From positions 1 through 42,169 of the forward strand of contig JACRFK010000005.1 of assembly GCA_016217925.1 (NCBI GenBank): a DNA stretch of 42,169 bases, written 5' to 3'. A program made the translations under genes and the position numbers. Of the stretch, positions 1 to 42,169 are shown one piece after another (the stretch's first letter is position 1; the number at the start of each line of letters is the position of its first letter). The DNA is from Candidatus Kaiserbacteria bacterium (GTDB lineage Bacteria > Patescibacteriota > Minisyncoccia > Phycocordibacterales > UBA2100). The notes under the pieces were generated by a model, which was given only the letters and a program-made list of their open reading frames with translations, did not search any database and had not been told where the DNA came from.

Positions 1-2
1 AC

Positions 3-290
3 CTCCAAGCAGTCCCCGCACTGGTCCGCGGAGGCGAGACGGTCCGCATCTACTGGAACACCGTGAACGCACGTACCTGCACGATACTCGGAAGCAACGG
101 CGACGGCGCCGAGGGGAGCCCGACCGGCGTCTGGAACACCGCATTCTCCGGAGCTTCCGGCAAGACCACGAGCCCCATCTCAAGCCAGACGACCTACACA
201 CTGCTCTGCCACGCCTTCGCGGGCGTCATTCCCCCCATCGTACGGGAGTCCGCAATCGTGAACATCATCCCGAGCTTCCAGGAGTTGTAG
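3..290 (+). CDS. 3' part of a secreted/surface protein (5' truncated by window)
   Basis: Frame open from the window start (LQAVPALVRGGETVRIYWNTVNARTC...TTYTLLC...IVNIIPSFQEL), Ig-like beta-rich C-terminus typical of CPR surface proteins. Confidence 0.7.
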   Translation, partial: LQAVPALVRGGETVRIYWNTVNARTCTILGSNGDGAEGSPTGVWNTAFSGASGKTTSPISSQTTYTLLCHAFAGVIPPIVRESAIVNIIPSFQEL

Positions 291-296
291 CGGGTT

Positions 297-324
297 TTGA
301 CTTTTGAGAGTGCTTCTGTATACT
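297..324 (+). promoter_or_regulatory. sigma70-type promoter of rplC operon
   Basis: TTGACT (297-302), 16 nt spacer, TATACT (319-324). Confidence 0.65.
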
Positions 325-405
325 GGCCCTTCACCCACGTCCCCATAGGGACCAATGGCAGGCTAGATACAGCCCGCTATTGCGGGCGTTTCATTTTTTA
401 TCTGT

Positions 406-1047
406 ATGACAAGCAAATTCAGCAATAAGTTTATGTTGGGCACCAAAGGAAGGATGACCCAGGTCTTCGATGAGAAGGGCGTTGTTTCTGCTGCGACGGT
501 CGTCACTGCCGGCCCTCTTACGGTGACTCAGGTCAAAGGCAAAGAGGCTGACGGATACGAGGCTGTTCAAATCGGTTTTGGCGCCAAGAAAGAATCCAAG
601 ATCAACAAGGCGCAAACCAACAAACCGTTCAAGGTCTTGCGGGAATCCCGACGCGATGGTCGGGACTCCGACCCTGCTTCGCAGGCGTCGGAGTTTCAAG
701 TCGGCCAAATTATTGATGTGTCTGTCTTCGCGCCGGGCGACGTCGTCGCTGTCTCCGCTGTTTCAAAAGGAAAAGGGTTCCAAGGTGTCGTGAAGCGACA
801 CGGTTTCCATGGAGGTCCGCGCAGTCACGGTCAGAAGAATAGGGAACGCAGCCCCGGCTCTATCGGCGGAGGCGGTCGCGCGGGCGGTCGCGTCGTCAAG
901 GGTATGCGCATGGCCGGCCGTATGGGAGGCGACCGCATCACCGTCAAGAATCTCAAGGTCTTGCAAGTAGACGTTGCCACCAATACACTCGTCATCTCAG
1001 GCGCAATTCCGGGGAAGCCGGGCACATTAGTTGAAATACGGGGATAA
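406..1047 (+). CDS. rplC: 50S ribosomal protein L3
   Basis: GTKGRMTQVF, SKGKGFQGVVKRHGF, MAGRMG motifs. Confidence 0.98.
   Translation: MTSKFSNKFMLGTKGRMTQVFDEKGVVSAATVVTAGPLTVTQVKGKEADGYEAVQIGFGAKKESKINKAQTNKPFKVLRESRRDGRDSDPASQASEFQVGQIIDVSVFAPGDVVAVSAVSKGKGFQGVVKRHGFHGGPRSHGQKNRERSPGSIGGGGRAGGRVVKGMRMAGRMGGDRITVKNLKVLQVDVATNTLVISGAIPGKPGTLVEIRG
646..693 (+). repeat. in-frame double-hairpin palindromic element within rplC
   Basis: TCCCGAC..GTCGGGA then CTCCGAC..GTCGGAG, 48 nt; related intergenic copy at 28091-28129. Confidence 0.65.
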
Positions 1048-1052
1048 TATGA

Positions 1053-1153
1053 AATTTTCAATTCACAATTTGCAATTTTCAATCAATGACCAAATGTTTG
1101 GAAATTTTCAAATTGAAAATTCAATGAAAATTGAGAATTAAAAATTGAAAATT
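1053..1153. repeat. AT-rich inverted heptamer repeat array
   Basis: AATTTTC/AATTCAC/AATTTGC/AATTTTC (1053-1080) and GAAAATT/GAGAATT/AAAAATT/GAAAATT (1126-1153). Confidence 0.8.
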
Positions 1154-1840
1154 ATGGAATCTACAATTTACAACTCGCAAGGTAAAAAGTCCGGGACGGT
1201 AAAACTTCCCGAGAATGTTTTCAATGTTGCCTGGAGTGATGCTCTGATACATCAAGTCGTGACAGCAATGCAGGCCAACGCGCGTCCGACCGTCGCTCAC
1301 GCAAAGACGCGCGGCGAGGTGCGCGGGGGAGGAAAGAAACCGTGGGCGCAAAAAGGTACGGGCCGCGCTCGTCACGGTTCGAGCCGTTCTCCTATATGGA
1401 AAGGCGGCGGCGTCACGCATGGACCGCGTTCGGACAGAGACTATTCGCAAGTGATACCGAAAAAGATGCGCGCCAAGGCGCTTTTCATGGCACTTTCGCG
1501 CAAGCTCAAAGACGGCGAGATACTCTTCGTGGATTCATTCGGCATATCGGAGCCAAAAACCGCAGCCGCACAGAAGGCGCTCGCGATGCTCTCAAAAGTT
1601 TCCGGATTCGGAAAGCTCGGCACCAAGCGCAAGAACGCAGCCCTCATCGCATTTGCCGACCCGACGGCAGCGACACAGAAAAGTTTCCGCAATATCGGCA
1701 ATGTAACAGCCGTTGCGGTGCGGAATCTGAATCCTGTCGCCGTCTTGGGGAACACCTACCTGATTCTCGAAAATCCGGAAGCAGCTATCGCTATCGTTGC
1801 GAGCCGTTCCGGCAAGAAAATAGTTGAGGCACAAAAATAA
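1154..1840 (+). CDS. rplD: 50S ribosomal protein L4
   Basis: KTRGEVRGGGKKPWAQKGTGRARHGS motif; in-frame TTG at 1145 is an alternative start. Confidence 0.98.
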   Translation: MESTIYNSQGKKSGTVKLPENVFNVAWSDALIHQVVTAMQANARPTVAHAKTRGEVRGGGKKPWAQKGTGRARHGSSRSPIWKGGGVTHGPRSDRDYSQVIPKKMRAKALFMALSRKLKDGEILFVDSFGISEPKTAAAQKALAMLSKVSGFGKLGTKRKNAALIAFADPTAATQKSFRNIGNVTAVAVRNLNPVAVLGNTYLILENPEAAIAIVASRSGKKIVEAQK

Positions 1841-1841
1841 T

Positions 1842-2240
1842 ATGGGACTCTTCACAAAAACAAAAAAGTCCGCCGGAGGCGGATCCTCCTCCGGAGGAAA
1901 GAATACAGAAGCAAAGCAGATGGCAGTCGCTACGCCTGCGAGCACATCTCCTTCGATGGGCCGTGATATTTCCACGATTCTGAAACACGCGCGCATCACC
2001 GAGAAGGCGAGCATGCACCAAGCAGGCGGCGTGTACACATTTGATATTGCCCGGGCGGCGACGAAGCGAGATGTGATACAGGCCGTGCGTGCTCTCTATG
2101 CGGTGACGCCACGTACCGTGCGAATCGTTACAGTTCCGACAAAAGTACGCCGCAACGCGCGCACGGGAAAGCTCGGCATGACCGGGGGTGGCAAGAAAGC
2201 GTACGTGTACCTTAAAAAGGGTGAGACGATAACCTTCTAA
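1842..2240 (+). CDS. rplW: 50S ribosomal protein L23 with N-terminal extension
   Basis: ITEKA, KKAYVYLKKG motifs; position after rplD; TAATATG junction. Confidence 0.95.
   Translation: MGLFTKTKKSAGGGSSSGGKNTEAKQMAVATPASTSPSMGRDISTILKHARITEKASMHQAGGVYTFDIARAATKRDVIQAVRALYAVTPRTVRIVTVPTKVRRNARTGKLGMTGGGKKAYVYLKKGETITF
1869..1898 (+). repeat. 30-nt twin-hairpin coding repeat (SAGGGSSSGG)
   Basis: TCCGCC-GGA-GGCGGA-TCCTCC-TCC-GGAGGA; copies at 9780-9809 and 38005-38034. Confidence 0.8.
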
Positions 2241-2248
2241 ACGTATGA

Positions 2249-2355
2249 ATCCCGTTAGAAATTTACTTATGACATCAATACAGGCACAGGGGTTGTCAGG
2301 CTTACTTTCTACCGCATATGCGGAGCAGGATTATTCAGTAAATTTCTAACGGGAT
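2249..2355. mobile_element. MITE-like element (CCCGTTAGA...TCTAACGGG) at rplB start
   Basis: Perfect 19-bp terminal inverted repeats ATCCCGTTAGAAATTTACT / AGTAAATTTCTAACGGGAT; ATGAA duplicated on both sides. Confidence 0.75.
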
Positions 2356-3196
2356 GAAAACATACAAACCCACATCAAAATCGCAGCGGCAGCACACGAG
2401 CATCGAATACCGCAAGCTGCTCTCCGGTCACAAGCCGACGAAGTCGCTTATGAAAGGCGCTCGTAGCTATGCGGGTCGCAACAGTCATGGTCGCATCACG
2501 GTGCGTCATCAGGGCGGAGGGCACAAAAAGAGCTATCGCCAGGTGGATTTCAAGTTCAATAAGAAAAACATCCCCGCCAAGATTACATCCATTGAATACG
2601 ACCCGTTCCGCTCTGGCTTTATCGGGCTTGCCGTGTACAAAGATGGCGAGAAACGCTATGTCGTCCTTCCGCAAAAGGTGAAAGTCGGCGATTCGTTCGT
2701 CGTTTCCGAGACTGCACCCGTTACGCTCGGCAATCGTTTGCCACTCGGGGCCATGCCGGTCGGTACGTTCGTCTACAATATTGAACTGAAACCGGGAGAA
2801 GGTGGCGTCATCGCACGCTCCGCAGGTAATTATTGCGAGATCGTCGCACAAGATGCCGGCTATACGCACATCAAAATGCCTTCGACCGAAGTGCGCCGCG
2901 TCATCTCGACCGCATGGGCGTCCGTCGGCGAAGTTTCCAACGAAGAGCATCATCTCGTCAATCTCGGCAAGGCAGGCCGCAGCCGCTGGCTGGGCCGCCG
3001 TCCAACCGTCCGCGGTACTGCGATGAACCCGGTAGACCATCCGCACGGAGGAGGTGAAGGCAAACAGGGCCGCGGACTGCGCCGCGCCAAGACCATGTGG
3101 GGCAAACCCTCTGGCAAGGGTCAGAAAACGCGCCGCCCGAAGAAATACAGCAACGTTTTCATTGTTAGTCGACGTAAAGTTGGAAAACGTAAGTAG
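2354..3196 (+). CDS. rplB: 50S ribosomal protein L2
   Basis: GRNSHGRITVRHQGGG, IEYDP, RGTAMNPVDHPHGGGEG motifs. Confidence 0.99.
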   Translation: MKTYKPTSKSQRQHTSIEYRKLLSGHKPTKSLMKGARSYAGRNSHGRITVRHQGGGHKKSYRQVDFKFNKKNIPAKITSIEYDPFRSGFIGLAVYKDGEKRYVVLPQKVKVGDSFVVSETAPVTLGNRLPLGAMPVGTFVYNIELKPGEGGVIARSAGNYCEIVAQDAGYTHIKMPSTEVRRVISTAWASVGEVSNEEHHLVNLGKAGRSRWLGRRPTVRGTAMNPVDHPHGGGEGKQGRGLRRAKTMWGKPSGKGQKTRRPKKYSNVFIVSRRKVGKRK

Positions 3197-3205
3197 CAAA
3201 GCCTG

Positions 3206-3237
3206 CCTCGTTAGAACGCGAAGCGTTTCTAATGGGG
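3206..3237. repeat. miniature degenerate CCCGTTAGA-family hairpin
   Basis: CCTCGTTAGA-ACGC-GAA-GCGT-T-TCTAATGGGG; flanked by duplicated rplB 3' end. Confidence 0.6.
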
Positions 3238-3251
3238 TTGGGAAAAGGAAG

Positions 3252-3285
3252 TAGCAAACCGCGGCCCTTAGGCCGCGGTTTGCTA
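3252..3285. terminator. hairpin, probable intrinsic terminator after rplB
   Basis: 15-bp perfect stem TAGCAAACCGCGGCC/GGCCGCGGTTTGCTA. Confidence 0.6.
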
Positions 3286-3295
3286 TGATGTCGGT

Positions 3296-3652
3296 ATGGA
3301 GATTCTCATCGTTCGTGAGCCGGTTCCGGAAGAAACACTGGACGCTCTTGCCGAGGCTTGGCACGGTACGCTGGTGAAGGGCGCCGCGGATATTGAGCGC
3401 GATATTGTGGCCTTGGGTGGTGACTGGCACATGGATGCCAACAACGTTCTTATTGCCGACGGCTCGCAGCAAGAAAATGTATGGGGTTTCAATATCTACC
3501 CGAAAGAGCGTAGCGGCTCCGCTCTTGAATATATTTCCCTCATCAACATCCGCCCGGCGCAAGGCAACAAAGCGATGGAGCTCGCGGACGAGACATTGCG
3601 GGAGAAAATCAAGGAGATAGTTTCGAAATTGGTGCCCCACCTCAATCTATGA
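3296..3652 (+). CDS. DUF5674-like protein
   Basis: DIERDIVALGGDWHMD, GSQQENVWGFNIYP, SLINIRPAQGN match the recognisable DUF5674 pattern. Confidence 0.75.
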   Translation: MEILIVREPVPEETLDALAEAWHGTLVKGAADIERDIVALGGDWHMDANNVLIADGSQQENVWGFNIYPKERSGSALEYISLINIRPAQGNKAMELADETLREKIKEIVSKLVPHLNL

Positions 3653-3918
3653 ACGATGCAAAGTTTTACTTCGCGAATCTCGGTGCTGATGTTACGCGGT
3701 GCGTTTCCGCGCTCCAATCGGGCAATCTCGCTCGGTACGAAGATTCACTCGCACGAGCACGAAAGACGCTCTCACGCCTGCGCGGTGCAAATCGACCGGA
3801 AGCATATGAGGAAGGTTTACTTCTTTTGTCCGGTTTGGAATATGCGCGCCAGAGTAACACGCTTCAATCTTTTGGAATAAACGTAAGCGCATTGAGCGCA
3901 ACGTTCTCGCCTCTATGA
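3649..3918 (+). CDS. small helical hypothetical protein
   Basis: 89-aa ORF with ATGA overlaps to both neighbours. Confidence 0.7.
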   Translation: MNDAKFYFANLGADVTRCVSALQSGNLARYEDSLARARKTLSRLRGANRPEAYEEGLLLLSGLEYARQSNTLQSFGINVSALSATFSPL

Positions 3919-4466
3919 ACGCACACCTCCGGCTCGCTCGAAAAAGCGACCTTGTTGCATACACCGCTCTTCTCCAGCGGACGTGTGAAGTCGCGTTCCC
4001 GAACCCCAAGATAGGCCTAACCAAAGAATGTTTCCCCAAAGAAGTTTTTGCCACTGCTGACACGCAAGCGTATCTTCTAAAGTCGAATCTAACAATAAGT
4101 TCGAATCAAAAAACGTGGCTTGTGGTCGAGAAAAAGAAGCTTATCGGGGCAATCACCACCGAAAAGAAGGGAAAAGTGAGTGACGTAAGGGGTTTTTATG
4201 TTGCACCAGAAAGACAAGGACAAGGTATCGGAAAGATTGTCTGGGAGCGCGCATCGAAGTTTGCAGACGGTCGGCCGGTTACCCTTGAAATCTACGCGCA
4301 CAATAAGAAATCCATTGCTCTCTATAAGAAGCGGGGATTTGTAGTCGACACGACCAAGAGACAGGCATGGTCACACTGGCCGGAATGGCCGAAAGGTGTA
4401 CGTGCGAGAAAATTGTATATGCGGCGCGGACCACAGCGTCCCGGGAAGGTAGGGAAAAAGAAGTAA
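3915..4466 (+). CDS. GNAT family N-acetyltransferase
   Basis: FYVAPERQGQGIG acetyl-CoA motif A and N..SIALYKKRGF motif B. Confidence 0.9.
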   Translation: MNAHLRLARKSDLVAYTALLQRTCEVAFPNPKIGLTKECFPKEVFATADTQAYLLKSNLTISSNQKTWLVVEKKKLIGAITTEKKGKVSDVRGFYVAPERQGQGIGKIVWERASKFADGRPVTLEIYAHNKKSIALYKKRGFVVDTTKRQAWSHWPEWPKGVRARKLYMRRGPQRPGKVGKKK

Positions 4467-4662
4467 AAATCGGGATTTCCAGAACGGAGCATATCCCCAC
4501 GCCGCGGTTTTGTTGTTGGGAAGGGGTGTAAGATAAAGACATTATCTTTAGAGGTCGCGTCACGTCCCGTTTCAGTCGACAATACGGGACACGATTCTGC
4601 GGAATCGAGTACGCGACATGCGAATTAGCAAATTCGAAACTTGGTAATTTTGACAAAATCAC

Positions 4663-7269
4663 ATGCTTAAAAAAATCACGTTCGCAGGTGTCGGCATCGC
4701 ATTACTCGCTTCTCCTCTTCTCGCCTCGGCCGACATGGTCTCCGACCTCCAAGCCCAGATTCAGGCCCTCATGGCGCAGGTCGCTGCTCTGCAAGGACAG
4801 TTGAACCCCGCACCTGCCACTCCCGTCGGCCCGACCGACGACTACGGGACAACTCAGACCACTCCCGCCTGCCCGAATCTTTCCGTCACCATGCAACGCG
4901 GCGCACGCGATGCCACCACAGGCGGACAGGTCATCGACCTCCAGACGTTCCTCGCCGACTACTTCAATTTGCCTGAAGAAGGACTCGTCACCGGGTACTT
5001 CGGGAAAAACACCGAAGCCGCCGTCATCCGCTTCCAGAATCAGTACAGTCTCCCCGCCTTCGGCATCGTCGGCTCGCTTACGCGGGCGAAGATTGCGGGG
5101 GTGTGTGGGGGAGGGGCGGTGCTACAGCCGGGGCCAGTATGTATCGCCGAGGCACTCCGGACAGCATGTCCCACAGGCCAGCATTATGAATCGGCAGGTC
5201 CCGATACCATCGACGCCAACGGATGCCGTCACGACAATCTGAGGTGCGTTCCAGATTCAACCTCCACCGCGACGTTCTCTGCTGCGCCAATGTCGGGCCA
5301 GGCACCGCTCAACGTCACGTTTACGATTGGCGAAGCCAAGCCGGGCGTCACGTACAATTTCAGTTACGGCGACGGCGCGACGGGATCGGCAACGTGCGTG
5401 CAGGACGGCGGCAAAGGCGATCCGAGATGTGGAGCAGCGTGGACGACTGCACATACCTACGCATCAGCTGGCACGTATACCGCGACACTCTCCAAGCAAG
5501 AGTCGTACTCCTGCCCGCCCGGTGCGTACTGTCCAATGCTATACCCGGCTCCAGTCACGGTCGGCACCGTGACGATTACGGTGACCGGCAACCCGACCCA
5601 AACTCTCGTAATTACCGATGTCCAGTATTCACCGGCGCATCCACACGTCAACGATCTCATAACGACGACAGTTACCATCATGAACAAGAGCTCGAGTGAC
5701 CGCACGACAACATTCCAGGTCAACGTGGGGGGTACAACGGTAGATGTTCCATATTTGGCGGCGGTGACCTCAAGAACGGTCATCGTGCCGAACGCCTTCA
5801 CATTCGCGGACCCTGGCCAGAAGACTCTACACACGCACCTGATAAATCCACTGGGTGGCGGGCTTGGTGGCACCATCGACACATATACGAATACACTCAC
5901 GTTCGATGCGGGTAGCAACAGCAGCGGCGTCACCATTACGGCGCCCAACGGCGGCGAGCAGTGGGAGACTGGCATCACCAATACCGTGACGTGGACGCCC
6001 TACCAGTACAATCCGGACATCAATCCTTCGAGAGACGTAACCGCCTTCTTGGAGACCAAGAACTCGGACGGATCGTTCAACATCTTCGGCAGGGTGGAAG
6101 AAAGCGGCAAGGCATCCATTCACTGGGTGACAGGCCAGCTTTATGCGGCATCACAGAGCAACAACTTTATACCGCAAGGTCCGGGCTATTACATTCGCGT
6201 TGTCAACAATGTGACCGGCGCATGGGATCGCTCTGACGCGCCGTTCACCATCTTGCCGCGATCCGTAGACGTAAAAGTCGACGGGTCTGATGGTCCGCTC
6301 ACTATCGACCCGAGTCAGAAGGTGTGGGTGGAATGGACTTCAACCAACAAAACCTCATGCACTTTGTATGGCGTGATGGATAGTCTGACCTCCACACAGA
6401 CGTACATTGGAAACCTGCCGACGAGCGGCAAGCGCGAAGTGTATGTATGGTTCTATGACCCCTCGTCCGGGACTACCATCTCGGCACAGTGCGTTGACGC
6501 GGCAGGGAATGTCGTCACTGATTGGGTCGTAATAAATCCGACGTCTCAACCAGCCGCCATTCGAATCACAAGTCCCAACGGCGGTGAGCAAATATCAATC
6601 GGGAGCGAGTATGTTGTCCGGACTTCCTACTCCGGTGTCTCGGCGGTCTCGGTGGCGCTCTACAAGAACGATCAATGGATGAAGTGGCTCTACAAGGACG
6701 TGCCGGTCTCAAGTTCGCCGCATGATTGGTACTGGACGCCGTCTACTGAAGAAGCGGCCGTAGCGTCACAGGGTAGCGTCTTCAAAATATATGCTACGGG
6801 GCAAAGGACGGACGGCACCGGATACGTCGACGACAAATCCGACGCGCCGTTCTCGTTTAGCGGAATCACAGTAAGTCCTCCGACGTGTTCCATCTCCGGA
6901 ACCCCGGGGAATGAAGTGGTTTCCGGTACGGGCGGCTACAATCTCAGCTGGGTAACAACCAATGCGTCGACGGCGAATCTGACGGGAGGCGCGATGAACC
7001 TCAACACCGGCGTTCCGGTCACGGGCAATCCGTACGGTCAGCCGACACAGATGTGGGTCTCGCAGCCCGGTACCTACACGCTCACCGTCACGGGCACTTA
7101 CGGGCTCGCACCAGGCGGGGGTCTAGTTACCGGAACCTGCAGCACAACGGTCGGTGCCGGGGTGTTGGGCGGAACTGATTCATCGTCAGGTACGAATGCA
7201 TATCTGGCGAGCGCTCTCAGCGCACTTGAATCTGCTCTCAAGGCGTTGATTTCAAAGCTGGGACAATAA
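4663..7269 (+). CDS. large secreted protein with peptidoglycan-binding, PKD and Ig-like domains
   Basis: Signal peptide, coiled coil, PG_binding_1-like LQTFL..TGYFGKNTEAAVIRFQ..GIVGSLTR, PKD (FSYGDG, HTYASAGTY), two T(A/S)PNGGE domains. Confidence 0.85.
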   Translation: MLKKITFAGVGIALLASPLLASADMVSDLQAQIQALMAQVAALQGQLNPAPATPVGPTDDYGTTQTTPACPNLSVTMQRGARDATTGGQVIDLQTFLADYFNLPEEGLVTGYFGKNTEAAVIRFQNQYSLPAFGIVGSLTRAKIAGVCGGGAVLQPGPVCIAEALRTACPTGQHYESAGPDTIDANGCRHDNLRCVPDSTSTATFSAAPMSGQAPLNVTFTIGEAKPGVTYNFSYGDGATGSATCVQDGGKGDPRCGAAWTTAHTYASAGTYTATLSKQESYSCPPGAYCPMLYPAPVTVGTVTITVTGNPTQTLVITDVQYSPAHPHVNDLITTTVTIMNKSSSDRTTTFQVNVGGTTVDVPYLAAVTSRTVIVPNAFTFADPGQKTLHTHLINPLGGGLGGTIDTYTNTLTFDAGSNSSGVTITAPNGGEQWETGITNTVTWTPYQYNPDINPSRDVTAFLETKNSDGSFNIFGRVEESGKASIHWVTGQLYAASQSNNFIPQGPGYYIRVVNNVTGAWDRSDAPFTILPRSVDVKVDGSDGPLTIDPSQKVWVEWTSTNKTSCTLYGVMDSLTSTQTYIGNLPTSGKREVYVWFYDPSSGTTISAQCVDAAGNVVTDWVVINPTSQPAAIRITSPNGGEQISIGSEYVVRTSYSGVSAVSVALYKNDQWMKWLYKDVPVSSSPHDWYWTPSTEEAAVASQGSVFKIYATGQRTDGTGYVDDKSDAPFSFSGITVSPPTCSISGTPGNEVVSGTGGYNLSWVTTNASTANLTGGAMNLNTGVPVTGNPYGQPTQMWVSQPGTYTLTVTGTYGLAPGGGLVTGTCSTTVGAGVLGGTDSSSGTNAYLASALSALESALKALISKLGQ

Positions 7270-7288
7270 CCAGGGGCTCTCTCTTCAG

Positions 7289-7322
7289 CAACAAAAAGCC
7301 CGCTTGTGCGGGCTTTTTGTTG
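7289..7322. terminator. intrinsic terminator
   Basis: CAACAAAAAGCCCGC-TTGT-GCGGGCTTTTTGTTG. Confidence 0.85.
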
Positions 7323-7348
7323 ACATCCCCCCTCATTTCCTATACATT
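7320..7348 (+). promoter_or_regulatory. sigma70 promoter for rpsS block
   Basis: TTGACA (7320-7325), 17 nt, TACATT (7343-7348). Confidence 0.7.
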
Positions 7349-7383
7349 GTGCGAACGCCCGAGAGGCGTTTTTAATTGAAACC

Positions 7384-7734
7384 ATGACACGCTCACTTAA
7401 GAAAGGTCCGTATGTGGACGTCAAATTGATGAAAAAAGTATCTCTGCGCAAAGCCACGCAGGGGACTATCAAGACGTGGGCACGTTCAAGCCAGATAGCA
7501 CCGGAATTTGTGGGCTACACCTTCGCCGTACACACAGGCAAGAATTTTGATGATGTATTCGTGACGGAAGACATGGTAGGTCACCGGTTGGGCGAATTCG
7601 CGCCGACGACCAAATTCATCAAGCACGGCGGTAAGATGCAGAAGGAGACGGAGATGGCCGCCAAGGCCGCGGAAATCGCTGCGGCAACAGCCGCAAAGGC
7701 GACGGCCTCCACGACGGCCGCCGCAAAGAAATAA
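7384..7734 (+). CDS. rpsS: 30S ribosomal protein S19
   Basis: [21 protein letters not shown]; Ala/Lys-rich tail. Confidence 0.98.
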
Positions 7735-7735
7735 T

Positions 7736-8161
7736 ATGAAAGCACTTCTCACCAATTATCACCAGTCACCGCGCAAGGTCCGCCTCGTCGCGGACCTCAT
7801 ACGCGGCAAGTCCGTATCCGCCGCACGCGCAGCGCTTTTGTACTTGCCCAAGAAGTCTTCTCCCGCCATCGGCAAGCTTTTGGACTCTGCTATCGCAAAC
7901 GCGAGTTCGGGCGGTGCCTCCGCGGAGAATCTTTTCGTCAAGACCATTACCGTCAACAAAGGTGCCATGATGCGCCGCGCACGACCGTTCGGCCGCGGAC
8001 GCTCGGGAACACTCCGCAAGACCATGAGCATCGTATTCCTCGAGCTTGGCGTTTCAGCAAAGAAAGCTGCGAAGGCCGCAAAGGTTGCCAAAAAGACGAC
8101 GGCAAAGAAGGCGAAAGCCACAAAACCCGCCTCCGCCAAGGCTTCAGGCGAGGCAAAATAA
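7736..8161 (+). CDS. rplV: 50S ribosomal protein L22
   Basis: SPRKVRLVADLIRG, SAIANA; Lys/Ala tail. Confidence 0.97.
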   Translation: MKALLTNYHQSPRKVRLVADLIRGKSVSAARAALLYLPKKSSPAIGKLLDSAIANASSGGASAENLFVKTITVNKGAMMRRARPFGRGRSGTLRKTMSIVFLELGVSAKKAAKAAKVAKKTTAKKAKATKPASAKASGEAK

Positions 8162-8162
8162 T

Positions 8163-8849
8163 ATGACACATACCGTACATCCATACGCACACCGACTCGG
8201 CATCATCCGCGACTGGAAGTCGCGTTGGTTCTCGAAGTCGCCGGCAAAATACCGGCAGAATGTCTGTGTGGACGCCGCTATCCGCCGTTTCCTCAAGAAG
8301 CGCCTGCGCGGAGCATACGTCACTTCGGTGGAGATTGAGCGCAACGAAAAGTCCGTCCGCGTCATCGTGAAGACCTCTCGGCCGGGATTGGTCATCGGCC
8401 GTGGTGGCGAGGGCTCAACGAAGCTGAGCAAAGAGATCGAGGCCGTTATGCGCACCGTGCCGCACGCGGAGCGCAAAGCCGTCCGTATCGACATCGAAGA
8501 GGTGCGTAGCCCGGAAGCGCAGGCCCCAGTCGTTGCATACATGGTCGCCGAAGGCTTGGAGAAGCGTCAGACGTTCCGCCGGGTACTCAAGCAGACCGTC
8601 GAGAAGGTGATGGCCAATCGCGATGTGCAGGGCGTGCGTATCGCCATCGCCGGACGCCTCGGCGGCGCGGAAATGTCTCGCACCGAAGAGATAAAGCGCG
8701 GCCGCGTACCGCTCCAGACGTTGCGCGCTGATATCGATTTCGCGCGCGAACAAGCGTATCTTCCGTACGGTGTCATCGGCGTCAAGGTATGGATATACCG
8801 CGGCAACATCTTCGCCGACGAAAAGCAATCCGCGAAAAGCGCACAATAA
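8163..8849 (+). CDS. rpsC: 30S ribosomal protein S3
   Basis: HP..RLGI..W.SRW, RPGLVIGRGG, GRLGGAEM, GRVPLQTLRADID. Confidence 0.98.
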   Translation: MTHTVHPYAHRLGIIRDWKSRWFSKSPAKYRQNVCVDAAIRRFLKKRLRGAYVTSVEIERNEKSVRVIVKTSRPGLVIGRGGEGSTKLSKEIEAVMRTVPHAERKAVRIDIEEVRSPEAQAPVVAYMVAEGLEKRQTFRRVLKQTVEKVMANRDVQGVRIAIAGRLGGAEMSRTEEIKRGRVPLQTLRADIDFAREQAYLPYGVIGVKVWIYRGNIFADEKQSAKSAQ

Positions 8850-8852
8850 AAT

Positions 8853-9275
8853 ATGCTCGCACCCAAAAAAGCAAAATATCGCAAGTGGCAATCAGGACGC
8901 CGGGGCACAAAGCGCCTCAATACTCCGGAGACCCGTGGCGTCACGGTGGCTTTCGGCTCGCACGGCCTGAAGGCGCTTACGCAGGCGAGGGTCACTTCCA
9001 ATCAGATAGAAGCCGCGCGCCGCGCACTTACGCGTGCCGGCGGAAAAAGCGCAAAGATATGGATACGTATTTTCCCGGACAGACCGTTCACCAGGAAAGC
9101 CGCGGAAGTGGGCATGGGTAGCGGAAAGGGTGATGTCCAGGGCTATGTATTTGATGTGCGTCCGGGCCGGGTGATTTTTGAAATAGACGGAGCGACGGAT
9201 GCGGTAGCCCGCGAAGCGCTCCGCAAGGCAGGTACGAAATTGCCGCTCAGTGCACGCGTCGTCGTCCGCAATTAA
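8853..9275 (+). CDS. rplP: 50S ribosomal protein L16
   Basis: QIEAARR, IWIRIFPD, MGSGKG. Confidence 0.98.
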   Translation: MLAPKKAKYRKWQSGRRGTKRLNTPETRGVTVAFGSHGLKALTQARVTSNQIEAARRALTRAGGKSAKIWIRIFPDRPFTRKAAEVGMGSGKGDVQGYVFDVRPGRVIFEIDGATDAVAREALRKAGTKLPLSARVVVRN

Positions 9276-9280
9276 CGCAT

Positions 9281-9505
9281 ATGACTGATTTTTCAAAACA
9301 AGAAGTTTCTGAGCTGCAAAAAATCGTCGCGGATAAACGCGAGGCGCTTCGCGCGTTCCGCTTCGGCGGCGCAGGCAGCAGGGCTCGCGACGTGCGCACC
9401 GGCCGTACATTACGCCGGGAAATTGCGCAGATATTGACCGAATTGCGCGCGCGGCAATTGTCCGCACAGAAGACCGCAATTGCGTCTAGGGCCAAGAAAG
9501 CGTAG
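9281..9505 (+). CDS. rpmC: 50S ribosomal protein L29
   Basis: LRAFRF...RREIAQILT; position between rplP and rpsQ. Confidence 0.92.
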   Translation: MTDFSKQEVSELQKIVADKREALRAFRFGGAGSRARDVRTGRTLRREIAQILTELRARQLSAQKTAIASRAKKA

Positions 9506-9524
9506 TATTCGCACTCATATTTGT

Positions 9525-9818
9525 ATGGAACCAGAACTCAAACAAGGAAAAACATTCGAAGGCATCGTCGTAAAATCGGCGATGAAAGACACGGCTACGG
9601 TCCAGGTGGAACGCTACGTAAAGCACCCGAAGTACAAGAAATTCATGCGTCTCTCGAAGAAGTTTTTGGTACACGATGTCGGTAATACTGCGCAGATAGG
9701 GGAGAAAGTGACTATCCGTGAGACTCGTCCCATCTCAAAGCGTAAGCGTTTTGTACTCGTTTCCCGCGACACGCAGGTGTCCGCCGAGGGCGGATCCTCC
9801 TCCGGAGGAAAAGAATAA
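9525..9818 (+). CDS. rpsQ: 30S ribosomal protein S17
   Basis: KHPKYKK, ETRPISKRK; C-terminus carries the 30-nt repeat. Confidence 0.97.
   Translation: MEPELKQGKTFEGIVVKSAMKDTATVQVERYVKHPKYKKFMRLSKKFLVHDVGNTAQIGEKVTIRETRPISKRKRFVLVSRDTQVSAEGGSSSGGKE
9780..9809 (+). repeat. 30-nt twin-hairpin coding repeat (SAEGGSSSGG)
   Basis: TCCGCC-GAG-GGCGGA-TCCTCC-TCC-GGAGGA. Confidence 0.8.
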
Positions 9819-9822
9819 CTAT

Positions 9823-10203
9823 ATGATACAAGACAGAACTCTCGTGAAAATAGCGGACAATTCAGGCGGCATCATCGGCCGTGTCTTCAAGATATTGGGT
9901 GGTTCCAAGAGGCGCTACGCCGGCATCGGTGACGAGATAGTCATTTCGATACAGACAGCGCAGCCACGCAAATCGGTAAAAAAGAAAGAAGTGCACCGTG
10001 CGGTCATCGTACGTCAGCGCAATGCCTTCCGCCGAGCCGACGGTTCGTACGTACGCTTCGACGAGAATGCCGTCGTCCTCATCGCCGGCTCGGGCAAGGA
10101 GCCGAAAGAACCGAAGGCAAATCGCGTATTCGGTCCCATCCCACGCGAAGTCGTCGAACGGGGATATCAGCGCATCGGCTCGCTCGCGCCGGAAATCGTC
10201 TAA
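9823..10203 (+). CDS. rplN: 50S ribosomal protein L14
   Basis: MIQ..T...ADNSG, RFDENAVV, SLAPEIV. Confidence 0.98.
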   Translation: MIQDRTLVKIADNSGGIIGRVFKILGGSKRRYAGIGDEIVISIQTAQPRKSVKKKEVHRAVIVRQRNAFRRADGSYVRFDENAVVLIAGSGKEPKEPKANRVFGPIPREVVERGYQRIGSLAPEIV

Positions 10204-10204
10204 T

Positions 10205-10516
10205 ATGAAATTGAAAAAAGGAGATAAGGTCCTCGTTATTGCGGGGAAGAACAAAGGTCAAAGCGGCGCCATCGTACGTGTCCTCACTGCCGAGAACAAA
10301 GTATTGCTCGACGGTATCAATCTCGTGAAGCGCCACCGCAGGCCGTCGGCCCAGAACCGCAAGGGGCAGATAATCGACAAGCCGATGCCGATACACGCGT
10401 CCAACGTTATGCTCATGGACCCGAAGACAGGCAAGCCGACGCGTATCAAGATTGTCCGCGATGCGGACGGCTCACGCGAGCGCGTAGCGGTTAAGAGCGG
10501 CGAAACACTAAAGTAG
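10205..10516 (+). CDS. rplX: 50S ribosomal protein L24
   Basis: KKGDKVLVIAGKNKG, PIHASNV. Confidence 0.98.
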   Translation: MKLKKGDKVLVIAGKNKGQSGAIVRVLTAENKVLLDGINLVKRHRRPSAQNRKGQIIDKPMPIHASNVMLMDPKTGKPTRIKIVRDADGSRERVAVKSGETLK

Positions 10517-10526
10517 GGTATATCGT

Positions 10527-11066
10527 ATGAATGCAACAAAAACACATAACAAAACATTTGATGCGCTCAAGAGCGAATTGGGCTACACCAATGTCATGCA
10601 GACGCCGAAGATCGCAAAGATTATCGTCTCGACGGGTGTCGGCAAAACCAACAAGGATAAGAAGCGTCTTGAGCTCGTCGTAGACCGCCTCGCGCGCCTG
10701 ACCGGCCAGGCACCCGCAGTGCGCGGGGCCAAGAAGAGCATTGCGAACTTCAAATCACGCATCGGCGATATCGTCGGGTATCAGGTGACACTCCGCGGAG
10801 CGCGCATGCAGTCATTCCTCGACAAGCTCATCCACATCGTCTTGCCGCGCGTAAAGGACTTCCGCGGCATTAAGACCTCCGCCATCGACGAGATGGGCAA
10901 CATCTCCATCGGGTTCAAAGAGCACATCGTTTTCCCCGAAACTTCCGACGAAGACTCAAAAGACATCTTCGGCCTTGCGGTCACCATCGTCACGACAGCG
11001 AAGTCCAAGAAAGAAGCCGAAGCCTACCTCCGCCACCTCGGCCTTCCTCTGCAAGAAAATACATAG
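10527..11066 (+). CDS. rplE: 50S ribosomal protein L5
   Basis: TGQAP, AKKSIANFK, VTLRG, LPRVKDFRG. Confidence 0.98.
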   Translation: MNATKTHNKTFDALKSELGYTNVMQTPKIAKIIVSTGVGKTNKDKKRLELVVDRLARLTGQAPAVRGAKKSIANFKSRIGDIVGYQVTLRGARMQSFLDKLIHIVLPRVKDFRGIKTSAIDEMGNISIGFKEHIVFPETSDEDSKDIFGLAVTIVTTAKSKKEAEAYLRHLGLPLQENT

Positions 11067-11095
11067 TCTACCATTTGCCCGTGCGGCAAAGGGTT

Positions 11096-11135
11096 CATAT
11101 TCCTAAAGTCAGTCTATAGCGAGGAATAGGAATAT
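11096..11135. repeat. hairpin repeat downstream of PaaX-like gene
   Basis: CATATTCCTA...GCGAG...TAGGAATAT; matches 11731-11769. Confidence 0.6.
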
Positions 11136-11148
11136 TTGGCACCTCGCT

Positions 11149-11733
11149 TTATTTTGAGAGGCCAAAGTGTTTTTTAATCCATCCGTCGTTCTCAATCGAC
11201 TCAACGATTGCATATAGAATGTCCTTCCCGATTCTCATGTCCGCCTTGAGAAGCACTATAAGGTCTTCGCAGTCGTAGGGGAATACCCATACACTGTCTT
11301 GAAGTCTCAAGAATCCGCACGCTCGCATCTCGCTGCGTAGGTGGTCTCGATCCTGCCTACGTTGTTGTGGTATGTCGAACATAACCAACCGCCACCGCTT
11401 GTCCCACCGTTTGCCCTGCTGTGCCGCGAGTGCAGCCTTCTGTTCTTCAAGTGCAATTGCCCGTCTGCCCGCCTCGGTAATTTCCATGCGCTTCTTTCCG
11501 TTTTTCTCAACGAAACGTACGTAGCCCTTGATGGCGAGTCGGCTCGCCGCAGTACGGGCTTGGAACGCGAGCTTATACCGCTTCTTCCCCATGATCCCCG
11601 GCAAGGCCGAAAATATATTCGGCGCAAGCATTGCGACGGCGAGCGTCCCGGTAACAGCAACCGTGGCGAGCACGGCTTTCTGTATATTTTCCTTCTTCCG
11701 CCGTTTCCTCGTCTCCTCTTCCATCTTTCCCAT
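11149..11733 (-). CDS. PaaX-like protein (wHTH plus Cas2-like ferredoxin domain)
   Basis: ITEAG wing, WDKRWRLVMFDIP, GFLRLQDSVWVFPY; no CRISPR array or cas1 nearby. Confidence 0.85.
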   Translation of the reverse strand: MGKMEEETRKRRKKENIQKAVLATVAVTGTLAVAMLAPNIFSALPGIMGKKRYKLAFQARTAASRLAIKGYVRFVEKNGKKRMEITEAGRRAIALEEQKAALAAQQGKRWDKRWRLVMFDIPQQRRQDRDHLRSEMRACGFLRLQDSVWVFPYDCEDLIVLLKADMRIGKDILYAIVESIENDGWIKKHFGLSK

Positions 11734-11769
11734 ATTCCTATCTTACACCACCGCGAGAGATAGGAATGT
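11731..11769. repeat. hairpin repeat over promoter/start of PaaX-like gene
   Basis: CATATTCCTATCT...GCGAG-AGATAGGAATGT. Confidence 0.6.
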
Positions 11770-11864
11770 CTGATTATGCACAGACGGCTGGGTTGGGAAT
11801 CAACATACAAGGACAAAAAAGCAGAATCCTTCCTCCGCAACCGCGGCCTCCCGCTCCAAGACAA

Positions 11865-12323
11865 TTAAGGCTCTTTTTGCATAAGCGCTTCTTGGGGTAT
11901 TTCCTGCAAGTTCTTAACTTTGATAGCAGTTTGATTTTCTATCACGGCCTTTGCTAGTCGGTGCATACCATCGATGATACTTCCCTGATAAAGAATGATA
12001 GGGAAAGAGTAATCCGCGATTTGGATTTGGTGGATGTGATGACTGAGACTCGGGTAGCGTGAGGTCGACCGCTCAAATCCTTCTTCTCGAAGGATCTGCA
12101 CAACAAATTCCGGCGTTATCTTTCCAAGTTCATCTGTCCAACAAAAATCTCCCATTTGCGGTAATAGATTACTGATTGCCATTTCTTCCGCGGCTACGTT
12201 CTCAGCCAAGTGTATCAGTCGATACACATCGATGTTCATGCCTCGATGTTCCGCCGAATGAGTATTCCCCGGAACGCTACGTGCAGGTATAATCCGCTGC
12301 TGCGGTCTCAGTTGCTTCTCCAT
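11865..12323 (-). CDS. hypothetical protein with ParB/sulfiredoxin-like motif
   Basis: PIIL...IIDGMHRLAKA motif; TATACT 6 nt upstream of ATG. Confidence 0.65.
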   Translation of the reverse strand: MEKQLRPQQRIIPARSVPGNTHSAEHRGMNIDVYRLIHLAENVAAEEMAISNLLPQMGDFCWTDELGKITPEFVVQILREEGFERSTSRYPSLSHHIHQIQIADYSFPIILYQGSIIDGMHRLAKAVIENQTAIKVKNLQEIPQEALMQKEP

Positions 12324-12344
12324 GCAGCCAGTATAACCTCACCG

Positions 12345-12373
12345 TTGACTTCTAGGGTCATCTCGCGTATATT
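12345..12373 (+). promoter_or_regulatory. sigma70 promoter for rpsN block
   Basis: TTGACT, 17 nt, TATATT. Confidence 0.7.
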
Positions 12374-12535
12374 TCCTCTGCCTCGTAGGGGGCTTTGTTT
12401 TTTAGCCTGATCCCGCCCTTTCTGAATAAAGAGCGGGATATCGTAAGAAACCGAAGCCACGCGAAGCTTTCGTAACCAGGTGCCGCAAGGCGGGGTGCAG
12501 AAGCTTCAAACTCTCCTTACTCGGCGCATATCTCT

Positions 12536-12721
12536 ATGGCAAAGAAATCAATGAAAATAAAGGCGCGACGGACGCCGAAATTCTCAAGCCGCACCGTGCG
12601 ACGCTGCTTCAAGTGCGGTCGCCCGCGCGGGTTTATGCGCGATTTCAATCTGTGCCGCATCTGTTTCCGCGAAGAAGCATTGGAAGGAAATATCCCGGGA
12701 ATCAAAAAATCTTCATGGTAA
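12536..12721 (+). CDS. rpsN: 30S ribosomal protein S14, Zn-binding type Z
   Basis: [27 protein letters not shown]. Confidence 0.98.
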
Positions 12722-13110
12722 ACGATACAATCGGTGACTTCATAGTGCGTCTCACGAATGCCGGTGCCATCAAGAAGGCGTCGGTCTCGATCCCGTACTC
12801 TGCGTTCAAGATGGCCGTCGCGGAAAAGTTGAAAGACATGGGTTACATACAGGACATCGAGAAAAAAGGAAAGAAGGTCAAGAAGACCCTCGACGTTACC
12901 CTCAAGTACGACGGAGCCGGAGAGCATGTCATCCGGGGCGTGAAGCGCGTCTCGAAGCCCGGTCGTCGTCTGTACAAGAGCACGCGCGAAATAATGCCGG
13001 TGCGCTACGGACACGGGGCATTGGTACTTTCGACACCGAAGGGTGTTCTCTCCGATAAGGAAGCACGTAAACAAAATGTTGGCGGCGAGGCCTTGTTCGA
13101 AATTTGGTAA
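12715..13110 (+). CDS. rpsH: 30S ribosomal protein S8
   Basis: [33 protein letters not shown]. Confidence 0.98.
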
Positions 13111-13115
13111 ATAAT

Positions 13116-13664
13116 ATGAGCAGAATAGGAAAAAGAGCAATAACGATACCCACCGGCACTGATGTGTCCGTCGCTTCGAGCGAACTGGTAGTGAAAGGGA
13201 AGGGCGGGACCTTGAAGCGCATGGTACACCCCGCAGTGTCTATCTCGATAGCAAATGGGGAGGTCACCGTCACACCCAAAGAAAAGTCACGGCTCGGCCG
13301 CGCGCTCTGGGGCACGTACGCAGCGCATGTCCGCAATATGATAGGTGGAGTAAACACTCCGTTCGTAAAGAAGCTGCAAGTAGAAGGCATCGGGTACAAG
13401 GCCGAACTTTCAGGCAAACAACTCAAGCTCACCGTCGGGTTCTCGCATCCTGTGGTACTTGCTATTCCCGAGGGCATCACCGCGGCCGTCGAAAAGAATA
13501 TCATCACTGTCTCGGGCGCCGACAAAGAGGCTGTCGGCGAATTCGCCGCTTCGATCCGGGCACAGAAGAAACCGGAGCCGTACAAGGGCAAGGGAATACG
13601 GTACGAAGGCGAAGTCGTACGCCAGAAGCAGGGCAAAAAAGCCGCTGCTGCAGCAACCGCATAA
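13116..13664 (+). CDS. rplF: 50S ribosomal protein L6
   Basis: MSRIGK, GFSHPV, PEPYKGKGIRY. Confidence 0.98.
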   Translation: MSRIGKRAITIPTGTDVSVASSELVVKGKGGTLKRMVHPAVSISIANGEVTVTPKEKSRLGRALWGTYAAHVRNMIGGVNTPFVKKLQVEGIGYKAELSGKQLKLTVGFSHPVVLAIPEGITAAVEKNIITVSGADKEAVGEFAASIRAQKKPEPYKGKGIRYEGEVVRQKQGKKAAAAATA

Positions 13665-13666
13665 AC

Positions 13667-13790
13667 AGAGTATGGATAAAAAACTCATCTACTTCGTTAC
13701 AGGGCCCCAGCACCGCTCTCGCCGTATTTCCAATACGTCTCGAGCGTTGCCTTCCCCGTGCCTCGTATCTGAGCTTTTTATCCACACTCT
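13667..13790. mobile_element. MITE-like element between rplF and rplR
   Basis: 21-bp terminal inverted repeats with 19/21 match (AGAGTATGGATAAAAAACTCA / TGAGCTTTTTATCCACACTCT). Confidence 0.7.
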
Positions 13791-13799
13791 AAAATAAGT

Positions 13800-14144
13800 A
13801 TGGCGCTCTCTAAAACACAGCAAAGAATCCGCCGCCACAAGCGCGTGCGCGCGAAGGTAATCGGGACGGAAACCCGTCCTCGACTTTCGGTATTCAAATC
13901 CAATACACGCCTCGTGGCGCAGATCATCGACGACACGAAGGGCGTCACTATCGCAGCTGTTTCATCGGGAAGCGAAAAGGGGAAGACTCCGCGCGAACGA
14001 GCAGAAGCAGCGGCTACGACTATCGCAAAACTCGCGAGCGGGAAAGGCATCAAAGCTGTCGTGTTCGACCGCGGTGGTTTCCAATACCTTGGCACGGTAA
14101 AAGCCTTTGCGGACGCTGCACGCGCTGCGGGATTAGAATTTTAA
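13800..14144 (+). CDS. rplR: 50S ribosomal protein L18
   Basis: [28 protein letters not shown]. Confidence 0.98.
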
Positions 14145-14167
14145 CCCCATGAGAAAATAAATATTGT

Positions 14168-14860
14168 ATGACCGATAAAAATCCAAAAGACTCGACAGAT
14201 AAAGTTCTCACTACGCCACAGACGTCTTTTTCTCACGGGGTGGCAGATGAAAATACAAAAGAAATAAAACCGACCGAAGTAGCAGCGGCCGAGGTGTCAT
14301 CGCAGGCTCCGACTGACACGCGCACACCGAAGGCGGGGTTTGCTGGCCGAGGCAATCGCGATCGTCGCGGGGGCGGGAGAGGTGGCCGACCGGGCGGAGG
14401 ACGCCGTGGGGGAGATGAACGCCGCAGCGAGTTCGCACAAAAGTTGATCGGTATTCGCCGCGTCGCGCGCGTCATGGCAGGAGGTCGTCGCTTCAATTTC
14501 AGCGCAGCACTCGTCTTGGGCGACAAGAAGGGGCGTGTGGGCGTCGGATTGGGCAAAGCGGCGGATACGGCACAGGCGATAGAAAAAGCCACTCGCGCAG
14601 CGAAGCGTGCGATGATACAGGTCAACCTCACGAAGAGCCGCAGCATTCCCCACAACATCGAAGCGAAGTTCTGCGCATCACGCGTGGAGATCCGTCCGAG
14701 TGCCGGTCGCGGGCTCGTCGCGGGCTCTTCGGTGCGTACTGTTCTTGAACTTGCAGGTGTAACCGACGTGACCGCGAAGTTGCTCTCGCGCAGCAAGAAT
14801 CCGGTGAACAACGCGCGCGCAGCAATCGAAGCTCTTAAGAAAATATCCATCGGAAAATAA
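14168..14860 (+). CDS. rpsE: 30S ribosomal protein S5 with long N-terminal extension
   Basis: RRVARVMAGGRRFNFSA, GVGLGKA, VLELAGV. Confidence 0.97.
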   Translation: MTDKNPKDSTDKVLTTPQTSFSHGVADENTKEIKPTEVAAAEVSSQAPTDTRTPKAGFAGRGNRDRRGGGRGGRPGGGRRGGDERRSEFAQKLIGIRRVARVMAGGRRFNFSAALVLGDKKGRVGVGLGKAADTAQAIEKATRAAKRAMIQVNLTKSRSIPHNIEAKFCASRVEIRPSAGRGLVAGSSVRTVLELAGVTDVTAKLLSRSKNPVNNARAAIEALKKISIGK

Positions 14861-14865
14861 CTTAT

Positions 14866-15309
14866 ATGGCATCACTCAATTCACTCAAACGCACGACTGC
14901 ACGCAAAGAGCTGCGCGTCGGACGCGGAGGCAAGCGCGGCAAGACCTCCGGCCGCGGCACCAAAGGTCAGAACGCGCGCGCAGGTCGCAAAAAGCGTCCG
15001 GAAATGCGCGACATAATCAAGAAGTTGCCGAAGCGCCGTGGATACGGAAAGAATCGTGGGCGCAGCGTTGACGGTACCCGATTGGACGCCGTTGTTATCT
15101 CCCTCGATCGCCTCGAGAAGCTTTTTGATAGCGGTGCCGAAGTCACGTCGAAAACGCTCGCAGAGAAGCATGCGATCTCTACTCGTGTTATGCCGCCTGT
15201 TAAGATAGTGGGGACCGGCAGCCTAAGCAAGAAGCTCTCGGTCAAGGGTATCGCAGTCTCAGCAGGAGCGCGTGTCGCGATAGAGAAGGCGGGAGGTAGC
15301 ATAGCCTAA
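14866..15309 (+). CDS. rplO: 50S ribosomal protein L15
   Basis: RVGRGG, GKTSGRGTKGQNAR, LPKRRG, IEKAGG. Confidence 0.97.
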   Translation: MASLNSLKRTTARKELRVGRGGKRGKTSGRGTKGQNARAGRKKRPEMRDIIKKLPKRRGYGKNRGRSVDGTRLDAVVISLDRLEKLFDSGAEVTSKTLAEKHAISTRVMPPVKIVGTGSLSKKLSVKGIAVSAGARVAIEKAGGSIA

Positions 15310-15322
15310 ACGAACCAGATAT

Positions 15323-16597
15323 ATGATGGAATCATTTCTTCGCAAAATAAAGCTTGTCTTCGAAGATGAGACTCTACGCACACGCATTCTCTTCATCCTC
15401 GGCGCTCTCGTCGTTTTTCGTCTTCTCGCCGCGATTCCCATTCCGGGTATTAATGCGGCGCAACTTGATTCTTTTTTGAACAGCAATCAATTCCTCGGAC
15501 TCCTCAACATCTTTTCCGGAGGTGGTTTCTCAAACCTATCGATCATGATGATCGGTGTCTCTCCGTACATCACCGCATCTATCGTGATGCAGCTCATGAC
15601 GATTCTCATTCCGCGACTGAAAGAGATGTACCAAGAAGAGGGAGATGCGGGCCGTATGCGCTTCATGCAGTACTCGCGTTACCTCTCGGTGCCTCTGGCG
15701 TTCATCCAAGGTTTCGGGTTCCTTCTTCTCCTACAGCAGAACGGTATTGTTTCGCAGCTCTCCCCGCTCGGCTTTGTCACCAATGTGGTTGTGATCGCAG
15801 CGGGCGCGATGCTCATCATGTGGATCGGTGAGCTCATTTCCGAGTTTGGTGTCGGCAACGGCATCTCGCTTATCATCTTCGCCGGTATCGTTGCTGGTTT
15901 ACCATCCTCTCTCGCACAACTGATCTTCAGTTTCGACGTCTCGCAGGTCCCTGTCTATCTCGGATTTACCATCGCTGCCGCGGTCATCATCGCGGGAGTC
16001 GTCTACATCACCGAAGCAGAGCGCCCGATCCCGGTCACGTATGCGCGGCGCGTACGAGGGACAAAGGTCCTCGGCGGCATCTCTACGTATTTACCCCTGC
16101 GCGTGAATCAAGCGGGTGTCATTCCGATTATTTTTGCGCTCTCCATTCTTCTCTTTCCGCAGATGATCGCCACATTCCTCGCACAGAGCGCCATTCCGTT
16201 CATCGCATCAGGCGCTTCGGCGGTCGTTGCGGCACTTGCCAATCAATGGGTCTACGGCGCGCTCTATTTCTTTTTGGTCGTCGTCTTCACATACTTCTAC
16301 ACTGCTATCACGTTTGAGCCGAACCAGATCGCAAAAAACCTCCAGAAGAACGGCGCCTTCATTCCGGGTGTACGTCCGGGAGGCACGACGAGCGAGTACC
16401 TCGGCAACATCATCACCCGCATCACCCTCGTCGGCGCGCTTTTCCTCGGAGTGCTTGCGGTCTTGCCGATAGTCCTACAAGGGATTACCGGCATCACCGT
16501 AATAACCATCGGCGGTACCGCCCTTCTCATCGTCGTCTCCGTTGTGCTTGACCTGGTGAAAAAGATTGACGCACAGACCTCCATACGGGAGTATTAG
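15323..16597 (+). CDS. secY: preprotein translocase subunit SecY
   Basis: GVSPYITASIVMQL, GVGNGISLIIF, AGVIPIIFA, IPGVRPG, GGTALLIVV. Confidence 0.99.
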   Translation: MMESFLRKIKLVFEDETLRTRILFILGALVVFRLLAAIPIPGINAAQLDSFLNSNQFLGLLNIFSGGGFSNLSIMMIGVSPYITASIVMQLMTILIPRLKEMYQEEGDAGRMRFMQYSRYLSVPLAFIQGFGFLLLLQQNGIVSQLSPLGFVTNVVVIAAGAMLIMWIGELISEFGVGNGISLIIFAGIVAGLPSSLAQLIFSFDVSQVPVYLGFTIAAAVIIAGVVYITEAERPIPVTYARRVRGTKVLGGISTYLPLRVNQAGVIPIIFALSILLFPQMIATFLAQSAIPFIASGASAVVAALANQWVYGALYFFLVVVFTYFYTAITFEPNQIAKNLQKNGAFIPGVRPGGTTSEYLGNIITRITLVGALFLGVLAVLPIVLQGITGITVITIGGTALLIVVSVVLDLVKKIDAQTSIREY

Positions 16598-16604
16598 CGG
16601 ATGA

Positions 16605-16720
16605 ATCCCGTTAGAAATAGCGGACTGTCACTCATTTCCTCACACATGGTCGTTTTTATCACTCATAACAAAATAGGGCGTGTACCCAGTATCCGGTCCG
16701 CGTCCTATTTCTAACGGGAT
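16605..16720. mobile_element. MITE-like element (CCCGTTAGA...TCTAACGGG) at cmk start
   Basis: 16-bp TIR ATCCCGTTAGAAATAG / CTATTTCTAACGGGAT; ATGAA duplicated. Confidence 0.75.
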
Positions 16721-17282
16721 GAAAAAAGAGTTGATAACCATCGCAGGTTCGCTCGGATCGGGAAAATCTTCAACCGCGAAAGAAGTTGCGCGCGCTCTCG
16801 GCTATCGGCACTTTTCTTCAGGCGACCTTTTTCGTCAAATAGCGGCGCAGCGCGGAGAATCCGTCGAAGCGACGAATATCTCCGCGGAAGCAAAGCGGGA
16901 TATTGATTACCAAGTCGATGAATTGCTCCAGCAAATGGGGAAGACGGAAAATAAGCTCGTCATCGATTCGCGCATGGCATGGCACTGGATGCCGGGTTCT
17001 TTCAAAGTGTTTCTTAGCGTTGACCTCGATTCGGCTGCGCAGCGTATTTTCCAGGATGTGCTCACAAAAAGTCGTGTGAGCGAACACGCCGAATCGGTAG
17101 AAGATGTGCGGGCGAGCATCGAGCGAAGGTTCGCGAGCGAGCAAAAACGATACTTCTCTCTATACGGCGTGAATCCAACTGATCCGAAAAATTTTGATCT
17201 CGTCATTGATACCAAGGACAACAGCCTAAGCGGGGTCACTGATATCGTTCTGGAAAAATACAAGGAATGGCGTAATAGCTAG
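16719..17282 (+). CDS. cmk: cytidylate kinase (archaeal-like short type)
   Basis: ITIAGSLGSGKSS P-loop, SSGDLFRQ, VIDSR, KRY..LYG, FDLVIDT. Confidence 0.85.
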   Translation: MKKELITIAGSLGSGKSSTAKEVARALGYRHFSSGDLFRQIAAQRGESVEATNISAEAKRDIDYQVDELLQQMGKTENKLVIDSRMAWHWMPGSFKVFLSVDLDSAAQRIFQDVLTKSRVSEHAESVEDVRASIERRFASEQKRYFSLYGVNPTDPKNFDLVIDTKDNSLSGVTDIVLEKYKEWRNS

Positions 17283-17386
17283 ACAGGATAGAGTATAGTC
17301 GCTTCGCTCGTTTACCCGTCGCTCGCTCGGAAGTCCCAAAGCAAGCTTTGTGACTTCCCTCGCTCCGCTAGGGTATAATCATCGCT

Positions 17387-17986
17387 ATGAAACCACTCAC
17401 CGTCGCATTCTTCGGCATATCCGGCTCCGGCAAAGGGACGCAATGCGAGCTTCTAGAGAAGTACTTGCAGAAGAACGACCCTACACGTGCCGTCGTACGT
17501 CCCGAGATGGGCAACCTCTTGCGCGATTTTATGAAGACAGGCACGTCGCTTGCCAAGCGCACGGGCGCCATCCTTGCTGCGGGCGGTCTCGTGCCTTCTT
17601 TCATGCCCATTTATATGCTTACCGGTATGCTCAACACTTCTTTTGACGGCACGCAGCACCTCATACTCGACGGGACCTGTCGGAGGCCCGACCAGTCGCG
17701 CGCGGTCGACGACATGATGAAACTTTGGGAAAGAGAAAATTTGCAGGCGGTCGTCCTCACGCTCTCGCAAGCATCCGCAAAGAAAAGACTCATTGCTCGT
17801 GGCCGCTTCGACGACGCCAAAGACGAAGCGCTTGCGAGCCGGTTCGCATGGTACGAGGAGCATGTAGTGCCGTCCATTGAAGAACTTCGAAAACTTGGAT
17901 GGACCGTTCACGAGATCGAAGGTGAAGCCAATATTGATGAGGTGTTCGCAGAAATAGTTACGGCGCTCAAGATCCAAAATACTTAA
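17387..17986 (+). CDS. adk: adenylate kinase family nucleoside monophosphate kinase
   Basis: GISGSGKGTQ P-loop, GGLVP, ILDG..R, RGRFDD; position before map. Confidence 0.85.
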   Translation: MKPLTVAFFGISGSGKGTQCELLEKYLQKNDPTRAVVRPEMGNLLRDFMKTGTSLAKRTGAILAAGGLVPSFMPIYMLTGMLNTSFDGTQHLILDGTCRRPDQSRAVDDMMKLWERENLQAVVLTLSQASAKKRLIARGRFDDAKDEALASRFAWYEEHVVPSIEELRKLGWTVHEIEGEANIDEVFAEIVTALKIQNT

Positions 17987-17991
17987 TTAGC

Positions 17992-18762
17992 ATGATAGCA
18001 AAGACGAAAGCCGAAATAGACGCGCTCCGCGAAGGCGGCAGGCGCTTGGCGAGCCATGTGCGGATGCTGAGTCAGATGGTGAAGCCGGGGCTCGTGGCGC
18101 GTGAACTTGAGTACAAAGCGCGCGAAATGGTGAAAGCTGATGGCGACATACTCGCGTTCCACGGACACAAGGAGCGCAAGACCGACGTGCCGTATCCTTC
18201 GGGACTGTGCCTTTCCATCAACGACGTCATCGTGCACTCGCCCGCGAGTCAGAATAACGCCGTCATTCAAGAAGGGGATGTGGTGTGCCTCGACTTCGGT
18301 ATCAAACACAAGGGACTCTACACCGACCATGCGGCGACCGTCATCGCCGGTAAACCGACGAGCCCGCATGACGAAGAGTTAGTGCGCGGTACGTACGAGG
18401 CACTCGCGGCCGGTATCAAGGAGGCGCGGGTCGGCAACACGACCGGCGACATCGGCTACGCGGTGCAGCGTGTCGCAGAAAACTACGGATTCGGTTACCC
18501 GAAAAATCTCTCAGGTCATGGTGTGGGACTCAAGGTACACGAAGAGCCTCATGTGCCGAATTTCGGGACGCCGGGCAAAGGCGTGAAGCTCGTCGAGGGG
18601 CACGTGATAGCGATAGAGCCGATGATGACGCTCGGAAGCGGCGAGCTTTTCATCGATGACGACGGCTACTCCTACCGCACAAAAGACGGTTCACGTACCG
18701 CGCACGCCGAGCACACTGTTTTGATAACAAAAGACGGACCTGAGATTCTCACGAAAGAATAA
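17992..18762 (+). CDS. map: methionine aminopeptidase type I
   Basis: SINDVIVH, DFG, GHGVG..VHEEP, AIEPM, AHAEHT. Confidence 0.97.
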   Translation: MIAKTKAEIDALREGGRRLASHVRMLSQMVKPGLVARELEYKAREMVKADGDILAFHGHKERKTDVPYPSGLCLSINDVIVHSPASQNNAVIQEGDVVCLDFGIKHKGLYTDHAATVIAGKPTSPHDEELVRGTYEALAAGIKEARVGNTTGDIGYAVQRVAENYGFGYPKNLSGHGVGLKVHEEPHVPNFGTPGKGVKLVEGHVIAIEPMMTLGSGELFIDDDGYSYRTKDGSRTAHAEHTVLITKDGPEILTKE

Positions 18763-18776
18763 GTTACAATCACGGC

Positions 18777-19310
18777 ATGAACATCTGCATCTTTTGCTCC
18801 GCGAGTGATGTAGACAAGAAATACACAGACACGGCGCGGGAGCTTGCGATCCTCATCGCCCGCGGTCAGCACACGCTCGTGTGGGGAGGTTCGAATAAAG
18901 GAACGATGAGGGTCATCGCAGACGCGGCACAAGGCGCTGGCGGGAAAATCGTCGGCATAACCATGGAACTATTGAAGGTAAACGCACGCTCCAATGCCGA
19001 TGAGATGCACGTAATGAAAAACTTGCCGGAGCGGAAAGCGAAATTGCTCGAACGCTCGGACGCGATAATAGTGTTACCGGGTGGTCTGGGGACAATCGAT
19101 GAAATTACTGAAGTTCTCGAATTGAAAAAACATAAGGTACATAACAAAGCAATCGTTTTTCTCAACACGGCGGATTTTTATGCCGGCTTCAAGATGCAAC
19201 TTGAACGCATGGATGCGGAGGGCTTTCTACCGCGCCCATTATCCGAGCTTCTTTTCTTTTCGGATACACCCGAGGACGCAATGCGGTATATTACTGAGTA
19301 TGGCAATTGA
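18777..19310 (+). CDS. LOG family (TIGR00730-like) nucleotide phosphoribohydrolase
   Basis: LVWGG, ERK, PGGLGTIDE motif. Confidence 0.92.
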   Translation: MNICIFCSASDVDKKYTDTARELAILIARGQHTLVWGGSNKGTMRVIADAAQGAGGKIVGITMELLKVNARSNADEMHVMKNLPERKAKLLERSDAIIVLPGGLGTIDEITEVLELKKHKVHNKAIVFLNTADFYAGFKMQLERMDAEGFLPRPLSELLFFSDTPEDAMRYITEYGN

Positions 19311-20580
19311 CGTTCTCATCGTTGGTAGCGGGGCGAGGGAACACGCGCTTGCATGGAAAATCGCACAGTCGCCGCGCGTGGGCAAGCTCTACGTGGCTCC
19401 GGGCAATGGCGGGACGGCCGCACTTGCAGAAAATGTGCCCATCGGCGTCATGGAGTTCGAAAAATTGGCGGCTTTCGCCAAAGAAAAGAAAATAGGCCTC
19501 ACGATTCCCGGGCCCGACGACGCGTTCGTCGGCGGCATCGTCGATGTGTTCAAAGCACACAAGTTGCGTGTGTGGGGTCCCACCAAGGAAGCCGCGCAGA
19601 TCGAAGGCTCAAAGGCATTCTCCAAGCAGTTGATGGATGAATCGAAGATACCCACCGCAAAATTCGCCGTATTCACGGCGGCCGCGCCGGCGCTCGCATA
19701 CGTACGTGCGCGCGGTGTCCCCATCGTGATAAAGGCGAGCGGGCTCGCACTGGGAAAGGGGGTATATGTATGTACGACACTTGAGGAAGCGGAGAAGGCT
19801 ATCAACGAGATCATGATAGAGCGCGTACATAAAGATGCCGGAAGTGAGGTCGTCGTCGAAGAGTTTCTTGATGGACCTGAACTCTCTATTCATGCGCTTA
19901 CCGACGGGAGCGCATACGTACTTTTTCCACCGTCGCAAGATCACAAAGCCGCCCTCGACGGGGATGAGGGGAAGAATACCGGCGGCATGGGCACCATCGC
20001 TCCCGTGCCGTGGGCAAAGCCGGAAATAATGGCAAGCATCGACGTCAAAGTCGTTGTACCGACATTCGAAGCGCTGAAAAAACGGGGCGTCCTGTTCCAG
20101 GGCCTCTTGTTTCCCGGCCTTAAATTGACGCTCGATGGTCCCAAGGTGCTCGAATACAACGCCCGTTTCGGCGATCCAGAATGCCAAGTGTATATGCGTT
20201 TGCTCAAGACCGATGTCCTAGACCTTTTTGAGGCTTCCATTGATTGCACTCTGGATGCGGTGCGCCACTCAGTCGAGTGGAATCGTGGATTTGCGGCAAA
20301 CATCGTCATCGCTTCCGGCGGCTATCCCGAAGAGTACAAGACAGGATTTCCCATTACGGGAATCGACGAAGCGCGGAACGTCGAAGGGGTTATCGTATTC
20401 CACGCTGGCACAAGACTAGAAAATGACCAACTCATGACCGCGGGTGGCCGCGTACTCAGCGTCTCCGCAGTCGGCGGCTCGCTCAAAGATGCGCTCGACC
20501 GCGCCTATGAGGCCGTCGGCAAAATCCATTTCGAGGGCCTGCACTTCCGCCGCGACATCGGTCAAAAAAGCCTTGGCTAA
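19300..20580 (+). CDS. purD: phosphoribosylamine--glycine ligase
   Basis: GSGAREHALAW, EGSKAFSK, KASGLALGKGV, QDHK, NTGGMG, EYNARFGDPE, GGRVL. Confidence 0.97.
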   Translation: MAIDVLIVGSGAREHALAWKIAQSPRVGKLYVAPGNGGTAALAENVPIGVMEFEKLAAFAKEKKIGLTIPGPDDAFVGGIVDVFKAHKLRVWGPTKEAAQIEGSKAFSKQLMDESKIPTAKFAVFTAAAPALAYVRARGVPIVIKASGLALGKGVYVCTTLEEAEKAINEIMIERVHKDAGSEVVVEEFLDGPELSIHALTDGSAYVLFPPSQDHKAALDGDEGKNTGGMGTIAPVPWAKPEIMASIDVKVVVPTFEALKKRGVLFQGLLFPGLKLTLDGPKVLEYNARFGDPECQVYMRLLKTDVLDLFEASIDCTLDAVRHSVEWNRGFAANIVIASGGYPEEYKTGFPITGIDEARNVEGVIVFHAGTRLENDQLMTAGGRVLSVSAVGGSLKDALDRAYEAVGKIHFEGLHFRRDIGQKSLG

Positions 20581-20598
20581 TCATAGTACAAGTTTCTT

Positions 20599-21621
20599 AT
20601 GGTTGAGAGGATAAATCCAAAGAGGACTCAGGACCGTGGTGGCAAAACGTCACAAGAGGTTCAGTCGAGACAAAGATCTGAGGCACCGGCGTATATTAGG
20701 AATGGTTGGAATACTGATTCTTTTGAAGTCAAGGGAAAGAAGATCGATTTCCAGGGTGTCATACACGATCCTATGACACTCAACTATTACGGGGCAGAGT
20801 TGGAGAGAATGATAGGAAAGGCCTCAATTGTACTCTTGGAAGCTGCTCCCACATCATCGAGACTTTTTTCGGATGATTCTATAGCCGCGTACCGTGAATG
20901 GATGAAATCCCACGGGGGTGGCGACCAACTTCTTTCCGAGGATATACGCAATCAGCCGGGGGTCATATTTTTCAAGGTCGTTGAGGAGATGGCCCTTCGG
21001 GCGAATGTGCCCGTTGCGTGTGCCGACCCCGTATCCCATGATTTAGTCGAAAATGCGACACTGGAGGCTCTCGGGGAGAAAATACCGGATATTAAACTTT
21101 TTGGACTTGCAGGAGCAGGTGCAGCACTTCTTCTATCCGGCCTGGGGGAACTTTCTTCAAGCGAGTCAACCGGTTCTAGAATTACCCGGCGCGGGTTTCT
21201 TGGGGGGACGGTGGCCGCAGGGATTGCAGGCGCAGCCTCTCTCAAAGCTGATCAATTTGATCGCCACCCAACTCTTGGGTCTGGTCTCGCGTCTCCTGGA
21301 GGCCGTGTCGCAAACCCGCTCGGGGCAGCCTTATATAACCAGACAGACTACAGAGATGTCGTGACCGCGGCGGCCTTGCAGCGGCTTGCAGAAAGATTCT
21401 CGTCCAAACAAGGAAATATCGTTGTCATATATGGCAATAGGCACCGATTACCGATACGGCATTACAGCGAGCATCCTCAGGAGCGTGATATCAAATTTCA
21501 ACTCTATCGTCCCCTCTGGCTTGCCGCAAAACCGGAGCTGACCATATCCGAGCCGCATACCGAAGGAAAAGGGAGAGGGAGCAGATCTTCTTGGAAGCAA
21601 GTCTCACGCGAACATTTGTAG
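20599..21621 (+). CDS. hypothetical protein
   Basis: 340-aa ORF filling the gap; internal hydrophobic segment and TRRGFLG motif. Confidence 0.7.
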   Translation: MVERINPKRTQDRGGKTSQEVQSRQRSEAPAYIRNGWNTDSFEVKGKKIDFQGVIHDPMTLNYYGAELERMIGKASIVLLEAAPTSSRLFSDDSIAAYREWMKSHGGGDQLLSEDIRNQPGVIFFKVVEEMALRANVPVACADPVSHDLVENATLEALGEKIPDIKLFGLAGAGAALLLSGLGELSSSESTGSRITRRGFLGGTVAAGIAGAASLKADQFDRHPTLGSGLASPGGRVANPLGAALYNQTDYRDVVTAAALQRLAERFSSKQGNIVVIYGNRHRLPIRHYSEHPQERDIKFQLYRPLWLAAKPELTISEPHTEGKGRGSRSSWKQVSREHL

Positions 21622-21673
21622 TTTTGTTGATATCGGAGCGAGAGAATGTGTTTGTGAGGTGTATACTTTCTGC

Positions 21674-24526
21674 ATGCCTCCCACGCTGGAGAAGTTGCGC
21701 GTTGCAACGCCGGAAAAATTCAGATCACCTGAAGAAGAGTTGGCCTATTTGCGCGAGCGGGTGCGCGAGAAGGAGGCCGAGATGGAAACGCCCGACAATC
21801 GTTTCGAAAAAGACCGCATCGCCCGTCGCGAAGTCGCGGCCTACGCAGAGCTCACTCCGACGACCATTCTTCACGAGACGGTCGTTATGGCCGAGCCAGA
21901 AATCCTTAAAAATGTCCTCAAGCTCGAACCGGAAACGCATGACAAGCAGGTGGATGAAATATTGCGCATTGTCCAACAGAACGGTATCCGGAACGCACTC
22001 TCGGTCGCCGCGCGGATGAAGAACCCGCATCTCGAAGACGATATCCATCGTGCCCTGGTGCGCTACATCGCCGAGGGCCTGCCCGATAAAGGCATGGGAG
22101 TGCCCGAGAAGGTCCGGCGTGCTCTCAACATGGTGCTTTTTGAGATACAGCCACAGGCACATGGCGAAGACATGACGCGCAGTCGCGATCAGTACAGGCT
22201 TGAGCAGATGCTCTCGTCCACAGAGCAACTCTACGCGGGACTCACCTCGCTTATTGATTCGCACGAGGGATTCTCGCTCGAGATCGCCGTGCAAGAGGGG
22301 ACAGAAGAAGCACTTTTGTATCTCGGAGTCCCGCGCGCCAAAAAGGTACTTGCTGAGCGTCTCGTCTCATCCGTCTTCCCGAACGCACACATGTCGGAGT
22401 CGCGCGGGGATTACAACATTTTCAATTACGAGGGGCAGCATGCCGCCGCCTATGCGACCCTCGCCGATCATCCCTCCTTACCACTCAAGACCCCAGAGCT
22501 CTTCGATCACGATCCGATGAACGTGCTTCTGGCGGCATTCGCGAAGATCGCGAAGCACGGTGAAGGTGCTGCGCTCCAGATAACGGTCTCGACCGAAGGC
22601 GACCGCTACAATCACCACTACAAAAAAATAATCCGTCAGCTCGAGAAGGGAAAACATTTCCGCAAGGCCATCAAGGTGCCGGAGAGTGAGCTCGGCGAGG
22701 CGGTCTACACGATGGCCAAGAAAATTTTCATGGCAAAAGAATATGAAATGGAAGTCGAGAAACAGTTCCGGCGCTCCAGCGACCAGGTGATGACCGAAGA
22801 GTTGACCAAGAAGATAAAAAGCCGCATCGCGCCCGTCTCCATTCGCCTCGTCACCTCTGCGGCGACGAAAGTGCGCGCGGAAGAACTTCTCGAGAATCTC
22901 GAAACCCCATTCAACCAATACGACGACCCGAAAGGCAATCATCTCATCTTTAAACGCGTCGGGAGTTGGAGCCTCGCGGATTTCATCCGCAGCTTTACGT
23001 ACCGCGAGTTCGACTATTCGATTTCTATCCCGCTTTCCCTCGCCGAGGTCACTTCAATATTCCACTTCACCGCCGAGCGACTCACGACATCGCGCGAGTT
23101 GAAGCGCAGTTTTGCCAAACAGGCACCCGCTCCGGTCGCGACGCCAAGCGACGGTATCATCGTCGGCGTCAACAAGTACGGGGCCGACGAGACCCCCGTC
23201 CGGTTCGGCACCAGTGATCGTCTGCGCCACGCGTATGTCATCGGACAGACCGGTACGGGGAAGACGGGGCTTATCAAGAATATGATCATTCAAGACATCA
23301 AGAACGGAGAAGGAGTGGCTTTCATCGATCCGCACGGCAACGACATCGAAGACGTGCTCGCCTGCATTCCGCCGGAGCGCATGAAGGACGTGATTTACTT
23401 TGACCCCGCATACACCGCACGGCCGATGGGACTCAACATGCTCGAATACGACCGCACGAAGCCCGAGATGAAGACCTTCGTCGTGGACGAAGTGTACGGC
23501 ATCTTCCGCAAGCTCTATGCGGACGTGCCGGAGGCATTCGGTCCGATGTTCGAGCAGTACTACCGCAATGCCGTGCAGCTTGTCGTTGAAGACCCCGATA
23601 CGGGCTCGACGTTCGTGGAGATTCCGCGGGTATTTGCCGATACCGCATTCCGCAATCTCAAGCTCTCGCATTGCAAGAATCCCATCATCGTGCAGTTCTG
23701 GCGAAAAATTGCCGAGCAAGCGCAAGGCGATCCGTCGCTGGAGAACGTCGCGCCGTACATCACGAGCAAATTCGACGTCTTTCTCACCAACGACATCATG
23801 CGCCCTATCGTTAGCCAGGAAAAATCCGCCTTCAATTTCCGCGAAATCATGGACAAGAAAAAAATATTCCTCGCGAATCTTTCCAAAGGCCGCTTGGGTG
23901 ATAGAAATACCTCGCTTCTCGGCCTCATCCTCGTATCCAAATTCTTGCAGGCCGCATTCTCGCGCGTGGATACCCGCGGCGACACGCTTCCTGTCTTTTA
24001 CCTCTACATCGACGAATTCCAAAACTTCGCGACGCCCTCTATCGCGACCATTCTCTCGGAGGCACGTAAATACAAACTTTCACTCACGATTGCTCACCAG
24101 TTCATCGCGCAGCTCGAAGAAGATATCCGCGATGCGGTCATCGGCAACGTGGGCACGAAGGCCTCGTTCCGCATCGGCACACAAGACGCCGAATTCTTGG
24201 AGAAACAATTCACGCCGATTTTCACACAGCAAGACCTCGAAAACCTTCCCAACAGAACCGCAGTGCTTTCATTGCTAGTGAACGGCGTCCCGGCGCGGCC
24301 GTTCACCGTTCAGACGCAAAATCTCCCGACGATGGATTACGGCCCCGTAGATGCTCTCAAGGAGCTTTCGTACAAGACCTACGGCAAGGACAGGCAAGAG
24401 GTAGAAGACGACATCAACCGCAAATTTGATGCCGCCTACGGCCGCAAGCCTGCAATCGAACCAAACCCGTTCGCCCCGCCGGAGGCGGGGCTCGACCTCC
24501 CGAACCCCGCATCGTTGTATCAATAA
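21674..24526 (+). CDS. VirB4/TraG-VirD4-like (HerA/FtsK superfamily) P-loop ATPase
   Basis: RLRHAYVIGQTGTGKT Walker A, FIDPHG, LYIDEFQNF Walker B, LSEARKY. Confidence 0.9.
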   Translation: MPPTLEKLRVATPEKFRSPEEELAYLRERVREKEAEMETPDNRFEKDRIARREVAAYAELTPTTILHETVVMAEPEILKNVLKLEPETHDKQVDEILRIVQQNGIRNALSVAARMKNPHLEDDIHRALVRYIAEGLPDKGMGVPEKVRRALNMVLFEIQPQAHGEDMTRSRDQYRLEQMLSSTEQLYAGLTSLIDSHEGFSLEIAVQEGTEEALLYLGVPRAKKVLAERLVSSVFPNAHMSESRGDYNIFNYEGQHAAAYATLADHPSLPLKTPELFDHDPMNVLLAAFAKIAKHGEGAALQITVSTEGDRYNHHYKKIIRQLEKGKHFRKAIKVPESELGEAVYTMAKKIFMAKEYEMEVEKQFRRSSDQVMTEELTKKIKSRIAPVSIRLVTSAATKVRAEELLENLETPFNQYDDPKGNHLIFKRVGSWSLADFIRSFTYREFDYSISIPLSLAEVTSIFHFTAERLTTSRELKRSFAKQAPAPVATPSDGIIVGVNKYGADETPVRFGTSDRLRHAYVIGQTGTGKTGLIKNMIIQDIKNGEGVAFIDPHGNDIEDVLACIPPERMKDVIYFDPAYTARPMGLNMLEYDRTKPEMKTFVVDEVYGIFRKLYADVPEAFGPMFEQYYRNAVQLVVEDPDTGSTFVEIPRVFADTAFRNLKLSHCKNPIIVQFWRKIAEQAQGDPSLENVAPYITSKFDVFLTNDIMRPIVSQEKSAFNFREIMDKKKIFLANLSKGRLGDRNTSLLGLILVSKFLQAAFSRVDTRGDTLPVFYLYIDEFQNFATPSIATILSEARKYKLSLTIAHQFIAQLEEDIRDAVIGNVGTKASFRIGTQDAEFLEKQFTPIFTQQDLENLPNRTAVLSLLVNGVPARPFTVQTQNLPTMDYGPVDALKELSYKTYGKDRQEVEDDINRKFDAAYGRKPAIEPNPFAPPEAGLDLPNPASLYQ

Positions 24527-24544
24527 CCATGCTATCATCTGGGC

Positions 24545-24781
24545 ATGAATTCATTGAAGAATCTAGTATCAGTCGTAGACGCGATAGTTATTTTATGGTT
24601 CATCTGGCTCTTGATAGACGACCCTAGCGAGGCACTTATTTTAGGTGGTCTAATACTTCTTTTTGGTTTGCACATATATCTTCTTTCTTTTTCAAATAAC
24701 GAGAGCGACTGGTTCGGTCTCTTTCTTAAAAGAAAGGCGCTTGAGGAAAAGAAACGGATAGCAGCTTTGGAGACCAAATAG
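24545..24781 (+). CDS. small membrane protein
   Basis: Two hydrophobic helices and a basic tail; -10 box 6 nt upstream. Confidence 0.6.
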   Translation: MNSLKNLVSVVDAIVILWFIWLLIDDPSEALILGGLILLFGLHIYLLSFSNNESDWFGLFLKRKALEEKKRIAALETK

Positions 24782-24903
24782 ATTGACTCTGCAGAGCCAA
24801 ACCACAACCGCTCAAATCCGGACTCCTATAAAACTCCGGAGGTTTAACCTCCCAACTTCTCAGGCTATAGCGTGGCTTTTCCGCAGATGGTATGATTGTC
24901 CGC

Positions 24904-25155
24904 ATGGCAAAAAAGACCAGTAAGAAAGGCGTGACCACCGAGAAGATTCTCGAAGTCGTACTCGATATGAACGAACGGATGGCAACCAAAGATGATCTTG
25001 AAAAAGTGAAGAACCAACTTAACTTGAGAATAGAGGAAGTTCTTGAGGAGATGGAACCGATACGCAAGGCGGTTGATAAAGATGCCGAAATGGTCGTGAA
25101 CCACGGAAAGCGCATTACTGTTCTCGAGCGGAGGATGGGAGTAGCAACAAAATAA
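24904..25155 (+). CDS. hypothetical coiled-coil protein
   Basis: MATKDDL...RITVLE pattern; TAATATG junction with ndk. Confidence 0.7.
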   Translation: MAKKTSKKGVTTEKILEVVLDMNERMATKDDLEKVKNQLNLRIEEVLEEMEPIRKAVDKDAEMVVNHGKRITVLERRMGVATK

Positions 25156-25156
25156 T

Positions 25157-25759
25157 ATGGAACATCCAAAAGAAGAACGCACCTTTGTCATCGTGAAGCC
25201 CGATGGGGTACAGCGCGGGCTTGTCGGCGAGATAATCAAACGCTATGAACGCACGGGCCTCAAGCTTGTGGGGATGCGTTTCGGCGTTGCCGACGAGAAG
25301 AAATTTTGGGAACACTACAACAAAGACGACGCTTGGTTTCTGCAGAAAGGAACAAAAATCCTCGAGGACAAGAAAAAGAACGGGCTGCCGGCGGACAAAG
25401 AGCCGATGGAATACGGCAAAGACATCATCCGCCAACTCGTGAAATTCATGACCTGCGGGCCCGTCCTCATGATGGTCTGGGAAGGGAATCAGGCGGCCGC
25501 AGTCGTGAAGAAAATTACGGGAGGCACTGAGCCCTCGACGTCGGATGTTGGTACCATCCGCGGCGACCTCACGGTGGATTCGTACAATATCGCAGCGGTG
25601 GATGACCGTGCGGTGCGCAATCTTATCCACTGCTCCGAATCGGCTGATGAAGCGAAGCGCGAGATTGCCATATGGTTTACCGACGCCGAAATGACCGAAT
25701 ACCGCCTTGTCGGCGAGCAGATACTCTATGACGTCAACCTTGACGGTATTTTGGAATAG
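25157..25759 (+). CDS. ndk: nucleoside diphosphate kinase
   Basis: ERTFVIVKPDGVQRGLVGEII, GTIRGD, NLIHCS. Confidence 0.97.
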   Translation: MEHPKEERTFVIVKPDGVQRGLVGEIIKRYERTGLKLVGMRFGVADEKKFWEHYNKDDAWFLQKGTKILEDKKKNGLPADKEPMEYGKDIIRQLVKFMTCGPVLMMVWEGNQAAAVVKKITGGTEPSTSDVGTIRGDLTVDSYNIAAVDDRAVRNLIHCSESADEAKREIAIWFTDAEMTEYRLVGEQILYDVNLDGILE

Positions 25760-25815
25760 TGCGTGAACGTGTTTCTTCACTTGCGCTTTTTACGCTGGTG
25801 GTATACTTATACGTA

Positions 25816-25933
25816 GCGGTTAGGTACGAAAACCTGCTGGTGCGAATAAGGGTAACCCAAATTGCTCTGCGCCTTGGTGTAGACGCTGAGGGCTCCCACC
25901 TGGCTCCAATACCAGGCTCACCGTACTTGCCGC
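25816..25933 (+). ncRNA. ssrS: 6S RNA candidate (compact)
   Basis: Extended -10 TGGTATACT upstream; 5' GCGGTTAGGTACG pairs with 3' CGTACTTGCCGC; central bubble, apical stem, GGCTCCCACCTG motif resembling Firmicutes 6S GGCACCCACCTG; terminator follows. Confidence 0.6.
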
Positions 25934-25940
25934 CCCCCTG

Positions 25941-25962
25941 AACCCCGCCTATGGCGGGGTTT
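25941..25962 (+). terminator. intrinsic terminator after the ncRNA
   Basis: AACCCCGCC-TAT-GGCGGGGTTT. Confidence 0.65.
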
Positions 25963-25981
25963 GGAGTGCTAGAATCCTCCG

Positions 25982-27376
25982 ATGAGCGCACACATCACAT
26001 TTCATGGGGGCGCGGGGACGGTGACCGGAGCAAATTTTCTTTTGGATACTGGTGAGAAGAAAATACTTATCGATTGTGGGATACTCCAGAGAGAACAAGT
26101 TTGCGATACGGCCAACAGCGCGCCGTTTCCCTACGATGTAAAAAAAGTAGATACGCTCATCGTGACACACGCGCATCAAGACCACATCGGGCGTATCCCG
26201 CGCCTTGTCCGGGATGGATTTCGCGGCGCGATACATTCGACCGGTGCGACGAAGGAACTCGCTGCCCTCATGTTTGCGGACGCTCTGCGGGTGATGCAGG
26301 AAGACGCATTGAAACGGGGATGCGAAGTGCTATACGAGGCGCAAGATATCGAACAGGCGCTCTTGCTTTGGCACGCGCATGAATATCACGAGCCGTTTGA
26401 AATCCACGAGGCGTCGCCTTCAAATCCCAAAGGCGACGCCTCCGGAATAACGGTTGAGTTTCTTGACGCGGGACACGTCCTCGGCTCGGCACTCGTGAAG
26501 CTCACACGGCATGGCCGCACCATCGTATGTACGGGCGACATTGGCAATTCTCCCGAGCCTCTCTTAAAGGACACTGAATTTCCCGCGGGCACGGATTATC
26601 TGGTGATGGAGAGTGTGTACGGCGACCGTGTGCACGAGGACCGGGCGGAGCGTCGCGAGAAGCTCCGGCAGTGTGTCGAAGACACGCGTGCACGCAAAGG
26701 AGTCCTGCTCATTCCGTCCTTCTCGCTTGAGCGCACGCAGCTGCTGCTCTTTGAGCTCAATGTGATGATGGAGGAGGGGACGCTCGCGCCAATACCCGTG
26801 TATCTCGACTCGCCACTCGCAATAGAAATTACCGATGTATTCCGCAAATACAGACAGCTGCTCAATCCCGCGGCGCAAGAGCATTTTTCGGAGCACGGCG
26901 ACCCCTTCTCGTTTAGGAGCTTGAAGCTCACCCGCGGGGTCAGTGAATCCCGCGCAATCCACGCCGCACCGAGCCCTAAAATCATCATCGCGGGCGCGGG
27001 GATGTCTCACGGCGGGCGCATTCCCATACACGAAAAATACTATTTGAGCGACAAGCACGCGACCATTCTCTTCGTTGGCTATCAGGTGCCGGGCTCACTC
27101 GGGCGGCGTATAGAAGACGGTGAGAAACGAGTCGAAATAGACGGCGAGCACATCCGCATCTATGCCAAGCGGGAGACGCTCACGGGATATTCGGGGCATG
27201 CCGACCGCGAGCAGTTGCTCACCTTTGTCGAGAAAGCGAGGGAGAGTCTTGAGCGCGTCTTTGTGACAATGGGTGAACCGAGATCATCCCTCTTTCTCGC
27301 GCAGCGCATCCAAGATTTTCTCGGAGTTGATGCAATTGTGCCCGAAGCGACACAATCGTTCGACATTAACTGGTAG
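25982..27376 (+). CDS. beta-CASP metallo-beta-lactamase fold ribonuclease
   Basis: THAHQDHIG, AGHVLGS, CTGDIG, MESVYG, YSGHAD. Confidence 0.95.
   Translation: MSAHITFHGGAGTVTGANFLLDTGEKKILIDCGILQREQVCDTANSAPFPYDVKKVDTLIVTHAHQDHIGRIPRLVRDGFRGAIHSTGATKELAALMFADALRVMQEDALKRGCEVLYEAQDIEQALLLWHAHEYHEPFEIHEASPSNPKGDASGITVEFLDAGHVLGSALVKLTRHGRTIVCTGDIGNSPEPLLKDTEFPAGTDYLVMESVYGDRVHEDRAERREKLRQCVEDTRARKGVLLIPSFSLERTQLLLFELNVMMEEGTLAPIPVYLDSPLAIEITDVFRKYRQLLNPAAQEHFSEHGDPFSFRSLKLTRGVSESRAIHAAPSPKIIIAGAGMSHGGRIPIHEKYYLSDKHATILFVGYQVPGSLGRRIEDGEKRVEIDGEHIRIYAKRETLTGYSGHADREQLLTFVEKARESLERVFVTMGEPRSSLFLAQRIQDFLGVDAIVPEATQSFDINW
26408..26442 (+). repeat. REP-doublet-like palindrome in frame in MBL hydrolase
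   Basis: GAGGCGTCGCCTT-N9-AAGGCGACGCCTC; each arm is itself a small palindrome. Confidence 0.6.
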
Positions 27377-27398
27377 CGGGATGGTATAATCGCTCTCA

Positions 27399-28082
27399 AT
27401 GGCGAAAAGGAATCTACATCCGAATCACACTGCGGTCCCGCTGAATTTCTGCCGGCTGCCCGATGGCTACGGTGTCGTGAAGATCGCCGTCTCGGGCGCG
27501 GCCGAGACGGGTGCGTGCGGGCTCGATGCGTATGAAAAAGCAAAAGAGGTCGGGCGCGAGATAGCAAAACACGGCGGCATCATCACGACGGGCGCCACGA
27601 CCGGATTTCCCATGTACGCCGCGATGGGGGCCAAGGATGAATGCGGTTTTTCTATCGGTTTCTCTCCGGCTTCCAACGAGCGCGAGCATGTAGAAACCTA
27701 CAAATTACCACTCGATTTTATGGATGTCGTCGTCTACACAGGTTTTGGGTATTCGGGCCGCGACCTCCTCTTGGTGCGCTCATCGGACGCCATCATCATC
27801 GGGTGTGGACGCATCGGCACGCTCAACGAATTTTCCGTCGCGTTCGAAGACAGGCGGCCGATCGGGATCCTCGAGGGCTCGTGGGGAACCGATGAACTCC
27901 TTAAACAGATCATCGAGGCGGCACATCGGCCCAATGCGAAGATCGTGTACGACTCCGATCCCAAGGCAATGGTAGAGCGTCTTATCGAAATGGTGACGAA
28001 GGAAAAAGAGAAGACGATGCTCGTCTACAACAATCACGACAGCCGCAGCGCGACAGGGAAGAACGAAGAGGTAATCTTCTAG
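27399..28082 (+). CDS. LOG/Rossmann-fold nucleotide-binding family protein (TIGR00725-like)
   Basis: IAVSG, TGATTG, GRDLLLVRSSD, GRIGTLNE. Confidence 0.85.
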   Translation: MAKRNLHPNHTAVPLNFCRLPDGYGVVKIAVSGAAETGACGLDAYEKAKEVGREIAKHGGIITTGATTGFPMYAAMGAKDECGFSIGFSPASNEREHVETYKLPLDFMDVVVYTGFGYSGRDLLLVRSSDAIIIGCGRIGTLNEFSVAFEDRRPIGILEGSWGTDELLKQIIEAAHRPNAKIVYDSDPKAMVERLIEMVTKEKEKTMLVYNNHDSRSATGKNEEVIF

Positions 28083-28090
28083 GATTTGAG

Positions 28091-28129
28091 CCCCGACGTA
28101 AAGTCGGGGTCCCGACCAAAGCGTCGGGA
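28091..28129. repeat. double-hairpin palindromic repeat between convergent genes
   Basis: CCCCGAC..GTCGGGG then TCCCGAC..GTCGGGA; same family as the rplC insert. Confidence 0.7.
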
Positions 28130-28132
28130 CTG

Positions 28133-28480
28133 CTAGCCCTGTAGTTTTTTCGTCAGTCGCTCGAACGCTTCGGGGTGGTTCATCGCGAGCGCGGCGAGGG
28201 ATTTGCGGTCCAGCGTGATGTTGGCCTTCTTGAGAGCATCAATGAATCGCGAGTACGAAAAGCCGAGCGGGCGAACCGCTGCGTTGATGCGGAGCGTCCA
28301 GAGGTTGCGGTATTCGCGCTTTTTGCTGCGGCGGTGGCGGAACGCGTGCGCGCCCGCGTGATGAATAGCTTCCTTGGCGACGCGCTCTTTCCTGGAACGG
28401 TCAAAGCGGTAGCCCTTGGTCTGCGCCAATACGTTGCGGCGGCGCTTCAGTTTTGTGACTCCTCGTTTTACTCGTACCAT
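28133..28480 (-). CDS. rplT: 50S ribosomal protein L20
   Basis: MVRVKRG, LWTLRINAA, SYSRFI, LDRKSLA. Confidence 0.98.
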   Translation of the reverse strand: MVRVKRGVTKLKRRRNVLAQTKGYRFDRSRKERVAKEAIHHAGAHAFRHRRSKKREYRNLWTLRINAAVRPLGFSYSRFIDALKKANITLDRKSLAALAMNHPEAFERLTKKLQG

Positions 28481-28525
28481 ATCTTAGATTTGGTTAGTGA
28501 GCGAAGCGAGCTTAGCAAATCTTAG

Positions 28526-28631
28526 ACCCGCCCATCCGCCATCTGGTGAATAACGTACTTGAGGTGTTTCTGACATGGTGATTTTCATATTATGTGTTGA
28601 TTATGTTGTTGCAAGCGGCGGATAGGCGGGT
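28526..28631. mobile_element. inverted-repeat-bounded element between rpmI and rplT
   Basis: ACCCGCCCATCCGCC / GGCGGATAGGCGGGT (14/15 match) around an AT-rich core. Confidence 0.55.
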
Positions 28632-28665
28632 TGTGAAAATTATAGTCGCTTAGCTCCTTAATTTT

Positions 28666-28848
28666 CTACAAAAATCGGCTCTTGGCGGTGTTGTCCATTG
28701 CGGGGTGGAAAGCGACGGCTCGGTTGCGGCGCATCTGGTGCGACCTGCCCTCCTTTGCGTTGAAGTGGTTCTGGCCAGGAGCGCGGGCAATGATCTTGCC
28801 GTGCTTGGTCACGCGGAGGCGCTTTGTGTAGGATTTGTTGGTTTTCAT
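28666..28848 (-). CDS. rpmI: 50S ribosomal protein L35
   Basis: MKTNKSYTKRLRVTKHGKI...HFNAK; between infC and rplT. Confidence 0.93.
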   Translation of the reverse strand: MKTNKSYTKRLRVTKHGKIIARAPGQNHFNAKEGRSHQMRRNRAVAFHPAMDNTAKSRFL

Positions 28849-28983
28849 ATAGAAACCGCGCTTTGCGCGGTCGGACCATTATGCCCGAAAAAGGGGAGAT
28901 TGCAAGCTGAAAGCGGCGGGCAGAATTTTGCCGTCTGCGGGACTTTCGCACAAGGTCCTCGTCGTCAAAATCCCGCCCGCCGC

Positions 28984-29604
28984 TTATTCCGCTTGGGGAG
29001 GAGGGGGTTGCTGAAGAACTGCCTTTTCCTGCCTGGGTTGCTTCTGCTGTTGCGGTTTCTTGGACGGGTCGCGCTCAAGGGTGATGGAGAGCCCTTTAGG
29101 GCCCTTTTGGATAGGTTCGGCGACCTTGAAACCCTCCGGAATGACCGCAAGGAATCGTTCGAGGCGCTCTTTGAGGAACTCGAATTCCATGTATTTGTAG
29201 CGTCCCCACAAAAAGAGGTCCACCTTTACGCGGTGGCCTTCTTTGAGCCACTCGGCGGCCTTGCCGGCCTTGATTTGCATGTCGCGCTCCGAGGTGCCGA
29301 TCTTCACCTGCGTTATCTTGGTCTCCGTCACATGCGCTTTGGATTTTATCTCCTTGTCTTTTTTCTTTTGCTCGTATTTGAATTTACCGTAGTCGGTAAT
29401 TTTGCACACTGGCGGCTGCGCGTTGGGTGATACTTCGATGAGGTCGAGTCCGAGCTCAGCCGCCTTTGCGAGTGCCTCGCGGATAGGAAGGACGCCGAAA
29501 TTCTCGGCATTGGGGCCGATGACGCGCACTTCAGGGGCCCTGATGCCCTCATTCATGCGCGCGCGCTCTTTTTCAGCCTGCGATGTGTATTTGGTGAATC
29601 CCAT
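28984..29604 (-). CDS. infC: translation initiation factor IF-3
   Basis: NEGIRAPEVRVI, LDLIEVSPNAQPPVCKITDYGKFKYE, GHRVKV. Confidence 0.97.
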   Translation of the reverse strand: MGFTKYTSQAEKERARMNEGIRAPEVRVIGPNAENFGVLPIREALAKAAELGLDLIEVSPNAQPPVCKITDYGKFKYEQKKKDKEIKSKAHVTETKITQVKIGTSERDMQIKAGKAAEWLKEGHRVKVDLFLWGRYKYMEFEFLKERLERFLAVIPEGFKVAEPIQKGPKGLSITLERDPSKKPQQQKQPRQEKAVLQQPPPPQAE

Positions 29605-29722
29605 CCCGTTAGAGGCAGGAAGCTTGCGCTTCCGCGGCGAATTTTGATGTTGTTACAAATTTCATTTTTTAAATGACGTCACCGTATGGTACCACGACGA
29701 ACTTCCGTAGCCTCTAACGGGA
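29604..29722. mobile_element. MITE-like element (CCCGTTAGA...TCTAACGGG) at infC start
   Basis: 13-bp TIR TCCCGTTAGAGGC / GCCTCTAACGGGA; CCCAT (ATGGG on minus) duplicated at 29600-29604 and 29723-29727. Confidence 0.75.
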
Positions 29723-29774
29723 CCCATTTGGTCCGCGCATTATGGCATTTCCGGCTTGATGTTTCAACCGCGTC

Positions 29775-30986
29775 TCATTCCGAGACGGTACCGCCGGGCG
29801 CTCCCCCGAACGGCCTCAGGTAACTGAGCGCGAGCAGCAGTGTCTTTTTCATCGAATTAAGTATCTGGAGTGCGAACGTATTTTGTCCCCCGACGAACGT
29901 CGGAATGAAATTATTCGCCAAGTCGCCCGACGTGAATGTCTGCGGGACGCTCAGTGATTGAGAGTTGGTGAGAGTACTAGTGGCACCCGACAAAGTTGAA
30001 GTCGGTCTCCGACCGATGAGAGATATCGCATCGTTCGTGTCTGGATTGAGGTCGATAGCGACCGCTTTTCCGATATCTATCGAACCGCTCACCGGATCAG
30101 ACTCCAAGAAGGCGTCGATGAGGTCGAATGCTGATGTGGCGGTCGAAGTGTCCTTGGTATTTTTGTTCGTGTTCGTTGCCGCGTTCGCATTGATGATATC
30201 CGAGACCGACGGTATCTTCGACATATCAGGGGAAACATATGTTTGCGTTGTTGTATTTATCTGGCCCGATATGGTCGGTTGAGTTGGGGTGGGGGGTGTT
30301 GGCTGTGAAGGAAGTGTTGGCTGTGGCGGCATCGGAGGCTGTTGCTGCATGCCGAGTGCCTGGCGGATCTGACCTGATAGCCCACCTGAGCCGCCAGGCG
30401 GTTCGGCGAGCGTGCCATCTCCTTTGTAGTTCGAACACTTGCCGCACTGACCGAATCTCCCGCGCGCATCCTGGAAGTGATTGGGGTCCCACGCGCCGAT
30501 GATATTAATGCCGTAGCCCTGAGAATTCGCGCGCATCCATGAGATTCGTGATGTGTTGTTGAAGTCTACTGCGAGGCCATAATTATGATACGACTGGCAT
30601 GGTCCCGCTTTTGACGCACCACTTTTAACGAGAGCGACTTGCGCCTCAGGTGGTCTATACGCACTGATGATCGTTGGCGGTCCGCCCGGGACGGCTTCCA
30701 TGAATTTCTTTAACTTTTGGGCGAACTCCGCATCAAGACAGGATATGATCGAACCCTTTGATGCATGTTGCCGCAGCCATTCCTTGGCGGATTCCGCCGC
30801 CTGTCCTATGATATCGTCGTCCGGGTTGTAGCAAGCACCTTTCTCTACTCTGCCATTTATTACTGCTGCGTCGGCAGCGGTCGCAGGTCTCGTCCCGGGG
30901 ATTGAAGAACAATCTACTGCCGATGCGGACAGGGGAACAAAGAACGCCAAGAGAAGCGCGAACGTAGTAATCGCTCTTTGTGTCAT
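29775..30986 (-). CDS. secreted M15-family (VanY-like) Zn peptidase with Pro/Gln/Thr-rich tail
   Basis: Signal peptide; SAYR..EAQ, SYHNYGLAVD, WDPNHF motifs. Confidence 0.8.
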   Translation of the reverse strand: MTQRAITTFALLLAFFVPLSASAVDCSSIPGTRPATAADAAVINGRVEKGACYNPDDDIIGQAAESAKEWLRQHASKGSIISCLDAEFAQKLKKFMEAVPGGPPTIISAYRPPEAQVALVKSGASKAGPCQSYHNYGLAVDFNNTSRISWMRANSQGYGINIIGAWDPNHFQDARGRFGQCGKCSNYKGDGTLAEPPGGSGGLSGQIRQALGMQQQPPMPPQPTLPSQPTPPTPTQPTISGQINTTTQTYVSPDMSKIPSVSDIINANAATNTNKNTKDTSTATSAFDLIDAFLESDPVSGSIDIGKAVAIDLNPDTNDAISLIGRRPTSTLSGATSTLTNSQSLSVPQTFTSGDLANNFIPTFVGGQNTFALQILNSMKKTLLLALSYLRPFGGAPGGTVSE

Positions 30987-31042
30987 GTTCGAAGTATACA
31001 GGACGACACTACGTCGTGAGTCAACTGCTGTGGACGCGTTCT

Positions 31043-31639
31043 TCATAATGCCGTTGTAGTTTTCGAAGTCTTGCCCGCGCATGCGTCGTCGGCCCACAGG
31101 CCTTTCTTTTGCTCGCGCGCGCTTTTCTCGGCCGCTTTGAATTCTCTCTGATATTTGTAGGGCAGATTATACGTATATTCGTGTCCATAGCCTTCCGCTA
31201 TCATATATTCATTGAAATTTGCTCCGTCCTTCATGAACACGTATGCAAGTGTGCGTCCGTACTTATCCAACATTCCTTGCGAAGCGTCGTACTCAAGCCG
31301 CACTATTTTGCCAGCGAGCATCTCCCTCGCTTTATCAGACGCCGCTTGGCCGAAGCACTGCACCGGCTTACGCGGGTCGACCGTTTCCGGCGTATCAAGT
31401 CCAATGAGTCGCAAGCGGATGGTCTTCCCCTCTTTCAAAACATCGAGAGTGTCGCCGTCGACGACCTTCACGACCGGATAGATGTTTTGTGGGAGCGCCG
31501 GTGTTGTTGTCGCGTCGGTCATCACCGCGGCGACATCGGCGAGCTGCGATGGCTGAAGAGGAGTGGCATCCTGTGGTTCCAAAACGTAGCCAATAAGCGC
31601 CACGAGAATGGCTGCGATGAGCACCAGCGCTTTTTTCAT
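31043..31639 (-). CDS. thermonuclease (SNase-like)
   Basis: VVDGDT, RLIGLDTPE, DKYGRTLAYV, GLWA. Confidence 0.95.
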   Translation of the reverse strand: MKKALVLIAAILVALIGYVLEPQDATPLQPSQLADVAAVMTDATTTPALPQNIYPVVKVVDGDTLDVLKEGKTIRLRLIGLDTPETVDPRKPVQCFGQAASDKAREMLAGKIVRLEYDASQGMLDKYGRTLAYVFMKDGANFNEYMIAEGYGHEYTYNLPYKYQREFKAAEKSAREQKKGLWADDACAGKTSKTTTAL

Positions 31640-31660
31640 GCATGCATTATACTGTTGCAT

Positions 31661-32362
31661 ATGAAGCGCGTTATCGGATATATATTCACCCTCCTCATTC
31701 TCGTCGGTATTGCCTATGCCGTCTATCTATTCGCGCCGCGAGCACCTGAGACCTCAATATCATCGAGTACCGGCACGAGTTCCACGATGGAGCAAGGGAC
31801 CGAGATACAGGTTACAGATGTCTACGATTCGACTGCCGCGTACCGCGTCGAAGCGCGTTATCCGCAGTTCGGCATTCCCGCGGCCGACGAGAAAATAAAA
31901 GAGGTCGTGGATAAGACAATCGCCGAGTTCAAGGCTTATCCGACAAACCCACCCGATTCGAGTACGTCGCAAAATGAATTCATCGGCTCCTTCAACTCCG
32001 TTTATGTGGGACCCGATATCGTGAGTGTGGCCCTCTCGTTTTCCGCAGATACGGGTGGTGCGCATCCGAACACGAACATCGTCAGTGTGAGCGTCAACGT
32101 GCGCACCGGCAAGGAGCTTACACTCGACGACGCGCTCGCGCTCATCGGAAAGACGCTGCCACAAGTCACGAACGACTCCCTCGTGCAACTGAGGACGGAG
32201 CTCGGAGCGGATTTGATATTTCCCGATGGGGCGAAGCCGGTGGCTGAGAACTACGGCACCTTTCTCGTGAGCGCAGACAAAGTGACGTTCGTTTTCAACA
32301 ATTATCAGGTTGCCCCGTATTCGGCGGGGCAGCAGCAGGTGTGGTTTAAGCGGGTGAAGTGA
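31661..32362 (+). CDS. RsiV/PdaC-like (DUF3298/DUF4163) membrane-anchored protein
   Basis: N-terminal TM helix, YPQF, TGGAHPN, TGKELTLDD, FNNYQVAPYSAG. Confidence 0.8.
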   Translation: MKRVIGYIFTLLILVGIAYAVYLFAPRAPETSISSSTGTSSTMEQGTEIQVTDVYDSTAAYRVEARYPQFGIPAADEKIKEVVDKTIAEFKAYPTNPPDSSTSQNEFIGSFNSVYVGPDIVSVALSFSADTGGAHPNTNIVSVSVNVRTGKELTLDDALALIGKTLPQVTNDSLVQLRTELGADLIFPDGAKPVAENYGTFLVSADKVTFVFNNYQVAPYSAGQQQVWFKRVK

Positions 32363-32440
32363 CCTCCGGAAGGTCTCTATCTTGCACTTCTCGGAGAGCG
32401 GTGGGACACTGGAGGTGTTACCCATAACTAACAGCTTTTT

Positions 32441-32953
32441 ATGCCGGAAGGAAATACACCCTCCACGTCGGGCTCGAACAAGATGTGGTACATTATCGGC
32501 GGCATCGTAATCCTCGCGCTTGTGGGCTGGTTCCTTATGCGCGGTGTAGGCTCTCTCACGGGTGTCGACGTCGACCAGGCGGGGAACGGTGCGACGACAT
32601 ACAGCAATGAAGAAGGAAGCGTGACGGTCGGCAGCGGCGCATCGATGCCATCGAATTGGCCGTCGGATGCCCCCGCAAATTATGCAGGCGCTTCAATCGT
32701 TTACTCAGGCACATCGAATCCGCAGACAGGCCAGAGCGGTTCGGCTGTTTCGTACACGGTGCGTGCGTCGGCGACTAGCGTTGCCGATTACTACAAACAA
32801 CAGCTCACTTCGGCAGGCTGGACGATAGAAAGTACCGCCAATATAGCAGGCGCTATGGTCGTTGCTGCGAAGAAAGATACACGCACGATGGGTGTCTACA
32901 TCACCGACACGGCTGATGGCAATGTCACCGTGGTTGCGGGAATAGAGTTGTAA
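32441..32953 (+). CDS. membrane-anchored hypothetical protein
   Basis: TM helix, PSNWPSD, DYYKQQL..AGW pattern. Confidence 0.75.
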   Translation: MPEGNTPSTSGSNKMWYIIGGIVILALVGWFLMRGVGSLTGVDVDQAGNGATTYSNEEGSVTVGSGASMPSNWPSDAPANYAGASIVYSGTSNPQTGQSGSAVSYTVRASATSVADYYKQQLTSAGWTIESTANIAGAMVVAAKKDTRTMGVYITDTADGNVTVVAGIEL

Positions 32954-32969
32954 TTGATTCGTTCGCACA

Positions 32970-33004
32970 ACAGAAGCCGCCGCGTCAGACGCGGCGGCTT
33001 CTGT
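32970..33004. terminator. bidirectional terminator
   Basis: ACAGAAGCCGCCGCGTC-A-GACGCGGCGGCTTCTGT between convergent gene and tmRNA. Confidence 0.8.
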
Positions 33005-33009
33005 ATTTG

Positions 33010-33394
33010 TGGAGATGGCGAGAATTGCACTCGCGTCCAGAGAAGAGAATATGAGTGACTCTACACAACGTAGACCATCTTGTGATTTAAGCACCTCATC
33101 TTAAAGATGAACGAAACGATGCGATGCCGAACTCTCTTTCTTTAGATTTTTATCCGGAGTGAGATAAGAATCGAACCCGAATTTTATGACACGCCAACTA
33201 CCTCATCGGACGTCGAGCAGCGGCATGGTCGCTTAGGCTAACGCGTAAGCGAACTGAAGGTCTTTCATCTGAATCGGTGAAAGAACTCCACGTGCAGTTT
33301 TATTTGCACTTAGATTTTGAGGCAGTTGAAAAGGTGCCTCAGCTTTGTTGTGCACAAACATATTCCTATTTCCCTGTCGAAACTGATCATCCCC
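33010..33394 (-). ncRNA. ssrA: tmRNA
   Basis: 5' GGGGATGATCAGTTTCGAC; 3' GACGCGAGTGCAATTCTCGCCATCTCCA; tag ORF ending YALA*; adjacent to smpB. Confidence 0.93.
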
Positions 33395-33448
33395 CGGGGC
33401 TACTTTGCTGTTTCCCGCGCAAAGTAGCTTCGGGGAGGGACCAACAGG

Positions 33449-33889
33449 CTATTTTTTCAAGGTTCTTTCTATCTTGCGTTTCTCCTCGCGTGCCCGGATA
33501 GTATGACGCTTATCTTCCTTTTTCTTACCGCGGGCTATCGCGATAGCGAGCTTCAATTTTCGCCCTTTATTATACACCTTAAGGGGCACTACTGTCAACC
33601 CTTTTTCGCCCTCTGCCGAGGCTACATGAGCTATCTGCTTGCGAGAAAGGAGGAGCCGGCGGGTCCGCTCCGGGTCATAGGCCTTTGGGGCATTGGCGGG
33701 CTGCCATGCAGGGATGGTGGCGCCGACGAGGTATGCCTCGCCGCCGCGCGCGACCACGCGCGCGCCCTTCAAAGAGCCGTGTCCGGCCCGCAAAGATTTC
33801 ACCTCAAAGCCGAACAATTCCAAACCCGCCTCGATGGTTTCGAGGATTTCGTAGTCAAATCCGACACGTTTATTCTCGACAATAGTCAT
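33449..33889 (-). CDS. smpB: SsrA-binding protein
   Basis: EAGLEL.G.EVKSLR, RTRRLLL, RGKKKEDKR. Confidence 0.97.
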   Translation of the reverse strand: MTIVENKRVGFDYEILETIEAGLELFGFEVKSLRAGHGSLKGARVVARGGEAYLVGATIPAWQPANAPKAYDPERTRRLLLSRKQIAHVASAEGEKGLTVVPLKVYNKGRKLKLAIAIARGKKKEDKRHTIRAREEKRKIERTLKK

Positions 33890-33922
33890 ACGCGCTCAGT
33901 ATCTCACGAAGTGCTGTAATCG

Positions 33923-34411
33923 TCAGTGCGTCTCAAATATCCCGCAGTGCGGGTCGATCTTTATTTTTTTACCGTTCACTTCCAACGATATCCATTGGTG
34001 GATGAAAAATATTGGAAAGAATGTTCTTTTGATGGCCACTTCTCCCTCACTGAAGTCTCCGGTGTTCACCAGGATGGATTTAAGCAGTCTATTCTGAGTA
34101 TGACACCAAAGAAACTGCTTCTTGTTCAGTAGTTCTCTTGTAGAAAAATCACCAAATTGAAAGACGGTCAACAAGCTTCGTATCCTGAAAGCGTCTGTGT
34201 ATCCGGTATACGTTCGTCGCATGTATGCATACGCGTTTCTGGCGGTCTGGAGAGCGTCGGCACCCCGTAGTTTGGACGACAGCTCTACCAATTCCGGATA
34301 CCGTTCAATTCTCGACCTCAGAAAATAGTTTGGATACAAGAAGTAGGGCCAAAGCTTGCAGAACAGTATGTATGTGGCAAAGAGATAAAGAATCGCTACT
34401 GCAAATTCCAT
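33923..34411 (-). CDS. membrane-anchored hypothetical protein, possibly transglutaminase-like
   Basis: N-terminal TM; WCH, HQW and DP residues in transglutaminase triad order. Confidence 0.55.
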   Translation of the reverse strand: MEFAVAILYLFATYILFCKLWPYFLYPNYFLRSRIERYPELVELSSKLRGADALQTARNAYAYMRRTYTGYTDAFRIRSLLTVFQFGDFSTRELLNKKQFLWCHTQNRLLKSILVNTGDFSEGEVAIKRTFFPIFFIHQWISLEVNGKKIKIDPHCGIFETH

Positions 34412-34484
34412 ATACAATGCAGACACTATACACCGACCCCGGGTTCTTTCATTCGGGGTTTCCATATGTATAATGCGCCTTTGT

Positions 34485-36425
34485 ATGGTTAATCCTGATA
34501 AACAAACACGCAAGCCCCGCGGGGGAGACGAGATGCCGAAGCCCGCAGGGGGCCCTTCGCTGTGGGTGCAGTTGGCGGCGGCCTTTGCCGTTTTTCTCGT
34601 GCTTTCGGTCGGATACTCATATGTCCGCCAATACATTGCTGCACAGGATGAGACAGTGCCGCTCTCGCAAATAGCGCAGGACATCACGGCGGGGACTATC
34701 ACATCGCTCGACGTTGCCGGCGATAAAATAACGGCGACGTACGCGGACAAGTCGACTAAGACCTCCCGCAAGGAAACGGAGAGCTCGCTCACACAGACGC
34801 TCTCCGACTATGGCATCGCTCCGGAAAAGATGGCGGCGGTAAAGATCGAAATAAAAGACGAAGGCGGGGTGCGCTTTTGGGCGCTCACGCTTCTGCCGAT
34901 ACTGGTACCAATCATGTTTCTTTTCGGCGTCATCTGGTACCTCTCGCGGCAGCTCCGCGGCGGCGCCGGCGGCATGCAGGCGTTTTCTTTCGGCAAATCA
35001 ATGGCGCGACTCGTGAATCCTGAAGATGAGGTGCAAAAAGTGACGTTCAAGGATGTCGCCGGCGCAAAGGAAGCGAAGAGTGAGCTTCTTGAAATAGTAG
35101 ACTTCCTCAAGAATCCCAAAAAATTCATACAGATAGGTGCGCGTATTCCGAAAGGCGTACTTCTCATGGGCGCACCGGGTACGGGCAAGACCTTGCTCGC
35201 GCGCGCGGTCGCGGGCGAAGCGGGCGTGCCGTTCTTCTCCATCTCCGGTTCGGAGTTCGTCGAGATGTTCGTCGGCGTGGGTGCATCGCGTGTGCGCGAC
35301 CTCTTCCTCACCGCAAAGAAAGCAGCGCCCGCGATAGTATTTATCGATGAGATCGACGCGGTGGGCCGCGTGCGCGGCACGGGTGTCGGCGGCGGCAACG
35401 ACGAGCGCGAGCAGACGCTCAATCAAATACTCGTCGAGATGGACGGCTTCGAGCCGAATGAAAAGGTCATCGTCATGGCGGCTTCCAACAGGCCTGATGT
35501 GCTTGATCCAGCGCTGTTGCGCCCCGGCCGATTCGACCGGCGCGTCATGATAGACCTGCCGGATCGCAAAGACCGCGAAGAAATCCTCAAGGTGCATGCG
35601 CGCCAGAAGCCGCTCGGTGCAGACGTGAAGCTCGTCGTTATCGCCGAGCGCACGCCTGGATTTAGCGGCGCCGACCTCGCGAGCCTCATGAACGAAGGCG
35701 CCATTCTTGCCGCCCGCGAAAATAGGAAAGAAATTACCCAATACGACCTCATCCGCTCAATAGAGAAAGTGATGCTCGGACCCGAACGCCGCTCGCACGT
35801 GCTCAACAAGAAAGAAAAAGAGATAACTGCGTATCACGAAGCGGGGCACGCGCTCGTCGCTTCGGTCTTGCCGTATGCCGACCCCGTGCACAAAATCTCC
35901 ATCATCTCGCGCGGACGTGCGGCGGGCTACACGCTCAAGCTGCCTTTCGAAGACCGCAAAATGCAGTCGCGCAAAGAATTCTTGGACGACATCGCGGTAT
36001 CGCTCGGCGGCTTCGTCGCGGAGAAAATGATATTCGACGACGTGACGACAGGCGCTTCGAACGACCTGCAGGTCCTCTCCGCTCTCGCGCGCAACATGGT
36101 TGCCCGCTACGGCATGTCAGACAAAATGGGCCCCATCGCCTTTGCGGCGTCAGCCCAGCGTGCGATATTCGGCGAAGGCGTCGAGAACGACCAGTCCTCG
36201 CAAGTCGTCGTCGCGGAGATTGATGCGGAGGTGAAGAAAATAATTTTGGCTGCACACAAAAAAGCGGAAGGCGTCCTCACAAAGAACCGCGCGGCACTCG
36301 ACGCCATCGCGCAGAAATTAGTGGAAGTGGAGACCCTCGAGCGCGCGGAATTTGAAAATATCCTGATAGCGAACGGCATCACACCCAAGAAAAAGGAGGA
36401 TATAGAACACGCCCCGTTGGCCTGA
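34485..36425 (+). CDS. ftsH: ATP-dependent zinc metalloprotease FtsH
   Basis: Two TM helices, [28 protein letters not shown]. Confidence 0.99.
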
Positions 36426-36470
36426 TAGCAAGCACCCGCGAACGGATGCCGCTCGCGGGACGATAGAGAC

Positions 36471-36662
36471 TCATAGGCGCGCCCCGTGGTCCTCTGGGAC
36501 GACGGGAAGCGAAGCCTCGACGAGGTAGTAGAAGCAGATAATGCCGGCGATGATAAGCAGTGTCAGCAAAAGCAGACCTAGCAGCTTTTGCCATATCGGC
36601 ACGTATTTTGCCCTCGCATGACTTTCGTCATGTGCATCAAGCAACGCCTTTGTTGTGGCCAT
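36471..36662 (-). CDS. small membrane protein
   Basis: 63-aa ORF with single TM helix downstream of pyrC. Confidence 0.5.
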   Translation of the reverse strand: MATTKALLDAHDESHARAKYVPIWQKLLGLLLLTLLIIAGIICFYYLVEASLPVVPEDHGARL

Positions 36663-36720
36663 GAATACCCCCGTGATTGAACCGGGTCATACTGTAGCCG
36701 TACTTCGACGGCGCGTCAAT

Positions 36721-37827
36721 CTATCCCTTTATCTGCCAGTGTATCGTTTCGTTGCCGAGGCCGTGGACCGTGTTGCAGATAGGCCAGACTTTGACGCCCT
36801 CATCGGTCACGACAGGCTCGGTGGTTTGCCAGTCCTTTTTTACAAGTGTAATTGTTTCCGCGCTCGGCTCGACGCCGTAGAAGCGCGGGCCGTTTACTGA
36901 TACGAAGCTCTCCAGTTTATCGAGTGCGCCAAGCTCATCAAAAATCTGTGTGTAGAGCTCGAGTGCGACGGGGGAGTTGAAGACGCCAAATACGCAACAT
37001 GAAGAAAATTTCTTTGACTCCGGATGGGGCGCCGAGTCAGTACCCGCGAAAACAAAGGGAAGACCTTTCGTCGCGATGTCGCGCACGCGCTCGCGGTCGT
37101 CGCTCGTTTTCACAAGCGGCTTCATATGAATGAGCGTGCGATAGCCGCCGGAAAACGCCTGCCGTCGGTCGTACATAAGGTGTGTCGGCGTCACTGTTGC
37201 GACGAGACGGCCCTCTTTGCCGTTCTTCTCGATGAAATCCACCGCCTGTGCCGAGCTCATGTGTTCGAGCGAGACTTTGAGCTTCGGATATGTTTCCAAT
37301 AGTCGCGGCAAAACGTCGGCAATAAAAAGCCGTTCGCCGTCGTACGGGTCCTCTTCCTCGCCATGCTCGTTGAGGTGTACTTCTCCGTGAAGCAAAAGCG
37401 GCATGCCCACGCGCTCCATTTCTTTAAGCACGTCTTTTGCTTCGAGGATGTCGCGGTAACCCCATTGCGAATTTGTCGTCGCGCCATACGGATATGATTT
37501 CACCGCATAGATCTTCGTACCTTCTGCACCGATGGCGGCACGCTCAATTTCCTGCGGCGTAAGACCTTTGGTTAGATACATCGTCATCAACGGTTCAAAC
37601 AACGTTCTAACATTTTGCAAAACGTTTGAATGTTGCAGAGCCGCTAAAATTTCATTTTTGTACTCAATGGCCGCATCAAGTGTATCAATCGGCGGATCGG
37701 TATTCGGCATTACGATCGCTTTATCGAAACGTGTTGCAGTGTACGGCGTTACGGCCCGCAGCATGGCTCCGCGGCGCAGATGCACATGCGCGTCGAACGG
37801 TTTCTTGATGGTTATTGTGTCAGTCAT
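36721..37827 (-). CDS. pyrC: dihydroorotase (homodimeric type II)
   Basis: DAHVHLR, VMPN, YPYGATTNS, LLHGE, LEH, GTDSAPH. Confidence 0.93.
   Translation of the reverse strand: MTDTITIKKPFDAHVHLRRGAMLRAVTPYTATRFDKAIVMPNTDPPIDTLDAAIEYKNEILAALQHSNVLQNVRTLFEPLMTMYLTKGLTPQEIERAAIGAEGTKIYAVKSYPYGATTNSQWGYRDILEAKDVLKEMERVGMPLLLHGEVHLNEHGEEEDPYDGERLFIADVLPRLLETYPKLKVSLEHMSSAQAVDFIEKNGKEGRLVATVTPTHLMYDRRQAFSGGYRTLIHMKPLVKTSDDRERVRDIATKGLPFVFAGTDSAPHPESKKFSSCCVFGVFNSPVALELYTQIFDELGALDKLESFVSVNGPRFYGVEPSAETITLVKKDWQTTEPVVTDEGVKVWPICNTVHGLGNETIHWQIKG
37600..37635 (-). repeat. 36-nt imperfect palindrome in frame in pyrC
   Basis: CAACGTTCTAACATTTTG|CAAAACGTTTGAATGTTG encodes QHSNVLQNVRTL. Confidence 0.6.
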
Positions 37828-37983
37828 GCCGAAAGTATACCCCGATAGTAGATGTTGGCGAGGCGCGAAGCGCAGTCGCTAAGGAATGCTAGATTTGAAA
37901 ACCATTGTCAGCGTTCGCGGTCCGTACCCTCGCTCCAGAGAAGACTATCGCCAACATTCACTACGGGGTATACACTGTCGGAC

Positions 37984-39189
37984 ATGGCAAAAAAGGATGT
38001 CTCATCCGCCAAAGGCGGACCCCCCTCCGGCGGGAAACTTGCTCAAACAGCTCTCGCACTCCACAAAAAGCTCGGCGGCAAAATCCGTATCATGCCCGCG
38101 GCACCTGTGCGCAACCGTGCTGACCTCTCCCTCGTCTACACACCCGGTGTCGCGGCGGTCTCTTCGTACGTTGCGAAATATCCGCAGGAAGCCCGCGACT
38201 ACACGATAAAAGGTCGCATGGTCGCCGTTATCTCCGACGGCTCCGCCGTGCTTGGTCTCGGCAATATCGGTGCCCTGGGCGCCTTGCCGGTCATGGAAGG
38301 GAAGTGTGCGCTTTTCAAGACGTTTGCCGGAGTTGATGCGTTTCCCATCGTCCTCGACACTACTCCGCTAAAGCTTCGAAGTGCAAGCACACAGGAGGAA
38401 ATAGATTTTATCGTTCAAACAGTTATCGCCATTGCCCCCGCGTTCGGCGGCATCAATCTTGAAGACATCGGCGCACCGAAGTGTTTTGAAATAGAAAAAC
38501 GCATCTCTGATGCACTCGACATCCCGGTCATGCACGACGACCAGCACGGCACCGCTATCGTCGTCTTGGCGGGTATGATAAATGCGCTCAAAGTCGTCGG
38601 CAAGAAAATGTCTTCGGCGAAGTTCGTAATCCTCGGCGCGGGGGCCGCGGGGACGGCGACCGCAAAGCTTCTGCATGTCGCGGGAGCAAAAAACATCGTC
38701 GTGCTCGATAGTAAAGGCATCGTTGACTCCAAACGCCCCGAGCCGCACAAACGCGAGCTTGCAAAATTCAATACGAGAAACGTGAGAGGAGGATTGCGCG
38801 AGGCACTCACCGGTGCCGACGTCTTGCTCGGCGTTTCTGGTCCCAATCTGGTGAAAGCGGAAGATATCCGGCTCATGGCGAAGAAGGCGATAGTCTTCGC
38901 GATGGCGAATCCGACACCTGAGATCATGCCGGACGAGGCGAAGCGAGGGGGAGCGATGGTCGTCGGTACCGGCCGCTCGGATTTCCCGAACCAGATAAAT
39001 AATTCGCTCGCATTTCCCGGCATTTTCCGCGGTGCGCTCGACCACGGCGTAACGAAAATTACCGATGAGATGAAAGTGAAAGCGGCAAAAGCGATAGCCG
39101 CACTCGTCAAAAAGCCGACCGCCAACTACGTCATTCCAGACATGTTCGACAGACGCGCTCCTCTCGCGGTCGCCAAAGTGATACGCTGA
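37984..39189 (+). CDS. NAD(P)-dependent malic enzyme
   Basis: YTPGVA, SDGSAVLGLG, PVMEGK, INLEDI, HDDQHGT, GAGAAG, FAMANP, NQINN..FPG. Confidence 0.96.
   Translation: MAKKDVSSAKGGPPSGGKLAQTALALHKKLGGKIRIMPAAPVRNRADLSLVYTPGVAAVSSYVAKYPQEARDYTIKGRMVAVISDGSAVLGLGNIGALGALPVMEGKCALFKTFAGVDAFPIVLDTTPLKLRSASTQEEIDFIVQTVIAIAPAFGGINLEDIGAPKCFEIEKRISDALDIPVMHDDQHGTAIVVLAGMINALKVVGKKMSSAKFVILGAGAAGTATAKLLHVAGAKNIVVLDSKGIVDSKRPEPHKRELAKFNTRNVRGGLREALTGADVLLGVSGPNLVKAEDIRLMAKKAIVFAMANPTPEIMPDEAKRGGAMVVGTGRSDFPNQINNSLAFPGIFRGALDHGVTKITDEMKVKAAKAIAALVKKPTANYVIPDMFDRRAPLAVAKVIR
38005..38034 (+). repeat. 30-nt twin-hairpin coding repeat (SAKGGPPSGG)
   Basis: TCCGCC-AAA-GGCGGA-CCCCCC-TCC-GGCGGG. Confidence 0.7.
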
Positions 39190-39195
39190 TTTGGC

Positions 39196-40983
39196 ATGGG
39201 ATCTGAAGCACCGCGTCCCAGACAGCACGACAGACGGGATACACTTGCCGCCAAGTTTCTTGATATTCACGACCTCAGCGCGAATCTAAATTTCTCGGTT
39301 GAAAACGCGCCGGGTTCGCCTGCCGCACTTCCAAGAGCGATATCCCTCCACATGCTTCCGATGAAGGATGTTCCGCTTCTTGCGAAGAGGAGGGAATTTA
39401 GAGCAGGACTCGCGAAGTTGGCAGAACGATTGACTTCGGATGACCGATTCCGCAATGTTGAACGTATCGATGCAACCTCGTGGGCGGTCACAATGAGTCC
39501 TGAACTGCTTGAACAACTTGGTTTTAGCGTTGATAGAGAGAGTACTAAGCAATACAGCCAAAAAAAAGTCGCAGATTACGACAAACTCCACAAGCGGCTC
39601 ATCAGACTGTTTCTTGTGGAGAAGCAAAACAGAGGAGTCAAAGCAACGCATGCATGGATGACCCGCGAAGATTTGCTCGCCAATGAGAAATATAATCCGA
39701 TCGGAACGACTACGGAGGAGGGCGGGGACAGTTTGGAAAGATTGACGGAGAAAAATCAGAATTTTTTGGAGCAAATTTCTTCCGCACGCACCTTTCAGCA
39801 ACTTATTTGGGGTGTCGAAGCAGCTGCCGTAGAGTCCGGAGACGGCGCAAAAGTTTTGAATGACAACGGCGGGACTGTTTCAGCCGGGAAGTTGTTGCGG
39901 GAACTCACACGTGTTGATACTGAGGAAGAGCGGGGGGACCCCAACGACTTGGAAACGGTACGTCAGATAAAACCGCTTCAGAGAAAAGTATTGGATATCC
40001 GTTCAGCTCGCGCTTCGCTCAATGCGATATACAGAGATGCGCGCACGCAGTGGCAGACGCCGATAAGCGACGAGTACTTTTCTATCCACGCCATCAATAG
40101 GAAAGAGTTTAACGAAAAGAACGGGCTTCCGGCGCCTGAAGATACGATACCCATCTGGATTGCGCCCGGATTCAGGGTTGGCGCCGAGGCATTGAGAAGA
40201 AATGCGGTCGGCATGTCCGAGCTCGACCACTCCGTTGCTACGTATGTCGTAGATCCTCGCAACGAAGCCACCGATTCCCGATATACATTCCCGCCCAACA
40301 TCCCTGCACTGACTAAAATGCATGCCAGCGCTCTCCTTACGGCAATAGAAGCCGGCAGTAAAAATATATTTAGAGGAGAAGAAAAGGTGAATGTTTTGGG
40401 GTATTCGAACGGTGCCATCAATGCGATCGTCGCTGCAATGGCACTGCCGGAAAGATTTAATAAAATAATTCTGGTCAATCCGGCGGGGCTGACGGATCTC
40501 AATGACCCGTACTTACTGCGATTCTTGAAACTTTCGGCGAAATCATTTACGCACGGAAAACAGGTTTTAACAGAGGCGGGTCTGAAGCCGGCTCAATCAC
40601 GACTCACACAACTTGCGGATATGGGCGGGCCTGATATGGAAGTCGATAAACCGCGTGACCTGTATGAAGAGTTTTCTGCAGAGATGAATGAAATTGGCAA
40701 AAAAGGCGGACTAAGAGCTGCAATTGATACGGCGAGCGCCATCAGCCAAGCAGACCTCATTCCCATGATTCAATATCTCACCGAGCGTGGCGTGAAAATA
40801 GAGATACTTGCGGCGGAGGGTGATCCGATGTTTTCCGAAAAACAAATTGAAGAGTCCGGAAGAAAAGCCGGTGTCCCTGTCGTTACGCTTGCAGGGGCAC
40901 ATGCAAATGTCGGCTTCAGTCCGGGAGCGATGGCCGAGATATATATCGACGCATTTAAGGATATGGACGAGCAGGCCGCATAG
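39196..40983 (+). CDS. multidomain protein with C-terminal alpha/beta hydrolase
   Basis: LGYSNGA nucleophile elbow, ILVNPAG, GDPMF, GAHA. Confidence 0.75.
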   Translation: MGSEAPRPRQHDRRDTLAAKFLDIHDLSANLNFSVENAPGSPAALPRAISLHMLPMKDVPLLAKRREFRAGLAKLAERLTSDDRFRNVERIDATSWAVTMSPELLEQLGFSVDRESTKQYSQKKVADYDKLHKRLIRLFLVEKQNRGVKATHAWMTREDLLANEKYNPIGTTTEEGGDSLERLTEKNQNFLEQISSARTFQQLIWGVEAAAVESGDGAKVLNDNGGTVSAGKLLRELTRVDTEEERGDPNDLETVRQIKPLQRKVLDIRSARASLNAIYRDARTQWQTPISDEYFSIHAINRKEFNEKNGLPAPEDTIPIWIAPGFRVGAEALRRNAVGMSELDHSVATYVVDPRNEATDSRYTFPPNIPALTKMHASALLTAIEAGSKNIFRGEEKVNVLGYSNGAINAIVAAMALPERFNKIILVNPAGLTDLNDPYLLRFLKLSAKSFTHGKQVLTEAGLKPAQSRLTQLADMGGPDMEVDKPRDLYEEFSAEMNEIGKKGGLRAAIDTASAISQADLIPMIQYLTERGVKIEILAAEGDPMFSEKQIEESGRKAGVPVVTLAGAHANVGFSPGAMAEIYIDAFKDMDEQAA

Positions 40984-41032
40984 TTCGCTCTCACTCTCGA
41001 AAGTCATCTTTTAGCAAGATATACTGGAGGGT

Positions 41033-41269
41033 ATGGACCCGATGCAGCTTGCCCAGTTGAAACGTCAGGCCGAATGGTACGCCGAACAGACGCGACACAG
41101 CGAACAGGATTTTCAGACCGCCGAGCTTGCCCTGGAGAACGCGAAGAAGAAAGTGGAAGAGGCAAAAAAGAAACTCGCGGAGAACAAGCGGAAGCTCAAC
41201 GTCTTTCATCAGGATGTAGCGCGCGGGGAAGCGGAGATGCGTAAGAGTATAGCGGACGCCCGCCACTAG
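41033..41269 (+). CDS. small coiled-coil hypothetical protein
   Basis: 78-aa heptad-rich ORF, TATACT 7 nt upstream. Confidence 0.6.
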   Translation: MDPMQLAQLKRQAEWYAEQTRHSEQDFQTAELALENAKKKVEEAKKKLAENKRKLNVFHQDVARGEAEMRKSIADARH

Positions 41270-41306
41270 CATTGCATAGCGTGTACGTTCTATAATCGAG
41301 CTTCAT

Positions 41307-41377
41307 GCGCCCATAGCTCAATGGTAGAGCGATCGTCTTATACACGATTGATCCAGGTTCGATCCCTGGTGGGCGTA
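41307..41377 (+). tRNA. tRNA-Ile(UAU)
   Basis: Cloverleaf: acceptor GCGCCCA/TGGGCGT, D arm GCTC/GAGC, anticodon stem ATCGT/ACGAT with loop CT-TAT-AC, T arm CCAGG-TTCGATC-CCTGG; CCA not encoded. Confidence 0.9.
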
Positions 41378-41440
41378 CAAAGATGAATCCCGTGTGCATT
41401 TCGGAGTTGCGCCGTTTAGGTGCCGTGCAACAATGTCCCC

Positions 41441-42169
41441 ATGACACATGCCTTCAGGTCTTCTGTGTTACTAGCCTTCGCATTTGTCGCAGGGCTTGTT
41501 CTTCTCCCACACATAGGTTTCGCGGCGCAGGTCACGGTAACGATGGCGAATGGTTCGTTCTATCCTCCCAACATAACGGTCAATGCAGGGGATGCCGTGA
41601 CGTGGGTGAACAACGACAGCCGACCGCATACCGCGACATCCAATTCCGGGAATTTTGACAGTGGCACGATACCATCGGGCCAAAGCTACGGAGCCATCTT
41701 TAATACCCCAGGAACGTACCCGTACCGCTCGACGCTTGATGTCGCACCGAACGGCCCAAGCATGACAGGCACCATAACGGTTCTTGCCTCCGGGGCGACC
41801 TATACCAACACGACGGGAAACCCCACTTTGGAGGCTCAATTGCGGGCACAGGCGCAGGCATTGCTTGCACAAGTTACGGCGCTTCAAGCCCAGTATGGAG
41901 GGAACGCCACAGCCTATCCAGGCACGGTTACTGTGGACTCGAGTGCGTGCCCGAATATCGGCAGGACGTTGCGTCGCGGCATTTCGGGAGACGACGTACT
42001 TCGTCTGCAAAAGTTCCTCGCACGCGACCCGTCTGTCTATCCAGAGGCTGTCGCGAGCGGATATTACGGAGCCCTCACTGAACGAGCAGTACAAAGATGG
42101 CAAGTGAAATACAATATCGTTTCATCGGGTACGCCGACGACGACCGGGTATGGAGTCGTCGGTCCGCGT
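41441..42169 (+). CDS. secreted cupredoxin-like plus peptidoglycan-binding protein (3' truncated; absent from ORF track)
   Basis: MTHAFRSSVLLAF signal; FYPPNITVNAGDAVTWVNND..PHT..FDSG..PGTYPY; LRRG.SGDDVLRLQKFL..GYYGALTERAVQRWQ. Confidence 0.85.
   Translation, partial: MTHAFRSSVLLAFAFVAGLVLLPHIGFAAQVTVTMANGSFYPPNITVNAGDAVTWVNNDSRPHTATSNSGNFDSGTIPSGQSYGAIFNTPGTYPYRSTLDVAPNGPSMTGTITVLASGATYTNTTGNPTLEAQLRAQAQALLAQVTALQAQYGGNATAYPGTVTVDSSACPNIGRTLRRGISGDDVLRLQKFLARDPSVYPEAVASGYYGALTERAVQRWQVKYNIVSSGTPTTTGYGVVGPR

Follow-up and report, generated by a model that had tools for sequence, protein, structure and literature searches.

Introduction

Among bacterial repeats, MIRUs often occur in tandem. 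They are described as mycobacterial units of 40-100 bp, apparently mobile, which lie at start codons inside operons (PMC3184786, PMC12548453; Supply et al. 1997). The MIRU ORF reads in the direction of the host gene, and coupling of its stop to the host start is thought to minimise the effect of the insertion (PMC12548453). The elements reported here were found in a 42,169-nt stretch of Candidatus Kaiserbacteria bacterium (GCA_016217925.1 JACRFK010000005.1:1-42169), which we refer to as the window. They resemble MIRUs in being start-codon repeats with a co-oriented, coupled ORF, and their full-length forms share the -4 overlap (ATGA). Our elements differ from the MIRUs described there in that each unit is one hairpin element bounded by long terminal inverted repeats and a duplication of 4 bp, in having miniatures that stop 4 nt before the start and not at -4, in having a protein-coding parent, and in residing in ultra-small genomes without Shine-Dalgarno enrichment. 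An earlier note on this DNA knew of no description of such a system; the principle is not new, as MIRUs precede it and PMC12548453, citing Supply et al. 1997, already sets it out for them.

Bacterial MITEs with a parent element, such as Correia/NEMIS and Nezha, likewise have terminal inverted repeats, target duplication and short copies without a transposase, and the review also lists high copy numbers, sites found both empty and filled, stable RNA hairpins, co-transcription with neighbours and, now and then, fusion to an ORF (PMC3184786). Terminal inverted repeats, target-site duplication, many copies and empty sites were all found for three of the inserts studied here (inserts 2, 4 and 6). 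In contrast to those MITEs, these sit on the start codon with base-exact precision, the start being rebuilt by the element's last base; their parent gene encodes a GIY-YIG nuclease and not a known transposase, and one phase is depleted of stops.

The Ssn nucleases with their SRM/NTS repeats are small single-domain GIY-YIG proteins whose gene is flanked by a genome-dispersed hairpin repeat, as here (Chenal et al. 2025, PMC11893778). The own-genome copy of our nuclease, with 94 residues, falls within the same size range of about 90-100 aa and likewise has GIY-YIG as its single domain. Unlike in the Ssn arrangement, the gene here sits between two repeat arms and forms one unit with them, with target duplication; the copies lie on start codons and the repeat consensus differs.

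Finally, translationally coupled genes have stop and start codons that overlap or lie a few nucleotides apart, with structure at the downstream start, and the only role of a short upstream ORF would be ribosome delivery (PMC12548453, PMC6728339, PMC10666635). The same spacing was observed here, namely TAA-4 nt-ATG in insert 2, insert 4 and the second ORF of insert 6, and ATGA in the full-length elements. The difference from the coupling described there is that the upstream ORF comes from a mobile element, on which the host gene presumably depends.

Our literature search, in which subscription journals were thinly covered and supplements were not included, returned no description of this element family. 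We propose, with a probability of roughly 0.6, that inserts 2, 4 and 6 are gene-less miniatures of a start-codon-inserting GIY-YIG element whose stop-free frame hands ribosomes over to the host gene. The proposal builds on four direct observations: the geometry of insertion, the empty sites, the domain of the nuclease and a scarcity of stops that is confined to one phase.

Micro-ORFs and flanking genes

The earlier note had placed a short ORF in each of six palindromic inserts, ending just before the next start. Program translation recovered all six (6/6) at the coordinates given:

1049-1141, plus strand: micro-ORF of insert 1, 30 aa, starting 1 nt after the upstream stop and ending 12 nt before the rplD ATG (3 nt before a TTG)
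2245-2349, plus strand: micro-ORF of insert 2, 34 aa, starting on the original rplB ATG 4 nt past the rplW stop and ending 4 nt before the next start
13672-13797, plus strand: micro-ORF of insert 3, 41 aa, starting 7 nt after the upstream stop and ending 2 nt before the rplR ATG
16601-16714, plus strand: micro-ORF of insert 4, 37 aa, starting on the original ATG 3 nt past the secY stop and ending 4 nt before the next start
28588-28484, minus strand: micro-ORF of insert 5, 34 aa, ending 3 nt before the rplT start
29609..29727, minus strand: two-ORF relay of insert 6, an ATGA-overlapped pair of 21 + 18 aa, ending 4 nt before the infC ATG

The gaps to the next start and, for the first four, the distances from the upstream stop also agreed with what had been claimed. 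In insert 6, ORF1 (29727-29662, minus strand, 21 aa) begins on the host ATG, and ORF2 (29665-29609, minus strand), with 18 aa, opens within the ATGA overlap and terminates at the right-end TAA.

Pfam identified the flanking genes as L3/L4 (insert 1), L23/L2 (insert 2), L6/L18 (insert 3), SecY/cytidylate-kinase-like (insert 4) and L35/L20 (insert 5), with IF-3 downstream of insert 6. The essential host genes concerned are those of ribosomal proteins, SecY's neighbour and IF-3. Orthologous junctions without the insert were found in same-genus genomes for all six.

The description of the inserts as palindromic holds for five of them. Inverted repeats are present in insert 1 (35 nt at 80%; RNA-fold z -2.2), insert 2 (19 nt at 100%; z -5.5, -37.3 kcal/mol), insert 3 (26 nt at 85%; z -5.1), insert 4 (16 nt at 100%; z -3.7) and insert 6 (13 nt at 100%; z -4.75, -49.1 kcal/mol). 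Insert 5 has no inverted repeat and a fold z of -1.0, and is therefore not a palindromic insert. No insert matched Rfam at the gathering threshold. The peptides are unrelated except for the parts encoded by the element ends, and Shine-Dalgarno sites are not enriched in the genome, being present at 118 of 1216 crude starts compared with 450 of 5000 random sites; both points agree with the earlier note.

The element family of inserts 2, 4 and 6

Inserts 2, 4 and 6 share the ends CCCGTTAGA...TCTAACGGG and are members of a single family, inserted exactly on start codons with duplication of a TGnn. The left end CCCGTTAGA occurs six times in the window where 0.17 are expected, a number reached by none of 100 shuffles. 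The three elements are:

2250..2354, plus strand: insert 2, gene-less CCCGTTAGA element on the rplB start, with TGAA at 2246-2249 and 2355-2358
16606..16719, plus strand: insert 4, CCCGTTAGA-family element before cmk, with TGAA at 16602-16605 and 16720-16723
29604..29722, minus strand: insert 6, CCCGTTAGA-family element on the infC start, with TGGG at 29726-29723 and 29603-29600

The final base of insert 2, an A at 2354, rebuilds the rplB ATG. Its empty site in one same-genus genome reads TTCTAATACT|ATGAAAAC, and those of insert 4 in two such genomes read TAGCGA|ATGAAAAAG and TAACCA|ATGAAAAAA. A -10-like box lies a few nucleotides before the host ATG of insert 6; in five same-genus genomes the infC ATG directly follows such a box with no insert. 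The distance from ATG to ATG across insert 6 is 123 nt (frame 0), so its host-ATG phase differs from the TAA phase. In the assembled contigs of the metagenomes, the joints at 2264/2342 and 16625/16696 stem from other repeat copies, and thus no empty-site allele of the strain was seen there.

The own genome holds 43 exact copies, 27 of them with the ATGnnn...RTG geometry. Element matches were found in 22 of 41 related genomes and the pattern in 49 of the 201 genomes covered from the order, with no hit for the reversed-pattern control (0). Among 219 exact elements from 40 genomes, 207 have an identical TGnn on both sides and in 206 the ORF that follows either reaches 60 aa or runs off the end of the locus. 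The element ends and subterminal repeats are conserved and a central conserved motif is present. In the RNA fold the rebuilt start contributes its first two bases to the paired stem. Short hairpins of 27-31 nt with the same stem also exist.

Since insertion takes place at the start codon with a duplication of TGnn, the host's own ATG becomes the start of the micro-ORF, and because a TAA lies in the conserved right end, the micro-ORF ends 4 nt before the rebuilt ATG or GTG, as at the rebuilt starts of inserts 2 and 4. The matching starts and ends are therefore not independent coincidences at each insert; they follow from insertion, duplication and the right-end TAA.

Full-length elements

The full-length form is about 280 nt long and its sole gene encodes a GIY-YIG nuclease of 86-95 residues. 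The own-genome nuclease matches Pfam GIY-YIG (PF01541) over residues 10-74 of 94 (E 2.2e-15) and has no NCBIfam match; this Pfam result covers the own-genome protein, to which the other 11 full-length ORFs are linked by 59-83% identity. The ORF begins on the host ATG in nine of the twelve full-length elements, and in all twelve (12/12) it ends in a TGA that overlaps the rebuilt ATG (ATGA). GIY-YIG-coding forms with the same ends were found in 9 of 201 genomes, and an exact full-length copy is also present in 8 of the 49 miniature-bearing genomes, as judged by eye from per-genome rows. The nuclease may be what moves the element.

The approximately 280-nt parent owes its start codon and its stop codon alike to the host gene. 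Descent of the miniatures' open frame from the nuclease ORF was considered and ruled out, since the open phase is not the nuclease phase when both are referred to the right end.

Stop codons in the short copies

For the main test set, 40 genomes supplied 213 short copies. In 83 of these the frame of the host ATG is open to the right end, and in the remaining 130 a stop interrupts it. The earlier note had suggested that inserts survive only if bridged; with the frame open in only 83 copies, bridging is no survival rule. By length class, 10 of 58 copies are open in frame 0, 66 of 108 in frame 1 and 7 of 47 in frame 2; many copies hence persist without a continuous bridge. The open frame-1 copies run to the TAA 4 nt upstream of the host start, the usual stop of the miniatures; in frame 2, the duplication has to begin with TGA for the frame to arrive at the overlapping stop. 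An ATG that may serve as a relay lies within 10 nt of the first stop in 13 of 48 frame-0 and 5 of 40 frame-2 copies (raw counts).

Spanning ORFs exceed those in shuffled sequence: for the CCCGTTAGA family, 18 of 30 own-genome copies are open against 7.9-9.7 in shuffles. Among the first 84 short copies, 40 are open where 19.8-21.3 are expected; none of 500 shuffles reached 40, and 20 of the 84 are open in the reverse-strand control.

Counted by phase relative to the right-end TAA, interior stop triplets in the short copies number 218/424/470 on the forward strand and 421/428/386 on the reverse, so that stops are two-fold rarer in the phase ending at that TAA. The central part alone gives 155/314/359 forward and 280/240/242 reverse. 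The depletion extends to each of the three length classes. Compared with the five control phases, the TAA phase is the more open one in 35 of 39 genomes, and there is one tie. We infer that this scarcity is maintained by selection for ribosome hand-over.

Part of the pattern also fits a by-product, in which the micro-ORFs arise from insertion geometry and shared ancestry from an open master while host translation proceeds independently. Insertion wholly accounts for the geometry, over half of the copies are closed, and closed copies are often one stop or one length change away from open relatives. After clustering at 70% identity the excess falls, with 12 of 36 singletons open and a per-cluster mean of 0.37 against about 0.25 in whole-set shuffles; nominal p-values overstate the case because the copies are related. 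The interiors are, however, near saturation (median pairwise identity 0.50, compared with 0.48 when shuffled) and yet retain a two-fold depletion in one phase, which extends to the variable centre, all length classes and most genomes and is absent from the reverse strand and other phases. We therefore consider a by-product unlikely, though it merits weight. Own-genome copies off a canonical start have the TAA phase fully open on one strand in 11 of 13 cases; the copies are short, and the other phases are largely open too, at a mean of 0.64. The ORF may hence be a trait inherited by the element lineage and not one selected at each site.

Substitutions by codon position number 372/348/381, with no codon-position bias and no third-position excess, and hence it is the frame that is kept open and not the peptide that is conserved. 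On these counts a functional peptide was rejected. That the micro-ORFs encode functional small proteins would agree with open frames co-oriented with the host gene and with a good initiation site, but with peptides unrelated beyond their end-encoded parts we regard it as very improbable.

A constraint other than translation, such as hairpins recognised or cleaved by the nuclease (cf. Ssn) or a structural RNA or DNA whose periodic sequence removes stops, would account for the conserved ends, subterminal repeats and central motif and for the short hairpins with the same stem, and Chenal et al. 2025 (PMC11893778) document small GIY-YIG nucleases that are paired with cognate hairpin repeats. It is improbable in our view, as the depletion is strand-specific, locked to the TAA beside the host start and upheld in the variable centre, and the inserts have no Rfam match.

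A contrast between operon-internal and other copies, which the earlier note had led one to expect, was weak (39 of 81 open versus 41 of 123, p 0.04, rising to p 0.33 once the own genome is left out). The earlier idea is supported in part, by the stop depletion, the lack of Shine-Dalgarno enrichment and the lack of codon-position bias; its survival rule, its operon contrast and the novelty of its principle are not supported.

Proposed mechanism and significance

The left TGnn copy retains the host ATG together with its start context, either coupling to the upstream stop or a near-leaderless 5' end, and the element's last base with the right TGnn copy rebuilds an ATG or GTG. Under the hand-over reading, ribosomes starting on the old ATG would enter the left arm of the hairpin and thereby melt it. 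In a full-length element they would translate the nuclease and terminate at the TGA overlapping the rebuilt start. In most miniatures termination, whether of these ribosomes or of others that restart within the element, would come at the right-end TAA, 4 nt before that start. The host gene would then be translated through termination-reinitiation, an unmasked start or both.

Such an element would be selfish DNA that colonises compact essential operons without polar damage by seating itself on the start codon and passing the ribosome on. The 213 copies from 40 genomes would supply comparative evidence for ORFs constrained only to stay open, and they bear on how translation starts in ultra-small bacteria lacking Shine-Dalgarno sites, through coupling and near-leaderless starts. 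The arrangement points to a compact natural 'bicistronic adaptor' and to a possible new transposition enzyme. A wider reading, held tentatively and at less than even odds, is that the stop-free phase is an evolved hand-over adaptor for the start codons of essential genes in genomes without Shine-Dalgarno sites and, in addition, that the parent is a self-mobilising transposon with GIY-YIG as a new kind of transposase. For annotation, the elements are a source of false N-terminal extensions and spurious small genes.

Other repeat families in the window

The remaining three inserts, 1, 3 and 5, derive from different repeat families:

1053..1153, plus strand: insert 1, an AT-rich element with inverted repeats that represents a second family; it lies on the rplD start between two ATGs
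13667..13790, plus strand: insert 3, a hairpin from a third family, lying between rplF and rplR, 5 copies in the genome
28481..28665, minus strand: insert 5 region, the 185-nt rpmI-rplT spacer that holds micro-ORF 28588-28484, 1 copy in the genome

Their micro-ORFs are compatible with the hand-over idea, the copies (7, 5 and 1) being too few for statistics. The junction of insert 1 has spacers of 8-12 nt in five same-genus genomes. The empty site of insert 3 reads TAAAAAGT|ATG in one same-genus genome, and relatives carry dispersed copies. Both ends of insert 5 are dispersed repeats in two same-genus genomes, and the rpmI-rplT spacer measures 25 and 16 nt in two such genomes. The family of insert 1 comprises seven short copies and one of 456 nt in the genome, the latter carrying a gene for a four-helix-bundle protein (TIGR02436, E 9.5e-20).

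Inserts and their empty sites

All six micro-ORFs reported in the inserts of the window, together with their gaps to the next start, were confirmed by translation. Pfam assigned the genes flanking inserts 1 to 5 to L3/L4, L23/L2, L6/L18, SecY/cytidylate-kinase-like and L35/L20 respectively, and the gene 3' of insert 6 to IF-3. The earlier note had described all six inserts as palindromic; inverted repeats were found in five, and these five also folded more stably than shuffled sequences (z -2.2 to -5.5), whereas insert 5 has no inverted repeat (z -1.0). The genome (G000) comprises 0.98 Mb in 17 contigs with 54% G+C, the window corresponding to C3:1-42169, and the window DNA is best represented in a groundwater metagenome.

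Comparison with relatives shows that all six inserts are lineage-specific insertions. In same-genus genomes the rplC/rplD spacer, the site of insert 1, measures 8-12 nt and the rpmI/rplT spacer 16-25 nt, while the empty sites for inserts 2, 3 and 4 read TTCTAATACT (rplW/rplB), TAAAAAGT (rplF/rplR) and TAGCGA (secY/kinase), each followed by ATG. The rplC/rplD junction appears to be a hot spot for small elements, with differing, unrelated inserts in six of the eleven same-genus genomes (loci L033-L035, L037, L039 and L041), one of them degenerate and of the CCCGTTAGA type. At infC, the site of insert 6, five same-genus genomes have no insert between the ATG and a -10-like box (TATAGT or TATAAT) about 10-11 nt before it (19 nt in one), and window 29727-29760 is the corresponding region in G000. 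This arrangement suggests that the infC (IF-3) mRNA is nearly leaderless.

An element that occupies start codons

Inserts 2, 4 and 6 share the ends CCCGTTAGA...TCTAACGGG. Six half-sites of this element occur in the window against 0.17 expected, and G000 contains 102 8-mer half-sites forming 43 exact pairs. The flank consensus, ATGnn[T/C]-CCCGTTAGA...TCTAACGGG-[A/G]TGnn, indicates that the element is placed on the start codon with duplication of TGnn, its last base restoring ATG or GTG. This geometry accounts for both ends of the micro-ORF: it starts 3-4 nt past the upstream stop on the host's own ATG, and the TAA within TCTAACGGG places its stop 4 nt short of the next start. In the predicted fold, the rebuilt start has its first two bases paired within the hairpin stem. 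The pair pattern of the ends is present in 22 of 41 relatives. Across the order, the start-codon pattern was found in 49 of 201 genomes (44 of 155 genera), and a reversed-pattern control had no match in any of them.

The longest copy in G000 (C8:58825-59099) is occupied throughout by a GIY-YIG ORF of 94 residues (PF01541, E 2.2e-15). The start of this ORF is the host ATG, itself overlapping the upstream stop, and its TGA stop overlaps the rebuilt ATG. Full-length forms were found in nine of the 201 genomes of the order. The overlapping TGA is the stop in all twelve full-length ORFs (10 genomes); nine start at the host ATG and three at their own ATG, 22-29 nt inside. These nuclease ORFs are 59-83% identical to the G000 copy.

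Three more small GIY-YIG-like ORFs in G000, 34-42% identical to the element nuclease, lack the element ends, and two of them lie directly 5' of tRNA-like sequence when read by eye. Five CCCGTTAGA copies in G000 target TTGAC, not ATG, with duplication of TTGA; these targets could be -35-like promoter boxes, likewise restored by insertion. Also present are hairpins of 27-31 nt that lack an interior and share the element's stem (CCCGTTAGAGGC, a 3-nt loop and the complement); they might represent minimal versions of the element or its footprints.

Sites related to the element in G000
C1:36590, C1:113513, C1:145233, C2:1489, C2:7286: TTGAC-targeted copies
C1:157663-157689, C1:307687-307713 and similar: bare hairpins
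C1:265004-265222, C1:195731-195925, C6:39167-39361: GIY-YIG-like ORFs without element ends

Openness of the bridging frame

Among the 30 start-codon copies in G000, 18 are open from the host ATG through the right end (10 ending at the TAA, three at the overlapping TGA and five as in-frame fusions). For this element and genome, spanning ORFs thus exceed shuffled sequence (7.9-9.7 open), as the earlier proposal of selected bridging frames had called for; the reverse strand, read in that frame, is open in 8 of 30.

A larger set was made of exact matches from G000 and the loci retrieved among the matches listed, 74 further matches falling outside it. The shorter member of nested pairs was kept, giving 219 elements from 40 genomes, 6 full-length and 213 short. 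All six full-length elements are open. Short copies are open in just 83 of 213 cases, and therefore bridging is no condition of survival, contrary to the suggestion that inserts persist only where it is kept. Openness of the short copies depends strongly on length class, counted from the host ATG: 66 of 108 copies are open in frame 1, which ends at the TAA, 10 of 58 in frame 0 and 7 of 47 in frame 2. Copies of the commonest lengths (118, 121, 124 and 127) are mostly open, and only one of 34 with lengths 120, 123 and 126 is. A relay ATG no more than 10 nt from the first stop occurs in only 13 of 48 frame-0 and 5 of 40 frame-2 copies; six of these are ATGA overlaps of the insert 6 type. Operon-internal copies are only weakly more open (39/81 vs 41/123, p 0.04; p 0.33 without G000). 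Since the copies share ancestry, significance is overstated by nominal p-values. Of the singletons left after 70% clustering, 12 of 36 are open. The G000 copies away from canonical starts do not discriminate: 11 of 13 have a fully open TAA phase on one strand, yet they are short and their other phases average 0.64.

Stop depletion in the TAA phase

Few stops occur in the phase that ends at the right-end TAA, whatever the length of the copy, and this depletion is present in every length class.

Stop triplets by reading phase (TAA phase first)
Whole interior, forward strand: 218/424/470
Whole interior, reverse strand: 421/428/386
Central part alone, forward strand: 155/314/359
Central part alone, reverse strand: 280/240/242

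Read backward from the TAA, a mean fraction of 0.72 of the interior is open, compared with 0.40-0.44 in the other phases and 0.43-0.49 on the reverse strand. Of 39 genomes, 35 show the TAA phase more open than the five control phases and one shows a tie; central stops are fewest in the TAA phase in 22 of 35 genomes. This phase does not match the reading phase of the nuclease. Substitutions are even across codon positions in 66 gapless pairs (372/348/381), and the interiors are near saturation, with a median identity of 0.50 against 0.48 in shuffled sequence. Together with the stop depletion, these two observations fit a frame that is held open while its peptide would be free to vary. The stop depletion, confined as it is to one phase, argues that the micro-ORF is more than a by-product of insertion. 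In alignments of copies of about 120 nt the interior is variable except for a central motif, (T)ATG with GGTCGA a few bases after it; many copies have this ATG in the phase of the right-end TAA, where it could act as an internal restart site.

Proposed mechanism and known systems

The premise that Shine-Dalgarno sites are few in this genome holds, with no enrichment found (118 of 1216 crude starts vs 450 of 5000 random sites), and many host ATGs have a -10-like box a few nucleotides before them. The simplest reading would be a hand-over of ribosomes from the old ATG to the rebuilt start. The old ATG would act as the loading point, and ribosomes from there would melt the hairpin and stop at the TAA in miniatures or the TGA in the parent element, both adjoining the rebuilt start, which might then be used via reinitiation or after unmasking. 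Both are standard models for coupled genes (PMC12548453).

The earlier note had raised this as a selection rule not known to be described; its principle is in print for MIRUs, which are described as mobile and as inserting at start codons (PMC12548453, PMC3184786). Each brings an ORF whose coupling at -4 probably limits the effect of the insertion on the host gene. In Ssn/SRM (PMC11893778), small GIY-YIG nucleases have cognate hairpins that are dispersed. For the start-codon element family itself, no description was found in the literature searched.

Other repeats and features of the window

The insert 1 family consists of AT-rich inverted repeats with seven short copies in G000, two of which occupy start codons (flanks read by eye). 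A 456-nt copy at C2:190542-190997 has the same repeats at its ends and a four-helix-bundle protein (TIGR02436, E 9.5e-20) as its sole gene; this is a second family of mini-cassettes from which miniatures derive. Insert 3 comes from a five-copy hairpin family. Insert 5 is single-copy in G000, but two relatives carry its ends as dispersed repeats.

The N-terminal part of rplW contains, in frame, a palindromic GC-rich repeat of some 35 nt that encodes a Gly/Ser-rich stretch of L23. The repeat has many further sites in G000 and same-genus genomes at 91-100% identity, and resembles repeats that insert into coding sequence. An 868-aa ORF is found amid the row of ribosomal-protein genes, and two RNA genes were annotated.

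Further features of the window
1866-1909: palindromic repeat in rplW
4663-7269: 868-aa ORF
33007-33394, - strand: tmRNA (111.9 bits)
41307-41378, + strand: tRNA-Ile, anticodon TAT

Follow-up and report, generated by a model that had tools for sequence, protein, structure and literature searches.

The closest published system to the elements described here is Ssn/NTS (Chenal et al., Nat Commun 2025, PMC11893778). As reported there, Ssn is a 94-amino-acid, single-domain GIY-YIG nuclease that binds a hairpin repeat in single-stranded DNA (ssDNA), cuts upstream of it, and is also active on a hairpin split over two oligonucleotides. On either side of the ssn gene lie inverted, hairpin-forming repeats, which the genome carries in multiple copies; the authors equate this architecture with that of an insertion sequence, with no mobility shown in the sections consulted (PMC11893778). 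A term search of the main article text returned no mention of start codons, MITEs, or Patescibacteria. The initial annotation of our DNA had suggested an undescribed family, a description that calls for qualification, given that hairpin-flanked small GIY-YIG nucleases were published in 2025 as Ssn/NTS (PMC11893778).

We analyzed a window of 42,169 nucleotides (nt) together with its source genome, Candidatus Kaiserbacteria (G000; 980,822 bases). As in Ssn/NTS, a single-domain GIY-YIG protein of about 94 amino acids (aa) is accompanied by multicopy hairpin repeats around its gene, and two GIY-YIG open reading frames (ORFs) beside exact NTS matches in metagenome loci are 37 to 40% identical to the protein found here. 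In contrast to Ssn/NTS, there is a single hairpin that is split, with its halves forming the element ends inside the coding sequence. The ORF lacks its own start or stop, insertion is marked by a 4- to 5-nt target duplication and by empty sites in relatives, and the copies are located at start codons and at the edges of promoters. The sequence of the repeat differs as well: the published degenerate SRM motif had 2 matches in G000, compared to 8 to 12 in shuffled sequence, and never fell on an element.

Several other systems are similar in part. Bacterial MITEs (Correia/NEMIS, ERIC, and RUP) are short, noncoding, many-copy elements with inverted ends and a target duplication; they are cotranscribed with their neighbors and derive from a coding partner with common ends. 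Those features also hold here. However, our partner encodes a GIY-YIG nuclease instead of a DDE transposase, near-perfect ends enclose interiors that are almost free of constraint, and insertion is in register with start codons, which the element end rebuilds. REP/REPIN with RAYT and IS200/IS605 share very small elements and the recognition of an ssDNA hairpin by a small nuclease-type enzyme. Those enzymes are of the HUH/Y1 type with covalent intermediates, and, unlike ours, the elements are not known to have inverted ends that pair across the element or a target duplication; moreover, the Y1 genes of G000 are not linked to our motif. Rickettsia palindromic elements are repeats of 100 to 150 bp that lie in frame within protein-coding genes, and no coding partner is known for them. 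The mini-hairpins of 27 to 30 nt found here match them in this in-frame placement. Mycobacterial MIRUs are intraoperon repeats with small ORFs that overlap flanking stop and start codons and keep translational coupling. Intraoperon small ORFs that may preserve coupling also occur here, but MIRUs are minisatellite units arranged in tandem and are not known to have the inverted ends or the nuclease partner of our elements. Finally, free-standing GIY-YIG homing endonucleases of phages are multidomain proteins of 200-plus aa with their own expression signals, and their genes spread to one cognate site via repair, without inverted ends or duplication. The likeness lies in a selfish gene, with a GIY-YIG nuclease as its sole product, wedged between host genes; the protein here differs in having 92 to 95 aa and a single domain, and its gene in having inverted ends, a duplication, and, in its commonest form, no expression signals of its own.

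The initial annotation had placed three inserts in the window, each abutting the start codon of a housekeeping gene. All three were found where it had put them, and the adjoining genes were identified by Pfam/NCBIfam:

2250..2354, + strand: element 1, 105 nt including its T..A pair, at the rplB start codon
2251-2259 / 2345-2353, + strand: element 1 cores, CCCGTTAGA/TCTAACGGG; 17-bp terminal stem
2246..2249, + strand: element 1 left TGAA copy; with A2245, the retained upstream ATG
2355..2358, + strand: element 1 right TGAA copy; A2354, the last element base, completes the rplB ATG (2354-2356)
2245..2349, + strand: element 1 leader ORF, 34 codons from the upstream ATG, "direct" class
2354..3196, + strand: rplB, ribosomal protein L2, 280 aa, Pfam Ribosomal_L2_N and Ribosomal_L2_C
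3207..3236, no strand assigned: mini-hairpin of this element family with degenerate cores CTCGTTAGA..TCTAATGGG, 30 nt, GCGAAGC loop, in the spacer 3' of rplB
16606..16719, + strand: element 2, 114 nt including T..A, at the (d)CMP kinase start codon directly 3' of secY
16607-16615 / 16710-16718, + strand: element 2 cores; 14-bp terminal stem plus an inner helix
16606..16719, + strand: element 2 as a member of subfamily B, 5' ..GCGGAC, 3' GTCCGCGTCC..
16602..16605, + strand: element 2 left TGAA copy; upstream ATG at 16601-16603
16720..16723, + strand: element 2 right TGAA copy; A16719 comes from the element
16601..16714, + strand: element 2 leader ORF, 37 codons, terminal TAA stop at 16712-16714, "direct" class
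16719..17282, + strand: (d)CMP kinase gene (cmk), 187 aa, Pfam/NCBIfam
29604..29722, - strand: element 3, 119 nt including T..A, at the infC start codon
29605-29613 / 29713-29721, - strand: element 3 cores; 12-bp terminal stem
29604..29722, - strand: element 3 as a member of subfamily A, 5' ..ACGGAAGTT, 3' GGAAGC-GCAA-GCTTCC hairpin
29723..29726, - strand: element 3 upstream TGGG copy (left on the coding strand); retained ATG at 29725-29727
29600..29603, - strand: element 3 downstream TGGG copy; A29604 from the element gives the infC ATG (29602-29604)
29662..29727, - strand: element 3 leader ORF 1, 21 codons plus TGA, from the retained ATG
29609..29665, - strand: element 3 leader ORF 2, 18 codons plus TAA, "relay" class, 1 hop
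28984..29604, - strand: infC, IF-3, 206 aa, IF3_N and IF3_C

The kinase scored above the cutoff for Cytidylate_kin2 and, at 96.7 bits, just below the 102.1 cutoff of TIGR02173. The exact 9-mer core occurs only six times in the window, always in these elements. As the annotation had described, element-specific bases lengthen the terminal stems (17, 14, and 12 bp), ATGAA, ATGAA, and ATGGG are repeated upstream of rplB, cmk, and infC, and TAA-CGGG-ATG is present. RNA folds were governed by the terminal stem (z = -5.6, -3.3, and -4.7 for elements 1, 2, and 3; 200 shuffles each). The leader of element 1 stops at the TAA within TCTAACGGG, 4 nt upstream of the rplB ATG. In element 3, the ATG of leader ORF 2 overlaps the stop of ORF 1 (ATGA), and the terminal TAA of ORF 2 precedes the infC ATG by 4 nt. 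Another genome (G041) has this relay of two ORFs as well. The interiors, which had been called unrelated, are so only for the element at 2251, which had no relative above the shuffled control; those at 16607 and 29605 belong to subfamilies with conserved subterminal segments.

The three inserts are part of a family of 42 copies in the 0.98-Mb genome. A search for CCCGTTAGA-N10-300-TCTAACGGG returned 41 matches across the 980,822 bases and none for the reversed control pattern, which places the window inserts as a repeat family far beyond chance. Read along the coding strand, the layout is [A/T]TGNN, Y, CCCGTTAGA-RRN ... N'YY-TCTAACGGG, R, TGNN, gene. Inverted ends and a target duplication across the 42 copies uphold the proposal of a nonautonomous, MITE-like family. 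The duplication itself stands as well, but its unit is not ATGNN as first written: it is the 4-nt TGNN, exact in 32 copies and absent in exact form from the other 10, next to a base supplied by the element. At TGATA and TGAAA sites, the duplication is 5 nt long. The bases flanking the cores belong to the element and are complementary in 42/42 copies (C..G in 28, T..A in 14); its last base, always a purine (A or G), opens the rebuilt start codon. Because this complementary terminal base is element supplied, the downstream start is GTG as often as ATG, and the repeat in the window appears 5 nt long because its elements are of the T..A type. Stem positions 10 to 12 were complementary in 40/42 pairs with 7 different triplets. 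In G000, 44 end pairs were perfect compared to about 8 to 10 copies with one mismatch, and interiors were nearly as divergent as shuffled sequence (nearest neighbor, 0.53 to 0.83 versus 0.55 to 0.69). Element lengths occupy all three frames, tandem and nested insertions occur, and no Rfam family reached its gathering score on any element. The strict pattern ATGNNY-core..core-RTG had 28 matches in G000 (control, 0); 19 of 41 genomes carry it, among them members of 5 other families of the order.

Start codons were the main site of insertion but not the sole one. Of 29 elements in G000, 24 sat on a gene-start-like ATG (at least 90 open codons downstream and at most 40 upstream), compared to 8.5% of all ATGs. 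The strong association with start codons first proposed is thereby supported, although other site types exist. Pfam families were found in 17 of 20 scanned host proteins, and domains start at residues 1 to 9 of the ORFs downstream of elements (AdoHcyase, residue 2 at profile position 1; S4, 1 at 1; SMC_N, 5 at 2; RecO_N, 4 at 3; Pep_deformylase, 8 at 7). Further insertions lie at -35 hexamers and at extended -10 boxes, in both cases at the 5' edge, and mini-hairpins of 27 to 30 nt lie in frame within genes for UvrB, a DnaE-like protein, a DHH protein, and a formyltransferase. Because such sites exist, apparent targeting of start codons may partly reflect survivorship under selection.

Relatives showed the presence/absence polymorphism that the annotation had proposed as a check, with empty alleles at all three window sites. 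At rplB, no element was present at the junction in 8/8 relatives' loci examined, and the relative G010 (L012) has an empty site with a single ATGAA. The cmk site was empty in six relatives' loci, which have the secY stop, 3 to 4 nt, and a single ATGAA or ATGAC. The infC site was empty in 11 relatives' loci and held a homologous element in 3 (G041, G045, and G056). Among assembled contigs of the source metagenome, other copies shared the ends and no empty allele was found.

The window contains no transposase, as had been noted, and no nuclease gene, but a nuclease is encoded elsewhere in the genome. A search for a nuclease gene bounded by the same ends, as the annotation had advised, recovered a 275-nt copy on contig C8 that consists of one ORF for a 94-aa GIY-YIG nuclease (PF01541, 57 bits). 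This ORF begins at the host ATG, and its TGA stop overlaps the rebuilt ATG. Among seven full-length copies (G000 plus six copies from relatives), 7/7 have an ORF that begins at the left ATG, 6/7 have its stop at +1 of the host ATG, and all seven precede different host genes. Another genome (G016) had 32 copies and, at 81% completeness, no full-length copy. From at least 500 relatives in a genome collection, we then considered the best 80, mostly Patescibacteria. The GIY-YIG ORF occupies all of the sequence from one end to the other at 77 of these 80 loci, which come from many lineages, and both ends are present in 77; among the latter, the flank base is complementary in 75, the 4-nt duplication is exact in 48, and an ATG lies at -6..-4 in 47. 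The protein is under purifying selection (pN = 0.25, pS = 0.78; pN < pS in 349/351 pairs). One metagenome-assembled genome holds two copies that are 95% identical with unrelated flanks. A profile search of solved structures matched UPF0213 proteins and SLX1.

We conclude that the window copies probably represent a compact selfish mobile family of Patescibacteria (CPR), as small derivatives of a GIY-YIG unit that borrows start codons. The full-length unit is 272 to 283 bp, mostly 275, bounded by the inverted, mutually pairing ends YCCCGTTAGA(RRN)...(N'YY)TCTAACGGGR, and consists solely of the coding sequence of a 92- to 95-aa single-domain GIY-YIG nuclease with relatives among UPF0213/SLX1 and Ssn-type proteins; its most frequent form lacks a promoter, start codon, and stop codon of its own. 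At its sites, a 4-nt (sometimes 5-nt) duplication beginning at the T of a host ATG leaves a left copy of the start codon, from which, with the help of the host promoter, the nuclease ORF (M-x-P-V-R-D...) would be expressed. That ORF ends at the duplicated TGA 3' of the right end, and the last element base (A or G) together with the TG of the duplication restores the host ATG or GTG in an ATGA overlap. Movement of the elements is presumably catalyzed by the GIY-YIG protein, which, if it acts as Ssn does, would recognize the end-paired hairpin in ssDNA and cut just upstream of it on each strand. Against this role, GIY-YIG nucleases are not known to join strands.

Ends at the shared infC site behave differently from those of a decaying transposon. 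There, genomes differ in the ends and the subterminal 30 nt only by compensatory changes (GGC/GCC, GGT/ACC, and AGT/ACT) or not at all, while infC third codon positions are only 41 to 55% identical. That the ends were kept despite this divergence suggests that the stem still has a function, for the host or for the element. It also lends some weight to an alternative that we regard as unlikely, namely, that the hairpin is a host-retained, domesticated module, with old, fixed elements selected for their stems and an Ssn-like hairpin nuclease serving the cell. The nuclease might restrict incoming ssDNA, as proposed for Neisseria, or might cut the RNA stem at its 3' base to yield leaderless mRNA with a 5'-terminal AUG or GUG. 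The conserved stem may also be the domesticated translational control module that the initial annotation had offered as an alternative. Full pairing in 40/42 stems despite 7 triplet types, the invariably purine start-codon base, and the leaderless or nearly leaderless look of many hosts are consistent with this idea, and domestication of NTS-ssnA-NTS is proposed in the Ssn article (PMC11893778). The leaderless look follows from a TAnnnT hexamer 5 to 10 nt before the ATG in 16/29 upstream flanks and from the lack of enrichment of SD-like motifs, which were found upstream of 1/29 elements and, genome-wide, at 9% of crude gene starts versus 9% of random positions. However, domestication fits poorly with the cleanly empty sites that the closest relatives have at each of the three window positions, host genes that differ between genomes, 95%-identical paralogous copies with unrelated flanks, and tandem and nested insertions. 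RNA cutting would make the excess of open leader frames unnecessary, rplB and cmk lie inside operons and have no obvious promoter, and SsnA is inactive on RNA in the assays that the consulted sections describe (PMC11893778).

Mobility itself could have other sources. Homing-like spread, in which a break at the target is repaired by copying from a donor instead of by cut-and-paste or peel-and-paste transposition, seems improbable. GIY-YIG enzymes are classic homing endonucleases, and NCBIfam gave a group I intron endonuclease match, but at 17.8 bits this is far under the cutoff and a domain-level resemblance only. Homing requires long flanking homology, whereas the flanks of our copies are unrelated and have only 4 to 5 nt in common; the protein is one 78-position domain with no DNA-binding module; and inverted ends with a target duplication are transposon features. 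It is more doubtful still that the short elements are REP/REPIN-like and moved by Y1/RAYT-like or IS110-family transposases, with the GIY-YIG ORF as a passenger. G000 does encode four Y1_Tnp genes (226 to 232 aa) and one IS110-family gene. Yet a motif-like sequence (at most 1 mismatch) lies within 1.5 kb of 0/4 Y1_Tnp genes, the palindromes that flank these genes are different and specific to each, and the GIY-YIG ORF that fills 77/80 loci is under purifying selection. A profile search of this genome had no match to DDE_Tnp_1 or rve. Least credible of all is that the insert is removed like an intron or skipped by ribosomes that hop from the first start codon to the second: the ends do pair and could loop the insert out between the two copies, but no Rfam family reached its gathering score, interiors show no constraint, vary in length, and contain no conserved core of ribozyme size, and leader frames are open above chance although element lengths fall in all three frames, as fits ordinary translation.

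For the selfish, start-codon-borrowing family that we favor, the 57- to 120-nt copies, including the three in the window, would be MITE-like internal-deletion derivatives that retain the ends and 10 to 25 nt of subterminal sequence. Leader frames were uninterrupted ("direct" plus "fusion") in 18/29 elements, compared to 8.2 expected, and only 4/29 fell in the "lost" class, compared to 12.2 expected. This surplus fits stop-restart coupling and backs the idea, raised in the initial annotation, of a stop followed by a restart. Ribosomes from the old ATG would enter a short leader frame with one of three outcomes: a stop in the right end (UAA-CGGG-AUG), an RUGA overlap, or an in-frame fusion. The host gene would then be fed by translational restart rather than by RNA processing.

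The window carries three inserts with inverted ends, each at the start codon of a gene.

2250..2354, plus strand: insert at the start codon of rplB (ribosomal protein L2)
16606..16719, plus strand: insert at the start codon of cmk ((d)CMP kinase)
29604..29722, minus strand: insert at the start codon of infC (IF-3)

Reading all three places confirmed the inverted-end inserts on the ATG of rplB, cmk, and infC, together with the duplicated bases, as described in the initial annotation. On the coding strand of the host gene, the three share one order: ATGNN, T, the 9-mer core CCCGTTAGA, stem bases particular to each element, an interior that varies, the complements of those stem bases, the 9-mer core TCTAACGGG, A, TGNN, and the gene. 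Exact copies of the 9-mers number six within the window, all belonging to these inserts. When folded as RNA, each insert region formed one long terminal stem reaching into the downstream AUG, whose A and U it includes (z-scores of -5.6, -3.3, and -4.7 for rplB, cmk, and infC, respectively).

To the same genome (G000; 980,822 bases in 17 contigs, 54.6% G+C, with the window as contig C3) belong 41 matches to the pattern CCCGTTAGA-N10-300-TCTAACGGG, compared with none for a reversed control pattern, and each 9-mer is present 50 times. These control counts rule out chance or a generic terminator hairpin as an explanation. For counts of anatomy, we used 42 non-nested core pairs lying less than 320 nt apart. 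Their terminal inverted repeats are perfect over 10 to 17 bp, and the base just outside the cores is complementary to its partner in every pair (C..G in 28, T..A in 14). Stem positions 10 to 12 are paired in 40 of the 42, using seven different triplets, and the four bases beyond the complementary outer base form an exact direct repeat in 32, most commonly TGAA. Flank-base complementarity and the four-base repeat together define the element as YCCCGTTAGA...TCTAACGGGR (Y = C/T, R = A/G) with a 4-nt duplication. The 5-nt ATGNN duplication originally proposed therefore holds only in part: five bases are repeated at the window sites, but the true repeat across G000 is 4 nt, the extra base being supplied by the element, since a T..A element sets an A before the right-hand TGNN. 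The start left by C..G elements is GTG instead of ATG.

The association with start codons extended to the whole genome. We classified 29 elements in G000 as start-type, defined by [A/T]TG at -6..-4 with RTG to the right. For 24 of the 29, the frame stays open for 90 codons or more downstream but for no more than 40 upstream, compared with 2,552 of the 29,920 ATGs in the genome (8.5%). Pfam families were found in 17 of 20 downstream proteins scanned, and several of these match the beginning of the profile within residues 1 to 9, which argues that the rebuilt RTG is the true N terminus. The host genes are ordinary housekeeping genes, encoding AdoHcy hydrolase, SMC, deformylase, the DNA polymerase III clamp loader, FtsK, RecO, glutamate dehydrogenase, and others. 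Since starts number about 1,000 and noncoding positions that could tolerate an insert run to tens of thousands, we roughly estimate that survival alone would not place 30 of 42 elements at starts. Some copies are tandem or nested (loci L071, L072, L101, and L143; G000 C3:63104-63225), with the newer element on the start codon rebuilt by the older, or within another element at an internal ATGAA.

Insertion is not confined to start codons, as indicated by copies at -35 and extended -10 boxes and within reading frames.

Copies of the element at sites other than start codons (C, contig of G000; L, fetched locus; G027, a relative from a different family of the order)
C1:36590, C1:113513, C1:145233, and C2:1489: -35 edge copies that duplicate TTGA and rebuild GTTGAC
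G027 loci L206, L209, L210, L213, L215, and L222: -35 edge copies with TTGA duplicated and GTTGAC rebuilt ~17 nt before a TAnnnT box
C2:24434-24510 and C3:58408-58485: extended -10 edge copies directly before TGATATGAT or TGATATAAT
G027 loci L208, L212, and L217: extended -10 edge copies before TGATATAAT-like boxes, with the 5-nt duplication TGATA
C1:157663-157689 (L172): in-frame mini-hairpin in a UvrB_inter ORF
C1:307687-307713 (L171): in-frame mini-hairpin in an HHH_6 ORF (as in DnaE)
C2:183467-183496 (L173): in-frame mini-hairpin in a DHH ORF
C8:10752-10781 (L174): in-frame mini-hairpin in a Formyl_trans_N ORF

At the four TTGA copies in G000, GTTGAC stands ~17 nt upstream of a TAnnnT box, before a gene or small frame; TTGA-duplicating elements thus lie where a -35 promoter hexamer begins, at its 5' edge. 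Of 17 elements fetched from G027, most were at TTGAC or TGATATAAT-like boxes, and at some of these sites the duplication is 5 nt long. Mini-hairpins, which are 27- to 31-nt short versions of the motif, number nine, four of them inside long frames. Exactly 11 codons, PVRG(I/D)ASNGAG, are missing from the UvrB_inter ORF in four relatives and from the HHH_6 ORF in three, a gap that equals 27 + 2 + 4 nt. Surviving positions are the 5' edge of a signal, or in frame. After the rplB stop in the window (3190-3290), a 10-nt direct repeat, AAGTAGCAAA (3190-3199 and 3249-3258), brackets another mini-hairpin (3207..3236); a second, unrelated GC-rich hairpin lies at ~3252-3283, followed by ATGATG.

Relatives contain single-copy empty sites at rplB, cmk, and infC, which bears out the presence/absence polymorphism predicted for a mobile family. 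The rplB insert was absent from all eight relatives' loci examined; in G010, for example, the rplW-rplB junction reads ...ttctaatact ATGAAAAC, with a single ATGAA. The same junction in another relative (G020, locus L013) holds a different palindromic insert of ~170 nt, with its own inverted ends cctcccacattttcc ... ggaaaatgtgggagg, beginning right after ATGAG. Between secY and cmk, six relatives' loci show the secY stop, 3 to 4 nt, and then one ATGAA or ATGAC; seven other secY loci have a different gene after secY. For infC, ATGGG stands once, behind a TATAGT-like box, in 11 relatives' loci, and in three genomes (G041, G045, and G056) this ATGGG is occupied by a homologous element. These occupied relatives are not the closest by infC identity (71 to 77%, versus 82 to 87% for several relatives with an empty site), which leaves two readings: an old insertion with several precise losses, or repeated hits on the site. 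We also compared window positions 1 to 20000 with metagenome contigs from three DNA runs of one groundwater study, one of which may be the run that the window came from. Contigs joining 2264 to 2342 and 16625 to 16696, with different sequence between, are other copies with only the ends in common. None of those contigs joined 2249 to 2354 or 16605 to 16719, an absence of empty alleles that is uninformative on excision because rare variants are dropped from contigs.

The foreseen nuclease or transposase gene with the same ends was found elsewhere in G000. A search with PF01541 matched the inside of a 275-nt copy on contig C8, where an ORF running from the left ATG, MIPVRDKESFYTYILRS...GFLSLTG, encodes 94 amino acids with one GIY-YIG domain (residues 10 to 74) and ends in a TGA overlapping the rebuilt host ATG. 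Six further full-length copies in relatives, two from other families of the order, have the same layout. Among the seven, the ORF starts at the left ATG in all and stops at +1 of the host ATG in six, with a different host gene each time. The commonest form thus brings along neither start nor stop: its ATG comes from the left target copy and its TGA from the right. A wider scan, with one genome per species, found more than 599 stretches and at least 500 confirmed relatives, the best 80 of which we analyzed; by title they come from many candidate Patescibacteria groups, some Omnitrophota, and other metagenome-assembled genomes (MAGs). Both ends were present in 77 of these best 80 (two or fewer mismatches), most of them being 275 or 278 nt long. 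Among these, the flank base was complementary in 75, the 4-nt duplication exact in 48, and ATG present at -6..-4 in 47. Copies without the flanking ATG mostly have an internal ATG 12 to 25 nt in, and other duplications, such as TTTA. One MAG contains two copies that are 95% identical with unrelated flanks. Across 27 ungapped 94-codon ORFs, pN was 0.25 and pS 0.78, with pN below pS in 349 of 351 pairs and a dN/dS of 0.12 in the 124 pairs where dS was finite. The best matches of the protein to solved structures are to UPF0213 proteins and SLX1. Carriage by phages or plasmids was rejected: the viral contig collection gave just one distant relative (45% identity), and the five matching plasmid records, B. 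subtilis yazA among them, were all below 60% identity. Two other small GIY-YIG genes in G000, C1:264884-265330 (L006) and C6:39164-39480 (L009), have no inverted ends and run into tRNA-Glu and tRNA-Ser, respectively. For its last codons (..ALSSNG), the former uses the beginning of tRNA-Glu, CCTATCGTCTAACGG, a sequence that resembles the element right end CCTATCTCTAACGGG.

With inverted ends, a 4-nt duplication, empty sites, and a coding partner sharing its ends, the short copies conform to the nonautonomous, MITE-like family initially proposed. The main rival concerns what has preserved the stem. An alignment of 23 elements of 108 to 130 nt resolved three subfamilies, with only the outer 9 to 12 nt in common and a distinct inner inverted segment in each (GGAAG; GGAC-GCG; GGTC-GCG); the subterminal sequence of subfamily A matches the coding copy. 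Interior nearest-neighbor identity was 0.53 to 0.83, versus 0.55 to 0.69 for shuffles, which indicates that interiors are nearly unconstrained, and the near-identical copies from recent bursts that mark MITEs were not found among these interiors. Capture of interiors from the host genome was ruled out, as blastn-short returned only subterminal matches to family members. Few ends are degenerate, and in some variants a change in one end is matched by a compensating change in the other (e.g., CCCGTGAGA..TCTCACGGG). Near-perfect, covarying ends beside interiors as diverged as neutral sites suggest a continuing function for the stem and fit poorly with resident copies of a simple transposon. That function could be repeated mobilization, or a role in host mRNA.

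Frames opening at the left ATG suggest how the host gene may stay expressed. Among 29 elements, 13 frames are direct, with their first stop only a few bases away from the host start, and five are in-frame fusions; the sum of 18 exceeds the 8.2 expected with shuffled interiors. One overlapping restart leads to the host start in seven more, and frames are lost in only four, versus 12.2 expected. Of the three frames, the right end closes one with TAA, lets the second run on as a fusion, and stops the third where the target is TGAN. The infC element encodes a two-ORF relay, also seen in G041. Element lengths are spread over all three frames, ruling out in-frame N-terminal extension as the rule. 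Shine-Dalgarno (SD)-like motifs (GGAG/GAGG/AGGA, -16..-5) precede 9% of first ATGs of long ORFs in G000, where gene starts are crude, and 9% of random positions, which hints at widespread leaderless or SD-independent initiation. In a crude set of 1,217 such ATGs that includes spurious frames and allows no enrichment claim, TAnnnT boxes lie 5 to 10 nt upstream of 23%, versus 5% at random. Since SD-like motifs are no commoner at gene starts, restart or leaderless initiation is a plausible route for feeding the host gene. The stop-then-restart idea of the initial annotation gains support from the excess of open leader frames, with the mode of expression read from sequence.

The closest known system is Ssn, which the accessible text of PMC11893778 describes as a 94-aa single-domain GIY-YIG protein of Neisseria that binds the NTS hairpin as single-stranded DNA (ssDNA) and cuts upstream, with NTS copies flanking its gene. 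The length of 94 aa and the single domain are common to both proteins, and the C8-type protein is 37 to 40% identical to two ORFs beside exact NTS matches. However, the gene of the Ssn system has complete SRM hairpins, the published repeats, on both sides, whereas here the flanks are two halves of one hairpin. The published SRM motif matched G000 twice, versus 8 to 12 times in shuffles, and never on an element. By analogy, Ssn activity would offer a ready mechanism in which paired ends are recognized and each strand is cut a few bases outside, which would fit the 4- to 5-nt duplication. Exact Neisseria-type NTS motifs are widespread in environmental metagenome contigs (L226, L232, L233, L235, L244, L272, L298, and L300), often as inverted pairs 11 to 133 nt apart, a doublet like the split hairpins of the elements.

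Other candidates did not fit or were rejected. A GIY-YIG homing endonuclease gene, which would join its nuclease domain to a DNA-binding module and have one cognate target allele, is unlikely given the single domain and the copies at many unrelated host genes. RAYT/REPIN was rejected as mobilizer because none of four Y1_Tnp genes in G000 had a motif-like sequence within 1.5 kb; these IS200/RAYT-like genes of 226 to 232 aa (C6:63911, C1:27357, C6:88385, and C1:296038) are each bracketed by their own unrelated short palindrome or direct repeat. A DDE or IS110 enzyme was likewise rejected. Integron attC sites have the core order RYYYAAC ... GTTRRRY at cassette boundaries, and the reversed order of the elements, GTTAGA ... 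TCTAAC, rules them out. Programmed bypass of the T4 gene 60 type requires that the take-off and landing sense codons match and that a stop follow take-off; here repetition is limited to the start codon, the second codons being different at their third base, and leader frames are open. An intron or ribozyme was ruled out by the lack of any Rfam family on the window inserts, the only gathering matches in the window being the following.

33007-33394, minus strand: tmRNA
41307-41377, plus strand: tRNA

The initial observation is confirmed, and its MITE reading is supported and extended by the coding partner. A fuller account, which we regard as possible but somewhat doubtful, would make the 275-bp unit an autonomous transposon, among the smallest known and the first with a GIY-YIG (Ssn-like), hairpin-guided single-strand nuclease as its only enzyme. 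It would be pure coding sequence, expressible only on the ATGA of a host start codon, with ATG from one duplication copy and TGA from the other. For insertion it would use the 5' edge of a -35 hexamer, an extended -10 box, or a leaderless start codon, maybe chosen via DNA distorted or opened by RNA polymerase, and the always-conserved stem may also act in mRNA, handing on ribosomes or regenerating a 5'-terminal RUG. Novelty is tempered by the Ssn paper, whose accessible text states that the architecture equals that of an insertion sequence, suggests domestication, and leaves mobility as a hypothesis in 2025 (PMC11893778). In the accessible part of a preprint (10.64898/2026.09.22.753630), SsnA loci serve only as a benchmark. 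Several features are not in print in the open-access literature that we searched: we found no account there of the motif, of start-codon insertion by GIY-YIG elements, or of such elements in Patescibacteria. A duplicated target, clean empty sites, host genes that differ between genomes, and paralogous copies that are nearly identical provide the first genomic evidence, within that literature, for mobile behavior of an Ssn-like single-domain GIY-YIG protein with hairpin repeats. With this family, a model in which hairpins guide ssDNA cleavage and cleavage is coupled to insertion can be put to the test, and nature supplies a set of nucleases and hairpins with matched specificities. For annotation, it affects start calling, spurious small ORFs, and N-terminal extensions. 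In streamlined CPR genomes, such inserts are carried by about 3% of genes (~30 starts for 0.98 Mb of genome), with a bearing on translation initiation in organisms showing no Shine-Dalgarno signal. The element would represent an extreme of genetic parasitism, having no expression signals and borrowing the promoter, start codon, and stop codon of a host that would be repaid with a rebuilt start codon and ribosomes handed on.
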